Assembly (NCBI GenBank): GCA_902609025.1
Contig: CACLQD010000003.1
Span: 1 to 50,578 of the forward strand
DNA: 50,578 nucleotides
Origin: an uncultured PS1 clade bacterium
GTDB taxonomy: Bacteria > Pseudomonadota > Alphaproteobacteria > MED-G09
Reading direction: 5' to 3'
This document shows, in pieces, positions 1 to 50,578 of this stretch. Numbering within the stretch: position 1 is the stretch's first letter; every line of letters starts with the position of its first letter. The notes under the pieces are model-generated. The model searched no databases. It saw nothing but the letters and a program-made list of their open reading frames with translations, and was not told the origin of the DNA. The translations under genes were made by a program, and so were the position numbers.

Positions 1-1
1 A

Positions 2-1153
2 TGCCAATTGATAAATATCTAGTTTACCTAATTTAGAATGCAATCCTTTGCTTGGAACCATATTTCTTAATGCTACTAATTCTTCAGAGGATATATTTTT
101 TGTTAATTCTAAAGCTGCATTTAAAGAATTATTATCGTACATTAATCCTACCCAAAAAGCCGATAATGCACATACATGATTTATATTACCTGCATCAGCA
201 CCTCTCATTTCAATAAATTTTTTTAACCTTGCCTCAGGAAAAATTGTTGTTAAATGAAGCTCCCAATCATCAATAGTTGGATAAAAATCTTTCACTACCT
301 CTATTTTACCATTAATAAAATCTTCAAAGGTATAGCCAGTTAAATTAATGTACTCTCCATTTCTGTAAATAAAGTACATAGGAACTTTCATAGCATAGTC
401 TACATATCGCTCGTAACCCATACCATCATCAAAAATAAAAGTTAGAATACCTGTTCTATCTGGATCAGTGTCTTTCCAAACTTCGCTTCTATATGAACTA
501 AAGCCATTAGGAGAATTTTCACTAAACGGTGAGTTAGAAAATAAAGCCGTTGCAACAGGTTGAAGAATAAATGAAAGCCTTAATTTCTTAACCATATCCA
601 ATTCAGATGAATAATCTAAGTTAACCTGTGAGGTACATGATCTTAACATCATATCAAGTCCGTGATCACCTTTAGTAGGCATATAACTCCTCATTATATC
701 GTAACGTTTTTTTGGCATTATAGGCATTTCATCTCTAGACCAGTCAGGGGTAAAGCCTATAGCTAAGAAATCTAATCCCATTTTTTCTCCGATATTTGAT
801 AATTGGTTTTTATGCTCAACTAACTCAAAGAATGTTTCATGAACATTATCTAACATAGCTCCGGAGAGTTCGAACTGACCTGCTGGTTCAAGAGTTATTG
901 AACCTCCGCCTAATTTATTGTCCCGAGTGAGCGCAATGACATTTCCATTTTCATAAACTGATTTCCATCCATACTCTTCGAAATTCTCAAGAAGGCTTCG
1001 AATACCGTTCTTACCATCATATGAAATTGGTTTGTTTGCATTAATATTGAATGGGAATTTCTCATGCTCTGTTCCAATCTTAAAATCTGATGGGTTTTTT
1101 TCCCCCTCAGCTATATAGCTAATTAATTGATCTTTTGATTCGATTCTTTCCAT
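2..1153 (-). CDS. gshA: Glutamate--cysteine ligase (alphaproteobacterial/plant type), 3' end beyond window
   Basis: Not in the ORF track. Manual translation from ATG at 1153 gives MERIESKDQLISYIAEGEK...IGTEHEKF...ITLEPAGQFELSGA...MPKKRYDIMRSYMP...QVNLDYSSE, which are GCS2-family motifs. Confidence 0.92.
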   Translation of the reverse strand, partial: MERIESKDQLISYIAEGEKNPSDFKIGTEHEKFPFNINANKPISYDGKNGIRSLLENFEEYGWKSVYENGNVIALTRDNKLGGGSITLEPAGQFELSGAMLDNVHETFFELVEHKNQLSNIGEKMGLDFLAIGFTPDWSRDEMPIMPKKRYDIMRSYMPTKGDHGLDMMLRSCTSQVNLDYSSELDMVKKLRLSFILQPVATALFSNSPFSENSPNGFSSYRSEVWKDTDPDRTGILTFIFDDGMGYERYVDYAMKVPMYFIYRNGEYINLTGYTFEDFINGKIEVVKDFYPTIDDWELHLTTIFPEARLKKFIEMRGADAGNINHVCALSAFWVGLMYDNNSLNAALELTKNISSEELVALRNMVPSKGLHSKLGKLDIYQLA

Positions 1154-1184
1154 TCTATTTTTTAGTTAATTTTCGCCTATAAAG

Positions 1185-1925
1185 CTATACCCAATCACCT
1201 AAGGTTGAATGAAAAAGAGATAACGAACTAACTATTGCAGTATCAGATCTTAAGATTCTTGGCCCAAGTGAAATAATACTTAAATTTTTAATACTATTAA
1301 TCTTTTCTCTTTCTTTATCGCTGAAACCACCCTCTGGACCAATAAGAATAGCCCATTTATTTGATTTGTTTATACTTTTAATGGACTCAAGTTGTTTTTT
1401 TGGATTATTTTCACATTTTTCATCACAAAATATTAAGGTTCGTTCAGAATCTATATGATCCCAATTATCAATGATATATTCAAGATTTTCTATCTTATTA
1501 ACCTTTGGAATAAATGTTAAACCACATTGTTCGGCTGCCTCAATAGCATTGGACAAAATTTTAGATTGCTTGATGGATTTATATTGAGTTCTCTCCGTAA
1601 GAACTGGCCATATAACTCTAGCACCTAATTCAGTTATTTTTTGAGCAATAAAATCGATTCTTAATTTTTTAACTGGCGCGAAAAGTATCCAAATATCACT
1701 AGGCTTATCTTTAATACCAATTTCTTTTAATGTTTTAACTTTTGATTTTTTCTTATTTAATTCAAGAAGCTCAACAGCCCACTCACCATCATTTTCATTA
1801 AAAATATTAAAATTATCTCCAATATTCAATCGCATAACATTTTTAATATAGTGAGTTTGAGATTGATCTAACTCTATAAACCCATTTGTTATTTTTTTAT
1901 TTATATAAACTCGTATAATTTTCAT
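1185..1925 (-). CDS. rsmE: 16S rRNA m3U1498 methyltransferase
   Basis: HYIKNVMRL, QKITELG, EAAEQC, IGPEGGFS and LGPRILRSDTA SPOUT motifs. Confidence 0.95.
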   Translation of the reverse strand: MKIIRVYINKKITNGFIELDQSQTHYIKNVMRLNIGDNFNIFNENDGEWAVELLELNKKKSKVKTLKEIGIKDKPSDIWILFAPVKKLRIDFIAQKITELGARVIWPVLTERTQYKSIKQSKILSNAIEAAEQCGLTFIPKVNKIENLEYIIDNWDHIDSERTLIFCDEKCENNPKKQLESIKSINKSNKWAILIGPEGGFSDKEREKINSIKNLSIISLGPRILRSDTAIVSSLSLFHSTLGDWV

Positions 1926-1988
1926 ATTTCAATATTATAAAGTAAAAGATAAATGTTAGGTAACTCTAAGAAAATTAAATAACAAATC

Positions 1989-4002
<2,014 letters not shown>

Positions 4003-4051
4003 TTATATTTGGTCAACAAAATATATTCCAAGAATTATTATTTGATTGAAT

Positions 4052-4100
4052 TATCTATATGTTGAGTCATTAGTCAGCTGAAAGACTCAATATCTTGCGA
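4052..4100. promoter_or_regulatory. Paired NrdR-box-like sites / inverted repeat, each overlapping a GANTC site, upstream of ccrM
   Basis: TATCTATATGTTGAGT(C) at 4052-4068 and (G)ACTCAATATCTTGCGA at 4084-4100 resemble the NrdR consensus acaCwAtATaTwGtg; centres are 33 bp apart; GAGTC at 4064 and GACTC at 4084. Confidence 0.45.
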
Positions 4101-4684
4101 ATGGGAGAAAATGATTTTCTGTGGTGTTTTGTTACACCATAAGCATTTAATGCATTTTGGTGATCTTTAGTTCCATATCCTTTATTTTTTTTCCATTTAT
4201 ATTCTGGGTGTTCGTTATCGATATTTAACATAAATTTATCTCTTTCAACTTTAGCAATTATTGATGCTGCAGCAATTGACATTGAAATGCTATCACCTTT
4301 TATTATATTTTCATGAGGAATATTAAAATTTGGACTCAAATTCCCATCTACAAGAATATAATCGGGCTTTATAATTAGATTTTCTAATGCTCTTCGCATA
4401 GAAAGAAATGTAGCTTCGAGGATATTTAATTGGTCTATTTCATTTGGTGAAGCGAAACCTATGCCATATTTATGATTTATAAGAATTTCTTCATATAATT
4501 CTATGCGTTTTTTTTCGGAAATTTTTTTAGAGTCATTTATGCCCTCAGGTATACAGTTCCTATTTAAAATAACGATTGCTGAATAAACTGGTCCAGCCCA
4601 AGGACCTCTTCCCACTTCGTCTACACCAGCAATATTACTAAAGTCTAATTGTCCTTTTTTATCTTCAATAGAAAAATCGGGCAC
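4070..4684 (-). CDS. rnhB: Ribonuclease HII
   Basis: AGVDEVGRGPWAGPV, DSKK, IIKGD, IAAASIIAKV, KGYGT and HRKSF motifs. Confidence 0.96.
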   Translation of the reverse strand: MPDFSIEDKKGQLDFSNIAGVDEVGRGPWAGPVYSAIVILNRNCIPEGINDSKKISEKKRIELYEEILINHKYGIGFASPNEIDQLNILEATFLSMRRALENLIIKPDYILVDGNLSPNFNIPHENIIKGDSISMSIAAASIIAKVERDKFMLNIDNEHPEYKWKKNKGYGTKDHQNALNAYGVTKHHRKSFSPIRKILSLSAD

Positions 4685-6183
4685 TACTCTGCTGCAATTA
4701 CATCATTCTTTTGCCATCTTAAAACTGGATTTCTTGCGGCTTTCGTTTCATCCAATCTTCTAATGGGAGTATAAATTGGCGCCTTCTTAAAGAATTCTTC
4801 TCCATCTTGAGTTTTTGAGGCTAATTCCCTAATGGTTTCAATAAATTGATCAATAGAATTCTTTGACTCAGTTTCTGTTGGTTCAACTAGTAATGCTCCA
4901 TGAACAACAAGAGGGAAATATATTGTCATTGGATGATAACCTTTATCTATTAAAGCCTTTGCAAAATCAATTGTCTCAACACCAGTTCCATTTAAAAAAT
5001 CGTCATTAAATAAAACTTCATGCATACAATACCCTTCATAAGCAGGTGTTAAAATATCCTCTAATGAAGATTTGATGTAATTTGCATTAAGCACTGCATC
5101 TTCTGAAACTTGCCTTAAGCCGTCAGAACCATGACTCATCATGTAAGATAAAGCTCTAACAAACATTCCCATTTGGCCATGAAAAACACAAAGCCGACCA
5201 AAAGATTTATTAATATCTTTATCATTATGATTTTCCACTAAATAATAATTTTCTTCATCTTTTTTTAAAAGTGGAGCTGGACAGAAATCCTTTAAAATAT
5301 CAGAGAAAACTACTGGACCAGATCCTGGTCCGCCTCCGCCATGTGGTGTAGAAAATGTTTTATGTAAATTTATATGCATAGCATCAATACCTAAGTCACC
5401 AGGCCTTACTTTACCAACTAAGGCATTAAAGTTGGCTCCGTCACAATACAAATAACCACCTGCATCATGAATGTAATTTGCTATTTCAATAATATCGTCC
5501 TCAAAAAGACCACATGTATTTGGATTTGTAATCATTGCTGCAGCAAAGTTTTTATCTACATTTTCTTTAAAATCATCAAAATTCAATCTACCATTTTTAT
5601 CAGATTTTATTGTTACAACATCAAAACCTAAAAAAGCAGCGGTTGCAGGATTAGTGCCATGAGCAGAATCAGGGACCAAAACCTTAGTTCGATGACACTC
5701 ATTCCTTGCTTCTATTGCTTTTTTAATTGCAAGCATTCCACAAAGTTCGCCTTGAGCGCCAGCTTTTGGAGTCATAGTAACGGCTTGCATTCCTGTTAAT
5801 TCTTTTAACCAAGTCGAAATTTCATCTATAAGTTCAAGAGCGCCCTGGCATGTTGATAAAGGTTGAAGCGGATGAATTTCAGAAAATCCTTTTAATCTTG
5901 CCATTTTCTCATTTAGTCTTGGGTTATGCTTCATTGTGCATGAACCTAAAGGGTAAAGACCTGCATCAATAGAATAGTTCTTTCTTGATAATCTAACATA
6001 ATGTCTAATTGACTCAGGCTCACTTAATCCAGGTAAACCAATTTCTCGATTCTCAAAACATTCACCAATAAAATTTTCTTTAAATGTTGGTTCATTAAGA
6101 TCAACTCCAGATTTATCCATACCACCAATTTCAAATAATATTGGTTCATCGTGATTTAGACCTTTAGTCGAATTTTTCATCAT
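4684..6183 (-). CDS. gcvPB: Glycine dehydrogenase (decarboxylating) subunit 2
   Basis: YPLGSCTMKHNP, SAHGTNPATA and PLP-lysine motif HINLHKTFSTPHGGGGPG. Confidence 0.96.
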   Translation of the reverse strand: MMKNSTKGLNHDEPILFEIGGMDKSGVDLNEPTFKENFIGECFENREIGLPGLSEPESIRHYVRLSRKNYSIDAGLYPLGSCTMKHNPRLNEKMARLKGFSEIHPLQPLSTCQGALELIDEISTWLKELTGMQAVTMTPKAGAQGELCGMLAIKKAIEARNECHRTKVLVPDSAHGTNPATAAFLGFDVVTIKSDKNGRLNFDDFKENVDKNFAAAMITNPNTCGLFEDDIIEIANYIHDAGGYLYCDGANFNALVGKVRPGDLGIDAMHINLHKTFSTPHGGGGPGSGPVVFSDILKDFCPAPLLKKDEENYYLVENHNDKDINKSFGRLCVFHGQMGMFVRALSYMMSHGSDGLRQVSEDAVLNANYIKSSLEDILTPAYEGYCMHEVLFNDDFLNGTGVETIDFAKALIDKGYHPMTIYFPLVVHGALLVEPTETESKNSIDQFIETIRELASKTQDGEEFFKKAPIYTPIRRLDETKAARNPVLRWQKNDVIAAE

Positions 6184-7523
6184 AAAACCTCTTTTGCTGC
6201 TTCAATATATGAATTCATATCATCTTCTGTATTAGTTTCCGTACTAGCAACCACGATAAAATTATCTAATTCCTTATTATTATTAATTAATCTTGATACA
6301 GGTATGCCTGCTAGAACACCTTTTTCTGCCATTCTATCAACAAATACTTCGCCCTTAATTGGTAATTCGATAGTAAATTCATTGAAAAAACTTTTGTTTA
6401 ACAATTTAAATTCTGGAATTTTTAATATTTTTTCTTTCAAATTTAATGCTGACTCATGATTAAGTCTTGAAAGGTTCTTAAAGCCTTTCTCACCAAGAAG
6501 TGTTAAGTGAATTGTAAATGCCAAGCTACATAGTCCTGAATTTGTACATATATTTGATGTAGCTTTTTCTCTTCTAATATGTTGCTCTCTTGCTGATAAT
6601 GTTAGTACAAAACCTTTTTTTCCATCAACATCTTCAGACTCTCCAACAATCCTTCCAGGAATTTGTCTTAAATATTTATTCTTTGTTGATAACAGACCCA
6701 CATATGGTCCACCAAAATTCATAGGATTGCCTAGGGATTGACCTTCGCATGCCACAATATCAGCGCCCATTGCGCCTGGGGATTTCATCATTCCTAATGA
6801 TAAAACTTCAGTTACAACAACAATAAGCAATGCTCCTTTACTTTGAACAAATTCTGCTAAAGATGACAAATCATAACAAGAGCCAAAAAAGTCTGGATTT
6901 TGAACGACCACACAAGCAGTATTTTCATTAACTTCATTAAGTAAATAATCAATATCAATAGAAAAATTTCTACCATAAAAAAACTCGCTATCTTTAATAC
7001 CTGATACAGTTTTGATAACATCTGCATAATGAGGGTGGATTGTATTTGATAAAATAACTTGATTTCTTTTAGTTATTCTTTTCGCCATTGATACTGCTTC
7101 AGCAGCAGCCGTTGACCCGTCATACATAGATGCATTAGAAATATCCATGCCAGTTAAGAGAGATACCTGAGTTTGGAATTCATATAGATATTGCAATGTA
7201 CCCTGTGATATTTCTGGTTGGTAAGGAGTATATGAAGTCAGAAATTCTGATCTCTGAATAATGTGATCTACACTTGCAGGAATATGATGCTTGTATGATC
7301 CACCGCCTATGAAAAAATTGCTATTATCTGCATGAAGATTTTTATCAGACAAAAGAGATAAATGTTTTTCTACTTCCATTTCAGTTTTATGATTAGGTAA
7401 ATCAAATTTTGGATTAATACTTACTTTCTCAGCAATATTGGAAAAAAGTTCATCAATATTGTTTGCTCCAATAGTACTTAACATTTCTTCTCTATTATTT
7501 TTAGTTAATGGTAAATATCTCAT
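6180..7523 (-). CDS. gcvPA: Glycine dehydrogenase (decarboxylating) subunit 1
   Basis: MRYLP, TSYTPYQPEISQGTLQ, NASMYDG and REQHIRREKATSNICTN motifs. Confidence 0.96.
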   Translation of the reverse strand: MRYLPLTKNNREEMLSTIGANNIDELFSNIAEKVSINPKFDLPNHKTEMEVEKHLSLLSDKNLHADNSNFFIGGGSYKHHIPASVDHIIQRSEFLTSYTPYQPEISQGTLQYLYEFQTQVSLLTGMDISNASMYDGSTAAAEAVSMAKRITKRNQVILSNTIHPHYADVIKTVSGIKDSEFFYGRNFSIDIDYLLNEVNENTACVVVQNPDFFGSCYDLSSLAEFVQSKGALLIVVVTEVLSLGMMKSPGAMGADIVACEGQSLGNPMNFGGPYVGLLSTKNKYLRQIPGRIVGESEDVDGKKGFVLTLSAREQHIRREKATSNICTNSGLCSLAFTIHLTLLGEKGFKNLSRLNHESALNLKEKILKIPEFKLLNKSFFNEFTIELPIKGEVFVDRMAEKGVLAGIPVSRLINNNKELDNFIVVASTETNTEDDMNSYIEAAKEVL

Positions 7524-7895
7524 TTAATCACCTATATGTTTCTGATATTCTTCTTCAGACATAAGCTCTGAAAGCTCGTCATTATTAGAAATTTTAATTT
7601 CGTAAAACCAACCCTTACCAATAGGATCTTCATTTACTATTTCTGGAGTTGAGTTTAAATCTTCATTGGATTTTATTATTGTACCAGAAACTGGAGAATA
7701 TACTTCACTTGCTGCTTTTACAGATTCAACAACAGCAATATCTTTTCCAATTTCTGCAGTAATACCTTCTTCTGGTAATTCAACAAAAACAATATCTCCC
7801 AGTTGCTCACTTGCATATGCAGTAATGCCTACAACACCAATATTGTCTTCTACTTTTATCCATTCATGATCCTTAGTAAAATAAATCTCAGCCAT
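7524..7895 (-). CDS. gcvH: Glycine cleavage system H protein (start moved to MAEIYFTKDHEW)
   Basis: HEWI, LGDIVFVELP and lipoyl-Lys motif ESVKAASEVYSP; the ATG at 7895 lies just after the gcvT stop and has GAGG upstream. Confidence 0.95.
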   Translation of the reverse strand: MAEIYFTKDHEWIKVEDNIGVVGITAYASEQLGDIVFVELPEEGITAEIGKDIAVVESVKAASEVYSPVSGTIIKSNEDLNSTPEIVNEDPIGKGWFYEIKISNNDELSELMSEEEYQKHIGD

Positions 7896-7896
7896 T

Positions 7897-9033
7897 TTAT
7901 TTGTTACCTCTAAAATATTTATGCTCAACAAAAGGAAGTGAAGTTATTTCTGCTGGTATTAAATTACCTCTAACATTTAATAAAATCTCACAATTACTTT
8001 TTAGGATATCTGAATTAATGTATCCCATAGCAATTGGTCCTTGAAGCGAAGGGGAGTACCCCCCACTAGTGATTTCGCCTATTGTTTTTTCATTTTTATC
8101 AAAAATTTGTGTTCCTTCTCTAGCTGGAAGTTTACCCATAGGCTTAATACCAACTAATTGTCTTTCAACCCCATTTTCTAAATCTTTTTTGATCGGTTCA
8201 TGGCCAATAAAACCACCATTTTCGATTCTTTCTTTTGGAATAGACCATGTTAAACCAGCTTCGATTGGTGATACAGAGGATGATATGTCATTTCCATACA
8301 AACAAAGTCCTGCTTCCATTCTTAAAGAATTTCTAGCGCCTAAACCAGCAAGTTTAACACCTTCGCATTGTAAAAGTTCGTTTATAAATTTTTCTGCATA
8401 TCTATCTTTTATCGATATCTCAAAACCATCTTCACCAGTATATCCACATCTAGAAATAAAAAATTTCTCATTATTATAATTAAACCAATCAGCTGTCATG
8501 AAAGGCATATCATCAATTTCTTGAAAAAAAGTCTTTAAAATATTTGATGAGTTTGGTCCTTGTAAGGCTATTAGAGCTCTATCTTCAATCAATTCAATTT
8601 TATAGGCTTTATTTAGATTATTATATAAATGATCAAGGTCTTTTGAGGTACAATCTGCATTAACGACAAGCCAAACATGATCTTCCTCAAAAGTTCTACA
8701 GATCATTAGATCATCAATAATCTTACCTTCGTTATTAAGAAATTGTGTATATTTAATTTGACCAGGAGCTATCTTAGAAAAAGAAATGGGAAGTATCTTT
8801 TCCATTGCATCATAAATCATTGGTCCTGATATTTTAATCTGCCCCATATGTGAAACATCAAAAATACTTACAGAATTTCTCGTATGATTATGCTCAGCAA
8901 TAATACCATTTTCATATTGAATAGGTAAATGATATCCAGCAAAAGGTACTAATTTTGCTCTATTATCATTGTGAATTTTGTACAAAGGGGTAGTTTTAAG
9001 ATTTTGTTCTAAACCCCAATAAGCCTCAGACAT
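7897..9033 (-). CDS. gcvT: Glycine cleavage aminomethyltransferase T (start moved to ATG 9033)
   Basis: FDVSHMGQ, RCGYTGEDGFEI, GLGARNSLRMEAGLCLYG and ITSGGYSP motifs; GGAG precedes ATG 9033, while the longer track start lies inside the riboswitch. Confidence 0.95.
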   Translation of the reverse strand: MSEAYWGLEQNLKTTPLYKIHNDNRAKLVPFAGYHLPIQYENGIIAEHNHTRNSVSIFDVSHMGQIKISGPMIYDAMEKILPISFSKIAPGQIKYTQFLNNEGKIIDDLMICRTFEEDHVWLVVNADCTSKDLDHLYNNLNKAYKIELIEDRALIALQGPNSSNILKTFFQEIDDMPFMTADWFNYNNEKFFISRCGYTGEDGFEISIKDRYAEKFINELLQCEGVKLAGLGARNSLRMEAGLCLYGNDISSSVSPIEAGLTWSIPKERIENGGFIGHEPIKKDLENGVERQLVGIKPMGKLPAREGTQIFDKNEKTIGEITSGGYSPSLQGPIAMGYINSDILKSNCEILLNVRGNLIPAEITSLPFVEHKYFRGNK

Positions 9034-9071
9034 ATAATCTCCATGACAGCATAGTTGTTTCCAACTGCCCT

Positions 9072-9237
9072 CCTCTGTCATTGGACCCTGAGAGATTTGA
9101 CAACTTTAGTTGCTTACCCCGTCGGAGAAGTATTAAACTTACTTTCCAGAGTTTTATGATATTTGCGGTCCTTTTGCCTGAGAGTTTCCGAGGGCGGTTG
9201 CTCCTTCGGCGCTATAAAAGTCTCTCCCGCAAATATC
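9072..9237 (-). ncRNA. Tandem (two-aptamer) glycine riboswitch in the gcvT leader
   Basis: Minus-strand aptamer 1 (9237-9158): GATATTTGCG-GGAGAGA...CGCCGAAGGAGCAA...CTCTCAGGCAAAAGGAC-CGCAAATATC. Aptamer 2 (about 9152-9072): CTCTGGAAAG...CCGACGGGGTAA...CTCTCAGG...GACAGAG. Confidence 0.95.
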
Positions 9238-9238
9238 T

Positions 9239-9289
9239 AGAATCAATTGATTCTTTTTATATAATTAAACATATATAAAATTTTGTCAA
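9239..9289 (-). promoter_or_regulatory. Putative gcv operon promoter region with a perfect 16-bp palindrome containing two GANTC sites
   Basis: TTGACA at 9289-9284 on the minus strand (the -10 element is ambiguous); AGAATCAATTGATTCT at 9239-9254. Confidence 0.45.
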
Positions 9290-9294
9290 TTTGG

Positions 9295-9747
9295 TTATTC
9301 AAGCCCAATAAGAACTTTATATGATGAACCTGTTCTACCCTCTTCAATTTTTGATCTGAGTCCCTCTATAGGAACTGAAAAGGAACTTATTTTTTGATTA
9401 TTAAGTTTTACAAAAACAATTTTTGACCACTTGTCTATAACTGTATCATCTGGTCCAACAAATGCTATAAAAAGGTTAATCCTTAAATTTTCTAACGTCA
9501 CAGTATCGCTATTAATTACATCACCAAAAATACCAACATCAAAATTAATATTCTTCCTTCTTAGGTTATATTCACAAATCATTATTGTTCTATTTAGCTC
9601 AATAAGTAAATCAGATCTGTCTATCTGTTTTGTCTCGCTTCCTTTTAATATAGCTGCTCTTGGACATGGACCAGGATCAAAATAAGCAGAATCTGAACAA
9701 CTAACCAAAAAAACTAAAAAATAGATAATAAAAAAATATTTGAACAT
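9295..9747 (-). CDS. Putative lipoprotein of unknown function, divergent from ispH
   Basis: Start MFKYFFIIYFLVFLVSC gives a signal peptide with a lipobox Cys; also a CPR motif. The track's upstream start is unlikely. Confidence 0.65.
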   Translation of the reverse strand: MFKYFFIIYFLVFLVSCSDSAYFDPGPCPRAAILKGSETKQIDRSDLLIELNRTIMICEYNLRRKNINFDVGIFGDVINSDTVTLENLRINLFIAFVGPDDTVIDKWSKIVFVKLNNQKISSFSVPIEGLRSKIEEGRTGSSYKVLIGLE

Positions 9748-9825
9748 TTTGTTTTCCAAAAATATAACTCTTAAATTGAAAATAAAATTGTATAATAAGT
9801 ATATATTAGTTAAATCAGACATAAA

Positions 9826-10773
9826 ATGAACTTAAAATTAAAAAAAATGTTATTTTTACCAAATCCACGAGGGTTTTGTGCTGGAGTAGATAGAGCAATA
9901 AATATTGTTGAGCTGTCTTTAAAGAAATATGGACCACCAATTTTTGTACGGCACGAAATCGTTCACAATCCATGGGTAATAAAAGACTTAGAATCTAAAG
10001 GCGTTATATTTATTGAGAATCTTGAAGACGCTCCTGAAGGATCTAGAGTGATATTCTCTGCTCATGGCATTCCAATAAGTGTTTTGAAAGATGCTGAGAA
10101 TAGAGAAATGCCATTTATTGATGCAACATGCCCGTTAGTTATAAAAGTTCATAATGAAGCTAAAAGGCTATTTAAAGATGGGGCGCACATTTTTCTTATA
10201 GGTCATGAAGGTCATCCTGAAGTAATAGGAACAATGGGACAAATCCCTATTGATTCAATTACTTTAATTCAAGAAAAAGAGGATGTTAAAAAAATAAAAC
10301 CGTCTGATTTTAAAAAAGTAGCATTAATAACTCAAACAACTTTATCAGTAGATGACACTAAAGAAATTATCAAAGAATTAAAGAATATCTTTCCAGATAT
10401 AATACAGCCGCCAAAAGAAGATATTTGTTACGCAACTACAAATAGACAGTTAGCTATAAAATCAATAGCAGATAAATGTGATCTGATATATGTAATTGGT
10501 GCCAATAATTCTTCAAACTCCCTTAGGTTGGTTGAAGTTGGTAAAAAATCAGGATGCAGTGATACCCATTTAATTTCGAACATATCTGAAGTTAATTGGT
10601 TTGAAATTGAAAAACATAAAAATATAGGTTTAACTGCAGGCGCTAGTGCCCCTGATATACTAATTCAAGAGTTTATCGGAAAGATGCATGAACTATATGA
10701 TGTCGAAATAAAAAATATCTCAGTTGCTAATGAAAATATAACTTTTAAAATACCCAAAGAACTTAATGAGTAA
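9826..10773 (+). CDS. ispH: 4-hydroxy-3-methylbut-2-enyl diphosphate reductase
   Basis: PRGFCAGVDRAI, HEIVHN, FSAHG, DATCPLV, ICYATTNRQ, NSSNS and TAGASAP motifs. Confidence 0.97.
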   Translation: MNLKLKKMLFLPNPRGFCAGVDRAINIVELSLKKYGPPIFVRHEIVHNPWVIKDLESKGVIFIENLEDAPEGSRVIFSAHGIPISVLKDAENREMPFIDATCPLVIKVHNEAKRLFKDGAHIFLIGHEGHPEVIGTMGQIPIDSITLIQEKEDVKKIKPSDFKKVALITQTTLSVDDTKEIIKELKNIFPDIIQPPKEDICYATTNRQLAIKSIADKCDLIYVIGANNSSNSLRLVEVGKKSGCSDTHLISNISEVNWFEIEKHKNIGLTAGASAPDILIQEFIGKMHELYDVEIKNISVANENITFKIPKELNE

Positions 10774-10776
10774 TAA

Positions 10777-11730
10777 ATGGCAGTTTATACGCATGTATCT
10801 TCAGAAGACTTAAGCCTTTTTCTTAAGGATTATGAAATAGGTGAATTAAAAGAATTTGAAGGGATATCAGAAGGTGTTGAAAACACTAATTACAAATTAA
10901 AAACAGAAAAAAATTCTTTTATTCTAACAATTTACGAAGATAGGGTAGAAAAAAAAGACATTCCGTTTTTTTTGGAATATATGTTTTATTTATCTTCAAA
11001 TGGTATTAAATGTCCTCTTCCATTAAGGAATAATAATAGCCTTTTTGCAGAAATATTGGGTAAGCCAGCATCAGTATTAACTTTTTTAGATGGAAAATCT
11101 ACTCTATCTGTTACTGAAGAACAAGCTTATCAGCTTGGTTTAATTTTAGGTAAGATACACAATATTAGCATCAACTTAGAAATTAAAAGAGAAAATCCAT
11201 TGGGGTTAGATAGCTTTCCGAAGCTAATCAAAAATTCAAAATCTACTGCGGAAACTTTTTCAAAAGATCTTAATATAAATATGCTTGAAGAATACAATAG
11301 AATAAAATCAAATTGGCCAGAGAGTCTGCCAAAGGGAATTATTCACGCAGATCTTTTTCCTGACAATATCCTTTTTCATGAGGGTCAAATTTCTGGTGTT
11401 ATCGATTTTAGCTTTTCATGTAATGATTTTTTATCTTATGACTTAAGTATATGCATTAATGCTTGGTGCTTTAAAGATGGTGAGTTTGATATTTCATTAT
11501 CTCGAAACCTTTTAAAGGGTTATCAAAAAGAGAGGAAATTAAGTCATGCGGAGATCGAAAAATTACCCATATTATGTTCGGGCTCTGCTTTGAGATTTCT
11601 ATTAACTCGACTTGTTGATTGGAGAGTTAACGATAAAAATGCAATGGTAACTCCTAAAAATCCAAATGAATTTATTAAAATTCTTGATTTTCATAAAGAT
11701 ATAAATAATCCTGAAGAATATGGCATTTAA
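10777..11730 (+). CDS. thrB: Homoserine kinase (APH-like type II)
   Basis: [24 protein letters not shown] and ALRFLLTRL motifs; ispH-thrB-rnhA gene order. Confidence 0.92.
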
Positions 11731-12164
11731 TGAATAAAAAAGTTGATATATATACTGACGGCGCATGTTCAGGAAACCCTGGTCCTGGTGGCTGGGGAGT
11801 TCTTATCGAAATAGATAATGAAAATATAGAGCTATCAGGTGGAGATAAGGAAACTACAAATAATCGTATGGAGCTTATGGCTGCAATTAAGGCACTAGAA
11901 GAAATAGATAAAGATTATGAAATCACCTTATATACGGACTCCAATTATGTAAAAGATGGAATAACAAGTTGGATATCGAATTGGAAAAAAAATAACTGGA
12001 AAACAGCCAGTAAAAAAGATGTAAAAAATAAAGAATTATGGATACGTCTTGATGAAGCTATAAAAGATAAAAATATATCTTGGGTTTGGGTTAAAGGCCA
12101 CGCTGGTAATGCGGGAAACGAGCAAGCAGATTATCTTGCTCGTTCAGCATTAGAAAAATTATAA
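11730..12164 (+). CDS. rnhA: Ribonuclease HI
   Basis: [30 protein letters not shown] and [12 protein letters not shown] motifs. Confidence 0.97.
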
Positions 12165-12644
12165 TTGACTAAGAATAGTTTCCGCACTTGATGAAGCAAC
12201 TTCTCCTGGGTTTTCTTCAACATTAAGTTTTGTTAGCGAATTATCATCAATTATCATCGAATATCTTAATGATCTTTTGCCTAGACCAAAACCTGAGCCA
12301 TCCATGGATAATCCGAGAGCTTCAGTAAGTTCACCATTACCATCACCAACCATAAGCATTTTATCGCCTGTGCCCTTATCATTACCCCATGCAGCCATTA
12401 CAAAAGGATCATTTACTGATAAACAAACTATTTGATCTACACCTTTACCTAGAATTTCATCAGAATTATCTATAAAACCGGGCAAATGATGCATTGAACA
12501 ACCTGGAGTAAATGCGCCAGGAACTGCGAAAAGAACTGATCTTTTTCCTGAGAATAATTCACTTGTTGTTATAGGTGTTGGTCCTGCATCAGTCATATGA
12601 TGGACAGTTGCTTCAGGAATTTTATCTCCTTCTTGTATAGCCAT
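12159..12644 (-). CDS. Peroxiredoxin (Prx5 / type II)
   Basis: [24 protein letters not shown] and RSLRYSM motifs. Confidence 0.92.
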
Positions 12645-12744
12645 AATTTTCTCCTAATAAATTAAAATTGATTTTATACCTGCTTATGCAAGTTTCTTAG
12701 TATATATATTATGATATAAATTAGTCACTAGTTTTTGAAGAAAA

Positions 12745-13308
12745 ATGGATAAAAATATTACATTTGAAGGAAGTATACTAATTGCTTCGAAATCAATGCC
12801 TGATCCAAGGTTTTCTAAATCAGTAATATTATTAATTAATTTTTCATCTGACGGCGCAATGGGAATTGTATTAAATAAACCGCATAAAATAAATTTAAAA
12901 GATGTCCTCAAAGATATGAATATAATTCAAATAAGTTTAAATGCTTATATTCCAATTTTTAATGGCGGTCCTGTTTCAATAGATAAAGGTTTTTTATTGC
13001 ATAATTCAGATATAATTTTGGAAGACAGTATTGAGATAAATGGTGCAAATTGTTTTCTAAATTCGTCTAAGGATTCTTTATCTTCATTATGTATGGAAGA
13101 AATTAACTCTGGAGTAAATTTATATCTCGGATGTTGTGGTTGGTCGCCAGGACAACTAGAAAACGAACTTAAATCAAACGATTGGATCATATCAAATGTT
13201 GATGAAAATTTAATATTTGATGATAATTATGACAACATGTGGGAAAGAGCAATTGAAGGAATAGGTTTTAATATAAATAATTTATCAAATGACAGTGGAT
13301 TAGCTTAA
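12745..13308 (+). CDS. YqgE/AlgH family protein (DUF179)
   Basis: MPDPRFSKSV, GAMGIVLNKP, GGPV and GWSPGQLENE motifs. Confidence 0.9.
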   Translation: MDKNITFEGSILIASKSMPDPRFSKSVILLINFSSDGAMGIVLNKPHKINLKDVLKDMNIIQISLNAYIPIFNGGPVSIDKGFLLHNSDIILEDSIEINGANCFLNSSKDSLSSLCMEEINSGVNLYLGCCGWSPGQLENELKSNDWIISNVDENLIFDDNYDNMWERAIEGIGFNINNLSNDSGLA

Positions 13309-14501
13309 GTATTACTAGCAATATCTTCAACTCTCTTCCAAACACGAAGAATATTTCCACCCCATATTTTTTCAATTTCTTTAGGTGAATAACCTCTTTC
13401 TTTTAACTTGCGAGTTAATAGTTTAGTCTCTGAGGCATCAATCCATCCACTAATCCCTCCTCCTCCACCAAAGTCAGAGGAAATACCTACATAATCAACA
13501 CCTATAAGATCAACAACATAATCTATATGATCTATAAAATCATCAATGTCTGGCATTGGGAATTCCATATTTATATTTTCTATTCCCTCAAGATATTCTA
13601 TTTTATTTGAGTGTAATGATGGATTAAAACTTTTATCACCATAAAGTTTTGCAACCTTATTACCAAGACTGATTATAGAGTTAAATCGATCATTGTTGAC
13701 TATAACATAATTTGCAAATGCTGTTATTTGAATAACACCCTCATTTTCCTTAAGTGCAAAAAGTAATTCGTCAGATATATTTCTAGGATGGTCTGCAATT
13801 GATTTTACACATGAATGAGAGGCAATGACTGGTGCTGATGATAATTTTATTGCTTCAAGTGAAGCTTTATCTGAAATATGACTAATATCAATCATCATTC
13901 CTAACTTATTCATTCTTTTTATTACTTTCTTTCCAAAAGCTGAAATTCCAGCATGTAATTCCTCTTCATCATTTAATCTTTTACTTGGTATTGAGCTGTC
14001 TGCTATCTGATTATGACCTATATGAGTTAATGTCATATATCGAGCTCCAAGAGAATAATAATGGTCTAATAATGATAAATCCTCGCCAATTACATATCCA
14101 TTTTCTATTCCAATTGCTGCTGATAAAAGGTTATTATTTTTTAATTGAATAATATCTTTTGGCGCTAAGGCAAGTCCAATTTTATTAGAATATGTTTTAG
14201 TCATTTTTGAAATTGCTAAAAATTTTTTTTCAGCAAGAAGCTTTGCTTTTTTAAATCCTACTTTGTCCAATGGTCCTTGGGGAACATAAACAACAAAAAA
14301 ACCAGAATCTAAACCACCCTTTTTCATTTTATCTAAATCAACCTGCATATCAGTAATTTTACCAGGATCATGTTGGGGGTTTTCCATATAATCAAAAGGA
14401 ATATCAATATGCGAATCGATTGTAATAACTTGAGACAGCAAAGGTATGCTTAAGAAGAAAAATAAAAATAAGAAAAATATGGGATTTCTATATTTAAACA
14501 T
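13305..14501 (-). CDS. Secreted membrane dipeptidase (peptidase M19)
   Basis: Signal peptide; DSHID, GIENG, MNKLGMMIDISH, ASHS, HPRNISD and SSDFGGGG motifs. Confidence 0.88.
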   Translation of the reverse strand: MFKYRNPIFFLFLFFFLSIPLLSQVITIDSHIDIPFDYMENPQHDPGKITDMQVDLDKMKKGGLDSGFFVVYVPQGPLDKVGFKKAKLLAEKKFLAISKMTKTYSNKIGLALAPKDIIQLKNNNLLSAAIGIENGYVIGEDLSLLDHYYSLGARYMTLTHIGHNQIADSSIPSKRLNDEEELHAGISAFGKKVIKRMNKLGMMIDISHISDKASLEAIKLSSAPVIASHSCVKSIADHPRNISDELLFALKENEGVIQITAFANYVIVNNDRFNSIISLGNKVAKLYGDKSFNPSLHSNKIEYLEGIENINMEFPMPDIDDFIDHIDYVVDLIGVDYVGISSDFGGGGGISGWIDASETKLLTRKLKERGYSPKEIEKIWGGNILRVWKRVEDIASNT

Positions 14502-15870
14502 TTGAGTGCTTTCTTATAAAACTTATTAAAGCTTCTGAATTATTTTCTAATTGAGTAAACTTCTCTTTTTTATTAATTATATTTTTTAGTCTATCAGGAA
14601 TTTCTGGCTCAAGACCTATTGCATCAATAACTGCTCTAGAAAATTTAGCAGGATGGGCTGTTCCTAAATTAACCATCGGTACATCACAATTTAATTCACT
14701 TGCAGATGCATAAAATCCCACTGCGGTATGTGGATCAAGAATTATATTAGAAGCTTTATGAATCCGTAAAATCGTATCTTTTACTTTTTCTTCACTTGCC
14801 TTACCTGATTTAAAATCATTTCTAATATAGGTAAGAGTATCGTTACCTATTCTAAAACCATTATTTTTCTTTAATTCTTTAAATAGATTTCTTAATTTTT
14901 CTGAGTCCCTATCTAAAGATTCAAATAATAACCTCTCAAAATTACTTGAAATTTGAATATCCATACTTGGAGACGAAGTAGCCTTTACTTCTTCTTGAAA
15001 ATAGTCACCACTAGATATCGCTCGATCTAAAATATCATTATCATTTGTAGCAACAATTAATTTATCAATAGGTAATCCCATTTTTTTTGCGACCCATCCG
15101 GCTAAAACATCTCCAAAATTTCCTGTTGGTACTGAAAAGGAAACTCTATTTGATTGTAATTGCTGAAATGTTGAAAAATAGTAAACAATTTGGGCTGCTA
15201 CGCGCGCCCAATTTATTGAATTAATTGCACCAAGACTCACCTCTTCTTTGAATTCAAGATTTTGGAATAGATTTTTTACAAGATTTTGACAATCATCAAA
15301 AGTTCCTTCAATTTCAATTGGATAAATGCTTGCGCTATCAACAGTTGTCATTTGTTTTCTTTGTATTTCAGATACTCTTCCTTTTGGAAATAATATGAAA
15401 ACAGTACAATGTTTATTATTTTTAAAAGCTTCAATCGCGGCACTACCAGTATCTCCTGAAGTAGCGCCTAATATAGTTATTGATTTATTTTTCTTACTTA
15501 AAGAAGTTTCAAAAAATTGAGCTAATAAAAGCATGGCAAAATCTTTAAAAGCAAGGGTTGGTCCATGAAAAAGTTCTAACAAATAGTTTCCTTTTTCAAC
15601 TTCTTTCAACCCAATTGCCTCTTTCGAAGGAAAATGACTATAAGCCTGACTAGCAATATCGTTTAACTCTTCATAACTTAAAAAACCTCTAACAAAAGGA
15701 TAGATAACATATGCTGCCTGTTCAGAATATGATGCTGTAGGTAGCTCATTGTAGTCTAACTTTGGCCATTCTTTTGGAATATAAAGACCACCATCATTTG
15801 CAAGTCCAGATAAAAGAACATCTTCAAAACCTAACTCAGGAGCCTTTCCTCTTGTAGAAATATATTTCAT
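14494..15870 (-). CDS. thrC: Threonine synthase
   Basis: MKYISTRG, ELFHGPTLAFKD, ATSGDTG, NSINWAR, VPTGNFG and TAHPAKF motifs. Confidence 0.96.
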   Translation of the reverse strand: MKYISTRGKAPELGFEDVLLSGLANDGGLYIPKEWPKLDYNELPTASYSEQAAYVIYPFVRGFLSYEELNDIASQAYSHFPSKEAIGLKEVEKGNYLLELFHGPTLAFKDFAMLLLAQFFETSLSKKNKSITILGATSGDTGSAAIEAFKNNKHCTVFILFPKGRVSEIQRKQMTTVDSASIYPIEIEGTFDDCQNLVKNLFQNLEFKEEVSLGAINSINWARVAAQIVYYFSTFQQLQSNRVSFSVPTGNFGDVLAGWVAKKMGLPIDKLIVATNDNDILDRAISSGDYFQEEVKATSSPSMDIQISSNFERLLFESLDRDSEKLRNLFKELKKNNGFRIGNDTLTYIRNDFKSGKASEEKVKDTILRIHKASNIILDPHTAVGFYASASELNCDVPMVNLGTAHPAKFSRAVIDAIGLEPEIPDRLKNIINKKEKFTQLENNSEALISFIRKHSNV

Positions 15871-15954
15871 AATATTTATTAATTTATTACTTTAAGTTAT
15901 TCTTATAAGATTATTATCAGTTTTTGTTTTTTATGGGAAATATTCATTAAACTA

Positions 15955-16839
15955 ATGCAACTAGAAAAATTTATAAAATCAATTGAATATGGAGTTTGCG
16001 ATCAATTAACGCCGCTTGTAAGGAGAGTAATTGCTAACAATCCAGGAGGTTTTACTTTCACTGGCACAGGTACGTATATCATAGGCAATAAAAATATAGC
16101 TGTAATAGATCCAGGGCCTATTGATGATGACCATTATAATGCATTAATGAAGGCAACATCAGGACAAGAAATTACTCATATACTTTTGACTCACAACCAT
16201 AATGATCACTCACCTCTTGCGAAAAAATTAAAATCTGAAACTGGAGCAAAGATATATTATAAAAATTTAAGTAATGATGAACTTGCTCAAGATGATTTCG
16301 AGGAGGGTTATGATCGAAATATTGAAGGTGATATAGAATTAAAAGATGGCGATAAAATAAAGACTAATGAATGGTCAATTGAAGCTATACATACCCCTGG
16401 TCACACATCAAACCATATTTGCTATGCCTTACTTGATGAAAATATTTTATTCTCTGGCGATCATGTAATGGGCTGGTCTACTACAGTTATTGTTCCGCCC
16501 GATGGCGATATGGATGATTATATTATTTCTTTAGAAAAATTGCTTTCTCGAAGAGAAGAGAAGTTTTTTCCAACTCACGGTCCAATTATTGATGAGCCTA
16601 AAAAGTTAGTCTCAGAGTATATATCTCATAGACTAAACCGTGAAAAACAGATTATTGATGCTATAAAAAAAGGAAATAATAAGATCTCAGAAATAGTAAA
16701 GATGATTTATAAAGATGTTGATAAATCACTTCATCCCGCCGCAGCAATGTCGACCCTTGCTCATTTAAAAAGAATGGAAAACAATCAAGAAGTTACTGTG
16801 CAGGGAAGAGATTTAGAAGGTATTTATAATTTAGCTTAA
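15955..16839 (+). CDS. MBL-fold metallohydrolase (LACTB2-like)
   Basis: NPGGFTFTGT, THNHNDH, HTPGHT, GDHVMGWST and PTHG motifs. Confidence 0.88.
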   Translation: MQLEKFIKSIEYGVCDQLTPLVRRVIANNPGGFTFTGTGTYIIGNKNIAVIDPGPIDDDHYNALMKATSGQEITHILLTHNHNDHSPLAKKLKSETGAKIYYKNLSNDELAQDDFEEGYDRNIEGDIELKDGDKIKTNEWSIEAIHTPGHTSNHICYALLDENILFSGDHVMGWSTTVIVPPDGDMDDYIISLEKLLSRREEKFFPTHGPIIDEPKKLVSEYISHRLNREKQIIDAIKKGNNKISEIVKMIYKDVDKSLHPAAAMSTLAHLKRMENNQEVTVQGRDLEGIYNLA

Positions 16840-16846
16840 GTCTAAA

Positions 16847-18844
16847 TTAATTTAAATCTAACCATTGCATTTCTTCTTTGGTCAGTTGAACTTTTAACGA
16901 ATTAACAGAGCTTTCAGTTTCTATAAAATTTCTAGGCCCAATTAGAGGAAACACGGGAAAATCTTGATTTAAAACATAAGCTAGAGCAATCTCTATTGGC
17001 TCAAATCCTTTTTCCTTAGCCATTACAAAACATCTATCTCTTTTCATTAAATTTTCTTTACTATGCCATACTCTTTTTTGTTCATCTAATTTTGGGTCTG
17101 CAGGATGATAAGATTCTTTTTCTGAAGTATCTTTTAGAAAAAAACCTCTAGCTTGACTTGACCAAGGAAACAATGGAATATTTTTTTTCTTCAAAAATTT
17201 CCTAAAACTTTCATCTGAAGAGCTTTCACACCCTGGCCAGACCGGCTCTATCATATGAGCTAAACTAAAATTATTACTCAATGCTCCAAACGGAATTTTA
17301 TTACTCTTATCAGCGTAATCAATAGCTTCCTGAAATCTCTTTAAAGACCAATTAGATGCTCCAAATATTTTTATTAATCCCTCATCTTTTAGTTCATTTA
17401 AGACATCAATAAACTCTTTAACAGGAACATCTTGATTATCTCTATGTAAGCAATAAATATCTATGTAATCTATTTTCAACCGAGATAAACTCTTAAGAAG
17501 CTGATCGCGAATTATTTCAGGATAACAGTGAGGCGTGTGAGCGCCTTTACCTAAAACAATAACATCATTTTCTAGATTTCTAGAATTTATCCATCTACCA
17601 AGATGCTCATCACTTTTTCCATCATTATAAATAAATGCAGTATCAAATACATTGCCTCCAATCGAGTAAAAGTGATCAAACATTGAAAAAGCATGATTTG
17701 TATCTATCTGATTATCACATCCGAAAACCAACTTCGAAACTTTACTATCTAAACCTTCAATTTTTATTTTGGGAATTAAATTTTCTTTATTATTAAATAA
17801 GGATTTATTAAAGGATGATAAGTTATTCTCAGGCTCATCAAAATCATATCTTACACCTGCAAGTCTTCTCCATTCATCTAGACATACAGCGTTACCATAT
17901 GAGTCTTTATGAGATATTTTTATGCTTTCAATATTATTTTTTAGACATTCATCAAAATGATTGATCTCATTTATATAAACTTTACCCATAGCATTTATAT
18001 TTATTTCAGAAATTTTTTTATTACCTTCCTTAAGAATTAGAGAGTTATTATCCTTCTTATATTCACCACAATGCCAAGGATCTCTAATTAAAAGAGTTCT
18101 TTTTCCATTTGTAACCTCAACAGAATTATCTAAATTTTCTTTTATTGATGAGGATAGATAAGCTAATGATTCATCTGAAAAAGTTAATTTCGCTTCAGAT
18201 GATAAATCAATTCTATGTTCGTTTATCTCAGATTGAACTTCATATTCTTCTGGATCCATAAAGTCTTTGCCATTTATTAACCCAACTATCATTCTTGCCA
18301 TAGATAAAGGGTAACAACCGACATCTAAAATAGATCCACCCCCAAGTTTCGGATTAAGTAATCTGTGGTCTTTTTTGACATTAGCCTCAAACCCAAAGCT
18401 TGCTTTTATTTCAATTTTTTTTCCTTCGAAATTCTCTTGAACTATTTCTCTAATTTTATCGGTTTGGGGATGCATCCGATACATAAAAGCTTCCATTAAA
18501 AGTAATTGCTTTTTCTTGGCAAGGTCAAATAACAACATTGCTTCTGAAGAATTCATTGTAAGAGGCTTTTCACAAAGAACAGATTTACCACTCATTAATG
18601 CCTTATAAGAAAATTCAAAATGTGATGTATGAGGAGTAGAGATATATATAGAATTAATATCTTTATCATCTAAAAGCTTTTGGTAATCATCAAAACCAAT
18701 ACAATTATAAATTGAGGCAAATAAATCAGCAGAATCTTTTGATCGACTTCCAACGGCTATTAAAGTTGATCTATCAGTCTCTTTAATAGCTGATGCAAAT
18801 GTTTTAGCTATGTTACCAGTGCCTAGAATACCCCAGTTAGTCAT
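16847..18844 (-). CDS. Fusion of Gfo/Idh/MocA oxidoreductase and aldo/keto reductase
   Basis: N-half: WGILGTGNIA, LCEKP, GGGSILDVGCY. C-half: FDTAFIY, YCLHRD, GASNW and WSSQARG. Confidence 0.88.
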   Translation of the reverse strand: MTNWGILGTGNIAKTFASAIKETDRSTLIAVGSRSKDSADLFASIYNCIGFDDYQKLLDDKDINSIYISTPHTSHFEFSYKALMSGKSVLCEKPLTMNSSEAMLLFDLAKKKQLLLMEAFMYRMHPQTDKIREIVQENFEGKKIEIKASFGFEANVKKDHRLLNPKLGGGSILDVGCYPLSMARMIVGLINGKDFMDPEEYEVQSEINEHRIDLSSEAKLTFSDESLAYLSSSIKENLDNSVEVTNGKRTLLIRDPWHCGEYKKDNNSLILKEGNKKISEININAMGKVYINEINHFDECLKNNIESIKISHKDSYGNAVCLDEWRRLAGVRYDFDEPENNLSSFNKSLFNNKENLIPKIKIEGLDSKVSKLVFGCDNQIDTNHAFSMFDHFYSIGGNVFDTAFIYNDGKSDEHLGRWINSRNLENDVIVLGKGAHTPHCYPEIIRDQLLKSLSRLKIDYIDIYCLHRDNQDVPVKEFIDVLNELKDEGLIKIFGASNWSLKRFQEAIDYADKSNKIPFGALSNNFSLAHMIEPVWPGCESSSDESFRKFLKKKNIPLFPWSSQARGFFLKDTSEKESYHPADPKLDEQKRVWHSKENLMKRDRCFVMAKEKGFEPIEIALAYVLNQDFPVFPLIGPRNFIETESSVNSLKVQLTKEEMQWLDLN

Positions 18845-18855
18845 TCAAAAACTCT

Positions 18856-19251
18856 TTACGAAACGATTTTTATAATAAAACCAATTAATGATCCAAGAAC
18901 ATAAATATATATTGGTGGCATACTGAAATATAAACCAGGACCTCTTTTTTCAGCATCTTTATAATAATCTAATGCGTACTTTATTCGTCCTATTGGCCAT
19001 ACAATACCAATAATAAAAGCCCAAATAGGATCAACTGCAAATGAAAATAGCCATAAACCAGGCAAAAACAATACTAAATGCTCAATAGTATTATGATGAA
19101 CCCTAACTTTTCTTACATATTCTTCAGGACCATCATGTGAGGGGGCTTTAATACCATATTTCGCTCTCGCTAATCCTGCTTGTAAAAGTGTAAAATAATA
19201 AACCAATAAAGCAACGCTACTTAAAAGACCTGGGTAAATAAAGTTTTCCAT
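18856..19251 (-). CDS. MAPEG family membrane protein
   Basis: AR.KYGIKAP, RVHHNTIE and GR..YA motifs; about 4 transmembrane segments. Confidence 0.85.
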   Translation of the reverse strand: MENFIYPGLLSSVALLVYYFTLLQAGLARAKYGIKAPSHDGPEEYVRKVRVHHNTIEHLVLFLPGLWLFSFAVDPIWAFIIGIVWPIGRIKYALDYYKDAEKRGPGLYFSMPPIYIYVLGSLIGFIIKIVS

Positions 19252-19268
19252 TTTTAACCTCTTATTTA

Positions 19269-20339
19269 TTAATTATTCGCGTCAAATTCAGATTTTAGAA
19301 AATTTGAAATATAATTATTTTTATAAAAATCGCTTTCTAATGACATTATGTTATTAAATACAAGCTTCTTTGCAACGCGAACCATTATTACTGAAAACTT
19401 TAACAAAGAAAATATTCTATAGTAATTATAATTTTCTGTAGAAAATCCAGTATGCTCTGACCAAAGTGCTAACGCTTCTTCATAAGCCATTGAACCTTCT
19501 AACCTATCTACCGTTAAGCCTATGCTACTAGCATCATCCACTGCTAGACCCCATGCGATATCTGAAATTGGATCACCGTATGTTGCCATTTCCCAATCCA
19601 ATAAAGCAGAAGCCTTGAAATTATCATATAAAATATTTCCTGGACGAGAGTCCCCCCAACATAGGCTTAATGGATTATTTTTTTTTGGTTTATTTTCTCT
19701 CAACCAGCTTAAAACATTATTGCATAAAGGATTATCTTCTCCATCCATTCCCCAATCTAAAAAATTTTGATAATAATCAATATCAATATCCAGTGGATTA
19801 TTGTTTCTATACTTTTTATCTAGCTCTTTTAATTTTAAATCATTGATATCTAATGTATGAATTCGATTCAAATAATGTATCCATTCTGTCCAGATTTTTC
19901 TTCTATCTTCTTTATCAGCTTTACCAACCATTCCCTCTGGATCCATGTGGTATGGTGGATTATCAGTTGGAGCTTCACCATTAATAAAATCCATAAGATA
20001 AAACTCAGAACCCAAGATATCATCGTTTGATTCATATAATATAATATTTGGCGTAGGAAAACCTCTTTCAAATAAACACCTCATAATATCAACTTGTAAT
20101 TTGAGGTTGTATTCTGGAAAGACTTGATAATTAGTAGGTTTCAATCGTAAAACATAATTTTTAATTTTATCATTTTCATTTAGGCTAAAAATAAAAGTTT
20201 CATTTGAAAACCCTGAGGCTATAGAACTTTCATTTGCTATAATTAAATGACCTTTATCTTTAAAGTTATCTTGTTGCGTTAACCATTCTTTAAAGAGATT
20301 AAATTTTTTATCAAAATTTTTTTCAGTACTAACTGGCAT
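19269..20339 (-). CDS. APH/ACAD10-like phosphotransferase family protein
   Basis: GFSNET, VLRL.P, WGDSRPGNIL and LDWEMA..GDP motifs. Confidence 0.85.
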   Translation of the reverse strand: MPVSTEKNFDKKFNLFKEWLTQQDNFKDKGHLIIANESSIASGFSNETFIFSLNENDKIKNYVLRLKPTNYQVFPEYNLKLQVDIMRCLFERGFPTPNIILYESNDDILGSEFYLMDFINGEAPTDNPPYHMDPEGMVGKADKEDRRKIWTEWIHYLNRIHTLDINDLKLKELDKKYRNNNPLDIDIDYYQNFLDWGMDGEDNPLCNNVLSWLRENKPKKNNPLSLCWGDSRPGNILYDNFKASALLDWEMATYGDPISDIAWGLAVDDASSIGLTVDRLEGSMAYEEALALWSEHTGFSTENYNYYRIFSLLKFSVIMVRVAKKLVFNNIMSLESDFYKNNYISNFLKSEFDANN

Positions 20340-20341
20340 TT

Positions 20342-21448
20342 TTAACGATCAAATAAATCTTTAAATCCACTAGGCAAATGAGGTCCAAGAATTAACTCTT
20401 CAAGAATACATGATCCATCATAAGTTCTTTCTTTTTTTAATAAAGTCACATCACTTATTGATTGAATATGCAGAAATGGTGGGTCATGAGGGTCTTCATT
20501 TAAATTATAAGTATCGTAAGTTCTTTCATTTTCACCTTTAAAATGACCGTGACCCCACTCTTGATGCATATAACCTAAACCGCACATAAAAACTCTTGTT
20601 TTAGGAGTAACCTTCAAGTTTATATTATCTTTATTTTTATCTAGAGCATTAATTTCAAGAAATTTTACTCTTCTTGATCCCTTAAAATATTCAACAGTTT
20701 TTTCTAAGTCTGAAAATGTTTCTTTTTCTATTTTATTTTTATATTGTAAAATAGAATGCCCATTCACAATATTTCCCTCAGAGTCATCAACAAAATGAAA
20801 CTGTGTAGTAAAATCATCAAAATGAGCAGGATTCCATAACCAATAAAATTGCGGCAAACTCATTGGAACTGGTGGTTGACTATCGTAAGCTCCAACAGGT
20901 CTAACCCCCCAAGATCTATCCCTTGTTCCTACAAATTTTTCTGGATTAATATCTATTTTATTATTCTCTATATTTATTTGCCCTGTCCATGAACCGTGTT
21001 GAACCATTCTACAGGTATCCATTGTTTTTCTAGGACCGTCATATAAATACATTTGAGGCTCCTGCAGAACTTCTGTAAAACCATCAAAAATTATATCTGC
21101 ATTAATACCTGAATCTTTATCATTAACTAAAACTTGAAGTTTTTTAAGAGGTTCTATTACTTTAACTTCAATTGGACCTACAAAAGTATCTAATCTCTCT
21201 AAATTAAGTATTCGTGATGCCCTTACATTATGTTGAGTATCTTGATAAGCGATAGTAAAAGCTGCATCCATTATATTTAAATTAGGATACACACATAAAA
21301 CAGCTCCAAAAAATATTTCATCATCTTTAGAGTATCCATTAAAAAAATATCTATCATAAAAATTTCTAGAAGTACCTACCTCCGCCACAGGAGAGGGTTT
21401 TTGATGAATAGGATAATCATCTGCTTTTGTTATCATTTTTTTCCCCAC
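20342..21448 (-). CDS. Conserved uncharacterised protein (DDYPIHQ...FYDRYFFNG), probably beta-rich
   Basis: 368-aa ORF with motif-like blocks GTRDRSWGVRP and FYWLW.P; directly upstream of the phosphotransferase gene. Confidence 0.6.
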   Translation of the reverse strand: MGKKMITKADDYPIHQKPSPVAEVGTSRNFYDRYFFNGYSKDDEIFFGAVLCVYPNLNIMDAAFTIAYQDTQHNVRASRILNLERLDTFVGPIEVKVIEPLKKLQVLVNDKDSGINADIIFDGFTEVLQEPQMYLYDGPRKTMDTCRMVQHGSWTGQINIENNKIDINPEKFVGTRDRSWGVRPVGAYDSQPPVPMSLPQFYWLWNPAHFDDFTTQFHFVDDSEGNIVNGHSILQYKNKIEKETFSDLEKTVEYFKGSRRVKFLEINALDKNKDNINLKVTPKTRVFMCGLGYMHQEWGHGHFKGENERTYDTYNLNEDPHDPPFLHIQSISDVTLLKKERTYDGSCILEELILGPHLPSGFKDLFDR

Positions 21449-22384
21449 TTAATTAGAAACATACTTAACTAAAAAGTCTATCCAATTATCATCATTATTT
21501 AAACAAGGTATAAATACAAATTTTTCACCGCCAGCTTCAATAAATGTCTCTCTTGCCTCTATATTAATTTCTTCTAATGTTTCAAGATTATCTGCAACAA
21601 ATGAAGGGCAAACAACAGCTATCTTCTTAATTCCATTTTTAGGAAGATTTTCTAGCACTTTATCTGTAAATGGCTGTAACCAGCCAGGTCCAATTCTTGA
21701 TTGAAAAGCAACGCCCCATTGATCATCTTTTAAATCAAGCCTCTCTGCACATAGTTTAGATGCTAATTTTACTTGTTCCTCATATGTTGGATTTGTTCTA
21801 ACATTTTGTCTTTTGGGAATACCATGATAACTAAAAAGTAAAAAATCAACATCATCATTTAGGTGTGAATTAATTTGTTTTGACAAAGATTCTATATATC
21901 CATCCTCATTATAAAATTCATCTAGAAAAGATAACTTTAAATCAAGATCTAACTTATCTTTAACATCTTTTACTTTTAGTTTAGTAGTTAAAGAAGTTGC
22001 CTCTGCATAATGGGGATAAAGTGGAAGAACAATTATTTCCTTACAGCCCTTTTCTTCTAATGAGATAAGCCCTTTCTCAATAGAAGGGTTTTGATAACGC
22101 ATTGCCATTTCAACAGGATATTCTATTTTCTGACCTAATTTTTCTTTTATAAGGTTAGTATTAATAATTAATGGAGAGCCATTTTTTGTCCAAATAGATT
22201 TATATGCATCTTGTGTTTTTCTTGATCTGAAAGGAACAATGATAAAATTGACTAATATTTTCCTAATTATCGTTGGAATATCAACAACATAGCTATCAGA
22301 TAAGAATTCTTTAAGATATTTTTTAACTGAAGGTAGCTCTAGATTATCTGGAGTTCCTAGATTTATAATTAGAATACCTTTCAT
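21449..22384 (-). CDS. hemH: Ferrochelatase
   Basis: NLGTP, GSPL, MRYQNPS, LPLYPHY, FSYHGIP, FQSR, WLQP and F.ADNLETLEEI motifs. Confidence 0.94.
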   Translation of the reverse strand: MKGILIINLGTPDNLELPSVKKYLKEFLSDSYVVDIPTIIRKILVNFIIVPFRSRKTQDAYKSIWTKNGSPLIINTNLIKEKLGQKIEYPVEMAMRYQNPSIEKGLISLEEKGCKEIIVLPLYPHYAEATSLTTKLKVKDVKDKLDLDLKLSFLDEFYNEDGYIESLSKQINSHLNDDVDFLLFSYHGIPKRQNVRTNPTYEEQVKLASKLCAERLDLKDDQWGVAFQSRIGPGWLQPFTDKVLENLPKNGIKKIAVVCPSFVADNLETLEEINIEARETFIEAGGEKFVFIPCLNNDDNWIDFLVKYVSN

Positions 22385-22442
22385 TCAACATTCCTTTTTT
22401 TTAAAATTTCTTTCCAAACTTTTATTTGAAATTCAGTCCCGT

Positions 22443-23303
22443 TTAATTTATGTCCCATGAAACACCAGTCAACTCTTTACTTAAATCCCATAATCTATCT
22501 GCATCTGCTTTGCTTTGTGCCCATTTAGTTGTTTTTGCTATATTACAGTTATAAAAATATTGCCCTGATGTATTTGAAACTTCTGGAGAAGAGCATAAAT
22601 ATATTGATGTCTCTGCACCTCTCTCAGAACTCCGCATAAAGGGTTTAGCAAGAAAAAATAAGTATTTCTGAAGGCTTCCATTGTTTTGCCCAAAAGAGGT
22701 GCTTACAACACCAGGATGCAAGCAATTAACTGTAATTTTTTCATTTTCAAGGATAGCGGATAGTTTTTTTGTAAATAGTATATTAGCTAATTTAGAATAA
22801 CCATAAACCTTAAAAGGTTTATAAACATCCTCAGATTGAACATCTTCAAAATTAAAACCTTTTACAAAAGCATGAGCTCCTGATGAAACATTAACAATTC
22901 TGCTATCGTTTCCTTCTTTAAGTTTATCGATCAAGAGAGCGGTTAATAAGAAATAAGCTAAATGATTTATCGCAAAAACTTCTTCATAACCATCAACTGT
23001 TTTCTTTCTTTCTTTATTAATTAATCCGGCATTATTTAACAAAACATGAAGAGGTAAATTATGAGAATTGAATATTTCTGCTGCTTTACGAATATCAGAT
23101 TGAGATGATAGATCAGCAATAATCGGAATTGCTTCTTTTTCACTTTTTTTATAAATATCATCAACAAGTAATTTTGCTTTATCTTTATCTCTAGCAACAA
23201 AAAATATATTTGCTCCAAGTGATGAGAGCTTTATTGCTGCTGATCTTCCAATACCACTAGTTGCTCCAGTTATAAGAACATTTTTATCTTTAATATCGAA
23301 CAT
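22443..23303 (-). CDS. SDR oxidoreductase (retinol-dehydrogenase-like)
   Basis: TGATSGIG, NNAG, RIVNVSS, YxxxK (YGYSK) and LHPGVV motifs. Confidence 0.9.
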   Translation of the reverse strand: MFDIKDKNVLITGATSGIGRSAAIKLSSLGANIFFVARDKDKAKLLVDDIYKKSEKEAIPIIADLSSQSDIRKAAEIFNSHNLPLHVLLNNAGLINKERKKTVDGYEEVFAINHLAYFLLTALLIDKLKEGNDSRIVNVSSGAHAFVKGFNFEDVQSEDVYKPFKVYGYSKLANILFTKKLSAILENEKITVNCLHPGVVSTSFGQNNGSLQKYLFFLAKPFMRSSERGAETSIYLCSSPEVSNTSGQYFYNCNIAKTTKWAQSKADADRLWDLSKELTGVSWDIN

Positions 23304-23309
23304 ATTTAA

Positions 23310-23999
23310 CTAATTATCATAAGTGAAATCATTATAGCTCATATAGTTAATACCGTTATGGTTTTCTTTAGATTTCTTAATAATGAATTTTGCCAATCTT
23401 TTAGCATTTATACTTCTAAATTTTCTCAATCCACTAATCATAAATGGATCGAAAAATAAGGAGGCTATTTCAAAGGCAAAGACATCTATTCTTGGATCAT
23501 TTTTTTCTCTTTGCCAATTAATTCTCCCTGCTAAATGACCAGGTTGAAATATATTAATTGTTTCAAAAGGAAGCTTTTTAATCTCCTCTTCTAACTCACC
23601 TTTAGTTTTTAGATAAAAGCTTGTTGAGTCAGTGTTTGCTCCAACAGCTGAAACTAATGAGATTGATTTAGCGCCAGCATCTAAACTTTTTTTTGCAATA
23701 TCAAGAGTATATTCGTAATCAACTTTGTAAAAAGGCTTTTTTAGTTTATCAGGCATTACGATTAACTCCCAAGCCCTCAATTCATATCCCAAACATAAGT
23801 AAACATGTTCTATTTTTGGTAATTCAAATTCATCAAGGGACTCAAAATCAATAATTAATTCCTCTAAATTTGCATTATTCAGAGTATTTTTTCTTCTTGA
23901 GAGAGAATAAATTTTTTTATCCTCTTTAGATAAATAATTTAATATTTTTGATCCAAGATATCCTGTAGAACCAGCAATTAGCGATGTGAAGTTAGTCAT
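23310..23999 (-). CDS. NAD(P)-binding Rossmann protein (TIP30/CC3-like atypical SDR)
   Basis: AGSTGYLG, KVDYEY, LVSAVGA and FYLKTKGELE motifs. Confidence 0.78.
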   Translation of the reverse strand: MTNFTSLIAGSTGYLGSKILNYLSKEDKKIYSLSRRKNTLNNANLEELIIDFESLDEFELPKIEHVYLCLGYELRAWELIVMPDKLKKPFYKVDYEYTLDIAKKSLDAGAKSISLVSAVGANTDSTSFYLKTKGELEEEIKKLPFETINIFQPGHLAGRINWQREKNDPRIDVFAFEIASLFFDPFMISGLRKFRSINAKRLAKFIIKKSKENHNGINYMSYNDFTYDN

Positions 24000-24033
24000 A
24001 TATTTTTTATAACATTATTAAGAAAAACTTAAA

Positions 24034-25128
24034 TCATAATTTATCAAGAGCCAAAGAAATACTCTTTCCTATTGCTCTCGCTAAAAGAGGTGGCACAGCA
24101 TTACCTATTTGAAGGTTTTTCTTTGCTCTAGAACCAAAAAATTGATAGCGATCAGGGAAACTTTGTAACCTTGCGCCCTCTCTGGTTGTAAGAGCTCTAT
24201 CTATTTTAGGATGAATACATCTTGCTGAACTTGGTGTACCAAAATTTCGAGTAATAGTTGTAGCTGGTTTATTCCACCATAACCTTCCGTAACTATTAGC
24301 GTATCCAGACTTTGGTCGAATTTTAAAAGGTAAATCCTTTTTTAATCCTCCTTCCGGCAAATAACTCATAATAGTAACAAGATTTTCGCTGTGTTTTGAC
24401 GATTTATGATCCATTAAATTATCGGGAGCATTTTTTCTCATAAGTTTTTGATAATTTGTTTTTGGTTTAGATAAATATTTAGCCGAATTTTCATTATTTT
24501 TTATTTTAGGTAAATCTGAAATTGCATCACTAATTGTTAAAGGTTTTCTTATTGTTTTTTTTGCATGTGAAGATTTAGGAAAAGAATAATTCAATCCTTT
24601 TTTATAACCAATAATAAATATTCTCTCTCTGGATTGAGGAACCCCATAATTAACGGCATTTACTAGATTTATCGAAAGTTCGTAACCAATTTTTTCAAAT
24701 ATTTCTTGCAATTGACGAAATATATTCCCTTTTTTGTATGAGAATAAACCTTTCACATTTTCATAAACAAATATCTTGGGTCTAATTTCTTCAATTGCTC
24801 TAAAATACTCTAAAAACAAATTGGCTCTTGGGTCATCAATATGTCTTTTTCCCGACAGTGAATAAGCCTGACAAGGGGGTCCTCCGACCACAACATCAAT
24901 AGTATTTTTCTTATTAATAGAAAAAAAGTCTATATCAGATATAGATTTAGACAGTATCTTTGATTTAGGAAAATTTAACGAATATGTTTCACACATATCC
25001 ATATCTATGTCATTTGCTAAAATTGAGTTGAATCTATTTGTATCTTTAAGACCAAGAGAAAAACCTCCTGCTCCGCAGAAAAGATCAACTACATTATACT
25101 TCTTTAATTTGCTTCTATTGGAGCCCAT
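24034..25128 (-). CDS. DNA (cytosine-5)-methyltransferase, orphan
   Basis: Motif I DLFCGAGG, IV GGPPCQ, VI ENV, VIII QSRERIF, IX REGARLQSFPD and X QIGNAVPP. Confidence 0.94.
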   Translation of the reverse strand: MGSNRSKLKKYNVVDLFCGAGGFSLGLKDTNRFNSILANDIDMDMCETYSLNFPKSKILSKSISDIDFFSINKKNTIDVVVGGPPCQAYSLSGKRHIDDPRANLFLEYFRAIEEIRPKIFVYENVKGLFSYKKGNIFRQLQEIFEKIGYELSINLVNAVNYGVPQSRERIFIIGYKKGLNYSFPKSSHAKKTIRKPLTISDAISDLPKIKNNENSAKYLSKPKTNYQKLMRKNAPDNLMDHKSSKHSENLVTIMSYLPEGGLKKDLPFKIRPKSGYANSYGRLWWNKPATTITRNFGTPSSARCIHPKIDRALTTREGARLQSFPDRYQFFGSRAKKNLQIGNAVPPLLARAIGKSISLALDKL

Positions 25129-26183
25129 GCAAGTAAGGTTTTATCATTTGAATTAGAATTTGGAACTAACTTGATACCACCTTCTTCAGCCATTGTTTTG
25201 TAATCCATCCAAGAAACAACAGCTTCAACAGGTGTTCCAGGTCCTGAGTCAAAAACTAACGGACCATATATATTAGCAGTATAGATTAAGTCTTCATCTG
25301 TAACTCTTTGTGTTTCCTCATGTCTCGCACCTGCAGGTTCATAGAACCACATACCTGGGCCATATCCTTCAGGGGGACCTGCTCTAACACCTAAAGCTCC
25401 ACTCAATACTAAAAAGTCACTAGCGCCAATATGCGAATGCGGAAGAGCAACTCCATTATGTCTAACAATCATAGAAACGAAACCAGTTTCTTCACTGACA
25501 CGCAAAAGCTTTAAACCAACATCGGGCATTGTTGGCATTGTAAACCATGGCACTTCTCTAGTATCAACAAAATGCGGATGAGAAATTTCAGATGATAATA
25601 CTGATCCCACATCAGAATCTACTAATGTCGCAGCATTAGAAGATGCGATAGCCAAAGGCTCGCCTGGGCCTTCATAGGTTTGAGGGCCTCTTTCCCAGCA
25701 CTCAGTTGATGAATTAGGGACAAGAGAAATATTTTTTTCAGTTGCAAGCTTCTGTACATCAGTTCCTGTTAAAAGAGATTGAAGTGAGCCATCATCTTTT
25801 AATAGTGCTAATGCGCTATAAAAATTAGCTAAAACTTCAGTTTCTTCAATGGCAGTTATTGAATTAACTCTGGAATTTGCTGCTATAAAACCCCAAGTTC
25901 CTGGAGCCAAAACACTTTCTTTATCCTCTTGAGCATAACTCAGTTGACCTGACAAAACTAACATATCCATTCCGCCAAGATATACAGAGCTAGGAAAAGA
26001 ACATCCTTTCTCTAATTTATATATCAAAGAAAACATTCCGCTTTCTGGACTTACTCTTATTGGCTTAATAAATAATCCTTTTACATCTTTAACTGATATC
26101 CAAGGCATAGCATTAGTATCAATTGATCCTTCAGCGCCAAGCGGATTGTATTCAGGATTAAAACTTTCTTCTTGTTGACTCAT
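25104..26183 (-). CDS. Tandem cupin protein (ChrR / 2,4'-dihydroxyacetophenone dioxygenase-like)
   Basis: Two homologous halves (IDTNAMPW...RVSPESG and VDTREVPW...RVSEETG); the C-half has HSH...YEPAGARH. Confidence 0.7.
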   Translation of the reverse strand: MSQQEESFNPEYNPLGAEGSIDTNAMPWISVKDVKGLFIKPIRVSPESGMFSLIYKLEKGCSFPSSVYLGGMDMLVLSGQLSYAQEDKESVLAPGTWGFIAANSRVNSITAIEETEVLANFYSALALLKDDGSLQSLLTGTDVQKLATEKNISLVPNSSTECWERGPQTYEGPGEPLAIASSNAATLVDSDVGSVLSSEISHPHFVDTREVPWFTMPTMPDVGLKLLRVSEETGFVSMIVRHNGVALPHSHIGASDFLVLSGALGVRAGPPEGYGPGMWFYEPAGARHEETQRVTDEDLIYTANIYGPLVFDSGPGTPVEAVVSWMDYKTMAEEGGIKLVPNSNSNDKTLLAWAPIEAN

Positions 26184-26207
26184 AATATTTCCCCCAATTT
26201 CAAAGAA

Positions 26208-26236
26208 ATTATAAATATAAATCTTTAAAGTGTCAA
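26208..26236 (-). promoter_or_regulatory. Consensus sigma70 promoter upstream of the cupin-methyltransferase genes
   Basis: Minus strand TTGACA (26236-26231), 17-nt spacer, TATAAT (26213-26208). Confidence 0.75.
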
Positions 26237-26261
26237 AAATGTTAAATAAATGAATTATTTC

Positions 26262-26696
26262 TCATGAATAATCTTTAAGCATCTTTTTTAATTCAATTGT
26301 ATGTTGTTCTTCTTGACCAATCATTGTTCTGGCATACTCCTCAAGATATACTGATGCATTTTCGACACAATCCAATAATTCCTTATATAGGTTTAAAGCA
26401 TGAATTTCATGCTCGAGACTCTCTTCAAGAATATCCTCTATAGAATGTCTATTGCTTTCTTCAATTTTAGCAATTTTCTGACTTGGATGACCATCTAAGC
26501 CTGTCAAAAACTCACCTGCTTGTTGCGCATGATCCAGGGACTCGGTTGCCTGGCTCTGTAAAAATTCAACTATTGGTATTCTGTTTGGGCCTGATACCAT
26601 TAAAGATGAATGTGTATATCTAACAACACCGGCTAATTCATATTCCATAATCTGATTTAAAATTTCACAGACTTTAGCTTGATTTAATTCTTCCAT
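26262..26696 (-). CDS. Ferritin-like / bacterioferritin family protein (start moved to ATG 26696)
   Basis: Di-iron-type motifs YELAG, ESLDH, EHE and EEQH; GGAG precedes ATG 26696. Confidence 0.82.
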   Translation of the reverse strand: MEELNQAKVCEILNQIMEYELAGVVRYTHSSLMVSGPNRIPIVEFLQSQATESLDHAQQAGEFLTGLDGHPSQKIAKIEESNRHSIEDILEESLEHEIHALNLYKELLDCVENASVYLEEYARTMIGQEEQHTIELKKMLKDYS

Positions 26697-26713
26697 AATA
26701 AACTCCAATTCAA

Positions 26714-26771
26714 TTTAGAGCGCTTATAACATAGTAATTTTTATTTGTCTGATATTGCAATTTAATTGCAA
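26714..26771. promoter_or_regulatory. Candidate Irr ICE-like site and Fur/Mur-like palindrome upstream of the ferritin-like gene
   Basis: TTTAGAGCGCTTATAAC at 26714-26730 (ICE is TTTAGAA-N3-TTCTAAA); perfect 8-1-8 palindrome TTGCAATT-T-AATTGCAA at 26755-26771. Confidence 0.45.
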
Positions 26772-26779
26772 AAACTAAA

Positions 26780-27454
26780 TTATTTAGAATTGTTTATTCT
26801 TTTTGAAAATCCGAAAGATAGTGAGAATACTGTTGCAACTGACATAAATGCTATAAATTTTTGTATTGTAGCAGAAGCAATCATTGCCTCTTTGTTTGAT
26901 AAGGGGTTTTCTCCGATATTTAAGTAAATAACATATGCAGTAACAAGAAATAAAAATGAGGCTATAACAGCTATATATTTTATACTCAAAGAACTCCTTA
27001 GAAAAACTATTAAATAAATTAACGATGCAGGAATCATTAATCTAAAAGAGTTAAGAGCAAAAAAGACATGAAGATCAAAGAAAACATCGTAAGGTGTAAA
27101 ACCAACACCCGCAAAAAACATCGACCCAATAAAGAAAAACAAAGAGCCTATAATTGCTAAAATAAAGGTAGACTTATTTTCCTTAAATAAAATGGGAACG
27201 AACAAAAAAGAAATACCTATAAAGAAAAAAAGTAACATTGATAAATTAAAAAAAATCGAGGATATAATATTATCTTCACCTGAATGAGATTCTAATCCGC
27301 CTAAATCACTTAAAAAATTATGAGTAAATGAATATCCCGATTGAGCAGTATCATGAATATTTCCACCTGGATAAAAATAAGAGGCAATAATAATTGCAAC
27401 TACAAAAAAAATTGTAACAAATCTTATTACTTTAACTGTCCAAAAATTTATCAT
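26780..27454 (-). CDS. Multi-pass membrane protein (DUF998-like)
   Basis: YPGG...YSF..NFLSDLG motif; about 6 transmembrane segments; start taken at MINFWT. Confidence 0.62.
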   Translation of the reverse strand: MINFWTVKVIRFVTIFFVVAIIIASYFYPGGNIHDTAQSGYSFTHNFLSDLGGLESHSGEDNIISSIFFNLSMLLFFFIGISFLFVPILFKENKSTFILAIIGSLFFFIGSMFFAGVGFTPYDVFFDLHVFFALNSFRLMIPASLIYLIVFLRSSLSIKYIAVIASFLFLVTAYVIYLNIGENPLSNKEAMIASATIQKFIAFMSVATVFSLSFGFSKRINNSK

Positions 27455-27467
27455 CAGAAGATAGCTT

Positions 27468-28079
27468 CTATTGCATTTCAATAGCTATTTTAAAGGCTGG
27501 TCTATTTGTGATATTTTCAACATATTTTTTAAGATTACTCATTTCATCTGGGATACAACCCATTCTATTACTCATAAAACATGCATGACCAAGCATAATA
27601 TCTGCAGCAGAAAAATTACCAATCAAATATTCTTTTCCTGCGAGCGCTTCATCAACGGGAGCCAATGATTTGGTAAGCAATCTTTGTGCTTGTCCTAATG
27701 CAGTTTCATCTCTCCTTTCAGGAGGAAGAAGGATTGTCTGAACAACAATGGTATTAATTGGAGGCATTACCATGCCCTCGCAATAATGAAACCATTGTAA
27801 AAAATCAGGATAATTCGCATCATCTGAAGAAGGCTTTAATCCTCCATTTTTATGTCTTTCCAGAACATATTCTACTATCGCACCAGACTCATAAATTCTA
27901 ATATCGCCATCATCAAGAACTGGTATTCTTCCCAGAGGATGTCTTTTTCTATGTTCATCTGACTTTAAGTCACTTGGATGAAACGCCATATTATTAACTT
28001 CATAAGAAAGAGATAATTCTTCTAACAACCATATAATTCTGCCGGCTCTAGAATTTGGAGCAAAATGAACTTTGAGCAT
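27468..28079 (-). CDS. Glutathione S-transferase
   Basis: SRAGRIIWLLEEL, HPLGRIPVL, ESGAI and FSAADI motifs. Confidence 0.92.
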   Translation of the reverse strand: MLKVHFAPNSRAGRIIWLLEELSLSYEVNNMAFHPSDLKSDEHRKRHPLGRIPVLDDGDIRIYESGAIVEYVLERHKNGGLKPSSDDANYPDFLQWFHYCEGMVMPPINTIVVQTILLPPERRDETALGQAQRLLTKSLAPVDEALAGKEYLIGNFSAADIMLGHACFMSNRMGCIPDEMSNLKKYVENITNRPAFKIAIEMQ

Positions 28080-28188
28080 AATTTTAATCCTTTTTTGATA
28101 ATATTTATTTTATTTAGTAATTTTGTTAATCTGATTGAAAGATTAATGAAAAAAAAGATTTTTACAAATAATTTATAGGAGATTTAAA

Positions 28189-28599
28189 ATGATTGGACCA
28201 TTAAATCATGTTGGTGTTGCAGTACCATCAATAGAAAAGGCTATTGAAACATATAAAAACTTATATAATGCAACTGATATTACAGAAATTGGTGAAATGA
28301 TCGACCAGGGTGTAAGATTTTGCTTTGTTAATCTTCCAAATAGTCAAATCGAGCTGATAGAGCCTCTAGGGGATGGCTCACCAATTCAAAATTTCCTAGA
28401 TAAAAATCCCAAGGGGGGACAACATCATATTTGTTTTGAAGTTAAAGATATTCATGAGGCAAAAATTGAAATGGAGGAAAAAGGAGCTACAGTTTTAAAT
28501 GAACCAAGAATTGGTGCGCATGGTACCCTTATAATCTTTATTCATCCTAAAGATTCTGATGGCGTATTAATTGAACTAATGGAAACTCCAAAAAATTAA
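28189..28599 (+). CDS. mce: Methylmalonyl-CoA epimerase
   Basis: LNHVGVAV, IELIEPLG..SPI..FL.KNP.GG.HHIC and FIHPKD..GVLIEL motifs. Confidence 0.9.
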   Translation: MIGPLNHVGVAVPSIEKAIETYKNLYNATDITEIGEMIDQGVRFCFVNLPNSQIELIEPLGDGSPIQNFLDKNPKGGQHHICFEVKDIHEAKIEMEEKGATVLNEPRIGAHGTLIIFIHPKDSDGVLIELMETPKN

Positions 28600-29660
28600 T
28601 CCAAAAAATTTTCTACTATTTGCTTAACTGGAACTAATTTAAAGTTTTGATTAATTTTTTTTGCTTGTAAAGAAACCCCATCCAAATCAAAGGTTGCCAT
28701 ATTCATATCGTCTTGAGCAATTAATATACCGAATTCATAATCTTCATTAATATAACCAGTATAAATTTCAATTCCATCTGTTCTTGAGACACCATCAATT
28801 TCATTATCTTTACCAATTGAAAATCTTCCTATGAATTTATTCTTATTGCTTAAATTATAAACTGGAAAATCACTTGATCCCTGAGATGATGCTATTAATA
28901 ACTTACCTTCAGGATGATTTAATATGGCTAAGCCTTCAGTATCACCATTTATTTGGCCGCCATTTTCTTTTATACTATCTATTATCTTTATTTCATTATC
29001 TTTTGGTTCAGCGTCAATATAATAAACACCAGAATTTTCATCTTCTTGAGCAAAATATAAAATACCACTTTCATCATCAACAACACAACCTTCTGAAGTT
29101 GAAGCTGTTTTAATTTCCCGAACTAATTGTGTTTTAATAGGAAAGAAATTAAGTACTCTATACTGATTAATAGTAAGCGTTATAGCATCGCTAACAAAAA
29201 TATAAGTAGCTTTAGATTTACTGCTTTTATACATACAAAGACCATAAACACTCTCAAGTTCTGTCTTAAATTCATTTTTATTTAATTTTTCAATTATCCC
29301 ATCTTCATTAATCAGATAAATTATTATTGAATTATTACTTGCGTTCGAGCCCGCTAATATAGAAAAGTTTTTTGCTCCAAAGCTATAGCCGCTTCTGTTA
29401 TCTATGTTATTAATTTTTCCTGATGGAATAAACTGCATCCTTTTTCCGCTTAATGAAAATGAATGTAGTCCTGCTTTTTTATCGGTTCCAAAAATAACAC
29501 TTTTTGCAGGATCCTTTTGATTATACCAAAAAGCTGGGTCATCTGCAGCATCGCCTGAGCTAAAAACAGAATCAGTTTCTATTTTAGGATAAAGCACTAA
29601 TTCTAAAGCAGATAACTCATTAGAAAACATAATCAAAAAAATTATTAAATACTTTTTCAT
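28596..29660 (-). CDS. Beta-propeller phytase (secreted)
   Basis: Signal peptide; DAADDPAFW, GTDKK, YGLCMY, EGCVVDD, DTEGL, SSQG, TDG and QNFKLV motifs. Confidence 0.88.
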   Translation of the reverse strand: MKKYLIIFLIMFSNELSALELVLYPKIETDSVFSSGDAADDPAFWYNQKDPAKSVIFGTDKKAGLHSFSLSGKRMQFIPSGKINNIDNRSGYSFGAKNFSILAGSNASNNSIIIYLINEDGIIEKLNKNEFKTELESVYGLCMYKSSKSKATYIFVSDAITLTINQYRVLNFFPIKTQLVREIKTASTSEGCVVDDESGILYFAQEDENSGVYYIDAEPKDNEIKIIDSIKENGGQINGDTEGLAILNHPEGKLLIASSQGSSDFPVYNLSNKNKFIGRFSIGKDNEIDGVSRTDGIEIYTGYINEDYEFGILIAQDDMNMATFDLDGVSLQAKKINQNFKLVPVKQIVENFLD

Positions 29661-29714
29661 ATCTAATGATTTATCATCTACTAAATTATTAATCTATATA
29701 TGATTTATGAAAAT

Positions 29715-29749
29715 AAAAAAAAAGAGGCAGTATATACTGCCTCTCTTTT
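29715..29749 (-). terminator. Intrinsic terminator downstream of the TonB-dependent receptor
   Basis: AGAGGCAG-TATATA-CTGCCTCT hairpin followed on the minus strand by a long T run. Confidence 0.85.
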
Positions 29750-29769
29750 AAACAATTATATACTATTAC

Positions 29770-32211
29770 TTATCTTCGATATGATAGTTTTAAAGCAATA
29801 GTTCTTCCTGGTTTTACATAAGCATATCTGTCGCCTGTGAAGCCATTTTCAGTTCCAGTCAAACCACCTGTAGAAGGTGCGTCGGCTGCAGAAGTTTGAA
29901 TATACTCATCTGATAAATTTCTTCCTATTAAAGCTAGTTTCCAACCAGCCTCAGGAGAGGCAATACTTACTGAAGAGTCTACAGTATTATAAGAAGGTTG
30001 CTTAATGCCTGGTATAGTATCACTTAATCTATAATCGCTAGAATATTTAACATTAGCATTAAGTCCAAACTCTAATCCATTACTTAAAATAGTATTATAG
30101 TTAAAACCAAAATTAGCTCTTGTTTCAGGAGCTAAAGCTCTTTTACTATCGTTAAGGTCTTGAAGTGTAAGACCTCCATCAGGAATATTACAACCTTCAG
30201 AAGGTTTTTGACCTCCAGCACAAGGACCAACAAATCTAACATAATTGGAATCATTGTATCCAAAAGCTGTATTTAGCCTTAATCCATCAATCAAAGGTGG
30301 TAAATAAGTGAGCTGAATTTCAAAACCTTCAGACTCTGACTCTTCTGCATTTAAAGTTCTGTAAGCAAAAGTAGCAGCATTAAAATAGTTCAATTGAAGG
30401 TCATCATATTCATATTGATAAATGTCAAAATTTACCTCTAGATTTCCATCAGCAACTAATGCTCTAACACCAGCCTCAAAACCTTTTACATGCTCCGGTT
30501 CATATGTAATATCTTTAACTGGATTTGCATTTAATGTGCTATCAATAGAGCCATTATCAAATCCACCAGATTTCCAACCCTCTTTATAAGCTAGGAAATA
30601 GGTAAGCGATTCTGTAGGTTGATACCTAAATGTTACCTCAGGAACAAAATCATCAAATGACTGATCTGCCGCTAAAGTTCTTCCTTCAACGAATAAAAAG
30701 CCAAAAGCTGGACTAACATATGGCTGAGTGAAATATGAGTCTTTAGACTCATCTATATAACGACCACCAGCTGTTAGCTGCATAGTATCATTAATATCCC
30801 ATTTTATTTCACCATAAATTGAGAATGTTTCACCATCTGTCTCAGAAACTTTATCATATGCAACATATCTATTAGTTGGATCTGCAGCAGATTCCTCTGC
30901 ACCAGCGAAGATAACTTCTTGGGCAAAATATCTTTCCGTTTCTTGAATATATCCACCTAAAACCCAATTTAATGGCCCTTCACTAGTTGAAAGCCATTTA
31001 ATTTCTAATGAGGTATTTTCAAAGTCATTAACCTCACCAGCAAATATATTAGTAGCACCACCATAATCAGCATCAATTACCCAAGCTACATTTTGTTCAT
31101 GAGTATTTAGAACAGCGATCAATTGCGAATTATCAAAATCATGAGTTAGTGATGTTGTAAAAACTTTAGATTCATATGTTTCACCTAATGCACCACCAAA
31201 TTGACCAGTAAGCTCATAGGCTGCAGCAGGAACAGTTGGAATATTATTCAAACCAGTTCTTCTGTCTTTTTTACATTCTCCAGCAGACGGTACTGGGGTT
31301 GCAACATTTCCTGCATTATTATGAGGTACATCACCTAAATAACAATCAAACAATTCTCCTAAAGTAGCAGAAGCCATTGTCACATCAGCAAAACTTGCTT
31401 TAAATTTAAGAGTAGTTCTATCCCCAATATCGCCTTTTAAAGTTAAACGACCATATGTTTTTTCATCTGCAGGATAGAATTTCTGAGTAGGAGCAGGATT
31501 TTCATGGGATGTTGCTGCAAAACCATTACTAAAGTCTAAAGTTGTATATGTTGTATCGCCAGCAATATTTTGAATCCAACCCTCATCCATTGTGCTGTCA
31601 TAAAGAGCTAACCTAGCGCCCCAATTTTCACTAATAGGACCAGAAACAACAAACTCAAAAGTATCTGTTTTATATTCAAACTCATGAGACACACTTGCGA
31701 TTATCTCAAATTCATCACCAGGATCGTTGGTTGTAATAGTCACAGCTCCAGCTGTTGCGTTTTTACCAAAATAAAGAGCTTGAGGACCTTTAAGAATAGC
31801 TATCTGACTAGTATCATATAAACCTTCATTTATCACCCTACCTTGAGGAAAATATACATTATCGATCATTATTGCGACAGATTGTTCAATTCCTAAACTA
31901 CCAGGACTAGATGCTATTCCCCTAATTGCTACTTGAGCACCACTTCCACTATTAATTCTATTGATTTCTAATGAAGCTGATGTTGCCGCAATGTCATCAA
32001 TTGAGGTAATATTAAAATTCTTCATATCCTCTTCACTATATGCAGAAATAGCAACCGGTATATCTCTAACCGCTTCTTCTGTAGCACGAGCCGTAACGAC
32101 TATTTCTTCAATAGATGAAGATAATGAGCTTACTTCCGAATCTTGAGCATAAATTGAAAAAGCAAAAAATACTGAAAAAACAGGTATAGCTAGTTTGTTA
32201 AAATGTAACAT
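29770..32211 (-). CDS. TonB-dependent outer-membrane receptor
   Basis: Signal peptide, TonB box IEEIVVTAR, plug motifs IRGI and LKGPQALYFGKNATAG, barrel motifs GWKSGGF and RNLSDE. Confidence 0.93.
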   Translation of the reverse strand: MLHFNKLAIPVFSVFFAFSIYAQDSEVSSLSSSIEEIVVTARATEEAVRDIPVAISAYSEEDMKNFNITSIDDIAATSASLEINRINSGSGAQVAIRGIASSPGSLGIEQSVAIMIDNVYFPQGRVINEGLYDTSQIAILKGPQALYFGKNATAGAVTITTNDPGDEFEIIASVSHEFEYKTDTFEFVVSGPISENWGARLALYDSTMDEGWIQNIAGDTTYTTLDFSNGFAATSHENPAPTQKFYPADEKTYGRLTLKGDIGDRTTLKFKASFADVTMASATLGELFDCYLGDVPHNNAGNVATPVPSAGECKKDRRTGLNNIPTVPAAAYELTGQFGGALGETYESKVFTTSLTHDFDNSQLIAVLNTHEQNVAWVIDADYGGATNIFAGEVNDFENTSLEIKWLSTSEGPLNWVLGGYIQETERYFAQEVIFAGAEESAADPTNRYVAYDKVSETDGETFSIYGEIKWDINDTMQLTAGGRYIDESKDSYFTQPYVSPAFGFLFVEGRTLAADQSFDDFVPEVTFRYQPTESLTYFLAYKEGWKSGGFDNGSIDSTLNANPVKDITYEPEHVKGFEAGVRALVADGNLEVNFDIYQYEYDDLQLNYFNAATFAYRTLNAEESESEGFEIQLTYLPPLIDGLRLNTAFGYNDSNYVRFVGPCAGGQKPSEGCNIPDGGLTLQDLNDSKRALAPETRANFGFNYNTILSNGLEFGLNANVKYSSDYRLSDTIPGIKQPSYNTVDSSVSIASPEAGWKLALIGRNLSDEYIQTSAADAPSTGGLTGTENGFTGDRYAYVKPGRTIALKLSYRR

Positions 32212-32355
32212 AATGTTCCCTCCCCAGGTTTATTTGTAATAATAATTATTATTATTAATATTGGAAATTAAAGAAAAATATATAAAATGTAAAATATTTA
32301 TTATTAATTTTAATTTGGCTTATTTTTATTAAATTATAATAATCTAGGGGGAAAA

Positions 32356-32766
32356 ATGGCTTTTAATGGTCCAGTTGAAGACAAATTAGCAATTCATGAA
32401 TTAGTTATGGTTTATGGAGATGCAGTTACAAGAAAAGACTCAGATGATTGGGGGTCTACTTGGGATGAAAAAGCAATATGGAGTGTTCCAAATTTTCCTG
32501 GATTAGAGAAAGTTGAAGGAAGAAAAGAAATAGTTAAAAAATGGGAAGAAGCAATGGAAAATTATAAGTATATTGTTTTTACAGCCCTTTTAGGCTCTTT
32601 AGATATAAATGGAAATAAAGCTTCAGGCACTACTTATACAATTGAAGTTAGTACAGACATCGAAGATAAAAAATCTCAAATTCATGGCCAATATCTTGAT
32701 GAATTCATAAAAAAAGGAAACAAATGGCTTTTTCTAAAAAGAACATTTTCAATTTTACATGATTAA
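32356..32766 (+). CDS. NTF2/SnoaL-like protein
   Basis: DKLAIHEL..Y.DAV..KD...W...W...A.W and GQY.DE..K....W.F..R pattern. Confidence 0.85.
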   Translation: MAFNGPVEDKLAIHELVMVYGDAVTRKDSDDWGSTWDEKAIWSVPNFPGLEKVEGRKEIVKKWEEAMENYKYIVFTALLGSLDINGNKASGTTYTIEVSTDIEDKKSQIHGQYLDEFIKKGNKWLFLKRTFSILHD

Positions 32767-32783
32767 TAAAAATAAAGGTAACT

Positions 32784-34133
32784 ATGAGCATTGATTTAAA
32801 AAAAGAAAGAGAAAAAATCGTTAGTGGATCATCTAATGTATTTTATGATGAAGAAGTTAAAATTACTGGAGAAAGATACACATCTCATAGCTTTATGGAA
32901 AAAGAGATGGATAAAGTTTGGGCCAAAGTCTGGAATATTGGAGGTTGGAGCAATGAAATTCCTGAGTCAGGCGATTATATAACCCATGAAATAGGCCGCG
33001 AATCTATTTTGATGGTAAGACAAGAAGATAATTCTATAAAGGCTTTCCATAATGTTTGTCCTCATAGAGGAAATAGACTAGTTCATGACGATAATGGTTC
33101 TTCTCCAAGTTTTACATGCACTTATCATGGTTGGAAATTCAACAATGAGGGTATTCTTGTTTATGCTCAGGATGAGGACGACTTTCCTCAAGGCAATCCT
33201 TGTGGAAAAATTAATCTAACTGAAATTCCTTGTAAAATTTATGGTGGTTTTATTTGGTATAATATGGATGAAAATTGTCCTCCTTTATTTGATTTTTTAG
33301 GAGAAGTAAAAAAATACTTCGATATGCATGACCTTAACGGTATGAAAAGAGTTTATTATAAAGTTAGTGAAGTGCCTTTTAACTGGAAAGCATTAAGAGA
33401 TAATTTTAATGAGTCTTATCATTTGCCGATGACGCACCCTCAAATTATCGATTACTTTGATGATGATTACAAAAATACTGATTTTGAACTTTTTAATACC
33501 GGCCATAATTTAATGAAAATGAAAGGATGCCTCCCCTCTTTAAGGGATAAGGGTACTTTCGAAATGAATGAAAAACTTGAAGGCGATTTATTAAATTGGA
33601 ACTTAAACCCAAAAGATTTTGATGGTAAGGCTCATTTGGTAAGAGAGGCCTTACAAAAACAAAAAAGAAAGTTAGGATCTAAAAGAGGTTTCGACCACTT
33701 TGAAAGAATGCCAGATGCTTGGTTAACTGATGCTTTTCATTTTAATATTTTTCCAGGTACATCAATAACATTTACTGCTGAGGTTTGTACTCTTCAAAGA
33801 ACTGAACCTCATCCTACCGACCCTAATAAATCAATATATGATCATTGGCAAATGGCCCTTAGAGCTACAGACTCAGAAAACCCTGAAACCAATCCTACAA
33901 TGTTGGTTGCTAGTCCAGAGGATATGGTTGAATGGAAAGAGGTTGATAAACATGTTGTTATATTTGGCGAAGAAACATTAAGTGATGTTGCTGATCAAGA
34001 CCTTGATAGATCAAGCGCACAACAATTAGGTTTCCATTCAAGGGGTTTTAAGGGAGCATATCTATCTGGGCAAGAAAATAGAGTTCAACAATTTCATAAT
34101 TTCATAGATAGATATATCTATGATAAGTTGTAA
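32784..34133 (+). CDS. Rieske non-heme iron oxygenase alpha subunit (1)
   Basis: Rieske ligands CPH...CTYH; mononuclear Fe motif NFNESYHLPMTH and a distal QD. Confidence 0.93.
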   Translation: MSIDLKKEREKIVSGSSNVFYDEEVKITGERYTSHSFMEKEMDKVWAKVWNIGGWSNEIPESGDYITHEIGRESILMVRQEDNSIKAFHNVCPHRGNRLVHDDNGSSPSFTCTYHGWKFNNEGILVYAQDEDDFPQGNPCGKINLTEIPCKIYGGFIWYNMDENCPPLFDFLGEVKKYFDMHDLNGMKRVYYKVSEVPFNWKALRDNFNESYHLPMTHPQIIDYFDDDYKNTDFELFNTGHNLMKMKGCLPSLRDKGTFEMNEKLEGDLLNWNLNPKDFDGKAHLVREALQKQKRKLGSKRGFDHFERMPDAWLTDAFHFNIFPGTSITFTAEVCTLQRTEPHPTDPNKSIYDHWQMALRATDSENPETNPTMLVASPEDMVEWKEVDKHVVIFGEETLSDVADQDLDRSSAQQLGFHSRGFKGAYLSGQENRVQQFHNFIDRYIYDKL

Positions 34134-34197
34134 AAAAATATATATTTATTTTTGTAAAATTTATTAACTTATAAAAGAAATTTTTTTTAGGGGAAAA

Positions 34198-35634
34198 ATG
34201 GATAAAATAGTTAAACATCCATCAGTATTAGACGGTAAAAACCCAAGTGAATTAAGGGGCGACTCAATAACTAATGATCGTTATTTTTGTAAAGATTTTA
34301 TGGATAAAGAATGGAACCATATGTGGACAAAAGTATGGTTAATAGCTGGAAGAGAAATACAAATTGAAGAACCAGGTGATTATATTGTTCATGATTTAGT
34401 TAAAGAGTCCGTCATCATTGTAAGACAAAAAGATGGATCTATAAAAGGTTTCTATAATAGTTGTGCCCATCGAGGTCAAAGACTAGTTGAATGCGATAGC
34501 TCACAAGACTCTTTTCGTTGCCCTTATCATGATTGGCAGTTTGGGTTAAATGGAGATGTAATAAGTGTTCCTGATGAAGATGATTATCCTCAAGGAAGCC
34601 CAATAGGAAAAAGAAAGTTAGTCGAAGTTAGAGTTGATACATGGGATGGTTTCATTTTTTACACTATGAGTGATGAAGCTCCTGATCTTATGGATTATTT
34701 AGACCCAATTCCTGAGATATATAAGAATCATAATTTTAAAGACCAAATTAGAGCTCAATGGGTTAGAGTTGAGCTGGATGTTAATTGGAAATTCTTTTGC
34801 GATAATTTTAATGAGTCATATCATACTCGATTTGTACATCCTCAGGTACCTTCTGTAATTGACCAAGATCATTTTACTTCAAGATATGAAATGTTTCCAA
34901 AAGGTCATGCGAGAATAATTCAAATGGGCCGTCCATCATTACGAGATAGAGTGAACGAAGATGAAGATCATCCGTTCAAAATGATACTTGAAAGTTGGGG
35001 AGTTGATGTGAGTAAGTATCCTGATTATGAAACATTATCTGAGCAGGGTTGGACAGATTTAAAAAAAGCAAAAAGAAAATTATATAAAGAAAAAGGTTAT
35101 CATCATTATGAAAACCTATCTGATGAAGAGTTAACAGAAAGCCCTTTTCAATTTATTTTTCCAAATATTGCTATGGGTGTACAAGCAGATGGCTGCATTC
35201 TCTTAAACTGGTTTCCACATCCAACTGATCCAGAAAAATGTTTTTTTGATCTATGGGATATGGGATATCCAATTGGTGGATCAGCAAAAGGTATAGGTAA
35301 AACAGGAAGAGAAAACGATCAAGCATTTACCTCAACTTCTGCAGGCATAGGTAAAAAAGATGAAGCTAACGATCAAGAATTTCTTAGTCGCACTAAAGTA
35401 AACCCAGTTAAACTTCAAGAAGTTGAATTAGATTTTAGAGATTATGATGGTGGTAAGGGAGTTAAAGACTTATGGGACCATGTCGTTTATCAGGACTGGC
35501 AACTTACTGATGGTTTAAGAAGAGGCGTTAGGTCTAAAGGATACCAAGAGCCTTATCTTGCAGCTCAAGAAACAAGAGTTAGATACTTTCATGAAACATT
35601 GCACGATTATCTAAATGGAAAACCCCCAAAATAA
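34198..35634 (+). CDS. Rieske non-heme iron oxygenase alpha subunit (2)
   Basis: CAH...CPYH; NFNESYHTRFVH; distal QD. Confidence 0.93.
   Translation: MDKIVKHPSVLDGKNPSELRGDSITNDRYFCKDFMDKEWNHMWTKVWLIAGREIQIEEPGDYIVHDLVKESVIIVRQKDGSIKGFYNSCAHRGQRLVECDSSQDSFRCPYHDWQFGLNGDVISVPDEDDYPQGSPIGKRKLVEVRVDTWDGFIFYTMSDEAPDLMDYLDPIPEIYKNHNFKDQIRAQWVRVELDVNWKFFCDNFNESYHTRFVHPQVPSVIDQDHFTSRYEMFPKGHARIIQMGRPSLRDRVNEDEDHPFKMILESWGVDVSKYPDYETLSEQGWTDLKKAKRKLYKEKGYHHYENLSDEELTESPFQFIFPNIAMGVQADGCILLNWFPHPTDPEKCFFDLWDMGYPIGGSAKGIGKTGRENDQAFTSTSAGIGKKDEANDQEFLSRTKVNPVKLQEVELDFRDYDGGKGVKDLWDHVVYQDWQLTDGLRRGVRSKGYQEPYLAAQETRVRYFHETLHDYLNGKPPK
35290..35382 (+). repeat. Diverged in-frame tandem duplication (54-nt period) inside Rieske gene 2
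   Basis: GGTATAGGTAAA...AACGATCAAGCATTT at 35290 and GGCATAGGTAAA...AACGATCAAGAATTT at 35344 encode GIGKTGRENDQAF and GIGKKDEANDQEF. Confidence 0.75.
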
Positions 35635-35662
35635 AAAAAAGCGCCTTTGATTGACGCTTTTT
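35633..35662. terminator. Probable bidirectional intrinsic terminator between convergent genes
   Basis: AAAAAGCG-N11-CGCTTTTT with A/T tracts on both sides. Confidence 0.6.
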
Positions 35663-35683
35663 AATAATTCATAATACTAAAAA

Positions 35684-36094
35684 TTAATTTTGTTTAGGTA
35701 GCCAAATTTGACCTAGAATAATTATTCCTGAAACAACGAAGAAAGCAATACCTAAAGGAACAGGAGTTGTAACAGCTTCTGTAGTTCCAACATAAGCTAT
35801 GTAACCTTCAGCAGTGCTTGAAATTTCAGTGCCACTTGCTTTTAGATCGCTTAAACTTCTTGAAGCTGCAATCCATGTATTCGCTACTGTTGTTGCTTGT
35901 ATCCAGCCAAAAGATAGTACGATCAATCCAAAAGCACTTGAGATAATCTTAGTTAAAAGATTTGTTTCAGGATTATTTCTTGTGTTCAAAGCAATTCTCA
36001 TTGAAAGCCAAACAGCTAAAATTGATCCTATCCCAACTAGTCCTGACCCTATTCTATTTGAGGTCCATATTTGCCATATTTGAAATTCTTCCAT
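35684..36094 (-). CDS. Uncharacterised small membrane protein (about 3 TM)
   Basis: Three hydrophobic segments, strong RBS (AAGGGAG) and its own downstream terminator. Confidence 0.7.
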   Translation of the reverse strand: MEEFQIWQIWTSNRIGSGLVGIGSILAVWLSMRIALNTRNNPETNLLTKIISSAFGLIVLSFGWIQATTVANTWIAASRSLSDLKASGTEISSTAEGYIAYVGTTEAVTTPVPLGIAFFVVSGIIILGQIWLPKQN

Positions 36095-36188
36095 TTTTTT
36101 CTCCCTTTTTTATTTAATGAATAAATTAATAATTTTTTATTATTTTTATTTTTTTCTAGTAGGCTAATAAAAAAAACTATTACCTAAC

Positions 36189-36258
36189 TGAGAATGATTC
36201 TTATCTAATAAGAAATAACGAATTTAAGCGATGATTTTTTGAATTTTCTTGTGGATAA
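36189..36258. promoter_or_regulatory. Fur-like 7-1-7 palindrome (containing GATTC) and a perfect DnaA box in an AT-rich spacer
   Basis: TGAGAAT-G-ATTCTTA at 36189-36203; TGTGGATAA at 36250-36258. Confidence 0.4.
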
Positions 36259-36287
36259 CTTTTCTAAAAAGTTTTTTTATATTTTTA

Positions 36288-36440
36288 TCAGGCTAATTTA
36301 ATTTTAATTTTTTGTTTTTTAATTTTTATCCTATGAAGATGAGAATAAATATTTTGAGTTCTTTTATTGATAATTGATTTAATGTTGTTTCTTCTTTTTC
36401 TAGCTCTTTCTGATCTTATTAAGCGCTCTGATTTATCCAT
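36288..36440 (-). CDS. Small, highly basic 50-aa protein (below the ORF-track length range)
   Basis: MDKSERLIRSERARKRRNNIKSIINKRTQNIYSHLHRIKIKKQKIKIKLA, followed by TGA TAA; co-oriented with both neighbours. Confidence 0.55.
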   Translation of the reverse strand: MDKSERLIRSERARKRRNNIKSIINKRTQNIYSHLHRIKIKKQKIKIKLA

Positions 36441-36483
36441 AGAATTATTTTATTGATTCTTAAAAATATTTCAAACAAGATCT

Positions 36484-36837
36484 TTATATTTGAGACTCAT
36501 GTTCTTCGACTATATATGTTCTCATCAATGACAAATCAAATAATTGCTCTTCATCGTCATTTATTTCTTTTTTAATTTCCGGCTTTTGAAGGTTTTCAGC
36601 GCATTTTTCAAATGTTTCCATATCCGGATACCATATTTCCATTAATACATCGAAATCTGGATCATATGTTTTTCCTGATCTATCAGGCAACGGATTGGTA
36701 AAGCGTCTTATATATTTTGTAGCGTATCCTGTTAGATATTTCTCACCAATTATTCTGTGCTTAGTTTCATAATATTCTCGAAATTCGTCGATTGTCATAC
36801 CTTCTTTTCTTCTCATAGGCATTATAACTTTTATCAT
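36484..36837 (-). CDS. EthD domain protein
   Basis: RKEGMTIDEFREYYETKH, FDV.MEIW and DEEQLFD pattern; GGAG RBS. Confidence 0.85.
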   Translation of the reverse strand: MIKVIMPMRRKEGMTIDEFREYYETKHRIIGEKYLTGYATKYIRRFTNPLPDRSGKTYDPDFDVLMEIWYPDMETFEKCAENLQKPEIKKEINDDEEQLFDLSLMRTYIVEEHESQI

Positions 36838-36848
36838 TAATATTCTCC

Positions 36849-38051
36849 TTAACTATCCATTAACTTAAAAGTAACTCCAGCATTTGGTAAGCGATTAATA
36901 AGGGTATCACCCATTGCAGAAGCAGGAGTCCAAAAACCACCACCAACATCCAAATCGTCTTGAGCTAAAGCCATAGCGCTCTCTGATATCATTTTAGCCG
37001 TAGATTTGTATCCTGGATCTTTATCGCCATGAATCCAAACCCTCATATCTTTATCTCTATCAGTTGGGTGGATTCCTAATAATTCGATTTCAAAGAAACC
37101 ATTTTCCATTGTTTCTTCTGAAGGCCCTTCACCTGGTTTAGGTAAAAAACTTTTCAAGATTGATCTTGTTGGAGAAAATGCTGCCATCCCTGCCATTCCT
37201 CCGGTCACCATTCCAGAGGTTGTCGCCCCAATTAAGCCTTTTGGCCCTTTACCAGTAATACTACCTTCATTATATTCAAAATCATTCCCATAAATATTAT
37301 TGAGTAATTCATTTGTTCTTCTAACTACTCTCGTATTAATTCCCGCCATAATAAAAGGACCAACCCAAGCATCAAAATCTTCATCAAAATATGGTGACAT
37401 TTTATCCGGACCATCAAGACCTTTTTCTTTATCGTTAAGTGCGTATGGGTTTGCAATAATTTTAAGAATAGAAGAATCTTTTTTGGCTTGCTCCATCATT
37501 GACATAAGACTATCAACGGTTCCTCCGCTGGCACCTCCTGAGAAGCCTCTTGTTCTATATTTTATTTGTTTTGCATTTACCCCATGTAACTCACGCATAT
37601 TTTTCTGAAGAAAATAAACTCCAATATCTGACGGAATGCTATCGAAACCACAGGTGTGAACAATTTTTGCTCCACTTTCTTTTGCAATATTTTGATATTT
37701 AGTGATCATATGCCTCATCCAATGCACTTCACCAGTTAGATCACAATAATGAGTTCCATTCTCTGCACACGCCTCTACTAGCTCAGACCCATATCTCGCA
37801 TATGGACCAACAGTTGTCAGAATCACCTTTGTTTTCTTAACTAGATCAACTAGGGATTCTTTATCATGGCTATCCGCAATAAGGATTGGAATATTTTTTC
37901 CATCAATTATCTCTTTAATCTTTGACTCATTTCTGCCTGCTACAGCCCATGTTAAATTACTATTATTTTGATTCTTATAAATATAATCGACAGCTAATCT
38001 TCCTGTAAAACCACTAGCTCCCCATATAATAATATCGTAAATTTTTTCCAT
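36849..38051 (-). CDS. Saccharopine dehydrogenase-like / trans-acting enoyl reductase family oxidoreductase
   Basis: GASGFTG, AGRN, VGPY..YG, YCDLTGE, CGFDSIPSD and DPGY..TA motifs; start moved to ATG 38051. Confidence 0.88.
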   Translation of the reverse strand: MEKIYDIIIWGASGFTGRLAVDYIYKNQNNSNLTWAVAGRNESKIKEIIDGKNIPILIADSHDKESLVDLVKKTKVILTTVGPYARYGSELVEACAENGTHYCDLTGEVHWMRHMITKYQNIAKESGAKIVHTCGFDSIPSDIGVYFLQKNMRELHGVNAKQIKYRTRGFSGGASGGTVDSLMSMMEQAKKDSSILKIIANPYALNDKEKGLDGPDKMSPYFDEDFDAWVGPFIMAGINTRVVRRTNELLNNIYGNDFEYNEGSITGKGPKGLIGATTSGMVTGGMAGMAAFSPTRSILKSFLPKPGEGPSEETMENGFFEIELLGIHPTDRDKDMRVWIHGDKDPGYKSTAKMISESAMALAQDDLDVGGGFWTPASAMGDTLINRLPNAGVTFKLMDS

Positions 38052-38069
38052 CCTACTCTCCAATTTTTA

Positions 38070-38531
38070 TCAATTTATCCTAAATGGATCATCAACTAAG
38101 CTTTCAGGAATAGTTAAATCATTTTCAAAAAGACACTTTTCAATCAAGACAGTATCAAAAAAAGCGTGAAGTTCAATTATCTTGTTATCTTTTATAGTAA
38201 AAATTTCACAGTAAGTTTGTTCATAAATTTCACCATTCTTGGTTGGTCCTCCGCCTTGCATCATGCCAACCACTCTATCATTTTCAGCAGCAATTATTTT
38301 CCATTTTTTTGAAAATTGAACCTTATCACTTACAAGTTTTTCTAGAAGCTTTTCACCTATCATCCCATTACAACAGGCATCTTTACCATAAATTCTACCA
38401 GAAACCGGTGTATTTCCTAGCATATTGTAAACAACATCATCGTGATGCATATTGTAAATCGTTTCAAAATCACCTTTTTCTAAAGCAACATACCATTTCT
38501 CAATTAATTCTTTATTTTCTTCAACGCCCAT
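38070..38531 (-). CDS. NTF2/SnoaL-like (ketosteroid-isomerase-related) protein
   Basis: ENKELI..WY.AL..GD, G.TPVSG...GK, IAAENDRV and Y...Y...F.I...KI......FDT pattern; start moved to ATG 38531. Confidence 0.82.
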   Translation of the reverse strand: MGVEENKELIEKWYVALEKGDFETIYNMHHDDVVYNMLGNTPVSGRIYGKDACCNGMIGEKLLEKLVSDKVQFSKKWKIIAAENDRVVGMMQGGGPTKNGEIYEQTYCEIFTIKDNKIIELHAFFDTVLIEKCLFENDLTIPESLVDDPFRIN

Positions 38532-38590
38532 TAATTTATTCCTTAAAATCATTGTTTGAAAACATAACTATTTAAGACTATATAATTTGC

Positions 38591-39565
38591 ATGAGATTAC
38601 TATTAGTTTTTTTTATAATTCTACTTTCTACTTCAATATCTTTTTCAGAAGATAGATTTTCTAATTCTGATGGCAAGAAAAATGAAAAAAGCCTTAGTGA
38701 GGTTCTAAAATGGAGTTGGAGTCGTGAAGAGCCAAAAAAAGAATTTATTGAAACAAATGAAATAATAAATTCTGAATTTTTTGAGGATCGTAAATTTTAT
38801 GCTTTATGGATTGGTCATTCTACATTTCTAGTTAATAATGGCGATATTACAATTTTATTTGATCCCATATTCTCGAATAGAGCTTCTCCATTATCTTTTG
38901 CTGGACCAAAAAGACTAATAAAACCTGCAATCGATATTAAAGATTTACCAAAAATTGATGTTATTACAATTAGTCATAATCATTATGATCATCTTGATAT
39001 AAATAGTTTAAGAAAAATACAAAAGAGATTTCCTAATGTTAAAATTTTAGTTCCAAAGGGTGATTTAAAATTGCTGAAAAACTATCAGCTTATTAATGGA
39101 TATGAGTTCATATGGTGGGAAGATAAAATAATAAGCAATACAAAATTCACTTTCACTCCTGCGCAGCATTGGTCGGCAAGAGGTCTTAGAGATAGAAATA
39201 AAAGTTTATGGGGTAGTTGGTTCATTGAAAACGATAATAAAAATATTTTCCATGCTGGTGATACAGGTTATTCAAAAGATTTTGTTGAGATAAAAAATAA
39301 ACTTGGGTCAGTAGATTTTGCAATGATACCTATTGGTGCATATGATCCTGAATGGTTTATGAGTTATTCACATGTTACGCCAGAGGAAGCATTAAATATA
39401 TCCATAGACCTTGATGCTAAAAAAAGCATCGGAATGCACTGGGGAACCTTTATATTAACTGATGAACCAGTTTTAGAACCTAGGGAAAGATTGAAGAAAA
39501 TAGCCTCTGAAACAAATATTAATTTTTACACAGTTGAACCTGGAATAATAATTGAATTATACTAA
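38591..39565 (+). CDS. Secreted MBL-fold hydrolase (NAPE-PLD/RomA-like)
   Basis: Signal peptide; WIGHST, SHNHYDHLD, PAQHWSARG, GDTGY, PIGAY and MHWGTF motifs. Confidence 0.88.
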   Translation: MRLLLVFFIILLSTSISFSEDRFSNSDGKKNEKSLSEVLKWSWSREEPKKEFIETNEIINSEFFEDRKFYALWIGHSTFLVNNGDITILFDPIFSNRASPLSFAGPKRLIKPAIDIKDLPKIDVITISHNHYDHLDINSLRKIQKRFPNVKILVPKGDLKLLKNYQLINGYEFIWWEDKIISNTKFTFTPAQHWSARGLRDRNKSLWGSWFIENDNKNIFHAGDTGYSKDFVEIKNKLGSVDFAMIPIGAYDPEWFMSYSHVTPEEALNISIDLDAKKSIGMHWGTFILTDEPVLEPRERLKKIASETNINFYTVEPGIIIELY

Positions 39566-39572
39566 TTAAAAT

Positions 39573-40937
39573 CTATCTTCTTCCTTCAATATAATCATTT
39601 AATACCTCGTGATATCTTCTAACCCTTCTTTCTTGATTGGTTAAAATTGCATCCGTAAAGCCCTTTGACTTGACGCCTTTTTGTTGACCTATAGCCATAC
39701 TGATATCTTGATCAGTAACATAGCCCATGGAGCCTTCCGGATATATTACCCATTCATGCTCAGCAGGTCTTAATGGCCTTGGTCCTAGAGGTGTCTCGGT
39801 CATATTCTCTCCTGCAGTATTTTCAGTTGTATCTGACCCCATAAAAGTTGCTGAGGCTGATAATTGTTCCATATCTGGAACAAGCCACCAATGCTCAAAA
39901 AGGCACTTTTCTGGATCTGTTGGATGTGGTTGAGGTCTTTGAAACTGAATCCCGTCAGGAGTCATAGTGATATCATAATTAGGAAAACAATTATAAAAAT
40001 AATAATCAGTTAATTGTTCATCAGTTAAAAATTCATAATGCCAAAAACCTCTATCTTTGGCCAATTTCCTCTTTTGCTCTTGTATAGCTAACCTCGTTTC
40101 TTGAGCTTTTCCTTTAAAATCCTCAGGATTGAGATCCCATGCCTCTAACGCAGCATCAAGAGGAAAATTAACTTCATTTGGTGATTGATCTCCCAATGCA
40201 GGTTTATGACCAGGCATAAGCATTCTATTATGACCATTATCATACATATCAAATTGCGAAAATTTATAATCATTTTCGATATGAACTGATAGCTCAGGAT
40301 GTAATGTTGGTAAATGATATGACTCATTAAAATTATCGTGAATTATCTTCCAATTACAATCAACTTCGCAAGTGAGATTTAAAACCCTTATATATTTCTC
40401 AGGCTGATACGGACTCATATGGCTAATTAAGGGGTTAAGGGCTTCTTCAAATTTTTGAGGTTTTTCAGCAAGAGTAACCCAAACAAAACCTAGAGCAACT
40501 TCGCAATGAATTTCTTTTAATTTAATTTTTCCACAAGGGTTACCATTATCAAAATCCTCAGGATCTTGAAGATTCCTTAAAATTCCCTCAGTATCGTACT
40601 CCCATCCATGATAAGTGCATTTAAATGTATCTAATGATCCATTTTCAACATGAACCAATATATTTCCTCTATGAGGACAAACATTGTAAAAAGCTTTTAT
40701 AGAGTTATCTTTTTGACGAACTACTAAAACTTCTTCCAAACCAATCTTATAGACAAAAAAATCATCGGGTTCTGGTATTTCAGATGCAATCCCTGCAATC
40801 TGCCATACCTTTGTCCACATATGGTCCCATTCTTTTTGCATAAATTCTTTTGAATAATATCTTTCACCTGAAATCCTATCTCCTCTTAGTGCGGGATCAG
40901 GGTGCTTATCTCTTGGTGTAGGTATAATTTTATTCAT
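39573..40937 (-). CDS. Rieske non-heme iron oxygenase alpha subunit (3)
   Basis: CPH...CTYH; NFNESYHLPTLH; distal QD. Confidence 0.93.
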   Translation of the reverse strand: MNKIIPTPRDKHPDPALRGDRISGERYYSKEFMQKEWDHMWTKVWQIAGIASEIPEPDDFFVYKIGLEEVLVVRQKDNSIKAFYNVCPHRGNILVHVENGSLDTFKCTYHGWEYDTEGILRNLQDPEDFDNGNPCGKIKLKEIHCEVALGFVWVTLAEKPQKFEEALNPLISHMSPYQPEKYIRVLNLTCEVDCNWKIIHDNFNESYHLPTLHPELSVHIENDYKFSQFDMYDNGHNRMLMPGHKPALGDQSPNEVNFPLDAALEAWDLNPEDFKGKAQETRLAIQEQKRKLAKDRGFWHYEFLTDEQLTDYYFYNCFPNYDITMTPDGIQFQRPQPHPTDPEKCLFEHWWLVPDMEQLSASATFMGSDTTENTAGENMTETPLGPRPLRPAEHEWVIYPEGSMGYVTDQDISMAIGQQKGVKSKGFTDAILTNQERRVRRYHEVLNDYIEGRR

Positions 40938-40942
40938 TATAA

Positions 40943-41341
40943 TTACTCTCCATAAAGATTGCTAAACGATCTTTTAGAAAATTTCCATTCTCCATTTTCT
41001 TTAATGCATTCATCATCATATTGACCACAAGGTCGTAATTCAGTTCCATCAGGTAAAACTGCAGTTTCAATAGTGTAACTTCTCATGGAAGCTTTATCGC
41101 CATCAATTTTAATAAAACCAGGTTGAGCGATCATATGTACAAATGGATATCCTTTCATAGCCTCATTCCAAACATTAATGATTGTCTCCTTGCCTTCATT
41201 TTTGATATCTAAATGTGGAATTTCCCAGATAGCATTTTCTGACCATGTGCTACCCCAGATGCTAGCGTCTCTTTGATTAACGCCATCACAGTATCGATCT
41301 AATAGCTCTCTTATAGCTAATTTTTCTTCCATAATACTCAT
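40943..41341 (-). CDS. NTF2/SnoaL-like protein
   Basis: Homologous to the 32356 protein (KLAI.EL, WGSTW...AIW, YTIE, GQY.DE.IK....W.F.KR.FS). Confidence 0.85.
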   Translation of the reverse strand: MSIMEEKLAIRELLDRYCDGVNQRDASIWGSTWSENAIWEIPHLDIKNEGKETIINVWNEAMKGYPFVHMIAQPGFIKIDGDKASMRSYTIETAVLPDGTELRPCGQYDDECIKENGEWKFSKRSFSNLYGE

Positions 41342-41514
41342 AGAAAACCCCCTTTTTAATTAATTACTAAGCTCAATTAATTTATAGTCTAGGTTAAAAT
41401 ATAATGAAATTACAGTTTTTTTTGAGTAAAAAAATTGTTTCAAAAAATATCATTTTTTCTTGCTAAAATTAAAAATTAACATAAAAACTAGGGAATGTTA
41501 TATATAGTGTTGTT

Positions 41515-42933
41515 ATGAGTGAAATAAAAAAAGAAAAACAAAATCTTTCAGTTGTTAAAACTGGTGACGAAAGATCGCCAGATATTAGCTATACAGAATA
41601 CTTAATGGAAGATGCAAAAACAGTACCTGAATTTATGGTTGAGGAAACTTATGAATATCTTGGCTCTGAAGATATAGATACTTCCAGATATATTTCTAAA
41701 GAATTTTTTGAAAAGGAAAGAGACTGCATGTGGACTAGAGTCTGGCAATTTGCTTGCAGAGTAGAGGATATTCCTGAAGTTGGCGATAGTCTTGTTTACG
41801 ATATACTTGATTGGTCTTTTTTAATTGTGAGATCTGAGGAAGATAAAATTCAAGCTTTTTATAATAGCTGTTTGCACAGAGGAAGAAGAATTAAGACTGA
41901 ACGTGGATTTGGTAAGGATTTACAATGTCCTTTTCATGGTTTTTGTTGGAATTTAGATGGATCATTAAAATTTACTCCTGCTCCATGGGATTTTCAGCAC
42001 ATAAAAGATAGAGATTTTAAACTTCCAGAAGTTAGAGTTGAGATTTGGGAAGGTTTTGTATTTATTAATATGGATGATAAAGCTGTCTCACTAGAAGAAT
42101 ACCTTGCTCCTCTTCCGGAACATCATAAAAGATGGAATCTAGGTGATTGTAAAAAAGTTATTCATGTTTCAAAAGTAGTTCCAGGTAACTGGAAGACAGT
42201 TCAAGAAGCATTTATGGAGTCTTTTCATGCAACATTAATTCATCCTGAAATTTTACCTTTCCAGGCAGATGAAAATGCACGTTATGATATTTACGGCGAT
42301 CATATGAACAGAAATATTGCTTTAACAGGAAAACCAAGTCCAAATTTGAAAAATGTAGATGAGCAGGAAATACTAGACACCATATTTTATGGATCTGGTC
42401 GAATGGCTGCAGATGATAAGATTCTTGTTCCAGAAGGCGAAGAAGCTAGAAAGGTTGCAGCTCAATCAATGAGAGATGCCTTTGAAGAAGCCGATGGGCA
42501 TGATTACTCTGATAAATCAGATGCAGAAATGCTTGATGCAATAGTTTATAATGTATTTCCAAATTTTTCACCTTGGGGTGGCTTTCCAAGAAACCTTATC
42601 TATAGATTTCGACCAAATGGAAATAGAGAAGACTCTGCAATAATGGAAGCTATGTTTTTGCAAAGAAATCATAAAGATCCTGATAAGCAAGAAAAATATG
42701 AACCAATCCCAATACATTATCTTAATGAAGATGAAAACTGGGATGATGCTGAAGAATTAACTGGTATAGGTTTTATTTTTGATCAAGATATGGGTAACAT
42801 ACCTGAGGTTGAAAGAGGTATTCGAGCTAGTAAATCTGGTAAATTAACATATGCAAATTATCAAGAAAGTAGGCTTAGACATTACCATCAAACAATGGAT
42901 AAATATATTGCAAAGGGTCCTTTTAAGCCTTAA
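41515..42933 (+). CDS. Rieske non-heme iron oxygenase alpha subunit (4, more divergent)
   Basis: CLH...CPFH; EAFMESFHATLIH; distal QD. Confidence 0.93.
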   Translation: MSEIKKEKQNLSVVKTGDERSPDISYTEYLMEDAKTVPEFMVEETYEYLGSEDIDTSRYISKEFFEKERDCMWTRVWQFACRVEDIPEVGDSLVYDILDWSFLIVRSEEDKIQAFYNSCLHRGRRIKTERGFGKDLQCPFHGFCWNLDGSLKFTPAPWDFQHIKDRDFKLPEVRVEIWEGFVFINMDDKAVSLEEYLAPLPEHHKRWNLGDCKKVIHVSKVVPGNWKTVQEAFMESFHATLIHPEILPFQADENARYDIYGDHMNRNIALTGKPSPNLKNVDEQEILDTIFYGSGRMAADDKILVPEGEEARKVAAQSMRDAFEEADGHDYSDKSDAEMLDAIVYNVFPNFSPWGGFPRNLIYRFRPNGNREDSAIMEAMFLQRNHKDPDKQEKYEPIPIHYLNEDENWDDAEELTGIGFIFDQDMGNIPEVERGIRASKSGKLTYANYQESRLRHYHQTMDKYIAKGPFKP

Positions 42934-43697
42934 GCAGTGCTTCCTCCATCAACAGTATAAACTGAGCCTGTAACAAATGAACTATCATCGCTTGCAAGAA
43001 AAAGCATTACTTTGGCTACATCTTCCGGTTTACCATACCTACCTAATGGAATATTAGATTCCATAAGATCTTTTGCTTGCTTAGATTCACCCGGCATCAA
43101 TCCTTCCTCTAGACTTCTCATCATTCTTGTCTCAACCGGAGAAGGGTTAACTGTGTTTACTCTTATATTTTTGTCAGCGCATTCTTTTGCAGCAGATTTC
43201 ATCAAACCAATTACGGCATGCTTACTTGTTGCATAGGCACCTATTTGTGGTGCACCAGATAAACCTGCTATACTAGAAGTTATAATAAAACTTCCGCCTC
43301 CTCTATCAGTTAGTGCCGGAATGGATGCCTTTAATCCTAAAAAAGGCCCTTTCACATTTACAGCCATGACTTGATCGAATTTTTCAATGTCATAATCTTC
43401 TAAATTTTTAACATCACCTTCAATACCTGCATTTGCAACAAAAATATCAAGACCACCAAATTTCTTTTTTGCTATTTCTACAGCTCTTAAATTATCCTCA
43501 ATACATGTTACATCACCTGTGCAATAGCTGAGGTGATTAGAACCAATTTCTTGGCACAAGTTTTTTAAGTCGCTTTCATTTAAATCAAAAAGTAATACAT
43601 CAGAGCCTTCATTTAAAAATTCTATTGCTGTTGCCTTTCCTATTCCACCAGCCCCACCGGTAATTATAGCAACTTTATTATCTAATTTTTTAATCAT
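42930..43697 (-). CDS. Classical SDR oxidoreductase
   Basis: TGGAGGIG, ANAG, YATSK and VDGG motifs. Confidence 0.92.
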   Translation of the reverse strand: MIKKLDNKVAIITGGAGGIGKATAIEFLNEGSDVLLFDLNESDLKNLCQEIGSNHLSYCTGDVTCIEDNLRAVEIAKKKFGGLDIFVANAGIEGDVKNLEDYDIEKFDQVMAVNVKGPFLGLKASIPALTDRGGGSFIITSSIAGLSGAPQIGAYATSKHAVIGLMKSAAKECADKNIRVNTVNPSPVETRMMRSLEEGLMPGESKQAKDLMESNIPLGRYGKPEDVAKVMLFLASDDSSFVTGSVYTVDGGSTA

Positions 43698-43706
43698 TGA
43701 AATTCG

Positions 43707-44594
43707 CTATGAAGTATCTTTTACTAAATCACTTTGCGGAGGCAATGATGAAAAATCATCTATTTTTTCTCCAAAAATTCTTTCAGGACTTACCGAGTCC
43801 ATTGTTCCTTTTTTATCATCAGGGTCAGTGTAAAAACCAAGTACATATCCACCTTTAGAATATCCAATTAGCGATCTTAATTCAGGTGAAAAATTCTTAG
43901 CGACTTCAGGAGGATGAGATAGATACTGATTTTCCTCTTGCCTTAACCAGTTCAAAGCATAATGCATAAAAACTCCAGTTCTAATCTCAGTATCAGTGGA
44001 ATTTTTTCCACCTCCGTGAAGAACAGTCCCAGTATAAAGCAATACTGAGCCAGAAGACATTTCAGCATAAGCAATTTCATGCTCACTAGGAGTTTTATCT
44101 TTATCCCATTTATGTGAACCTGGAACAACTTGAGTAGCACCATTTTCTTTAGTGAAATCAGTTAAAGCCCAAATTGTACTGAAATGAGTTTCTATTTTTC
44201 TTGGAATATATCCACCCCAGATACCCCTATCGCGATGAAGTATCTGTTTTGATTCTCCAGGACCAATACTAACGGCTGAAGTGAAGTGAAGTTGATACCC
44301 ATCACCATAAGGTTCAAGGAAATTACAAGCTAGATTATTTATAAGGGGATGAAGAGCTAGATTTTGGCAACCAACTGATCTTGCTAACAAGCCTCCTACT
44401 CTTTTAGTCTCAAAACCAGTAAATTCAGTCTTTCCTTTAATATAATTATTTAAATAAGGATCTAGCTCATCTTTAATCTGGCTTAATAAATCATTATCTA
44501 GAACATCATCTAAGATTAATGCTGCATCTTGATCAATGACACTCAGGATATCCTCTTGAGATGCATCGGCTTTCAAGTGTTTTATATCAGCCAT
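43707..44594 (-). CDS. PhyH-family Fe(II)/2-oxoglutarate dioxygenase
   Basis: HxD (LHRD), ENGAT.VVPGSH, HGGG.N and LRQEENQ motifs. Confidence 0.9.
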   Translation of the reverse strand: MADIKHLKADASQEDILSVIDQDAALILDDVLDNDLLSQIKDELDPYLNNYIKGKTEFTGFETKRVGGLLARSVGCQNLALHPLINNLACNFLEPYGDGYQLHFTSAVSIGPGESKQILHRDRGIWGGYIPRKIETHFSTIWALTDFTKENGATQVVPGSHKWDKDKTPSEHEIAYAEMSSGSVLLYTGTVLHGGGKNSTDTEIRTGVFMHYALNWLRQEENQYLSHPPEVAKNFSPELRSLIGYSKGGYVLGFYTDPDDKKGTMDSVSPERIFGEKIDDFSSLPPQSDLVKDTS

Positions 44595-44597
44595 TTA

Positions 44598-45050
44598 TCA
44601 AATCCATCGCCTAACTTTTTTCATATATACTTTGAATTCTTCACCAAAGAGCTCAAGCATGGCATTCTCTTCAGGAATAATTTGAAAGTAAGTAATATAT
44701 CCAACAAATAAGGGTAAGAAAATTAGACCTACAATTAAACCGTTATAAATAGATAAACCTAATAAAAACAACAACATACCTAAATACATAGGATTACGTG
44801 TAATCTTAAAAAAACCATCAGTTACTAATTTAGAGGTCTCATTGGGTTTCATAGGATTAACAGTTGTATCTTTCTTTTTAAAATTTCTTGCTGAAGAAAA
44901 AGTTACAAAAAAACCTAATAGTATAAAAAATATTGAAATATATATTTTAAAGGGTAAATCGACAGATGGAAAATTGTCTGAAAAATAGAAAATCATAATA
45001 GCAAATAATATTGTTACTACTGGTGGTGGTATTTTTGTATTTAAAAACAT
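44598..45050 (-). CDS. Isoprenylcysteine carboxyl methyltransferase / PEMT family membrane protein
   Basis: TTVNP, LVTDG, TRNPMYLG, PEE..M...FG and VRRWI motifs. Confidence 0.88.
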   Translation of the reverse strand: MFLNTKIPPPVVTILFAIMIFYFSDNFPSVDLPFKIYISIFFILLGFFVTFSSARNFKKKDTTVNPMKPNETSKLVTDGFFKITRNPMYLGMLLFLLGLSIYNGLIVGLIFLPLFVGYITYFQIIPEENAMLELFGEEFKVYMKKVRRWI

Positions 45051-45460
45051 TATTGCTGACGAATTCCTCTAGAAACCAATCTATGACGATATATTTTCCA
45101 ATCTCCATCAACTCTCTTCATATCTGTTTCATATGTTGCCCAAAGAGTAAGTATTTCACCCTCAGGTTCTTTAAGATAATGTAAAGCTTGAACATCTGTT
45201 CTGCAGTGGGCGTCATCGCCATTAATTGAGGCAAGTTGGGGGCCTAGCATATGTTGAGTAGGGCCATAATTTGATAGCGCACCTTTCACATATTCAACCC
45301 AATTATCTCTTCCATTTATAGGTTGTTCACCAAAATCTAAAATCTCGACATCTTCGATAAAACATGAAGAATAAAGATCAAAATCACGCTCATCAACACC
45401 TGCTGCATATCTAAGCATAACATCTTGTAAAGCAATTCTATCCGCTACATGATCACTCAT
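45050..45460 (-). CDS. NTF2/SnoaL-like protein (BaiE/LinA/scytalone-dehydratase-like)
   Basis: DRIALQD..RYA.GVD.RD...TQH...W.I..R pattern; start moved to MSDHVAD, which has a GGGGA RBS. Confidence 0.82.
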   Translation of the reverse strand: MSDHVADRIALQDVMLRYAAGVDERDFDLYSSCFIEDVEILDFGEQPINGRDNWVEYVKGALSNYGPTQHMLGPQLASINGDDAHCRTDVQALHYLKEPEGEILTLWATYETDMKRVDGDWKIYRHRLVSRGIRQQ

Positions 45461-45540
45461 AGTCTTCCCCTTTAAAAATATATTTTTATTTAAGCATAAA
45501 TTTTGGCATAATTTAAATAATAAGTGAGAATAATAAAACA

Positions 45541-46698
45541 ATGTCAGAAATAAAACCTTTCAAAATCGAAATTGCTGATGAAGATATAAATAAATTAAGA
45601 AGCAGAATCGAATCTACCCGATGGCCAGAAAAAGAAACTGTAAACGACTGGAACCAAGGAACCCCTTTATCTTATATGAAAGAAGTTAGTGAATATTGGA
45701 TTAATAACTATAACTGGAAAGAAAGAGAAAAGTATTATAATTCTTTTGATCAATATATTACGACTATAGATGAACTTGATATTCATTTCGTTCATGTTAA
45801 AAGTGAAATTGAAAACGCAACACCATTAATTATGAGCCATGGTTGGCCTGGTTCAATTGTAGAATTTCATAAAATAATAAGACCTCTTGTTGATCCTCTT
45901 AATTATGGAGGAAAGAAAGAAGATGCATTCCATGTTGTGTGCCCTACTCTTCCTGGATATGGATTTTCTAGCAAACCATCAAAGGATGGAACAGGAGTTG
46001 ATAAAATTGCTGAAATTTGGAACCAATTAATGAATAAAATTGGCTATAAAAATTACTTCGCGCAAGGTGGTGATTGGGGTTCAGCCATAACAATTGCTAT
46101 TGGAAAGCAGAACAAAGGTAATTGTTTAGGACTACATGTTAACATGCCTTTTGCTCCACCAACTAAGGAGGCTATGGAAAATCCAAGTGAAAGAGATAAA
46201 ATTGCATTTGAAGGCTTAAATTATTATCAAGAATGGGGATCTGGTTATTCTAAACAGCAAAGTACAAGACCACAAACTTTAGGATATAGCCTTGTAGACT
46301 CCCCAATTGGTCAAGCGGCTTGGATAATAGAAAAATTCTATGAATGGACTGATTGTGATGGCCATCCAGAAAACGTTCTTACAAAAGAAGAGTTAATCGA
46401 TAATATTATGTTTTACTGGTTAACAAAAAGTGGAGCGTCCTCAGCACGTCTTTATTGGGAGAGCTTTGGATCATTTGGAGGAAATCCTAACGAAAAGCTT
46501 ACACTACCGATTGGTTGTAGTATTTTTCCAAAAGAAATTTCTCGTACTCCAAAAGCTTGGGCCGAACAAGTCTACTCAAATATTGTTTATTGGAATGAAT
46601 TAGAAAAAGGCGGTCATTTTGCAGCATTTGAACAACCTGAAATTTTTATAAATGAAATTAGAAATTGTTTCCGAACAATGCGCGACAATTTATCTTAA
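45541..46698 (+). CDS. Epoxide hydrolase (microsomal type, EHN domain)
   Basis: HGWPGS, GGDWG nucleophile motif and GGHFAAFEQP. Confidence 0.92.
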   Translation: MSEIKPFKIEIADEDINKLRSRIESTRWPEKETVNDWNQGTPLSYMKEVSEYWINNYNWKEREKYYNSFDQYITTIDELDIHFVHVKSEIENATPLIMSHGWPGSIVEFHKIIRPLVDPLNYGGKKEDAFHVVCPTLPGYGFSSKPSKDGTGVDKIAEIWNQLMNKIGYKNYFAQGGDWGSAITIAIGKQNKGNCLGLHVNMPFAPPTKEAMENPSERDKIAFEGLNYYQEWGSGYSKQQSTRPQTLGYSLVDSPIGQAAWIIEKFYEWTDCDGHPENVLTKEELIDNIMFYWLTKSGASSARLYWESFGSFGGNPNEKLTLPIGCSIFPKEISRTPKAWAEQVYSNIVYWNELEKGGHFAAFEQPEIFINEIRNCFRTMRDNLS

Positions 46699-46757
46699 TA
46701 TAAACATTGCAGTTTCTACAATAGGACTTATTTTCGTTGCAGTGTAGGGAGAATTAA

Positions 46758-47846
46758 ATGGTTAGGTTATTACTTTTATTATCAATTCTATTGTTTTCAA
46801 TCAATATATCGGCAATGTCGACTGCTATTGGACATGGCCCAATAGGCTTAATGGCTGATCATTTCCATAAAAAAGGAGAGTGGATGATATCTCTTAGGGT
46901 ATCGAATATGGAAATGAAAAAAAATACTTTGGATGGCAAAAATATTTCAGATATTGAAGTTTTAAATCAGCCTAATCCTTCTTTCAAAATGTCTTCTATG
47001 AACGACATGCCTATGATGGAAATGTCATCAATGAAAATGCCTAAAAATCTAAGTGTAATTCCAAGAAAAATGACTATGAGAATGATTATGCTTGGGGCGA
47101 TGTATGCGCCATCTGATAAAATAACTCTAATGGGCATGGCAATGTTCAATGAAAAGGAAATGGAATTGGATACATATAGAGGAATGATGAATAGAAACTA
47201 TTTAGGATCATTCGAAACCTCATCATCAGATTTATCAAAAATATCATTATCAGCATTATTTAATCTTCATGAAAGTGAAAGCTCAAGATGGCATTTAATA
47301 GGTGGATTAGAGAAAAGCATTGGTGAAAATACAAAAAAAGGAATGGTTTTAACGCCAATGAACACAAATACCTCAATTACTTTGCCATACGGTATGCAGC
47401 CAAGTGATAAAGCTTTAAGATTATTAACTGGAGTTACAAATGTTACTAAAATAAATAATTTTGTTTTAGGTAACCAAATTTTTTTTAGAAAAAGTATTGA
47501 AGAAGAAGACTGGAATTTTGGCGATGAATTTGAATATAACCTTTGGTTTCAAGGTTCATTTAATGACAATATTTCATATTCATTAAGGTTAAATTATTTA
47601 GATACTGATTCAATAAACGGAAAAAATGAAAATATAATGGCCCCTGTTCAAACAGCAAATCCAAGAAATTATGGTGGTGAGATCTTAAACATCGGAATAG
47701 GTTTTAATTTCATAACAAATTTTTTACCTGGAAAACACTCTGATAGGTTAGCAATCGAGTATATTATACCCATTGACCAAGATAAAAGTGGTTTACAAAT
47801 GAAGAATGAAGCTAAATTTATAATAGGTTTTCAAAAATCGTTATAA
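46758..47846 (+). CDS. Putative outer-membrane transporter with His motif and Met-rich loop
   Basis: Signal peptide; HGPIGLMADHFHKKGEWM; MSSMNDMPMMEMSSMKMP; MYAPSD; LPYGMQ; amphipathic beta-strand pattern. Confidence 0.65.
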   Translation: MVRLLLLLSILLFSINISAMSTAIGHGPIGLMADHFHKKGEWMISLRVSNMEMKKNTLDGKNISDIEVLNQPNPSFKMSSMNDMPMMEMSSMKMPKNLSVIPRKMTMRMIMLGAMYAPSDKITLMGMAMFNEKEMELDTYRGMMNRNYLGSFETSSSDLSKISLSALFNLHESESSRWHLIGGLEKSIGENTKKGMVLTPMNTNTSITLPYGMQPSDKALRLLTGVTNVTKINNFVLGNQIFFRKSIEEEDWNFGDEFEYNLWFQGSFNDNISYSLRLNYLDTDSINGKNENIMAPVQTANPRNYGGEILNIGIGFNFITNFLPGKHSDRLAIEYIIPIDQDKSGLQMKNEAKFIIGFQKSL

Positions 47847-47848
47847 AA

Positions 47849-48181
47849 TTAAATTTTTATTAAAAAATTTAGAATTGTTACAGAAATCACTGTTACTAAA
47901 ATACTTATTAAAAAAGCTATATAAAAACCAAATTTTGAGATGACAAAAGGAAAAATTAAAAACATTGGTATAGTTGGAACAATATAAAGCAATGTGTAGG
48001 ACACATGTGATGAAATTTTTTCATCAGAATTTCCATCATAATACATCCATAAAATAATAAGCAATGTCATTATAGGCATTGCGGCTATTAGGCCACTTAG
48101 CTTATCATTAACTTTGGCAATTTCACTAATAAGGACTATAAGACCGGCAGTTACTATTATTTTAATTATCAAAAAAATCAT
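47849..48181 (-). CDS. Small membrane protein (DUF3147-like)
   Basis: K...TA..IV.ISE.AK....GLIAAMP...LL...W pattern. Confidence 0.7.
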   Translation of the reverse strand: MIFLIIKIIVTAGLIVLISEIAKVNDKLSGLIAAMPIMTLLIILWMYYDGNSDEKISSHVSYTLLYIVPTIPMFLIFPFVISKFGFYIAFLISILVTVISVTILNFLIKI

Positions 48182-48183
48182 GT

Positions 48184-49245
48184 TTAATTTATTTTTGTGA
48201 TTTCAATCTTTTCAGAATTAGGCGGTAAAATTACCAATGTTCCGTCATCAGATAATGTCCATTCCTTTCTAATATCATTCACACCTCTAACAAACATTCT
48301 CTCCATCAAAGCATTTCTTGGTGCAGGAGTAAGATGATAAAAAACCAAATGCTTCACATTTGCCTGATTTGCAATTTCAGCGGCCTCAATAGGCGTTGTA
48401 TGATAAGTCACTATATCAGCCATAATTTTTGCAGCTAAATTATTGCCAACTTTTTTATTTTCATTTTCCAAAATTTTTACAATGTGGTTAGCTTGTGCCT
48501 CATGAAATAAAACATCAGCATTTTTAGAATTCTTAATTGTATTTTCCGTAGATATTGTATCACCGCTTATTACAATAGACCTTCCCTTATAATCAAAACG
48601 AAAACCTAAAGCCGGTTCAATCGGATCATGAATTACCTTGAAAGCAGTTACTTTCAAACCATTATCGTCAATTATAATTGGATTTGATAAATCAATGGTA
48701 AATGTTTCGTATCCAGCAAAATTAAGTGGAGCGACCTTATTTCCGTGGTGCTCATTTCTGAATTGGTAATCTAATTTATATGCGTCCTCAAAACCATTAA
48801 CAACATCTTCAACTCCTTCAGGTCCATAAACTTTTAATTTTTCAGATTTAGTAGGATTATTAACCCATGTATTTAAGTGTAAATCAGCAAGATCAGATAT
48901 ATGATCAGAATGAAGATGTGTAAAAAGAACGGCCTTCACAGGAGTTAGATCTACTCCCCAATTTCTCAAATTACTAATACTGCCATCACCAACATCAACT
49001 ACATACAAGTTCTGACCAGCCTTAATGATAATACAGGTTTCAGCTCTTCCAGGTGAAGGTAAAGGAGATCTACTGCCACAAACTAAAGCACTTAGTCCAT
49101 CATCAGGTAAAGAAACTGGATTTGAAAGGACGTTTTTTATAACATTTGTTACAACTCTATCCTGAATTGCAGGAACTCTAGATAAAACGAATAAGCTAAT
49201 TAGAAATATTACTAATATAAGAATTATATATTTAATTATTTTCAA
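48184..49245 (-). CDS. Membrane-anchored MBL-fold hydrolase (RNase Z/AtsA arylsulfatase-like)
   Basis: N-terminal TM; CGSRSP, THLHSDH, SGDT, HEA, YHTT and YHLTP motifs. Confidence 0.82.
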   Translation of the reverse strand: MKIIKYIILILVIFLISLFVLSRVPAIQDRVVTNVIKNVLSNPVSLPDDGLSALVCGSRSPLPSPGRAETCIIIKAGQNLYVVDVGDGSISNLRNWGVDLTPVKAVLFTHLHSDHISDLADLHLNTWVNNPTKSEKLKVYGPEGVEDVVNGFEDAYKLDYQFRNEHHGNKVAPLNFAGYETFTIDLSNPIIIDDNGLKVTAFKVIHDPIEPALGFRFDYKGRSIVISGDTISTENTIKNSKNADVLFHEAQANHIVKILENENKKVGNNLAAKIMADIVTYHTTPIEAAEIANQANVKHLVFYHLTPAPRNALMERMFVRGVNDIRKEWTLSDDGTLVILPPNSEKIEITKIN

Positions 49246-49718
49246 TTTGCTCTCTTTAAAGATAAAACAAAAAATATTGTCAATAAGATCAGAATGTATG
49301 GAGCCATATAAAAACCAGGCGTACCTGCTGTATTATAATCATTAATCACATCACCACCTCTACCAAAAAATGGATAATAAATAACTCTTAATCCCCACTC
49401 AAAAATCCAAAATAAATACATTAATGGTATAAATGACCGGTATTTAATGATTGCAATCCAACAAGCAATACAAAAAATTAATTGGGCAAATCCCCAAATA
49501 GAGAAAAAACGATAAATTAATGGCATAGGATCGGGATCACCCGTCAAAACAACAATATTTGCAATTTCATGCAATCCAAAGGGTTCAAAAAACATATGTA
49601 TTGCTGAGCGCCAAGTCATAAGAGTAAGAAATAGTATAAGTGCCCATAGGGCTATTCTATTTCCTGAATAGTTATTGTTCGCGTTTTCAGGAAATATCTT
49701 ATTAAAAAAATCTACCAA
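49242..49718 (-). CDS. Hypothetical membrane protein
   Basis: About 4 TM segments; RS.IH motif; overlaps both neighbouring genes. Confidence 0.6.
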   Translation of the reverse strand: MVDFFNKIFPENANNNYSGNRIALWALILFLTLMTWRSAIHMFFEPFGLHEIANIVVLTGDPDPMPLIYRFFSIWGFAQLIFCIACWIAIIKYRSFIPLMYLFWIFEWGLRVIYYPFFGRGGDVINDYNTAGTPGFYMAPYILILLTIFFVLSLKRAN

Positions 49719-50296
49719 CCAAACTCTCCTGTTTTAGTTTCAATATTAAGTTGGCCTTTTAAACCTGCGGCACGATGTTTTTCACTTTCTCTATAATCCG
49801 CATCCATAATCATTTCCATCATAGCTTTTCGGCTGGGATATTTAGCAATTGCGATTACATCCCAAAGTTCCCCTACTTCGCCTAACATCAACCGTTCAAC
49901 TCTTCCTGAAAAAATTGGTTCAGCTCCAACTTTTTTGAGATGTCCTTGCACTTCTTGTCCATAAATTAAGTAAGCCTCTTCACCGGTTAAATTAGTTTCC
50001 CTTCCATCTTCATATTCTGCTTTATCTTTAAATTTTAATAAATTAACCATAAATATAGGTGTATCAATATCACCTTCCATAAAACCTTTCATTTGCTCAT
50101 CATTTGGTACTAATGCATTTTTTACTTCCATAATCTCAACTCCATTAATTTCTTTTACAGATAATTCCGACCTTTCTCCAGACCCTCGCGCTTCAAGAAT
50201 AAGGGGATATATTTCAAAAATAATATTTGCTCGATAATTCCAACCAACACTTACTAAAATTATACATACACTAATAATAATTACAAAATTCTTCAT
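49712..50296 (-). CDS. DUF1330 domain protein with N-terminal hydrophobic extension
   Basis: PIFMVNLLKFKD.A.Y, G.EAY..Y, WD......YPSR and HRAAGL motifs. Confidence 0.8.
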   Translation of the reverse strand: MKNFVIIISVCIILVSVGWNYRANIIFEIYPLILEARGSGERSELSVKEINGVEIMEVKNALVPNDEQMKGFMEGDIDTPIFMVNLLKFKDKAEYEDGRETNLTGEEAYLIYGQEVQGHLKKVGAEPIFSGRVERLMLGEVGELWDVIAIAKYPSRKAMMEMIMDADYRESEKHRAAGLKGQLNIETKTGEFGW

Positions 50297-50577
50297 TTAT
50301 TTTCCTTTATAAAGTCTATTAGAATCCCTGAAAGTTTTTTAGACCTTTTCCATTGAAAAAAATGGCCCCCACCAATATGGGGTGCGCTTTTTGCATTTGG
50401 ACACATATTTAATACATCTTGTTCAATTCCATTTGTTACAGGATCATCACCGGCAAAAACACTTAGAAATGGTTTGTCCCATTTACTAAAAAATTCTCTT
50501 GCTTTCTTCTGTTCTTCAAGAGATTGATCAGGAATTATAGGCACTTGACTTGGCATTGCTCTAGGGCCCATTTTGTA
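50293..50577 (-). CDS. Haloalkane dehalogenase family alpha/beta hydrolase, C-terminal part (5' end beyond window)
   Basis: YKMGPRAMPSQVP, WDKPFLSVF..DDPVT and GGHFFQ; the frame is open to the window edge. Confidence 0.72.
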   Translation of the reverse strand, partial: YKMGPRAMPSQVPIIPDQSLEEQKKAREFFSKWDKPFLSVFAGDDPVTNGIEQDVLNMCPNAKSAPHIGGGHFFQWKRSKKLSGILIDFIKENK

Positions 50578-50578
50578 A

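Follow-up and report, generated by a model that had tools for sequence, protein, structure and literature searches.

Organization of the oxygenase region

The window (the whole 50,578-nucleotide stretch analysed) encodes four Rieske oxygenases, and the question is where these enzymes obtain electrons and substrates and what purpose they serve. ORF listing and Pfam searches place four intact alpha subunits (RHO1-RHO4), four NTF2-fold proteins (three SnoaL_4 and one SnoaL_2), accessory enzymes and a TonB-dependent receptor between positions 29770 and 50577 (Table 1). This agrees with an earlier note on the same DNA, which had listed these genes together with EthD, PhyH, SDR, epoxide hydrolase and MBL hydrolases, all of which are present. 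What it also named as a dehalogenase is cut off by the contig end: just the final 92-94 residues of an alpha/beta hydrolase remain, with a match to the NCBIfam haloalkane-dehalogenase subfamily NF002043, and a sister genome encodes the complete protein of 354 aa. The PEMT/ICMT-like methyltransferase and the signal-peptide beta-barrel are additions to the earlier gene list. Neither the barrel nor the small hydrophobic protein beside EthD has a Pfam match, and the saccharopine-dehydrogenase-like protein has no solved relative by sequence. The best folds for the barrel are FapF and the COG4313 channel 4rl8, a moderate resemblance (TMt 0.67-0.70).

Domain scans of 55 window ORFs gave no match to a ferredoxin or oxygenase-type reductase, to the beta-subunit family PF00866, to a two-domain extradiol dioxygenase or to a DNA-binding regulator, as the earlier note had also concluded.

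Table 1. Features of the oxygenase region and its left flank, in window coordinates.
Feature	Position	Strand	Evidence and remarks
Beta-propeller phytase	28596-29660	-	Receptor's strand; 109 nt from receptor
Terminator-like hairpin	29718-29749	-	14-pair stem then T run; just past receptor stop, before phytase gene
TonB-dependent outer-membrane receptor, 813 aa	29770-32211	-	Pfam Plug 5e-13, barrel 3.2e-31
SnoaL4_a, NTF2-fold, 136 aa	32356-32766	+	SnoaL_4 4.3e-14; ends 17 nt upstream of RHO1
RHO1, Rieske oxygenase alpha, 449 aa	32784-34133	+	Rieske + Ring_hydroxyl_A (Pfam); Rieske motif at residue 92
RHO2, Rieske oxygenase alpha, 478 aa	34198-35634	+	Rieske + Ring_hydroxyl_A (Pfam); 36% identity to RHO1
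Small hydrophobic protein, 136 aa	35684-36094	-	No family; adjoins EthD in relatives too
EthD-domain protein	36484-36837	-	EthD 3.4e-13
Saccharopine-dehydrogenase-like NADP-binding oxidoreductase, 404 aa	36849-38063	-	Sacchrp_dh_NADP 7.2e-15; 'enoyl-reductase-like' in earlier note
SnoaL_2 NTF2 protein, 160 aa	38070-38552	-	Pfam
MBL-fold metal-dependent hydrolase	38591-39565	+	Lactamase_B_2 2.4e-38
RHO3, Rieske oxygenase alpha, 454 aa	39573-40937	-	Rieske + Ring_hydroxyl_A (Pfam); 44% identity to RHO1
SnoaL4_b, NTF2-fold, 132 aa	40943-41341	-	SnoaL_4 8.3e-20; 5 nt upstream of RHO3, divergent from RHO4
RHO4, divergent Rieske oxygenase alpha, 472 aa	41515-42933	+	Rieske + Ring_hydroxyl_A (Pfam); 25-27% identity to RHO1-3
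SDR	42930-43697	-	adh_short_C2 3.1e-62
PhyH-family Fe(II)/2-oxoglutarate dioxygenase	43707-44594	-	PhyH 2.6e-24
PEMT/ICMT-like membrane methyltransferase	44598-45050	-	PEMT 1.4e-14; isoprenylcysteine methyltransferase 3.4e-10, below its cut-off
SnoaL4_c, 163 aa	45050-45541	-	SnoaL_4 9.6e-24; no alpha adjoining
Epoxide hydrolase, EHN + Abhydrolase_1	45541-46698	+	EHN 9.7e-39
Predicted outer-membrane beta-barrel with signal peptide, 362 aa	46758-47846	+	Model pLDDT 85
PRK09272 hypothetical family protein, 110 aa	47849-48181	-	NF006751 1.3e-35, 122 bits, below 154-bit cut-off
Second MBL-fold hydrolase, RNase Z/GntH-like	48184-49245	-	Pfam, NCBIfam
Two proteins with no assigned function, 158 aa and 194 aa	49242-50296	-	194-aa protein: weak DUF1330 match
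Haloalkane-dehalogenase-like alpha/beta hydrolase, C-terminal fragment	50293-50577	-	NF002043 4e-15; cut by contig end

Rieske alpha subunits

All four window alphas contain CxH...CxxH and E-x-x-H-x4-H, and RHO1 residues E210, H213, H218 and D406 align on CntA E205, H208, H213 and D323, with F208 also in the aligned set; domains and ligands are intact in each of the four. Among the genome's 13 alphas the Asp column is conserved in 12, including these four, and lost only from a C-terminally truncated copy (C15). Glu occupies the bridging position in all four and in 12 of 13 genome-wide, and the comparison with CntA drawn earlier on this point is correct by the RHO1 alignment and by the CntA paper. 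All 13 alphas of the genome have an aromatic residue, Phe or Tyr, in the column of CntA Y203, and that paper defines group Va by such a residue.

These residues raise the possibility of kinship with the group V Rieske monooxygenases (CntA, GbcA, Stc2). The substrates would then be not hydrophobic matter but quaternary amines and other methylated osmolytes, small metabolites that abound in the sea, and the reaction a demethylation or cleavage. GbcA is the best NCBIfam match for three of the four (for RHO2 it ties with HcaE), and CntA is among the top solved matches. We nonetheless regard this as unlikely, since GbcA yields 109-134 bits where the cut-off is 670, and CntA, at 114 bits, scores about the same as biphenyl and cinnamate dioxygenases (105-109 bits), in PDB matches covering the N-terminal half only. 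The window alphas are also longer (449-478 aa) and their catalytic domain has an insertion, whereas the CntA PDB chain has 391 residues, tag included, and their neighbours (receptor, epoxide hydrolase, SDR, PhyH, EthD, and P450 in relatives) do not suggest osmolytes. Judged on these comparisons the four alphas fit no characterised family. RHO4 has orthologues of 76-99% identity in three genera. We propose that RHO1-RHO4, as terminal Rieske non-heme-iron oxygenases, belong to a clade not yet characterised, with long alphas and a Glu bridge.

Electron supply

A reductase shared in trans had been suggested, and the genome search for reductases and ferredoxins that the earlier note recommended yields one adjacent pair, on another contig (C1). 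It comprises an HcaD/AndAa-like ferredoxin-NAD+ reductase (Pyr_redox_2 + Reductase_C, 331-333 bits to AndAa/HcaD), the only one in the genome, and 57 nt away a putidaredoxin-type ferredoxin, for which FdVI and putidaredoxin are the best matches of solved structure. The reductase has exactly one match each in 23 of 25 family genomes, and in 8/8 of the high-quality ones. CntB/GbcB-type reductases carry PF00175; a reductase of that type is found neither in the window's genome nor in any of five relatives that are 95-97% complete, a further point against a group V assignment. With the window's genome at 68% completeness, the assembly may have missed further reductases.

Electrons from NADH would pass through the single FAD reductase to the [2Fe-2S] ferredoxin, then to the Rieske cluster of each alpha and across the Glu bridge to the 2-His-1-Asp iron, activating O2. 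The ferredoxin is of the type serving class I P450s and the window's genome has P450s (genome G004 has ~10 P450 reading frames, with 12 PF00067 matches), so that the pair may serve P450s instead of, or besides, the Rieske enzymes.

NTF2-fold proteins

Immediate alpha/SnoaL_4 neighbours occur four times in the window's genome against 0.23 expected, a number reached in none of 5000 shuffles, and the small SnoaL_4 proteins are probably dedicated partners of these alphas. They could be divergent beta subunits that escape PF00866, making RHO1, RHO3 and perhaps RHO4 ordinary alpha3beta3 dioxygenases of a conventional aromatic-ring set, and we hold this to be a substantial possibility, if short of an even one. 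The far-above-chance adjacency fits it, as do the tight gaps ahead of RHO1 (17 nt) and RHO3 (5 nt) and the NTF2-then-alpha order preserved in Sphingomonadaceae loci (L023, L025, L034). Beta-containing Rieske enzymes typically have alphas of the length seen here. There are weak family matches as well: SnoaL4_b to the AndAd small subunit (7.7e-5, with 22 bits where the cut-off is 230), another SnoaL_4 protein of the genome to PF00866 (3.6e-6), and a 172-aa NTF2 protein of Novosphingobium aromaticivorans plasmid pNL2 to 3eby (5e-6), a structure deposited under the name of a putative aromatic-ring-hydroxylating dioxygenase beta subunit.

The three window SnoaL_4 proteins, however, have no PF00866 match at E 1e-3, and the predicted structure of SnoaL4_a (pLDDT 95) has stand-alone NTF2 enzymes as its neighbours (3b8l, 3ef8 and LinA, Z 18.3-18.7, with 3b8l on top at 18.7), beta subunits ranking only 29th and 48th (Z 14.9 and 14.1). 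The gene for the 3b8l protein lies directly upstream of the RHO1 homologue on pNL2, in favour of the partnership between SnoaL4_a and RHO1. SnoaL4_a is on the receptor's far side in four loci (L047, L048, L050, L079); RHO1-like alphas of 57-59% identity have no SnoaL_4 gene within 7 kb in six (L056-L058, L061, L062, L064); the L018 alpha stands alone; and several SnoaL_4 genes of the window's genome, on contig C19 and SnoaL4_c, have no nearby alpha. The region also contains no ring-cleavage enzyme. Our slight preference, over classical beta subunits, is for NTF2 enzymes that process products as dehydratases, isomerases or epoxide-opening enzymes. The SnoaL_2 protein is variable among close relatives, present in L012 and L079 and missing from L011.

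The TonB-dependent receptor and its linkage to RHO1

The receptor gene, with its Plug and barrel domains, lies divergent from SnoaL4_a at one end of the region, as described earlier. Across lineages it is linked to RHO1. Among 29 loci with a receptor of 50% identity or more, 18 have an alpha within 7 kb whose best match is RHO1, whereas at receptors of 41-48% identity such an alpha is found in 0/51 loci and another alpha in 6/51. Ten of the 29 close-receptor loci have no nearby alpha; several of these contigs are short, which does not apply to L037, L038, L044 and L046. Orthologues of the two genes adjoin in several lineages of alpha- and gammaproteobacteria, among them a 62%-GC Pseudomonadales MAG that has both side by side on one strand. 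Within the window's genome, receptor-alpha proximity is not above chance (two pairs lie within two genes where 0.8 would be expected, and 955 of 5000 shuffles give at least as many). The suggestion of combined uptake and oxidation is supported for the first module only, by the linkage of receptor and RHO1 across lineages.

The receptor might instead be paired with the beta-propeller phytase in phosphate or metal-phytate scavenging, its place beside the oxygenases being coincidental. Phytase-receptor pairs are known in other bacteria, and here the two genes share a strand 109 nt apart, in an order preserved in the closest relatives; the chance-level proximity within the genome also fits. Yet the phytase adjoins the receptor in only 6 of 80 receptor loci, all from close relatives and two with SnoaL4_a in between, while the RHO1-like alphas of the 18 linked loci extend to phytase-free lineages, and we consider such a pairing improbable. 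The strong hairpin between the two genes points the same way; terminator-like sites are not enriched as a class (12 found against 9.5 +/- 3.2 in shuffles), so it is a hint only.

Substrates would enter through this receptor, the evolutionary companion of RHO1 and its NTF2 protein, and the COG4313/FapF-like barrel is probably a second route. TetR regulators lie inside the homologous module of larger genomes and are missing here, so expression is probably unregulated.

Genomic setting and proposed role

Taken as a whole, our explanation is of four multi-component Rieske oxygenases served by an electron pair in trans and fed by a receptor, the oxygenated products being handled by SDR, epoxide hydrolase, MBL hydrolases, PhyH and EthD; we give it slightly better than an even chance. 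Its purpose would be catabolic and its substrates perhaps hydrophobic or alicyclic, 'catabolic' being an assumption because the region has no CoA ligase, ring-cleavage or beta-oxidation genes. EthD, SnoaL-like, PhyH and methyltransferase proteins, and the ABM proteins encoded elsewhere in the genome, belong to families also found in natural-product clusters, and the genes could in principle tailor a secondary metabolite or modified lipid. This seems very unlikely: neither the window nor the 18 kb beyond encodes a polyketide synthase, NRPS or terpene synthase; MFS transporters and two import-type proteins of the outer membrane lie alongside; and in larger genomes the homologues have TetR, MFS and catabolic-type genes as neighbours.

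The architecture recurs elsewhere, since a plasmid of a cultured sphingomonad likewise clusters several alphas with NTF2, SDR and P450 genes. Nor is the region the discrete island that it had been called. GC content is flat along it, it is conserved in relatives, and the sister genome has ~18 kb more of similar genes past the position of the contig end. Contigs at least 92% alike from four seawater RNA libraries, one from each of four studies, touch 26-29 of 30 region bins, which is not proof of transcription or co-expression. Every one of the 25 family genomes, 0.9-1.6 Mb in size, has 8-21 alpha-subunit matches, and the high-quality ones have 12-19. The host is a streamlined marine alphaproteobacterium and the region part of its core genome, one locus among several in an oxygenase expansion that spans the family.

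Gene content of the cluster

The window corresponds to an entire contig, C3, in an assembly of 911 kb and 38 contigs with an estimated completeness of 68%, and an open reading frame (ORF) listing together with Pfam scans bears out the inventory that the earlier note gave for the cluster. A TonB-dependent receptor on the minus strand is divergent from the remaining genes, which encode four alpha subunits (RHO1-4) with both Rieske and Ring_hydroxyl_A domains (4/4), three SnoaL_4 and one SnoaL_2 small proteins, EthD, a saccharopine-dehydrogenase-like NADP-binding protein, two MBL hydrolases, an SDR, a PhyH dioxygenase and an epoxide hydrolase. The reported dehalogenase is represented only by the C-terminal 92-94 residues of an alpha/beta hydrolase whose gene is cut by the contig end, and two products can be added to the list, a PEMT/ICMT-like membrane methyltransferase and a 362-aa signal-peptide protein. 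A search of solved structures with the saccharopine-dehydrogenase-like protein gave no match and no substrate clue. The absence of a ferredoxin, reductase, ring-cleavage dioxygenase and regulator had also been read correctly: none of the 55 scanned window ORFs has a Pfam match to a ferredoxin, an oxygenase reductase, PF00866, a two-domain extradiol dioxygenase or a DNA-binding regulator. Sites resembling promoters or terminators are no more frequent than in shuffles and do not support an operon map.

Upstream of the cluster is a redox/detoxification run that includes genes for a peroxiredoxin, MAPEG, a ferritin-like protein, a double ChrR-cupin, a GST and a small VOC protein, and it is followed by a beta-propeller phytase. 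The window also encodes two DNA methyltransferases, neither of which has a recognisable restriction enzyme beside it (Pfam scan).

Coordinates of the features discussed; positions are on the window (contig C3) unless another contig is named.
Feature	Position	Strand	Remark
Two DNA methyltransferases	2863-3984 and 24034-25128		N6/N4 type with RAMA domain, and C5-cytosine type
Redox/detoxification run	12159-28599
Phytase	28596-29660		Beta-propeller
Cluster under study	29770-50577
Receptor	29770-32211	-	TonB-dependent
SnoaL4_a	32356-32766	+	NTF2-fold
RHO1	32784-34133	+	Rieske alpha subunit
RHO2	34198-35634	+	Rieske alpha subunit
Mosaic identities in loci L050 and L079	32784-35634
SnoaL_2 gene	38070-38552
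Segment collinear with sister genome G004	38528-50578
Uncovered bins in RNA libraries X1 and X5	38595-39261
SnoaL4_b	40943-41341	-	NTF2-fold
SnoaL4_c	45050-45541	-	NTF2-fold
Barrel protein	46758-47846	+	362 aa
Reductase and ferredoxin pair	C1:52584-54179		Among housekeeping genes
Second small ferredoxin	G000:C14:1-1049		Locus L002

The Rieske alpha subunits

RHO1-4 match PF00355 with E values of 6e-16 to 7.6e-14 and contain the PF00848 catalytic domain (Pfam), and motif scans find CxH...CxxH starting at residues 92, 89, 87 and 119 and E-x-x-H-x4-H in 4/4. In the HMMER alignment RHO1 F208, E210, H213, H218 and D406 fall on Y203, E205, H208, H213 and D323 of the carnitine oxygenase CntA, the roles of which are taken from PMC7948474. 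The His and bridging carboxylate columns are conserved in 13/13 alphas of the genome and the Asp column in 12/13, including all four in the window, with a truncated copy on contig C15 as the exception. By domains and ligands alike, RHO1-4 are predicted Rieske non-heme iron oxygenase alpha subunits.

Their placement among known oxygenases was made with HMM and phmmer scores alone. Group V (CntA, GbcA and Stc2) is defined in PMC7948474 by a bridging Glu with either an aromatic residue (Va) or Asn (Vb) two positions earlier, and RHO1-4 have Glu with Phe at -2. However, all 13 alphas of the genome share an aromatic residue at this position, and the group V signature therefore discriminates poorly here. 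GbcA (NF058607) is the best family match, with 109-134 bits against a cut-off of 670 bits and only the N-terminal half aligned, and none of the window alphas reaches a curated family cut-off. PDB scores, which likewise cover only the N-terminal half, are nearly equal for CntA and the classical dioxygenases. With an E threshold of 1e-20, RHO1 has matches in at least 1235 database clusters, and source names among the 120 best listed are generic only. Judged by sequence, the alphas resemble group Va in the Glu bridge, the aromatic residue at the position of CntA Y203 and the 2-His-1-Asp ligands, but not in size, family score or reductase type: they are longer, lie far under the family cut-off, have NTF2 neighbours, and are encoded in a genome with a separate GR-type reductase and ferredoxin.

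The classical alpha3beta3 dioxygenases (naphthalene, biphenyl and HcaE type) share with the window the Rieske and catalytic domains, an alpha subunit of ~450 aa, an NTF2-fold gene beside the alpha gene and an HcaD/AndAa-like reductase in the genome. The window alphas differ from these in having Glu rather than Asp at the bridge and a smaller NTF2 partner (132-136 aa) that is not PF00866 and is nearer LinA and scytalone-dehydratase-like proteins; moreover, no set of dihydrodiol dehydrogenase and extradiol dioxygenase is recognisable.

NTF2-fold partners

Alpha and SnoaL_4 genes form four immediate neighbour pairs in the genome where 0.23 are expected (0/5000 shuffles reach 4), and an NTF2 gene again precedes the alpha gene in Sphingomonadaceae loci and on plasmid pNL2 of N. 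aromaticivorans DSM 12444. The structural model of SnoaL4_a (pLDDT 95) has its best match in PDB 3b8l (Foldseek TMq 0.89, VIA Z 18.7; 25% identity, E 3e-9), the very NTF2 protein encoded upstream of the pNL2 homologue of RHO1. The tight spacing, and weak matches to beta-subunit families such as that of SnoaL4_b to AndAd at only 22 bits, are consistent with these proteins being a non-classical small subunit of the alphas, which they may be, but LinA and scytalone-dehydratase-like proteins (Z 18.3-18.5) are nearer structural neighbours of the SnoaL4_a model than are the beta subunits of dioxygenases, which rank 29 and 48 with Z 14.1-14.9. SnoaL4_a is also separated from its alpha in some loci and was not found within 7 kb of some RHO1-like genes, and the three window SnoaL_4 proteins have no match to PF00866 at E 1e-3, matching SnoaL_4, SnoaL_2, SnoaL_3 or DUF4440 instead. 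Alternatively, the SnoaL_4 proteins may be product-processing enzymes. The SnoaL_2 gene is a presence/absence polymorphism within the cluster, as it is missing in the closest single-cell genome contig (L011) and present in loci L012 and L079.

The pNL2 cluster (L034) resembles the window region more broadly, with four alphas, one of them 44% identical to RHO1 with the 3b8l gene directly upstream, interleaved with four NTF2-family genes (one of 358 aa), six SDR-type genes and one P450. The locus tags of this alpha/NTF2 pair are SARO_RS18565 and SARO_RS18570. As in the window, no ferredoxin or reductase is annotated in the 17 kb stretch. Unlike the window, it lies on a large plasmid of a large-genome soil bacterium and has no TonB receptor in those 17 kb. 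Searched by paper titles, the open-access literature yielded no function for this multi-oxygenase cluster.

Electron supply

Sphingomonad oxygenases share dispersed electron carriers, and a reductase and ferredoxin pair is encoded on contig C1 of the window's genome. The reductase (405 aa, Pyr_redox_2 and Reductase_C) reaches 331-333 bits against the AndAa and HcaD ferredoxin-NAD+ reductases, and 57 nt from its gene is that of a 106-aa [2Fe-2S] ferredoxin with the motif CX5CX2C...C, whose best solved relatives are FdVI and putidaredoxin. The genome thus contains a GR-type FAD reductase and a small [2Fe-2S] ferredoxin such as a three-component system would use. Exactly one match to the reductase is present in 23/25 family genomes, the two without a match being 62% and 83% complete, and the ferredoxin adjoins it in two relatives too (G004 and G010). 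PF00175, a domain of CntB/GbcB-type reductases, matches nothing in the window's own genome, which is 68% complete, or in 5/5 relatives of 95-97% completeness, and by this sign the two-component reductase of group V appears to be absent.

Given the C1 pair, the single-copy reductase in relatives and the absence of PF00175, a reductase shared in trans, as proposed, is the element of the earlier interpretation with the strongest support. This type of ferredoxin is also a classical partner of P450s, and we therefore infer the clients of the pair: it would be the donor to the window alphas, and P450s could be served by it as well or instead. One relative's version of the region encodes its own small ferredoxin. 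In G000, another small [2Fe-2S] ferredoxin is encoded next to a thioredoxin-reductase-like flavoprotein that is truncated at the contig end, and could be part of a second pair. At L020, in a gammaproteobacterial MAG, a Rieske-type ferredoxin comes after an alpha of 43% identity; the neighbouring genes are of ChsH2-like, thiolase-like, enoyl-CoA hydratase and SDR type, an arrangement that recalls steroid side-chain degradation.

The receptor and its link to RHO1

The receptor has the plug (PF07715, 5e-13) and barrel (PF00593, 3.2e-31) domains of TonB-dependent receptors (Pfam); its solved relatives match the plug region only and give no substrate clue. A strong hairpin lies directly after its stop codon. 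The phytase downstream accompanies the receptor in 6/80 loci only, and a receptor-phytase operon was ranked low.

These 80 loci were recovered with a profile from six receptor orthologues. Where the receptor is at least 50% identical (29 loci), an alpha lies within 7 kb in 19, and its best paralogue is RHO1 in 18/19 (54-100% identity), although the linked loci are not independent and several come from close relatives. Where it is 41-48% identical (51 loci), any alpha is found in six and a RHO1-like alpha in none. The linked loci span PS1 and OCS116 genomes, high-GC alphaproteobacterial MAGs and a Pseudomonadales MAG, in which the RHO1 homologue and receptor are adjacent on the same strand. In four PS1-type loci the receptor is kept with EthD and the barrel protein without RHO1 nearby, and in three of these the cluster's small membrane protein is also present.

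Within the window's genome, receptor-alpha proximity is not above chance, and the broader idea that receptors and Rieske enzymes come as pairs was therefore dropped. The link between uptake and oxidation proposed in the earlier note survives only for RHO1, where it rests on conservation across genomes. A TetR gene lies between receptor and alpha in the high-GC genomes, and another TetR is present in the Pseudomonadales locus. The regulators at L057 and L019, loci of large-genome relatives where one lies between receptor and alpha, are of the TetR_C_30 type. The absence of a regulator in the window looks like a loss in a streamlined genome.

A further TonB-dependent receptor, DdvT of Sphingobium sp. 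SYK-6, is reported in PMC6874591 to serve a lignin-derived biphenyl. The window receptor can be likened to it by description, in that both appear linked to the breakdown of an organic compound that is neither a sugar nor a siderophore, and it differs in co-occurring with a particular subfamily of Rieske alphas.

The receptor is only 73-79% identical to the copy in close relatives, while RHO1 and RHO2 are 93-100% identical in the three closest (L011-L013). Its identity dips to 62-68% near residues 200-300, 350-400 and 700-750, as expected of diversifying exposed loops or allele replacement. At loci L050 and L079, RHO2 is 96-97% identical to that of the window, RHO1 74% and the receptor 58-59%, a mosaic that suggests recombination inside the cluster.

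The 362-aa signal-peptide protein is a predicted beta-barrel (pLDDT 85) without any Pfam match, and one near Atlas cluster has PF13557 on 17% of its members. Its top structural matches are the COG4313 channel 4rl8 (TMt 0.69-0.70) and FapF (0.67-0.71). COG4313 channels (Pput2725 of Pseudomonas putida F1; PDB 4rl8) are implicated in the uptake of hydrophobic molecules according to PMC4493636. The barrel protein resembles these in its signal peptide and predicted beta-barrel fold, but has no Pfam Phenol_MetA_deg match and ~10% identity, and its match to FapF is just as good.

A probable lineage-wide oxygenase expansion

The suggestion that the cluster is an island does not hold. GC content is 0.30-0.36 over the whole contig with no step at 29.7 kb, no integrase or transposase families are present among the 55 window ORFs (Pfam), and the gene order from phytase to PhyH is maintained in close relatives. 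The sister genome G004 is collinear with the right part of the window at 94.6% nucleotide identity and continues for another 18 kb, with genes for an alpha/beta hydrolase, a GST-like protein, SDRs, a fatty-acid-hydroxylase-type protein, two MFS transporters, a PQQ-type dehydrogenase and another receptor, again without a regulator or electron carrier.

The window's genome has 14 Rieske-domain matches, 13 of them in reading frames of alpha-subunit size (392-488 aa), and both alpha domains were confirmed for the four alphas inside the window and nine outside, alongside 10 SnoaL_4 and 15 receptor plug matches. A locus on contig C12 combines three alphas, two SnoaL_4 proteins, a P450, ABM proteins and an MFS transporter, and on C4 a receptor is divergent from an alpha with a SnoaL_4 close by. 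Among named records, PS1-clade single-cell genomes and related MAGs come closest. Ring_hydroxyl_A matches number 8-21 per genome in 25/25 family genomes (three genera, 0.9-1.6 Mb), and 12-19 alpha matches at E 1e-10 are present in nine other genomes at least 87% complete, these counts not being exact copy numbers. There are ~10 P450 reading frames in a same-genus 1.4 Mb relative, the one genome examined. The cluster is most likely one piece of a lineage-wide oxygenase expansion. In another genus of the family (G024:C8 and G021:C19), eight alpha matches lie within ~72-81 kb of one contig as a large super-cluster.

Of the 24 RNA runs listed, 20 contain part of the region (9 studies), but none as much as half of the words sampled. 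Among the runs with larger word shares, four seawater RNA libraries of four studies have contigs of at least 92% likeness that touch 26-29 of 30 bins, and one 2299-nt contig lies on the receptor with four differences. Such contigs cannot rank genes or show co-transcription, and uncovered bins are uninformative; the RNA data show presence in libraries, not co-expression.

Interpretation

Overall, what the earlier note observed is confirmed, and its interpretation holds in part. We consider it most likely that the cluster encodes a regulator-free set of Rieske oxygenases that depend on ferredoxin, accompanied by NTF2 partners and importers of the outer membrane and served by one reductase-ferredoxin hub within a lineage-wide expansion. 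A biosynthetic (tailoring) role was ranked low. In the open-access literature nothing was found that joins Rieske enzymes with the PS1 clade, with Parvibaculales, or with a TonB-dependent receptor and SnoaL.

A more far-reaching model, which taken as a whole we consider rather unlikely, is that the receptor subfamily, the Glu-bridged long RHO1-type alpha and the small LinA/scytalone-dehydratase-like NTF2 protein would constitute an uptake-plus-oxidation unit that is both conserved and portable, and that would do for non-sugar organic matter what polysaccharide utilisation loci do for sugars. The PS1-type lineage would have multiplied such units (12-19 alpha matches per 1.3-1.4 Mb genome, with ~10 P450 frames), placed all of them on one reductase-ferredoxin hub and lost the TetR control of larger genomes, so that alicyclic or hydrophobic dissolved organic matter that is scarce and refractory would be oxidised constitutively in the surface ocean.

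The interest lies in the density of oxygenases in a tiny genome and in the conserved receptor-RHO1-NTF2 unit; if the model is untrue, this is merely another uncharacterised Rieske oxygenase cluster. The TetR of larger-genome relatives, the alpha/NTF2 pair of a cultured sphingomonad and the solved structure 3b8l offer handles for finding the substrate. If the model is true, abundant and little-studied oligotrophic ocean bacteria would devote an unusual share of a very small genome to ferredoxin-dependent oxygenases, with one reductase as their electron source and dedicated importers in the outer membrane to supply them, which would point to a specialised role in oxidising poorly degradable marine dissolved organic carbon.
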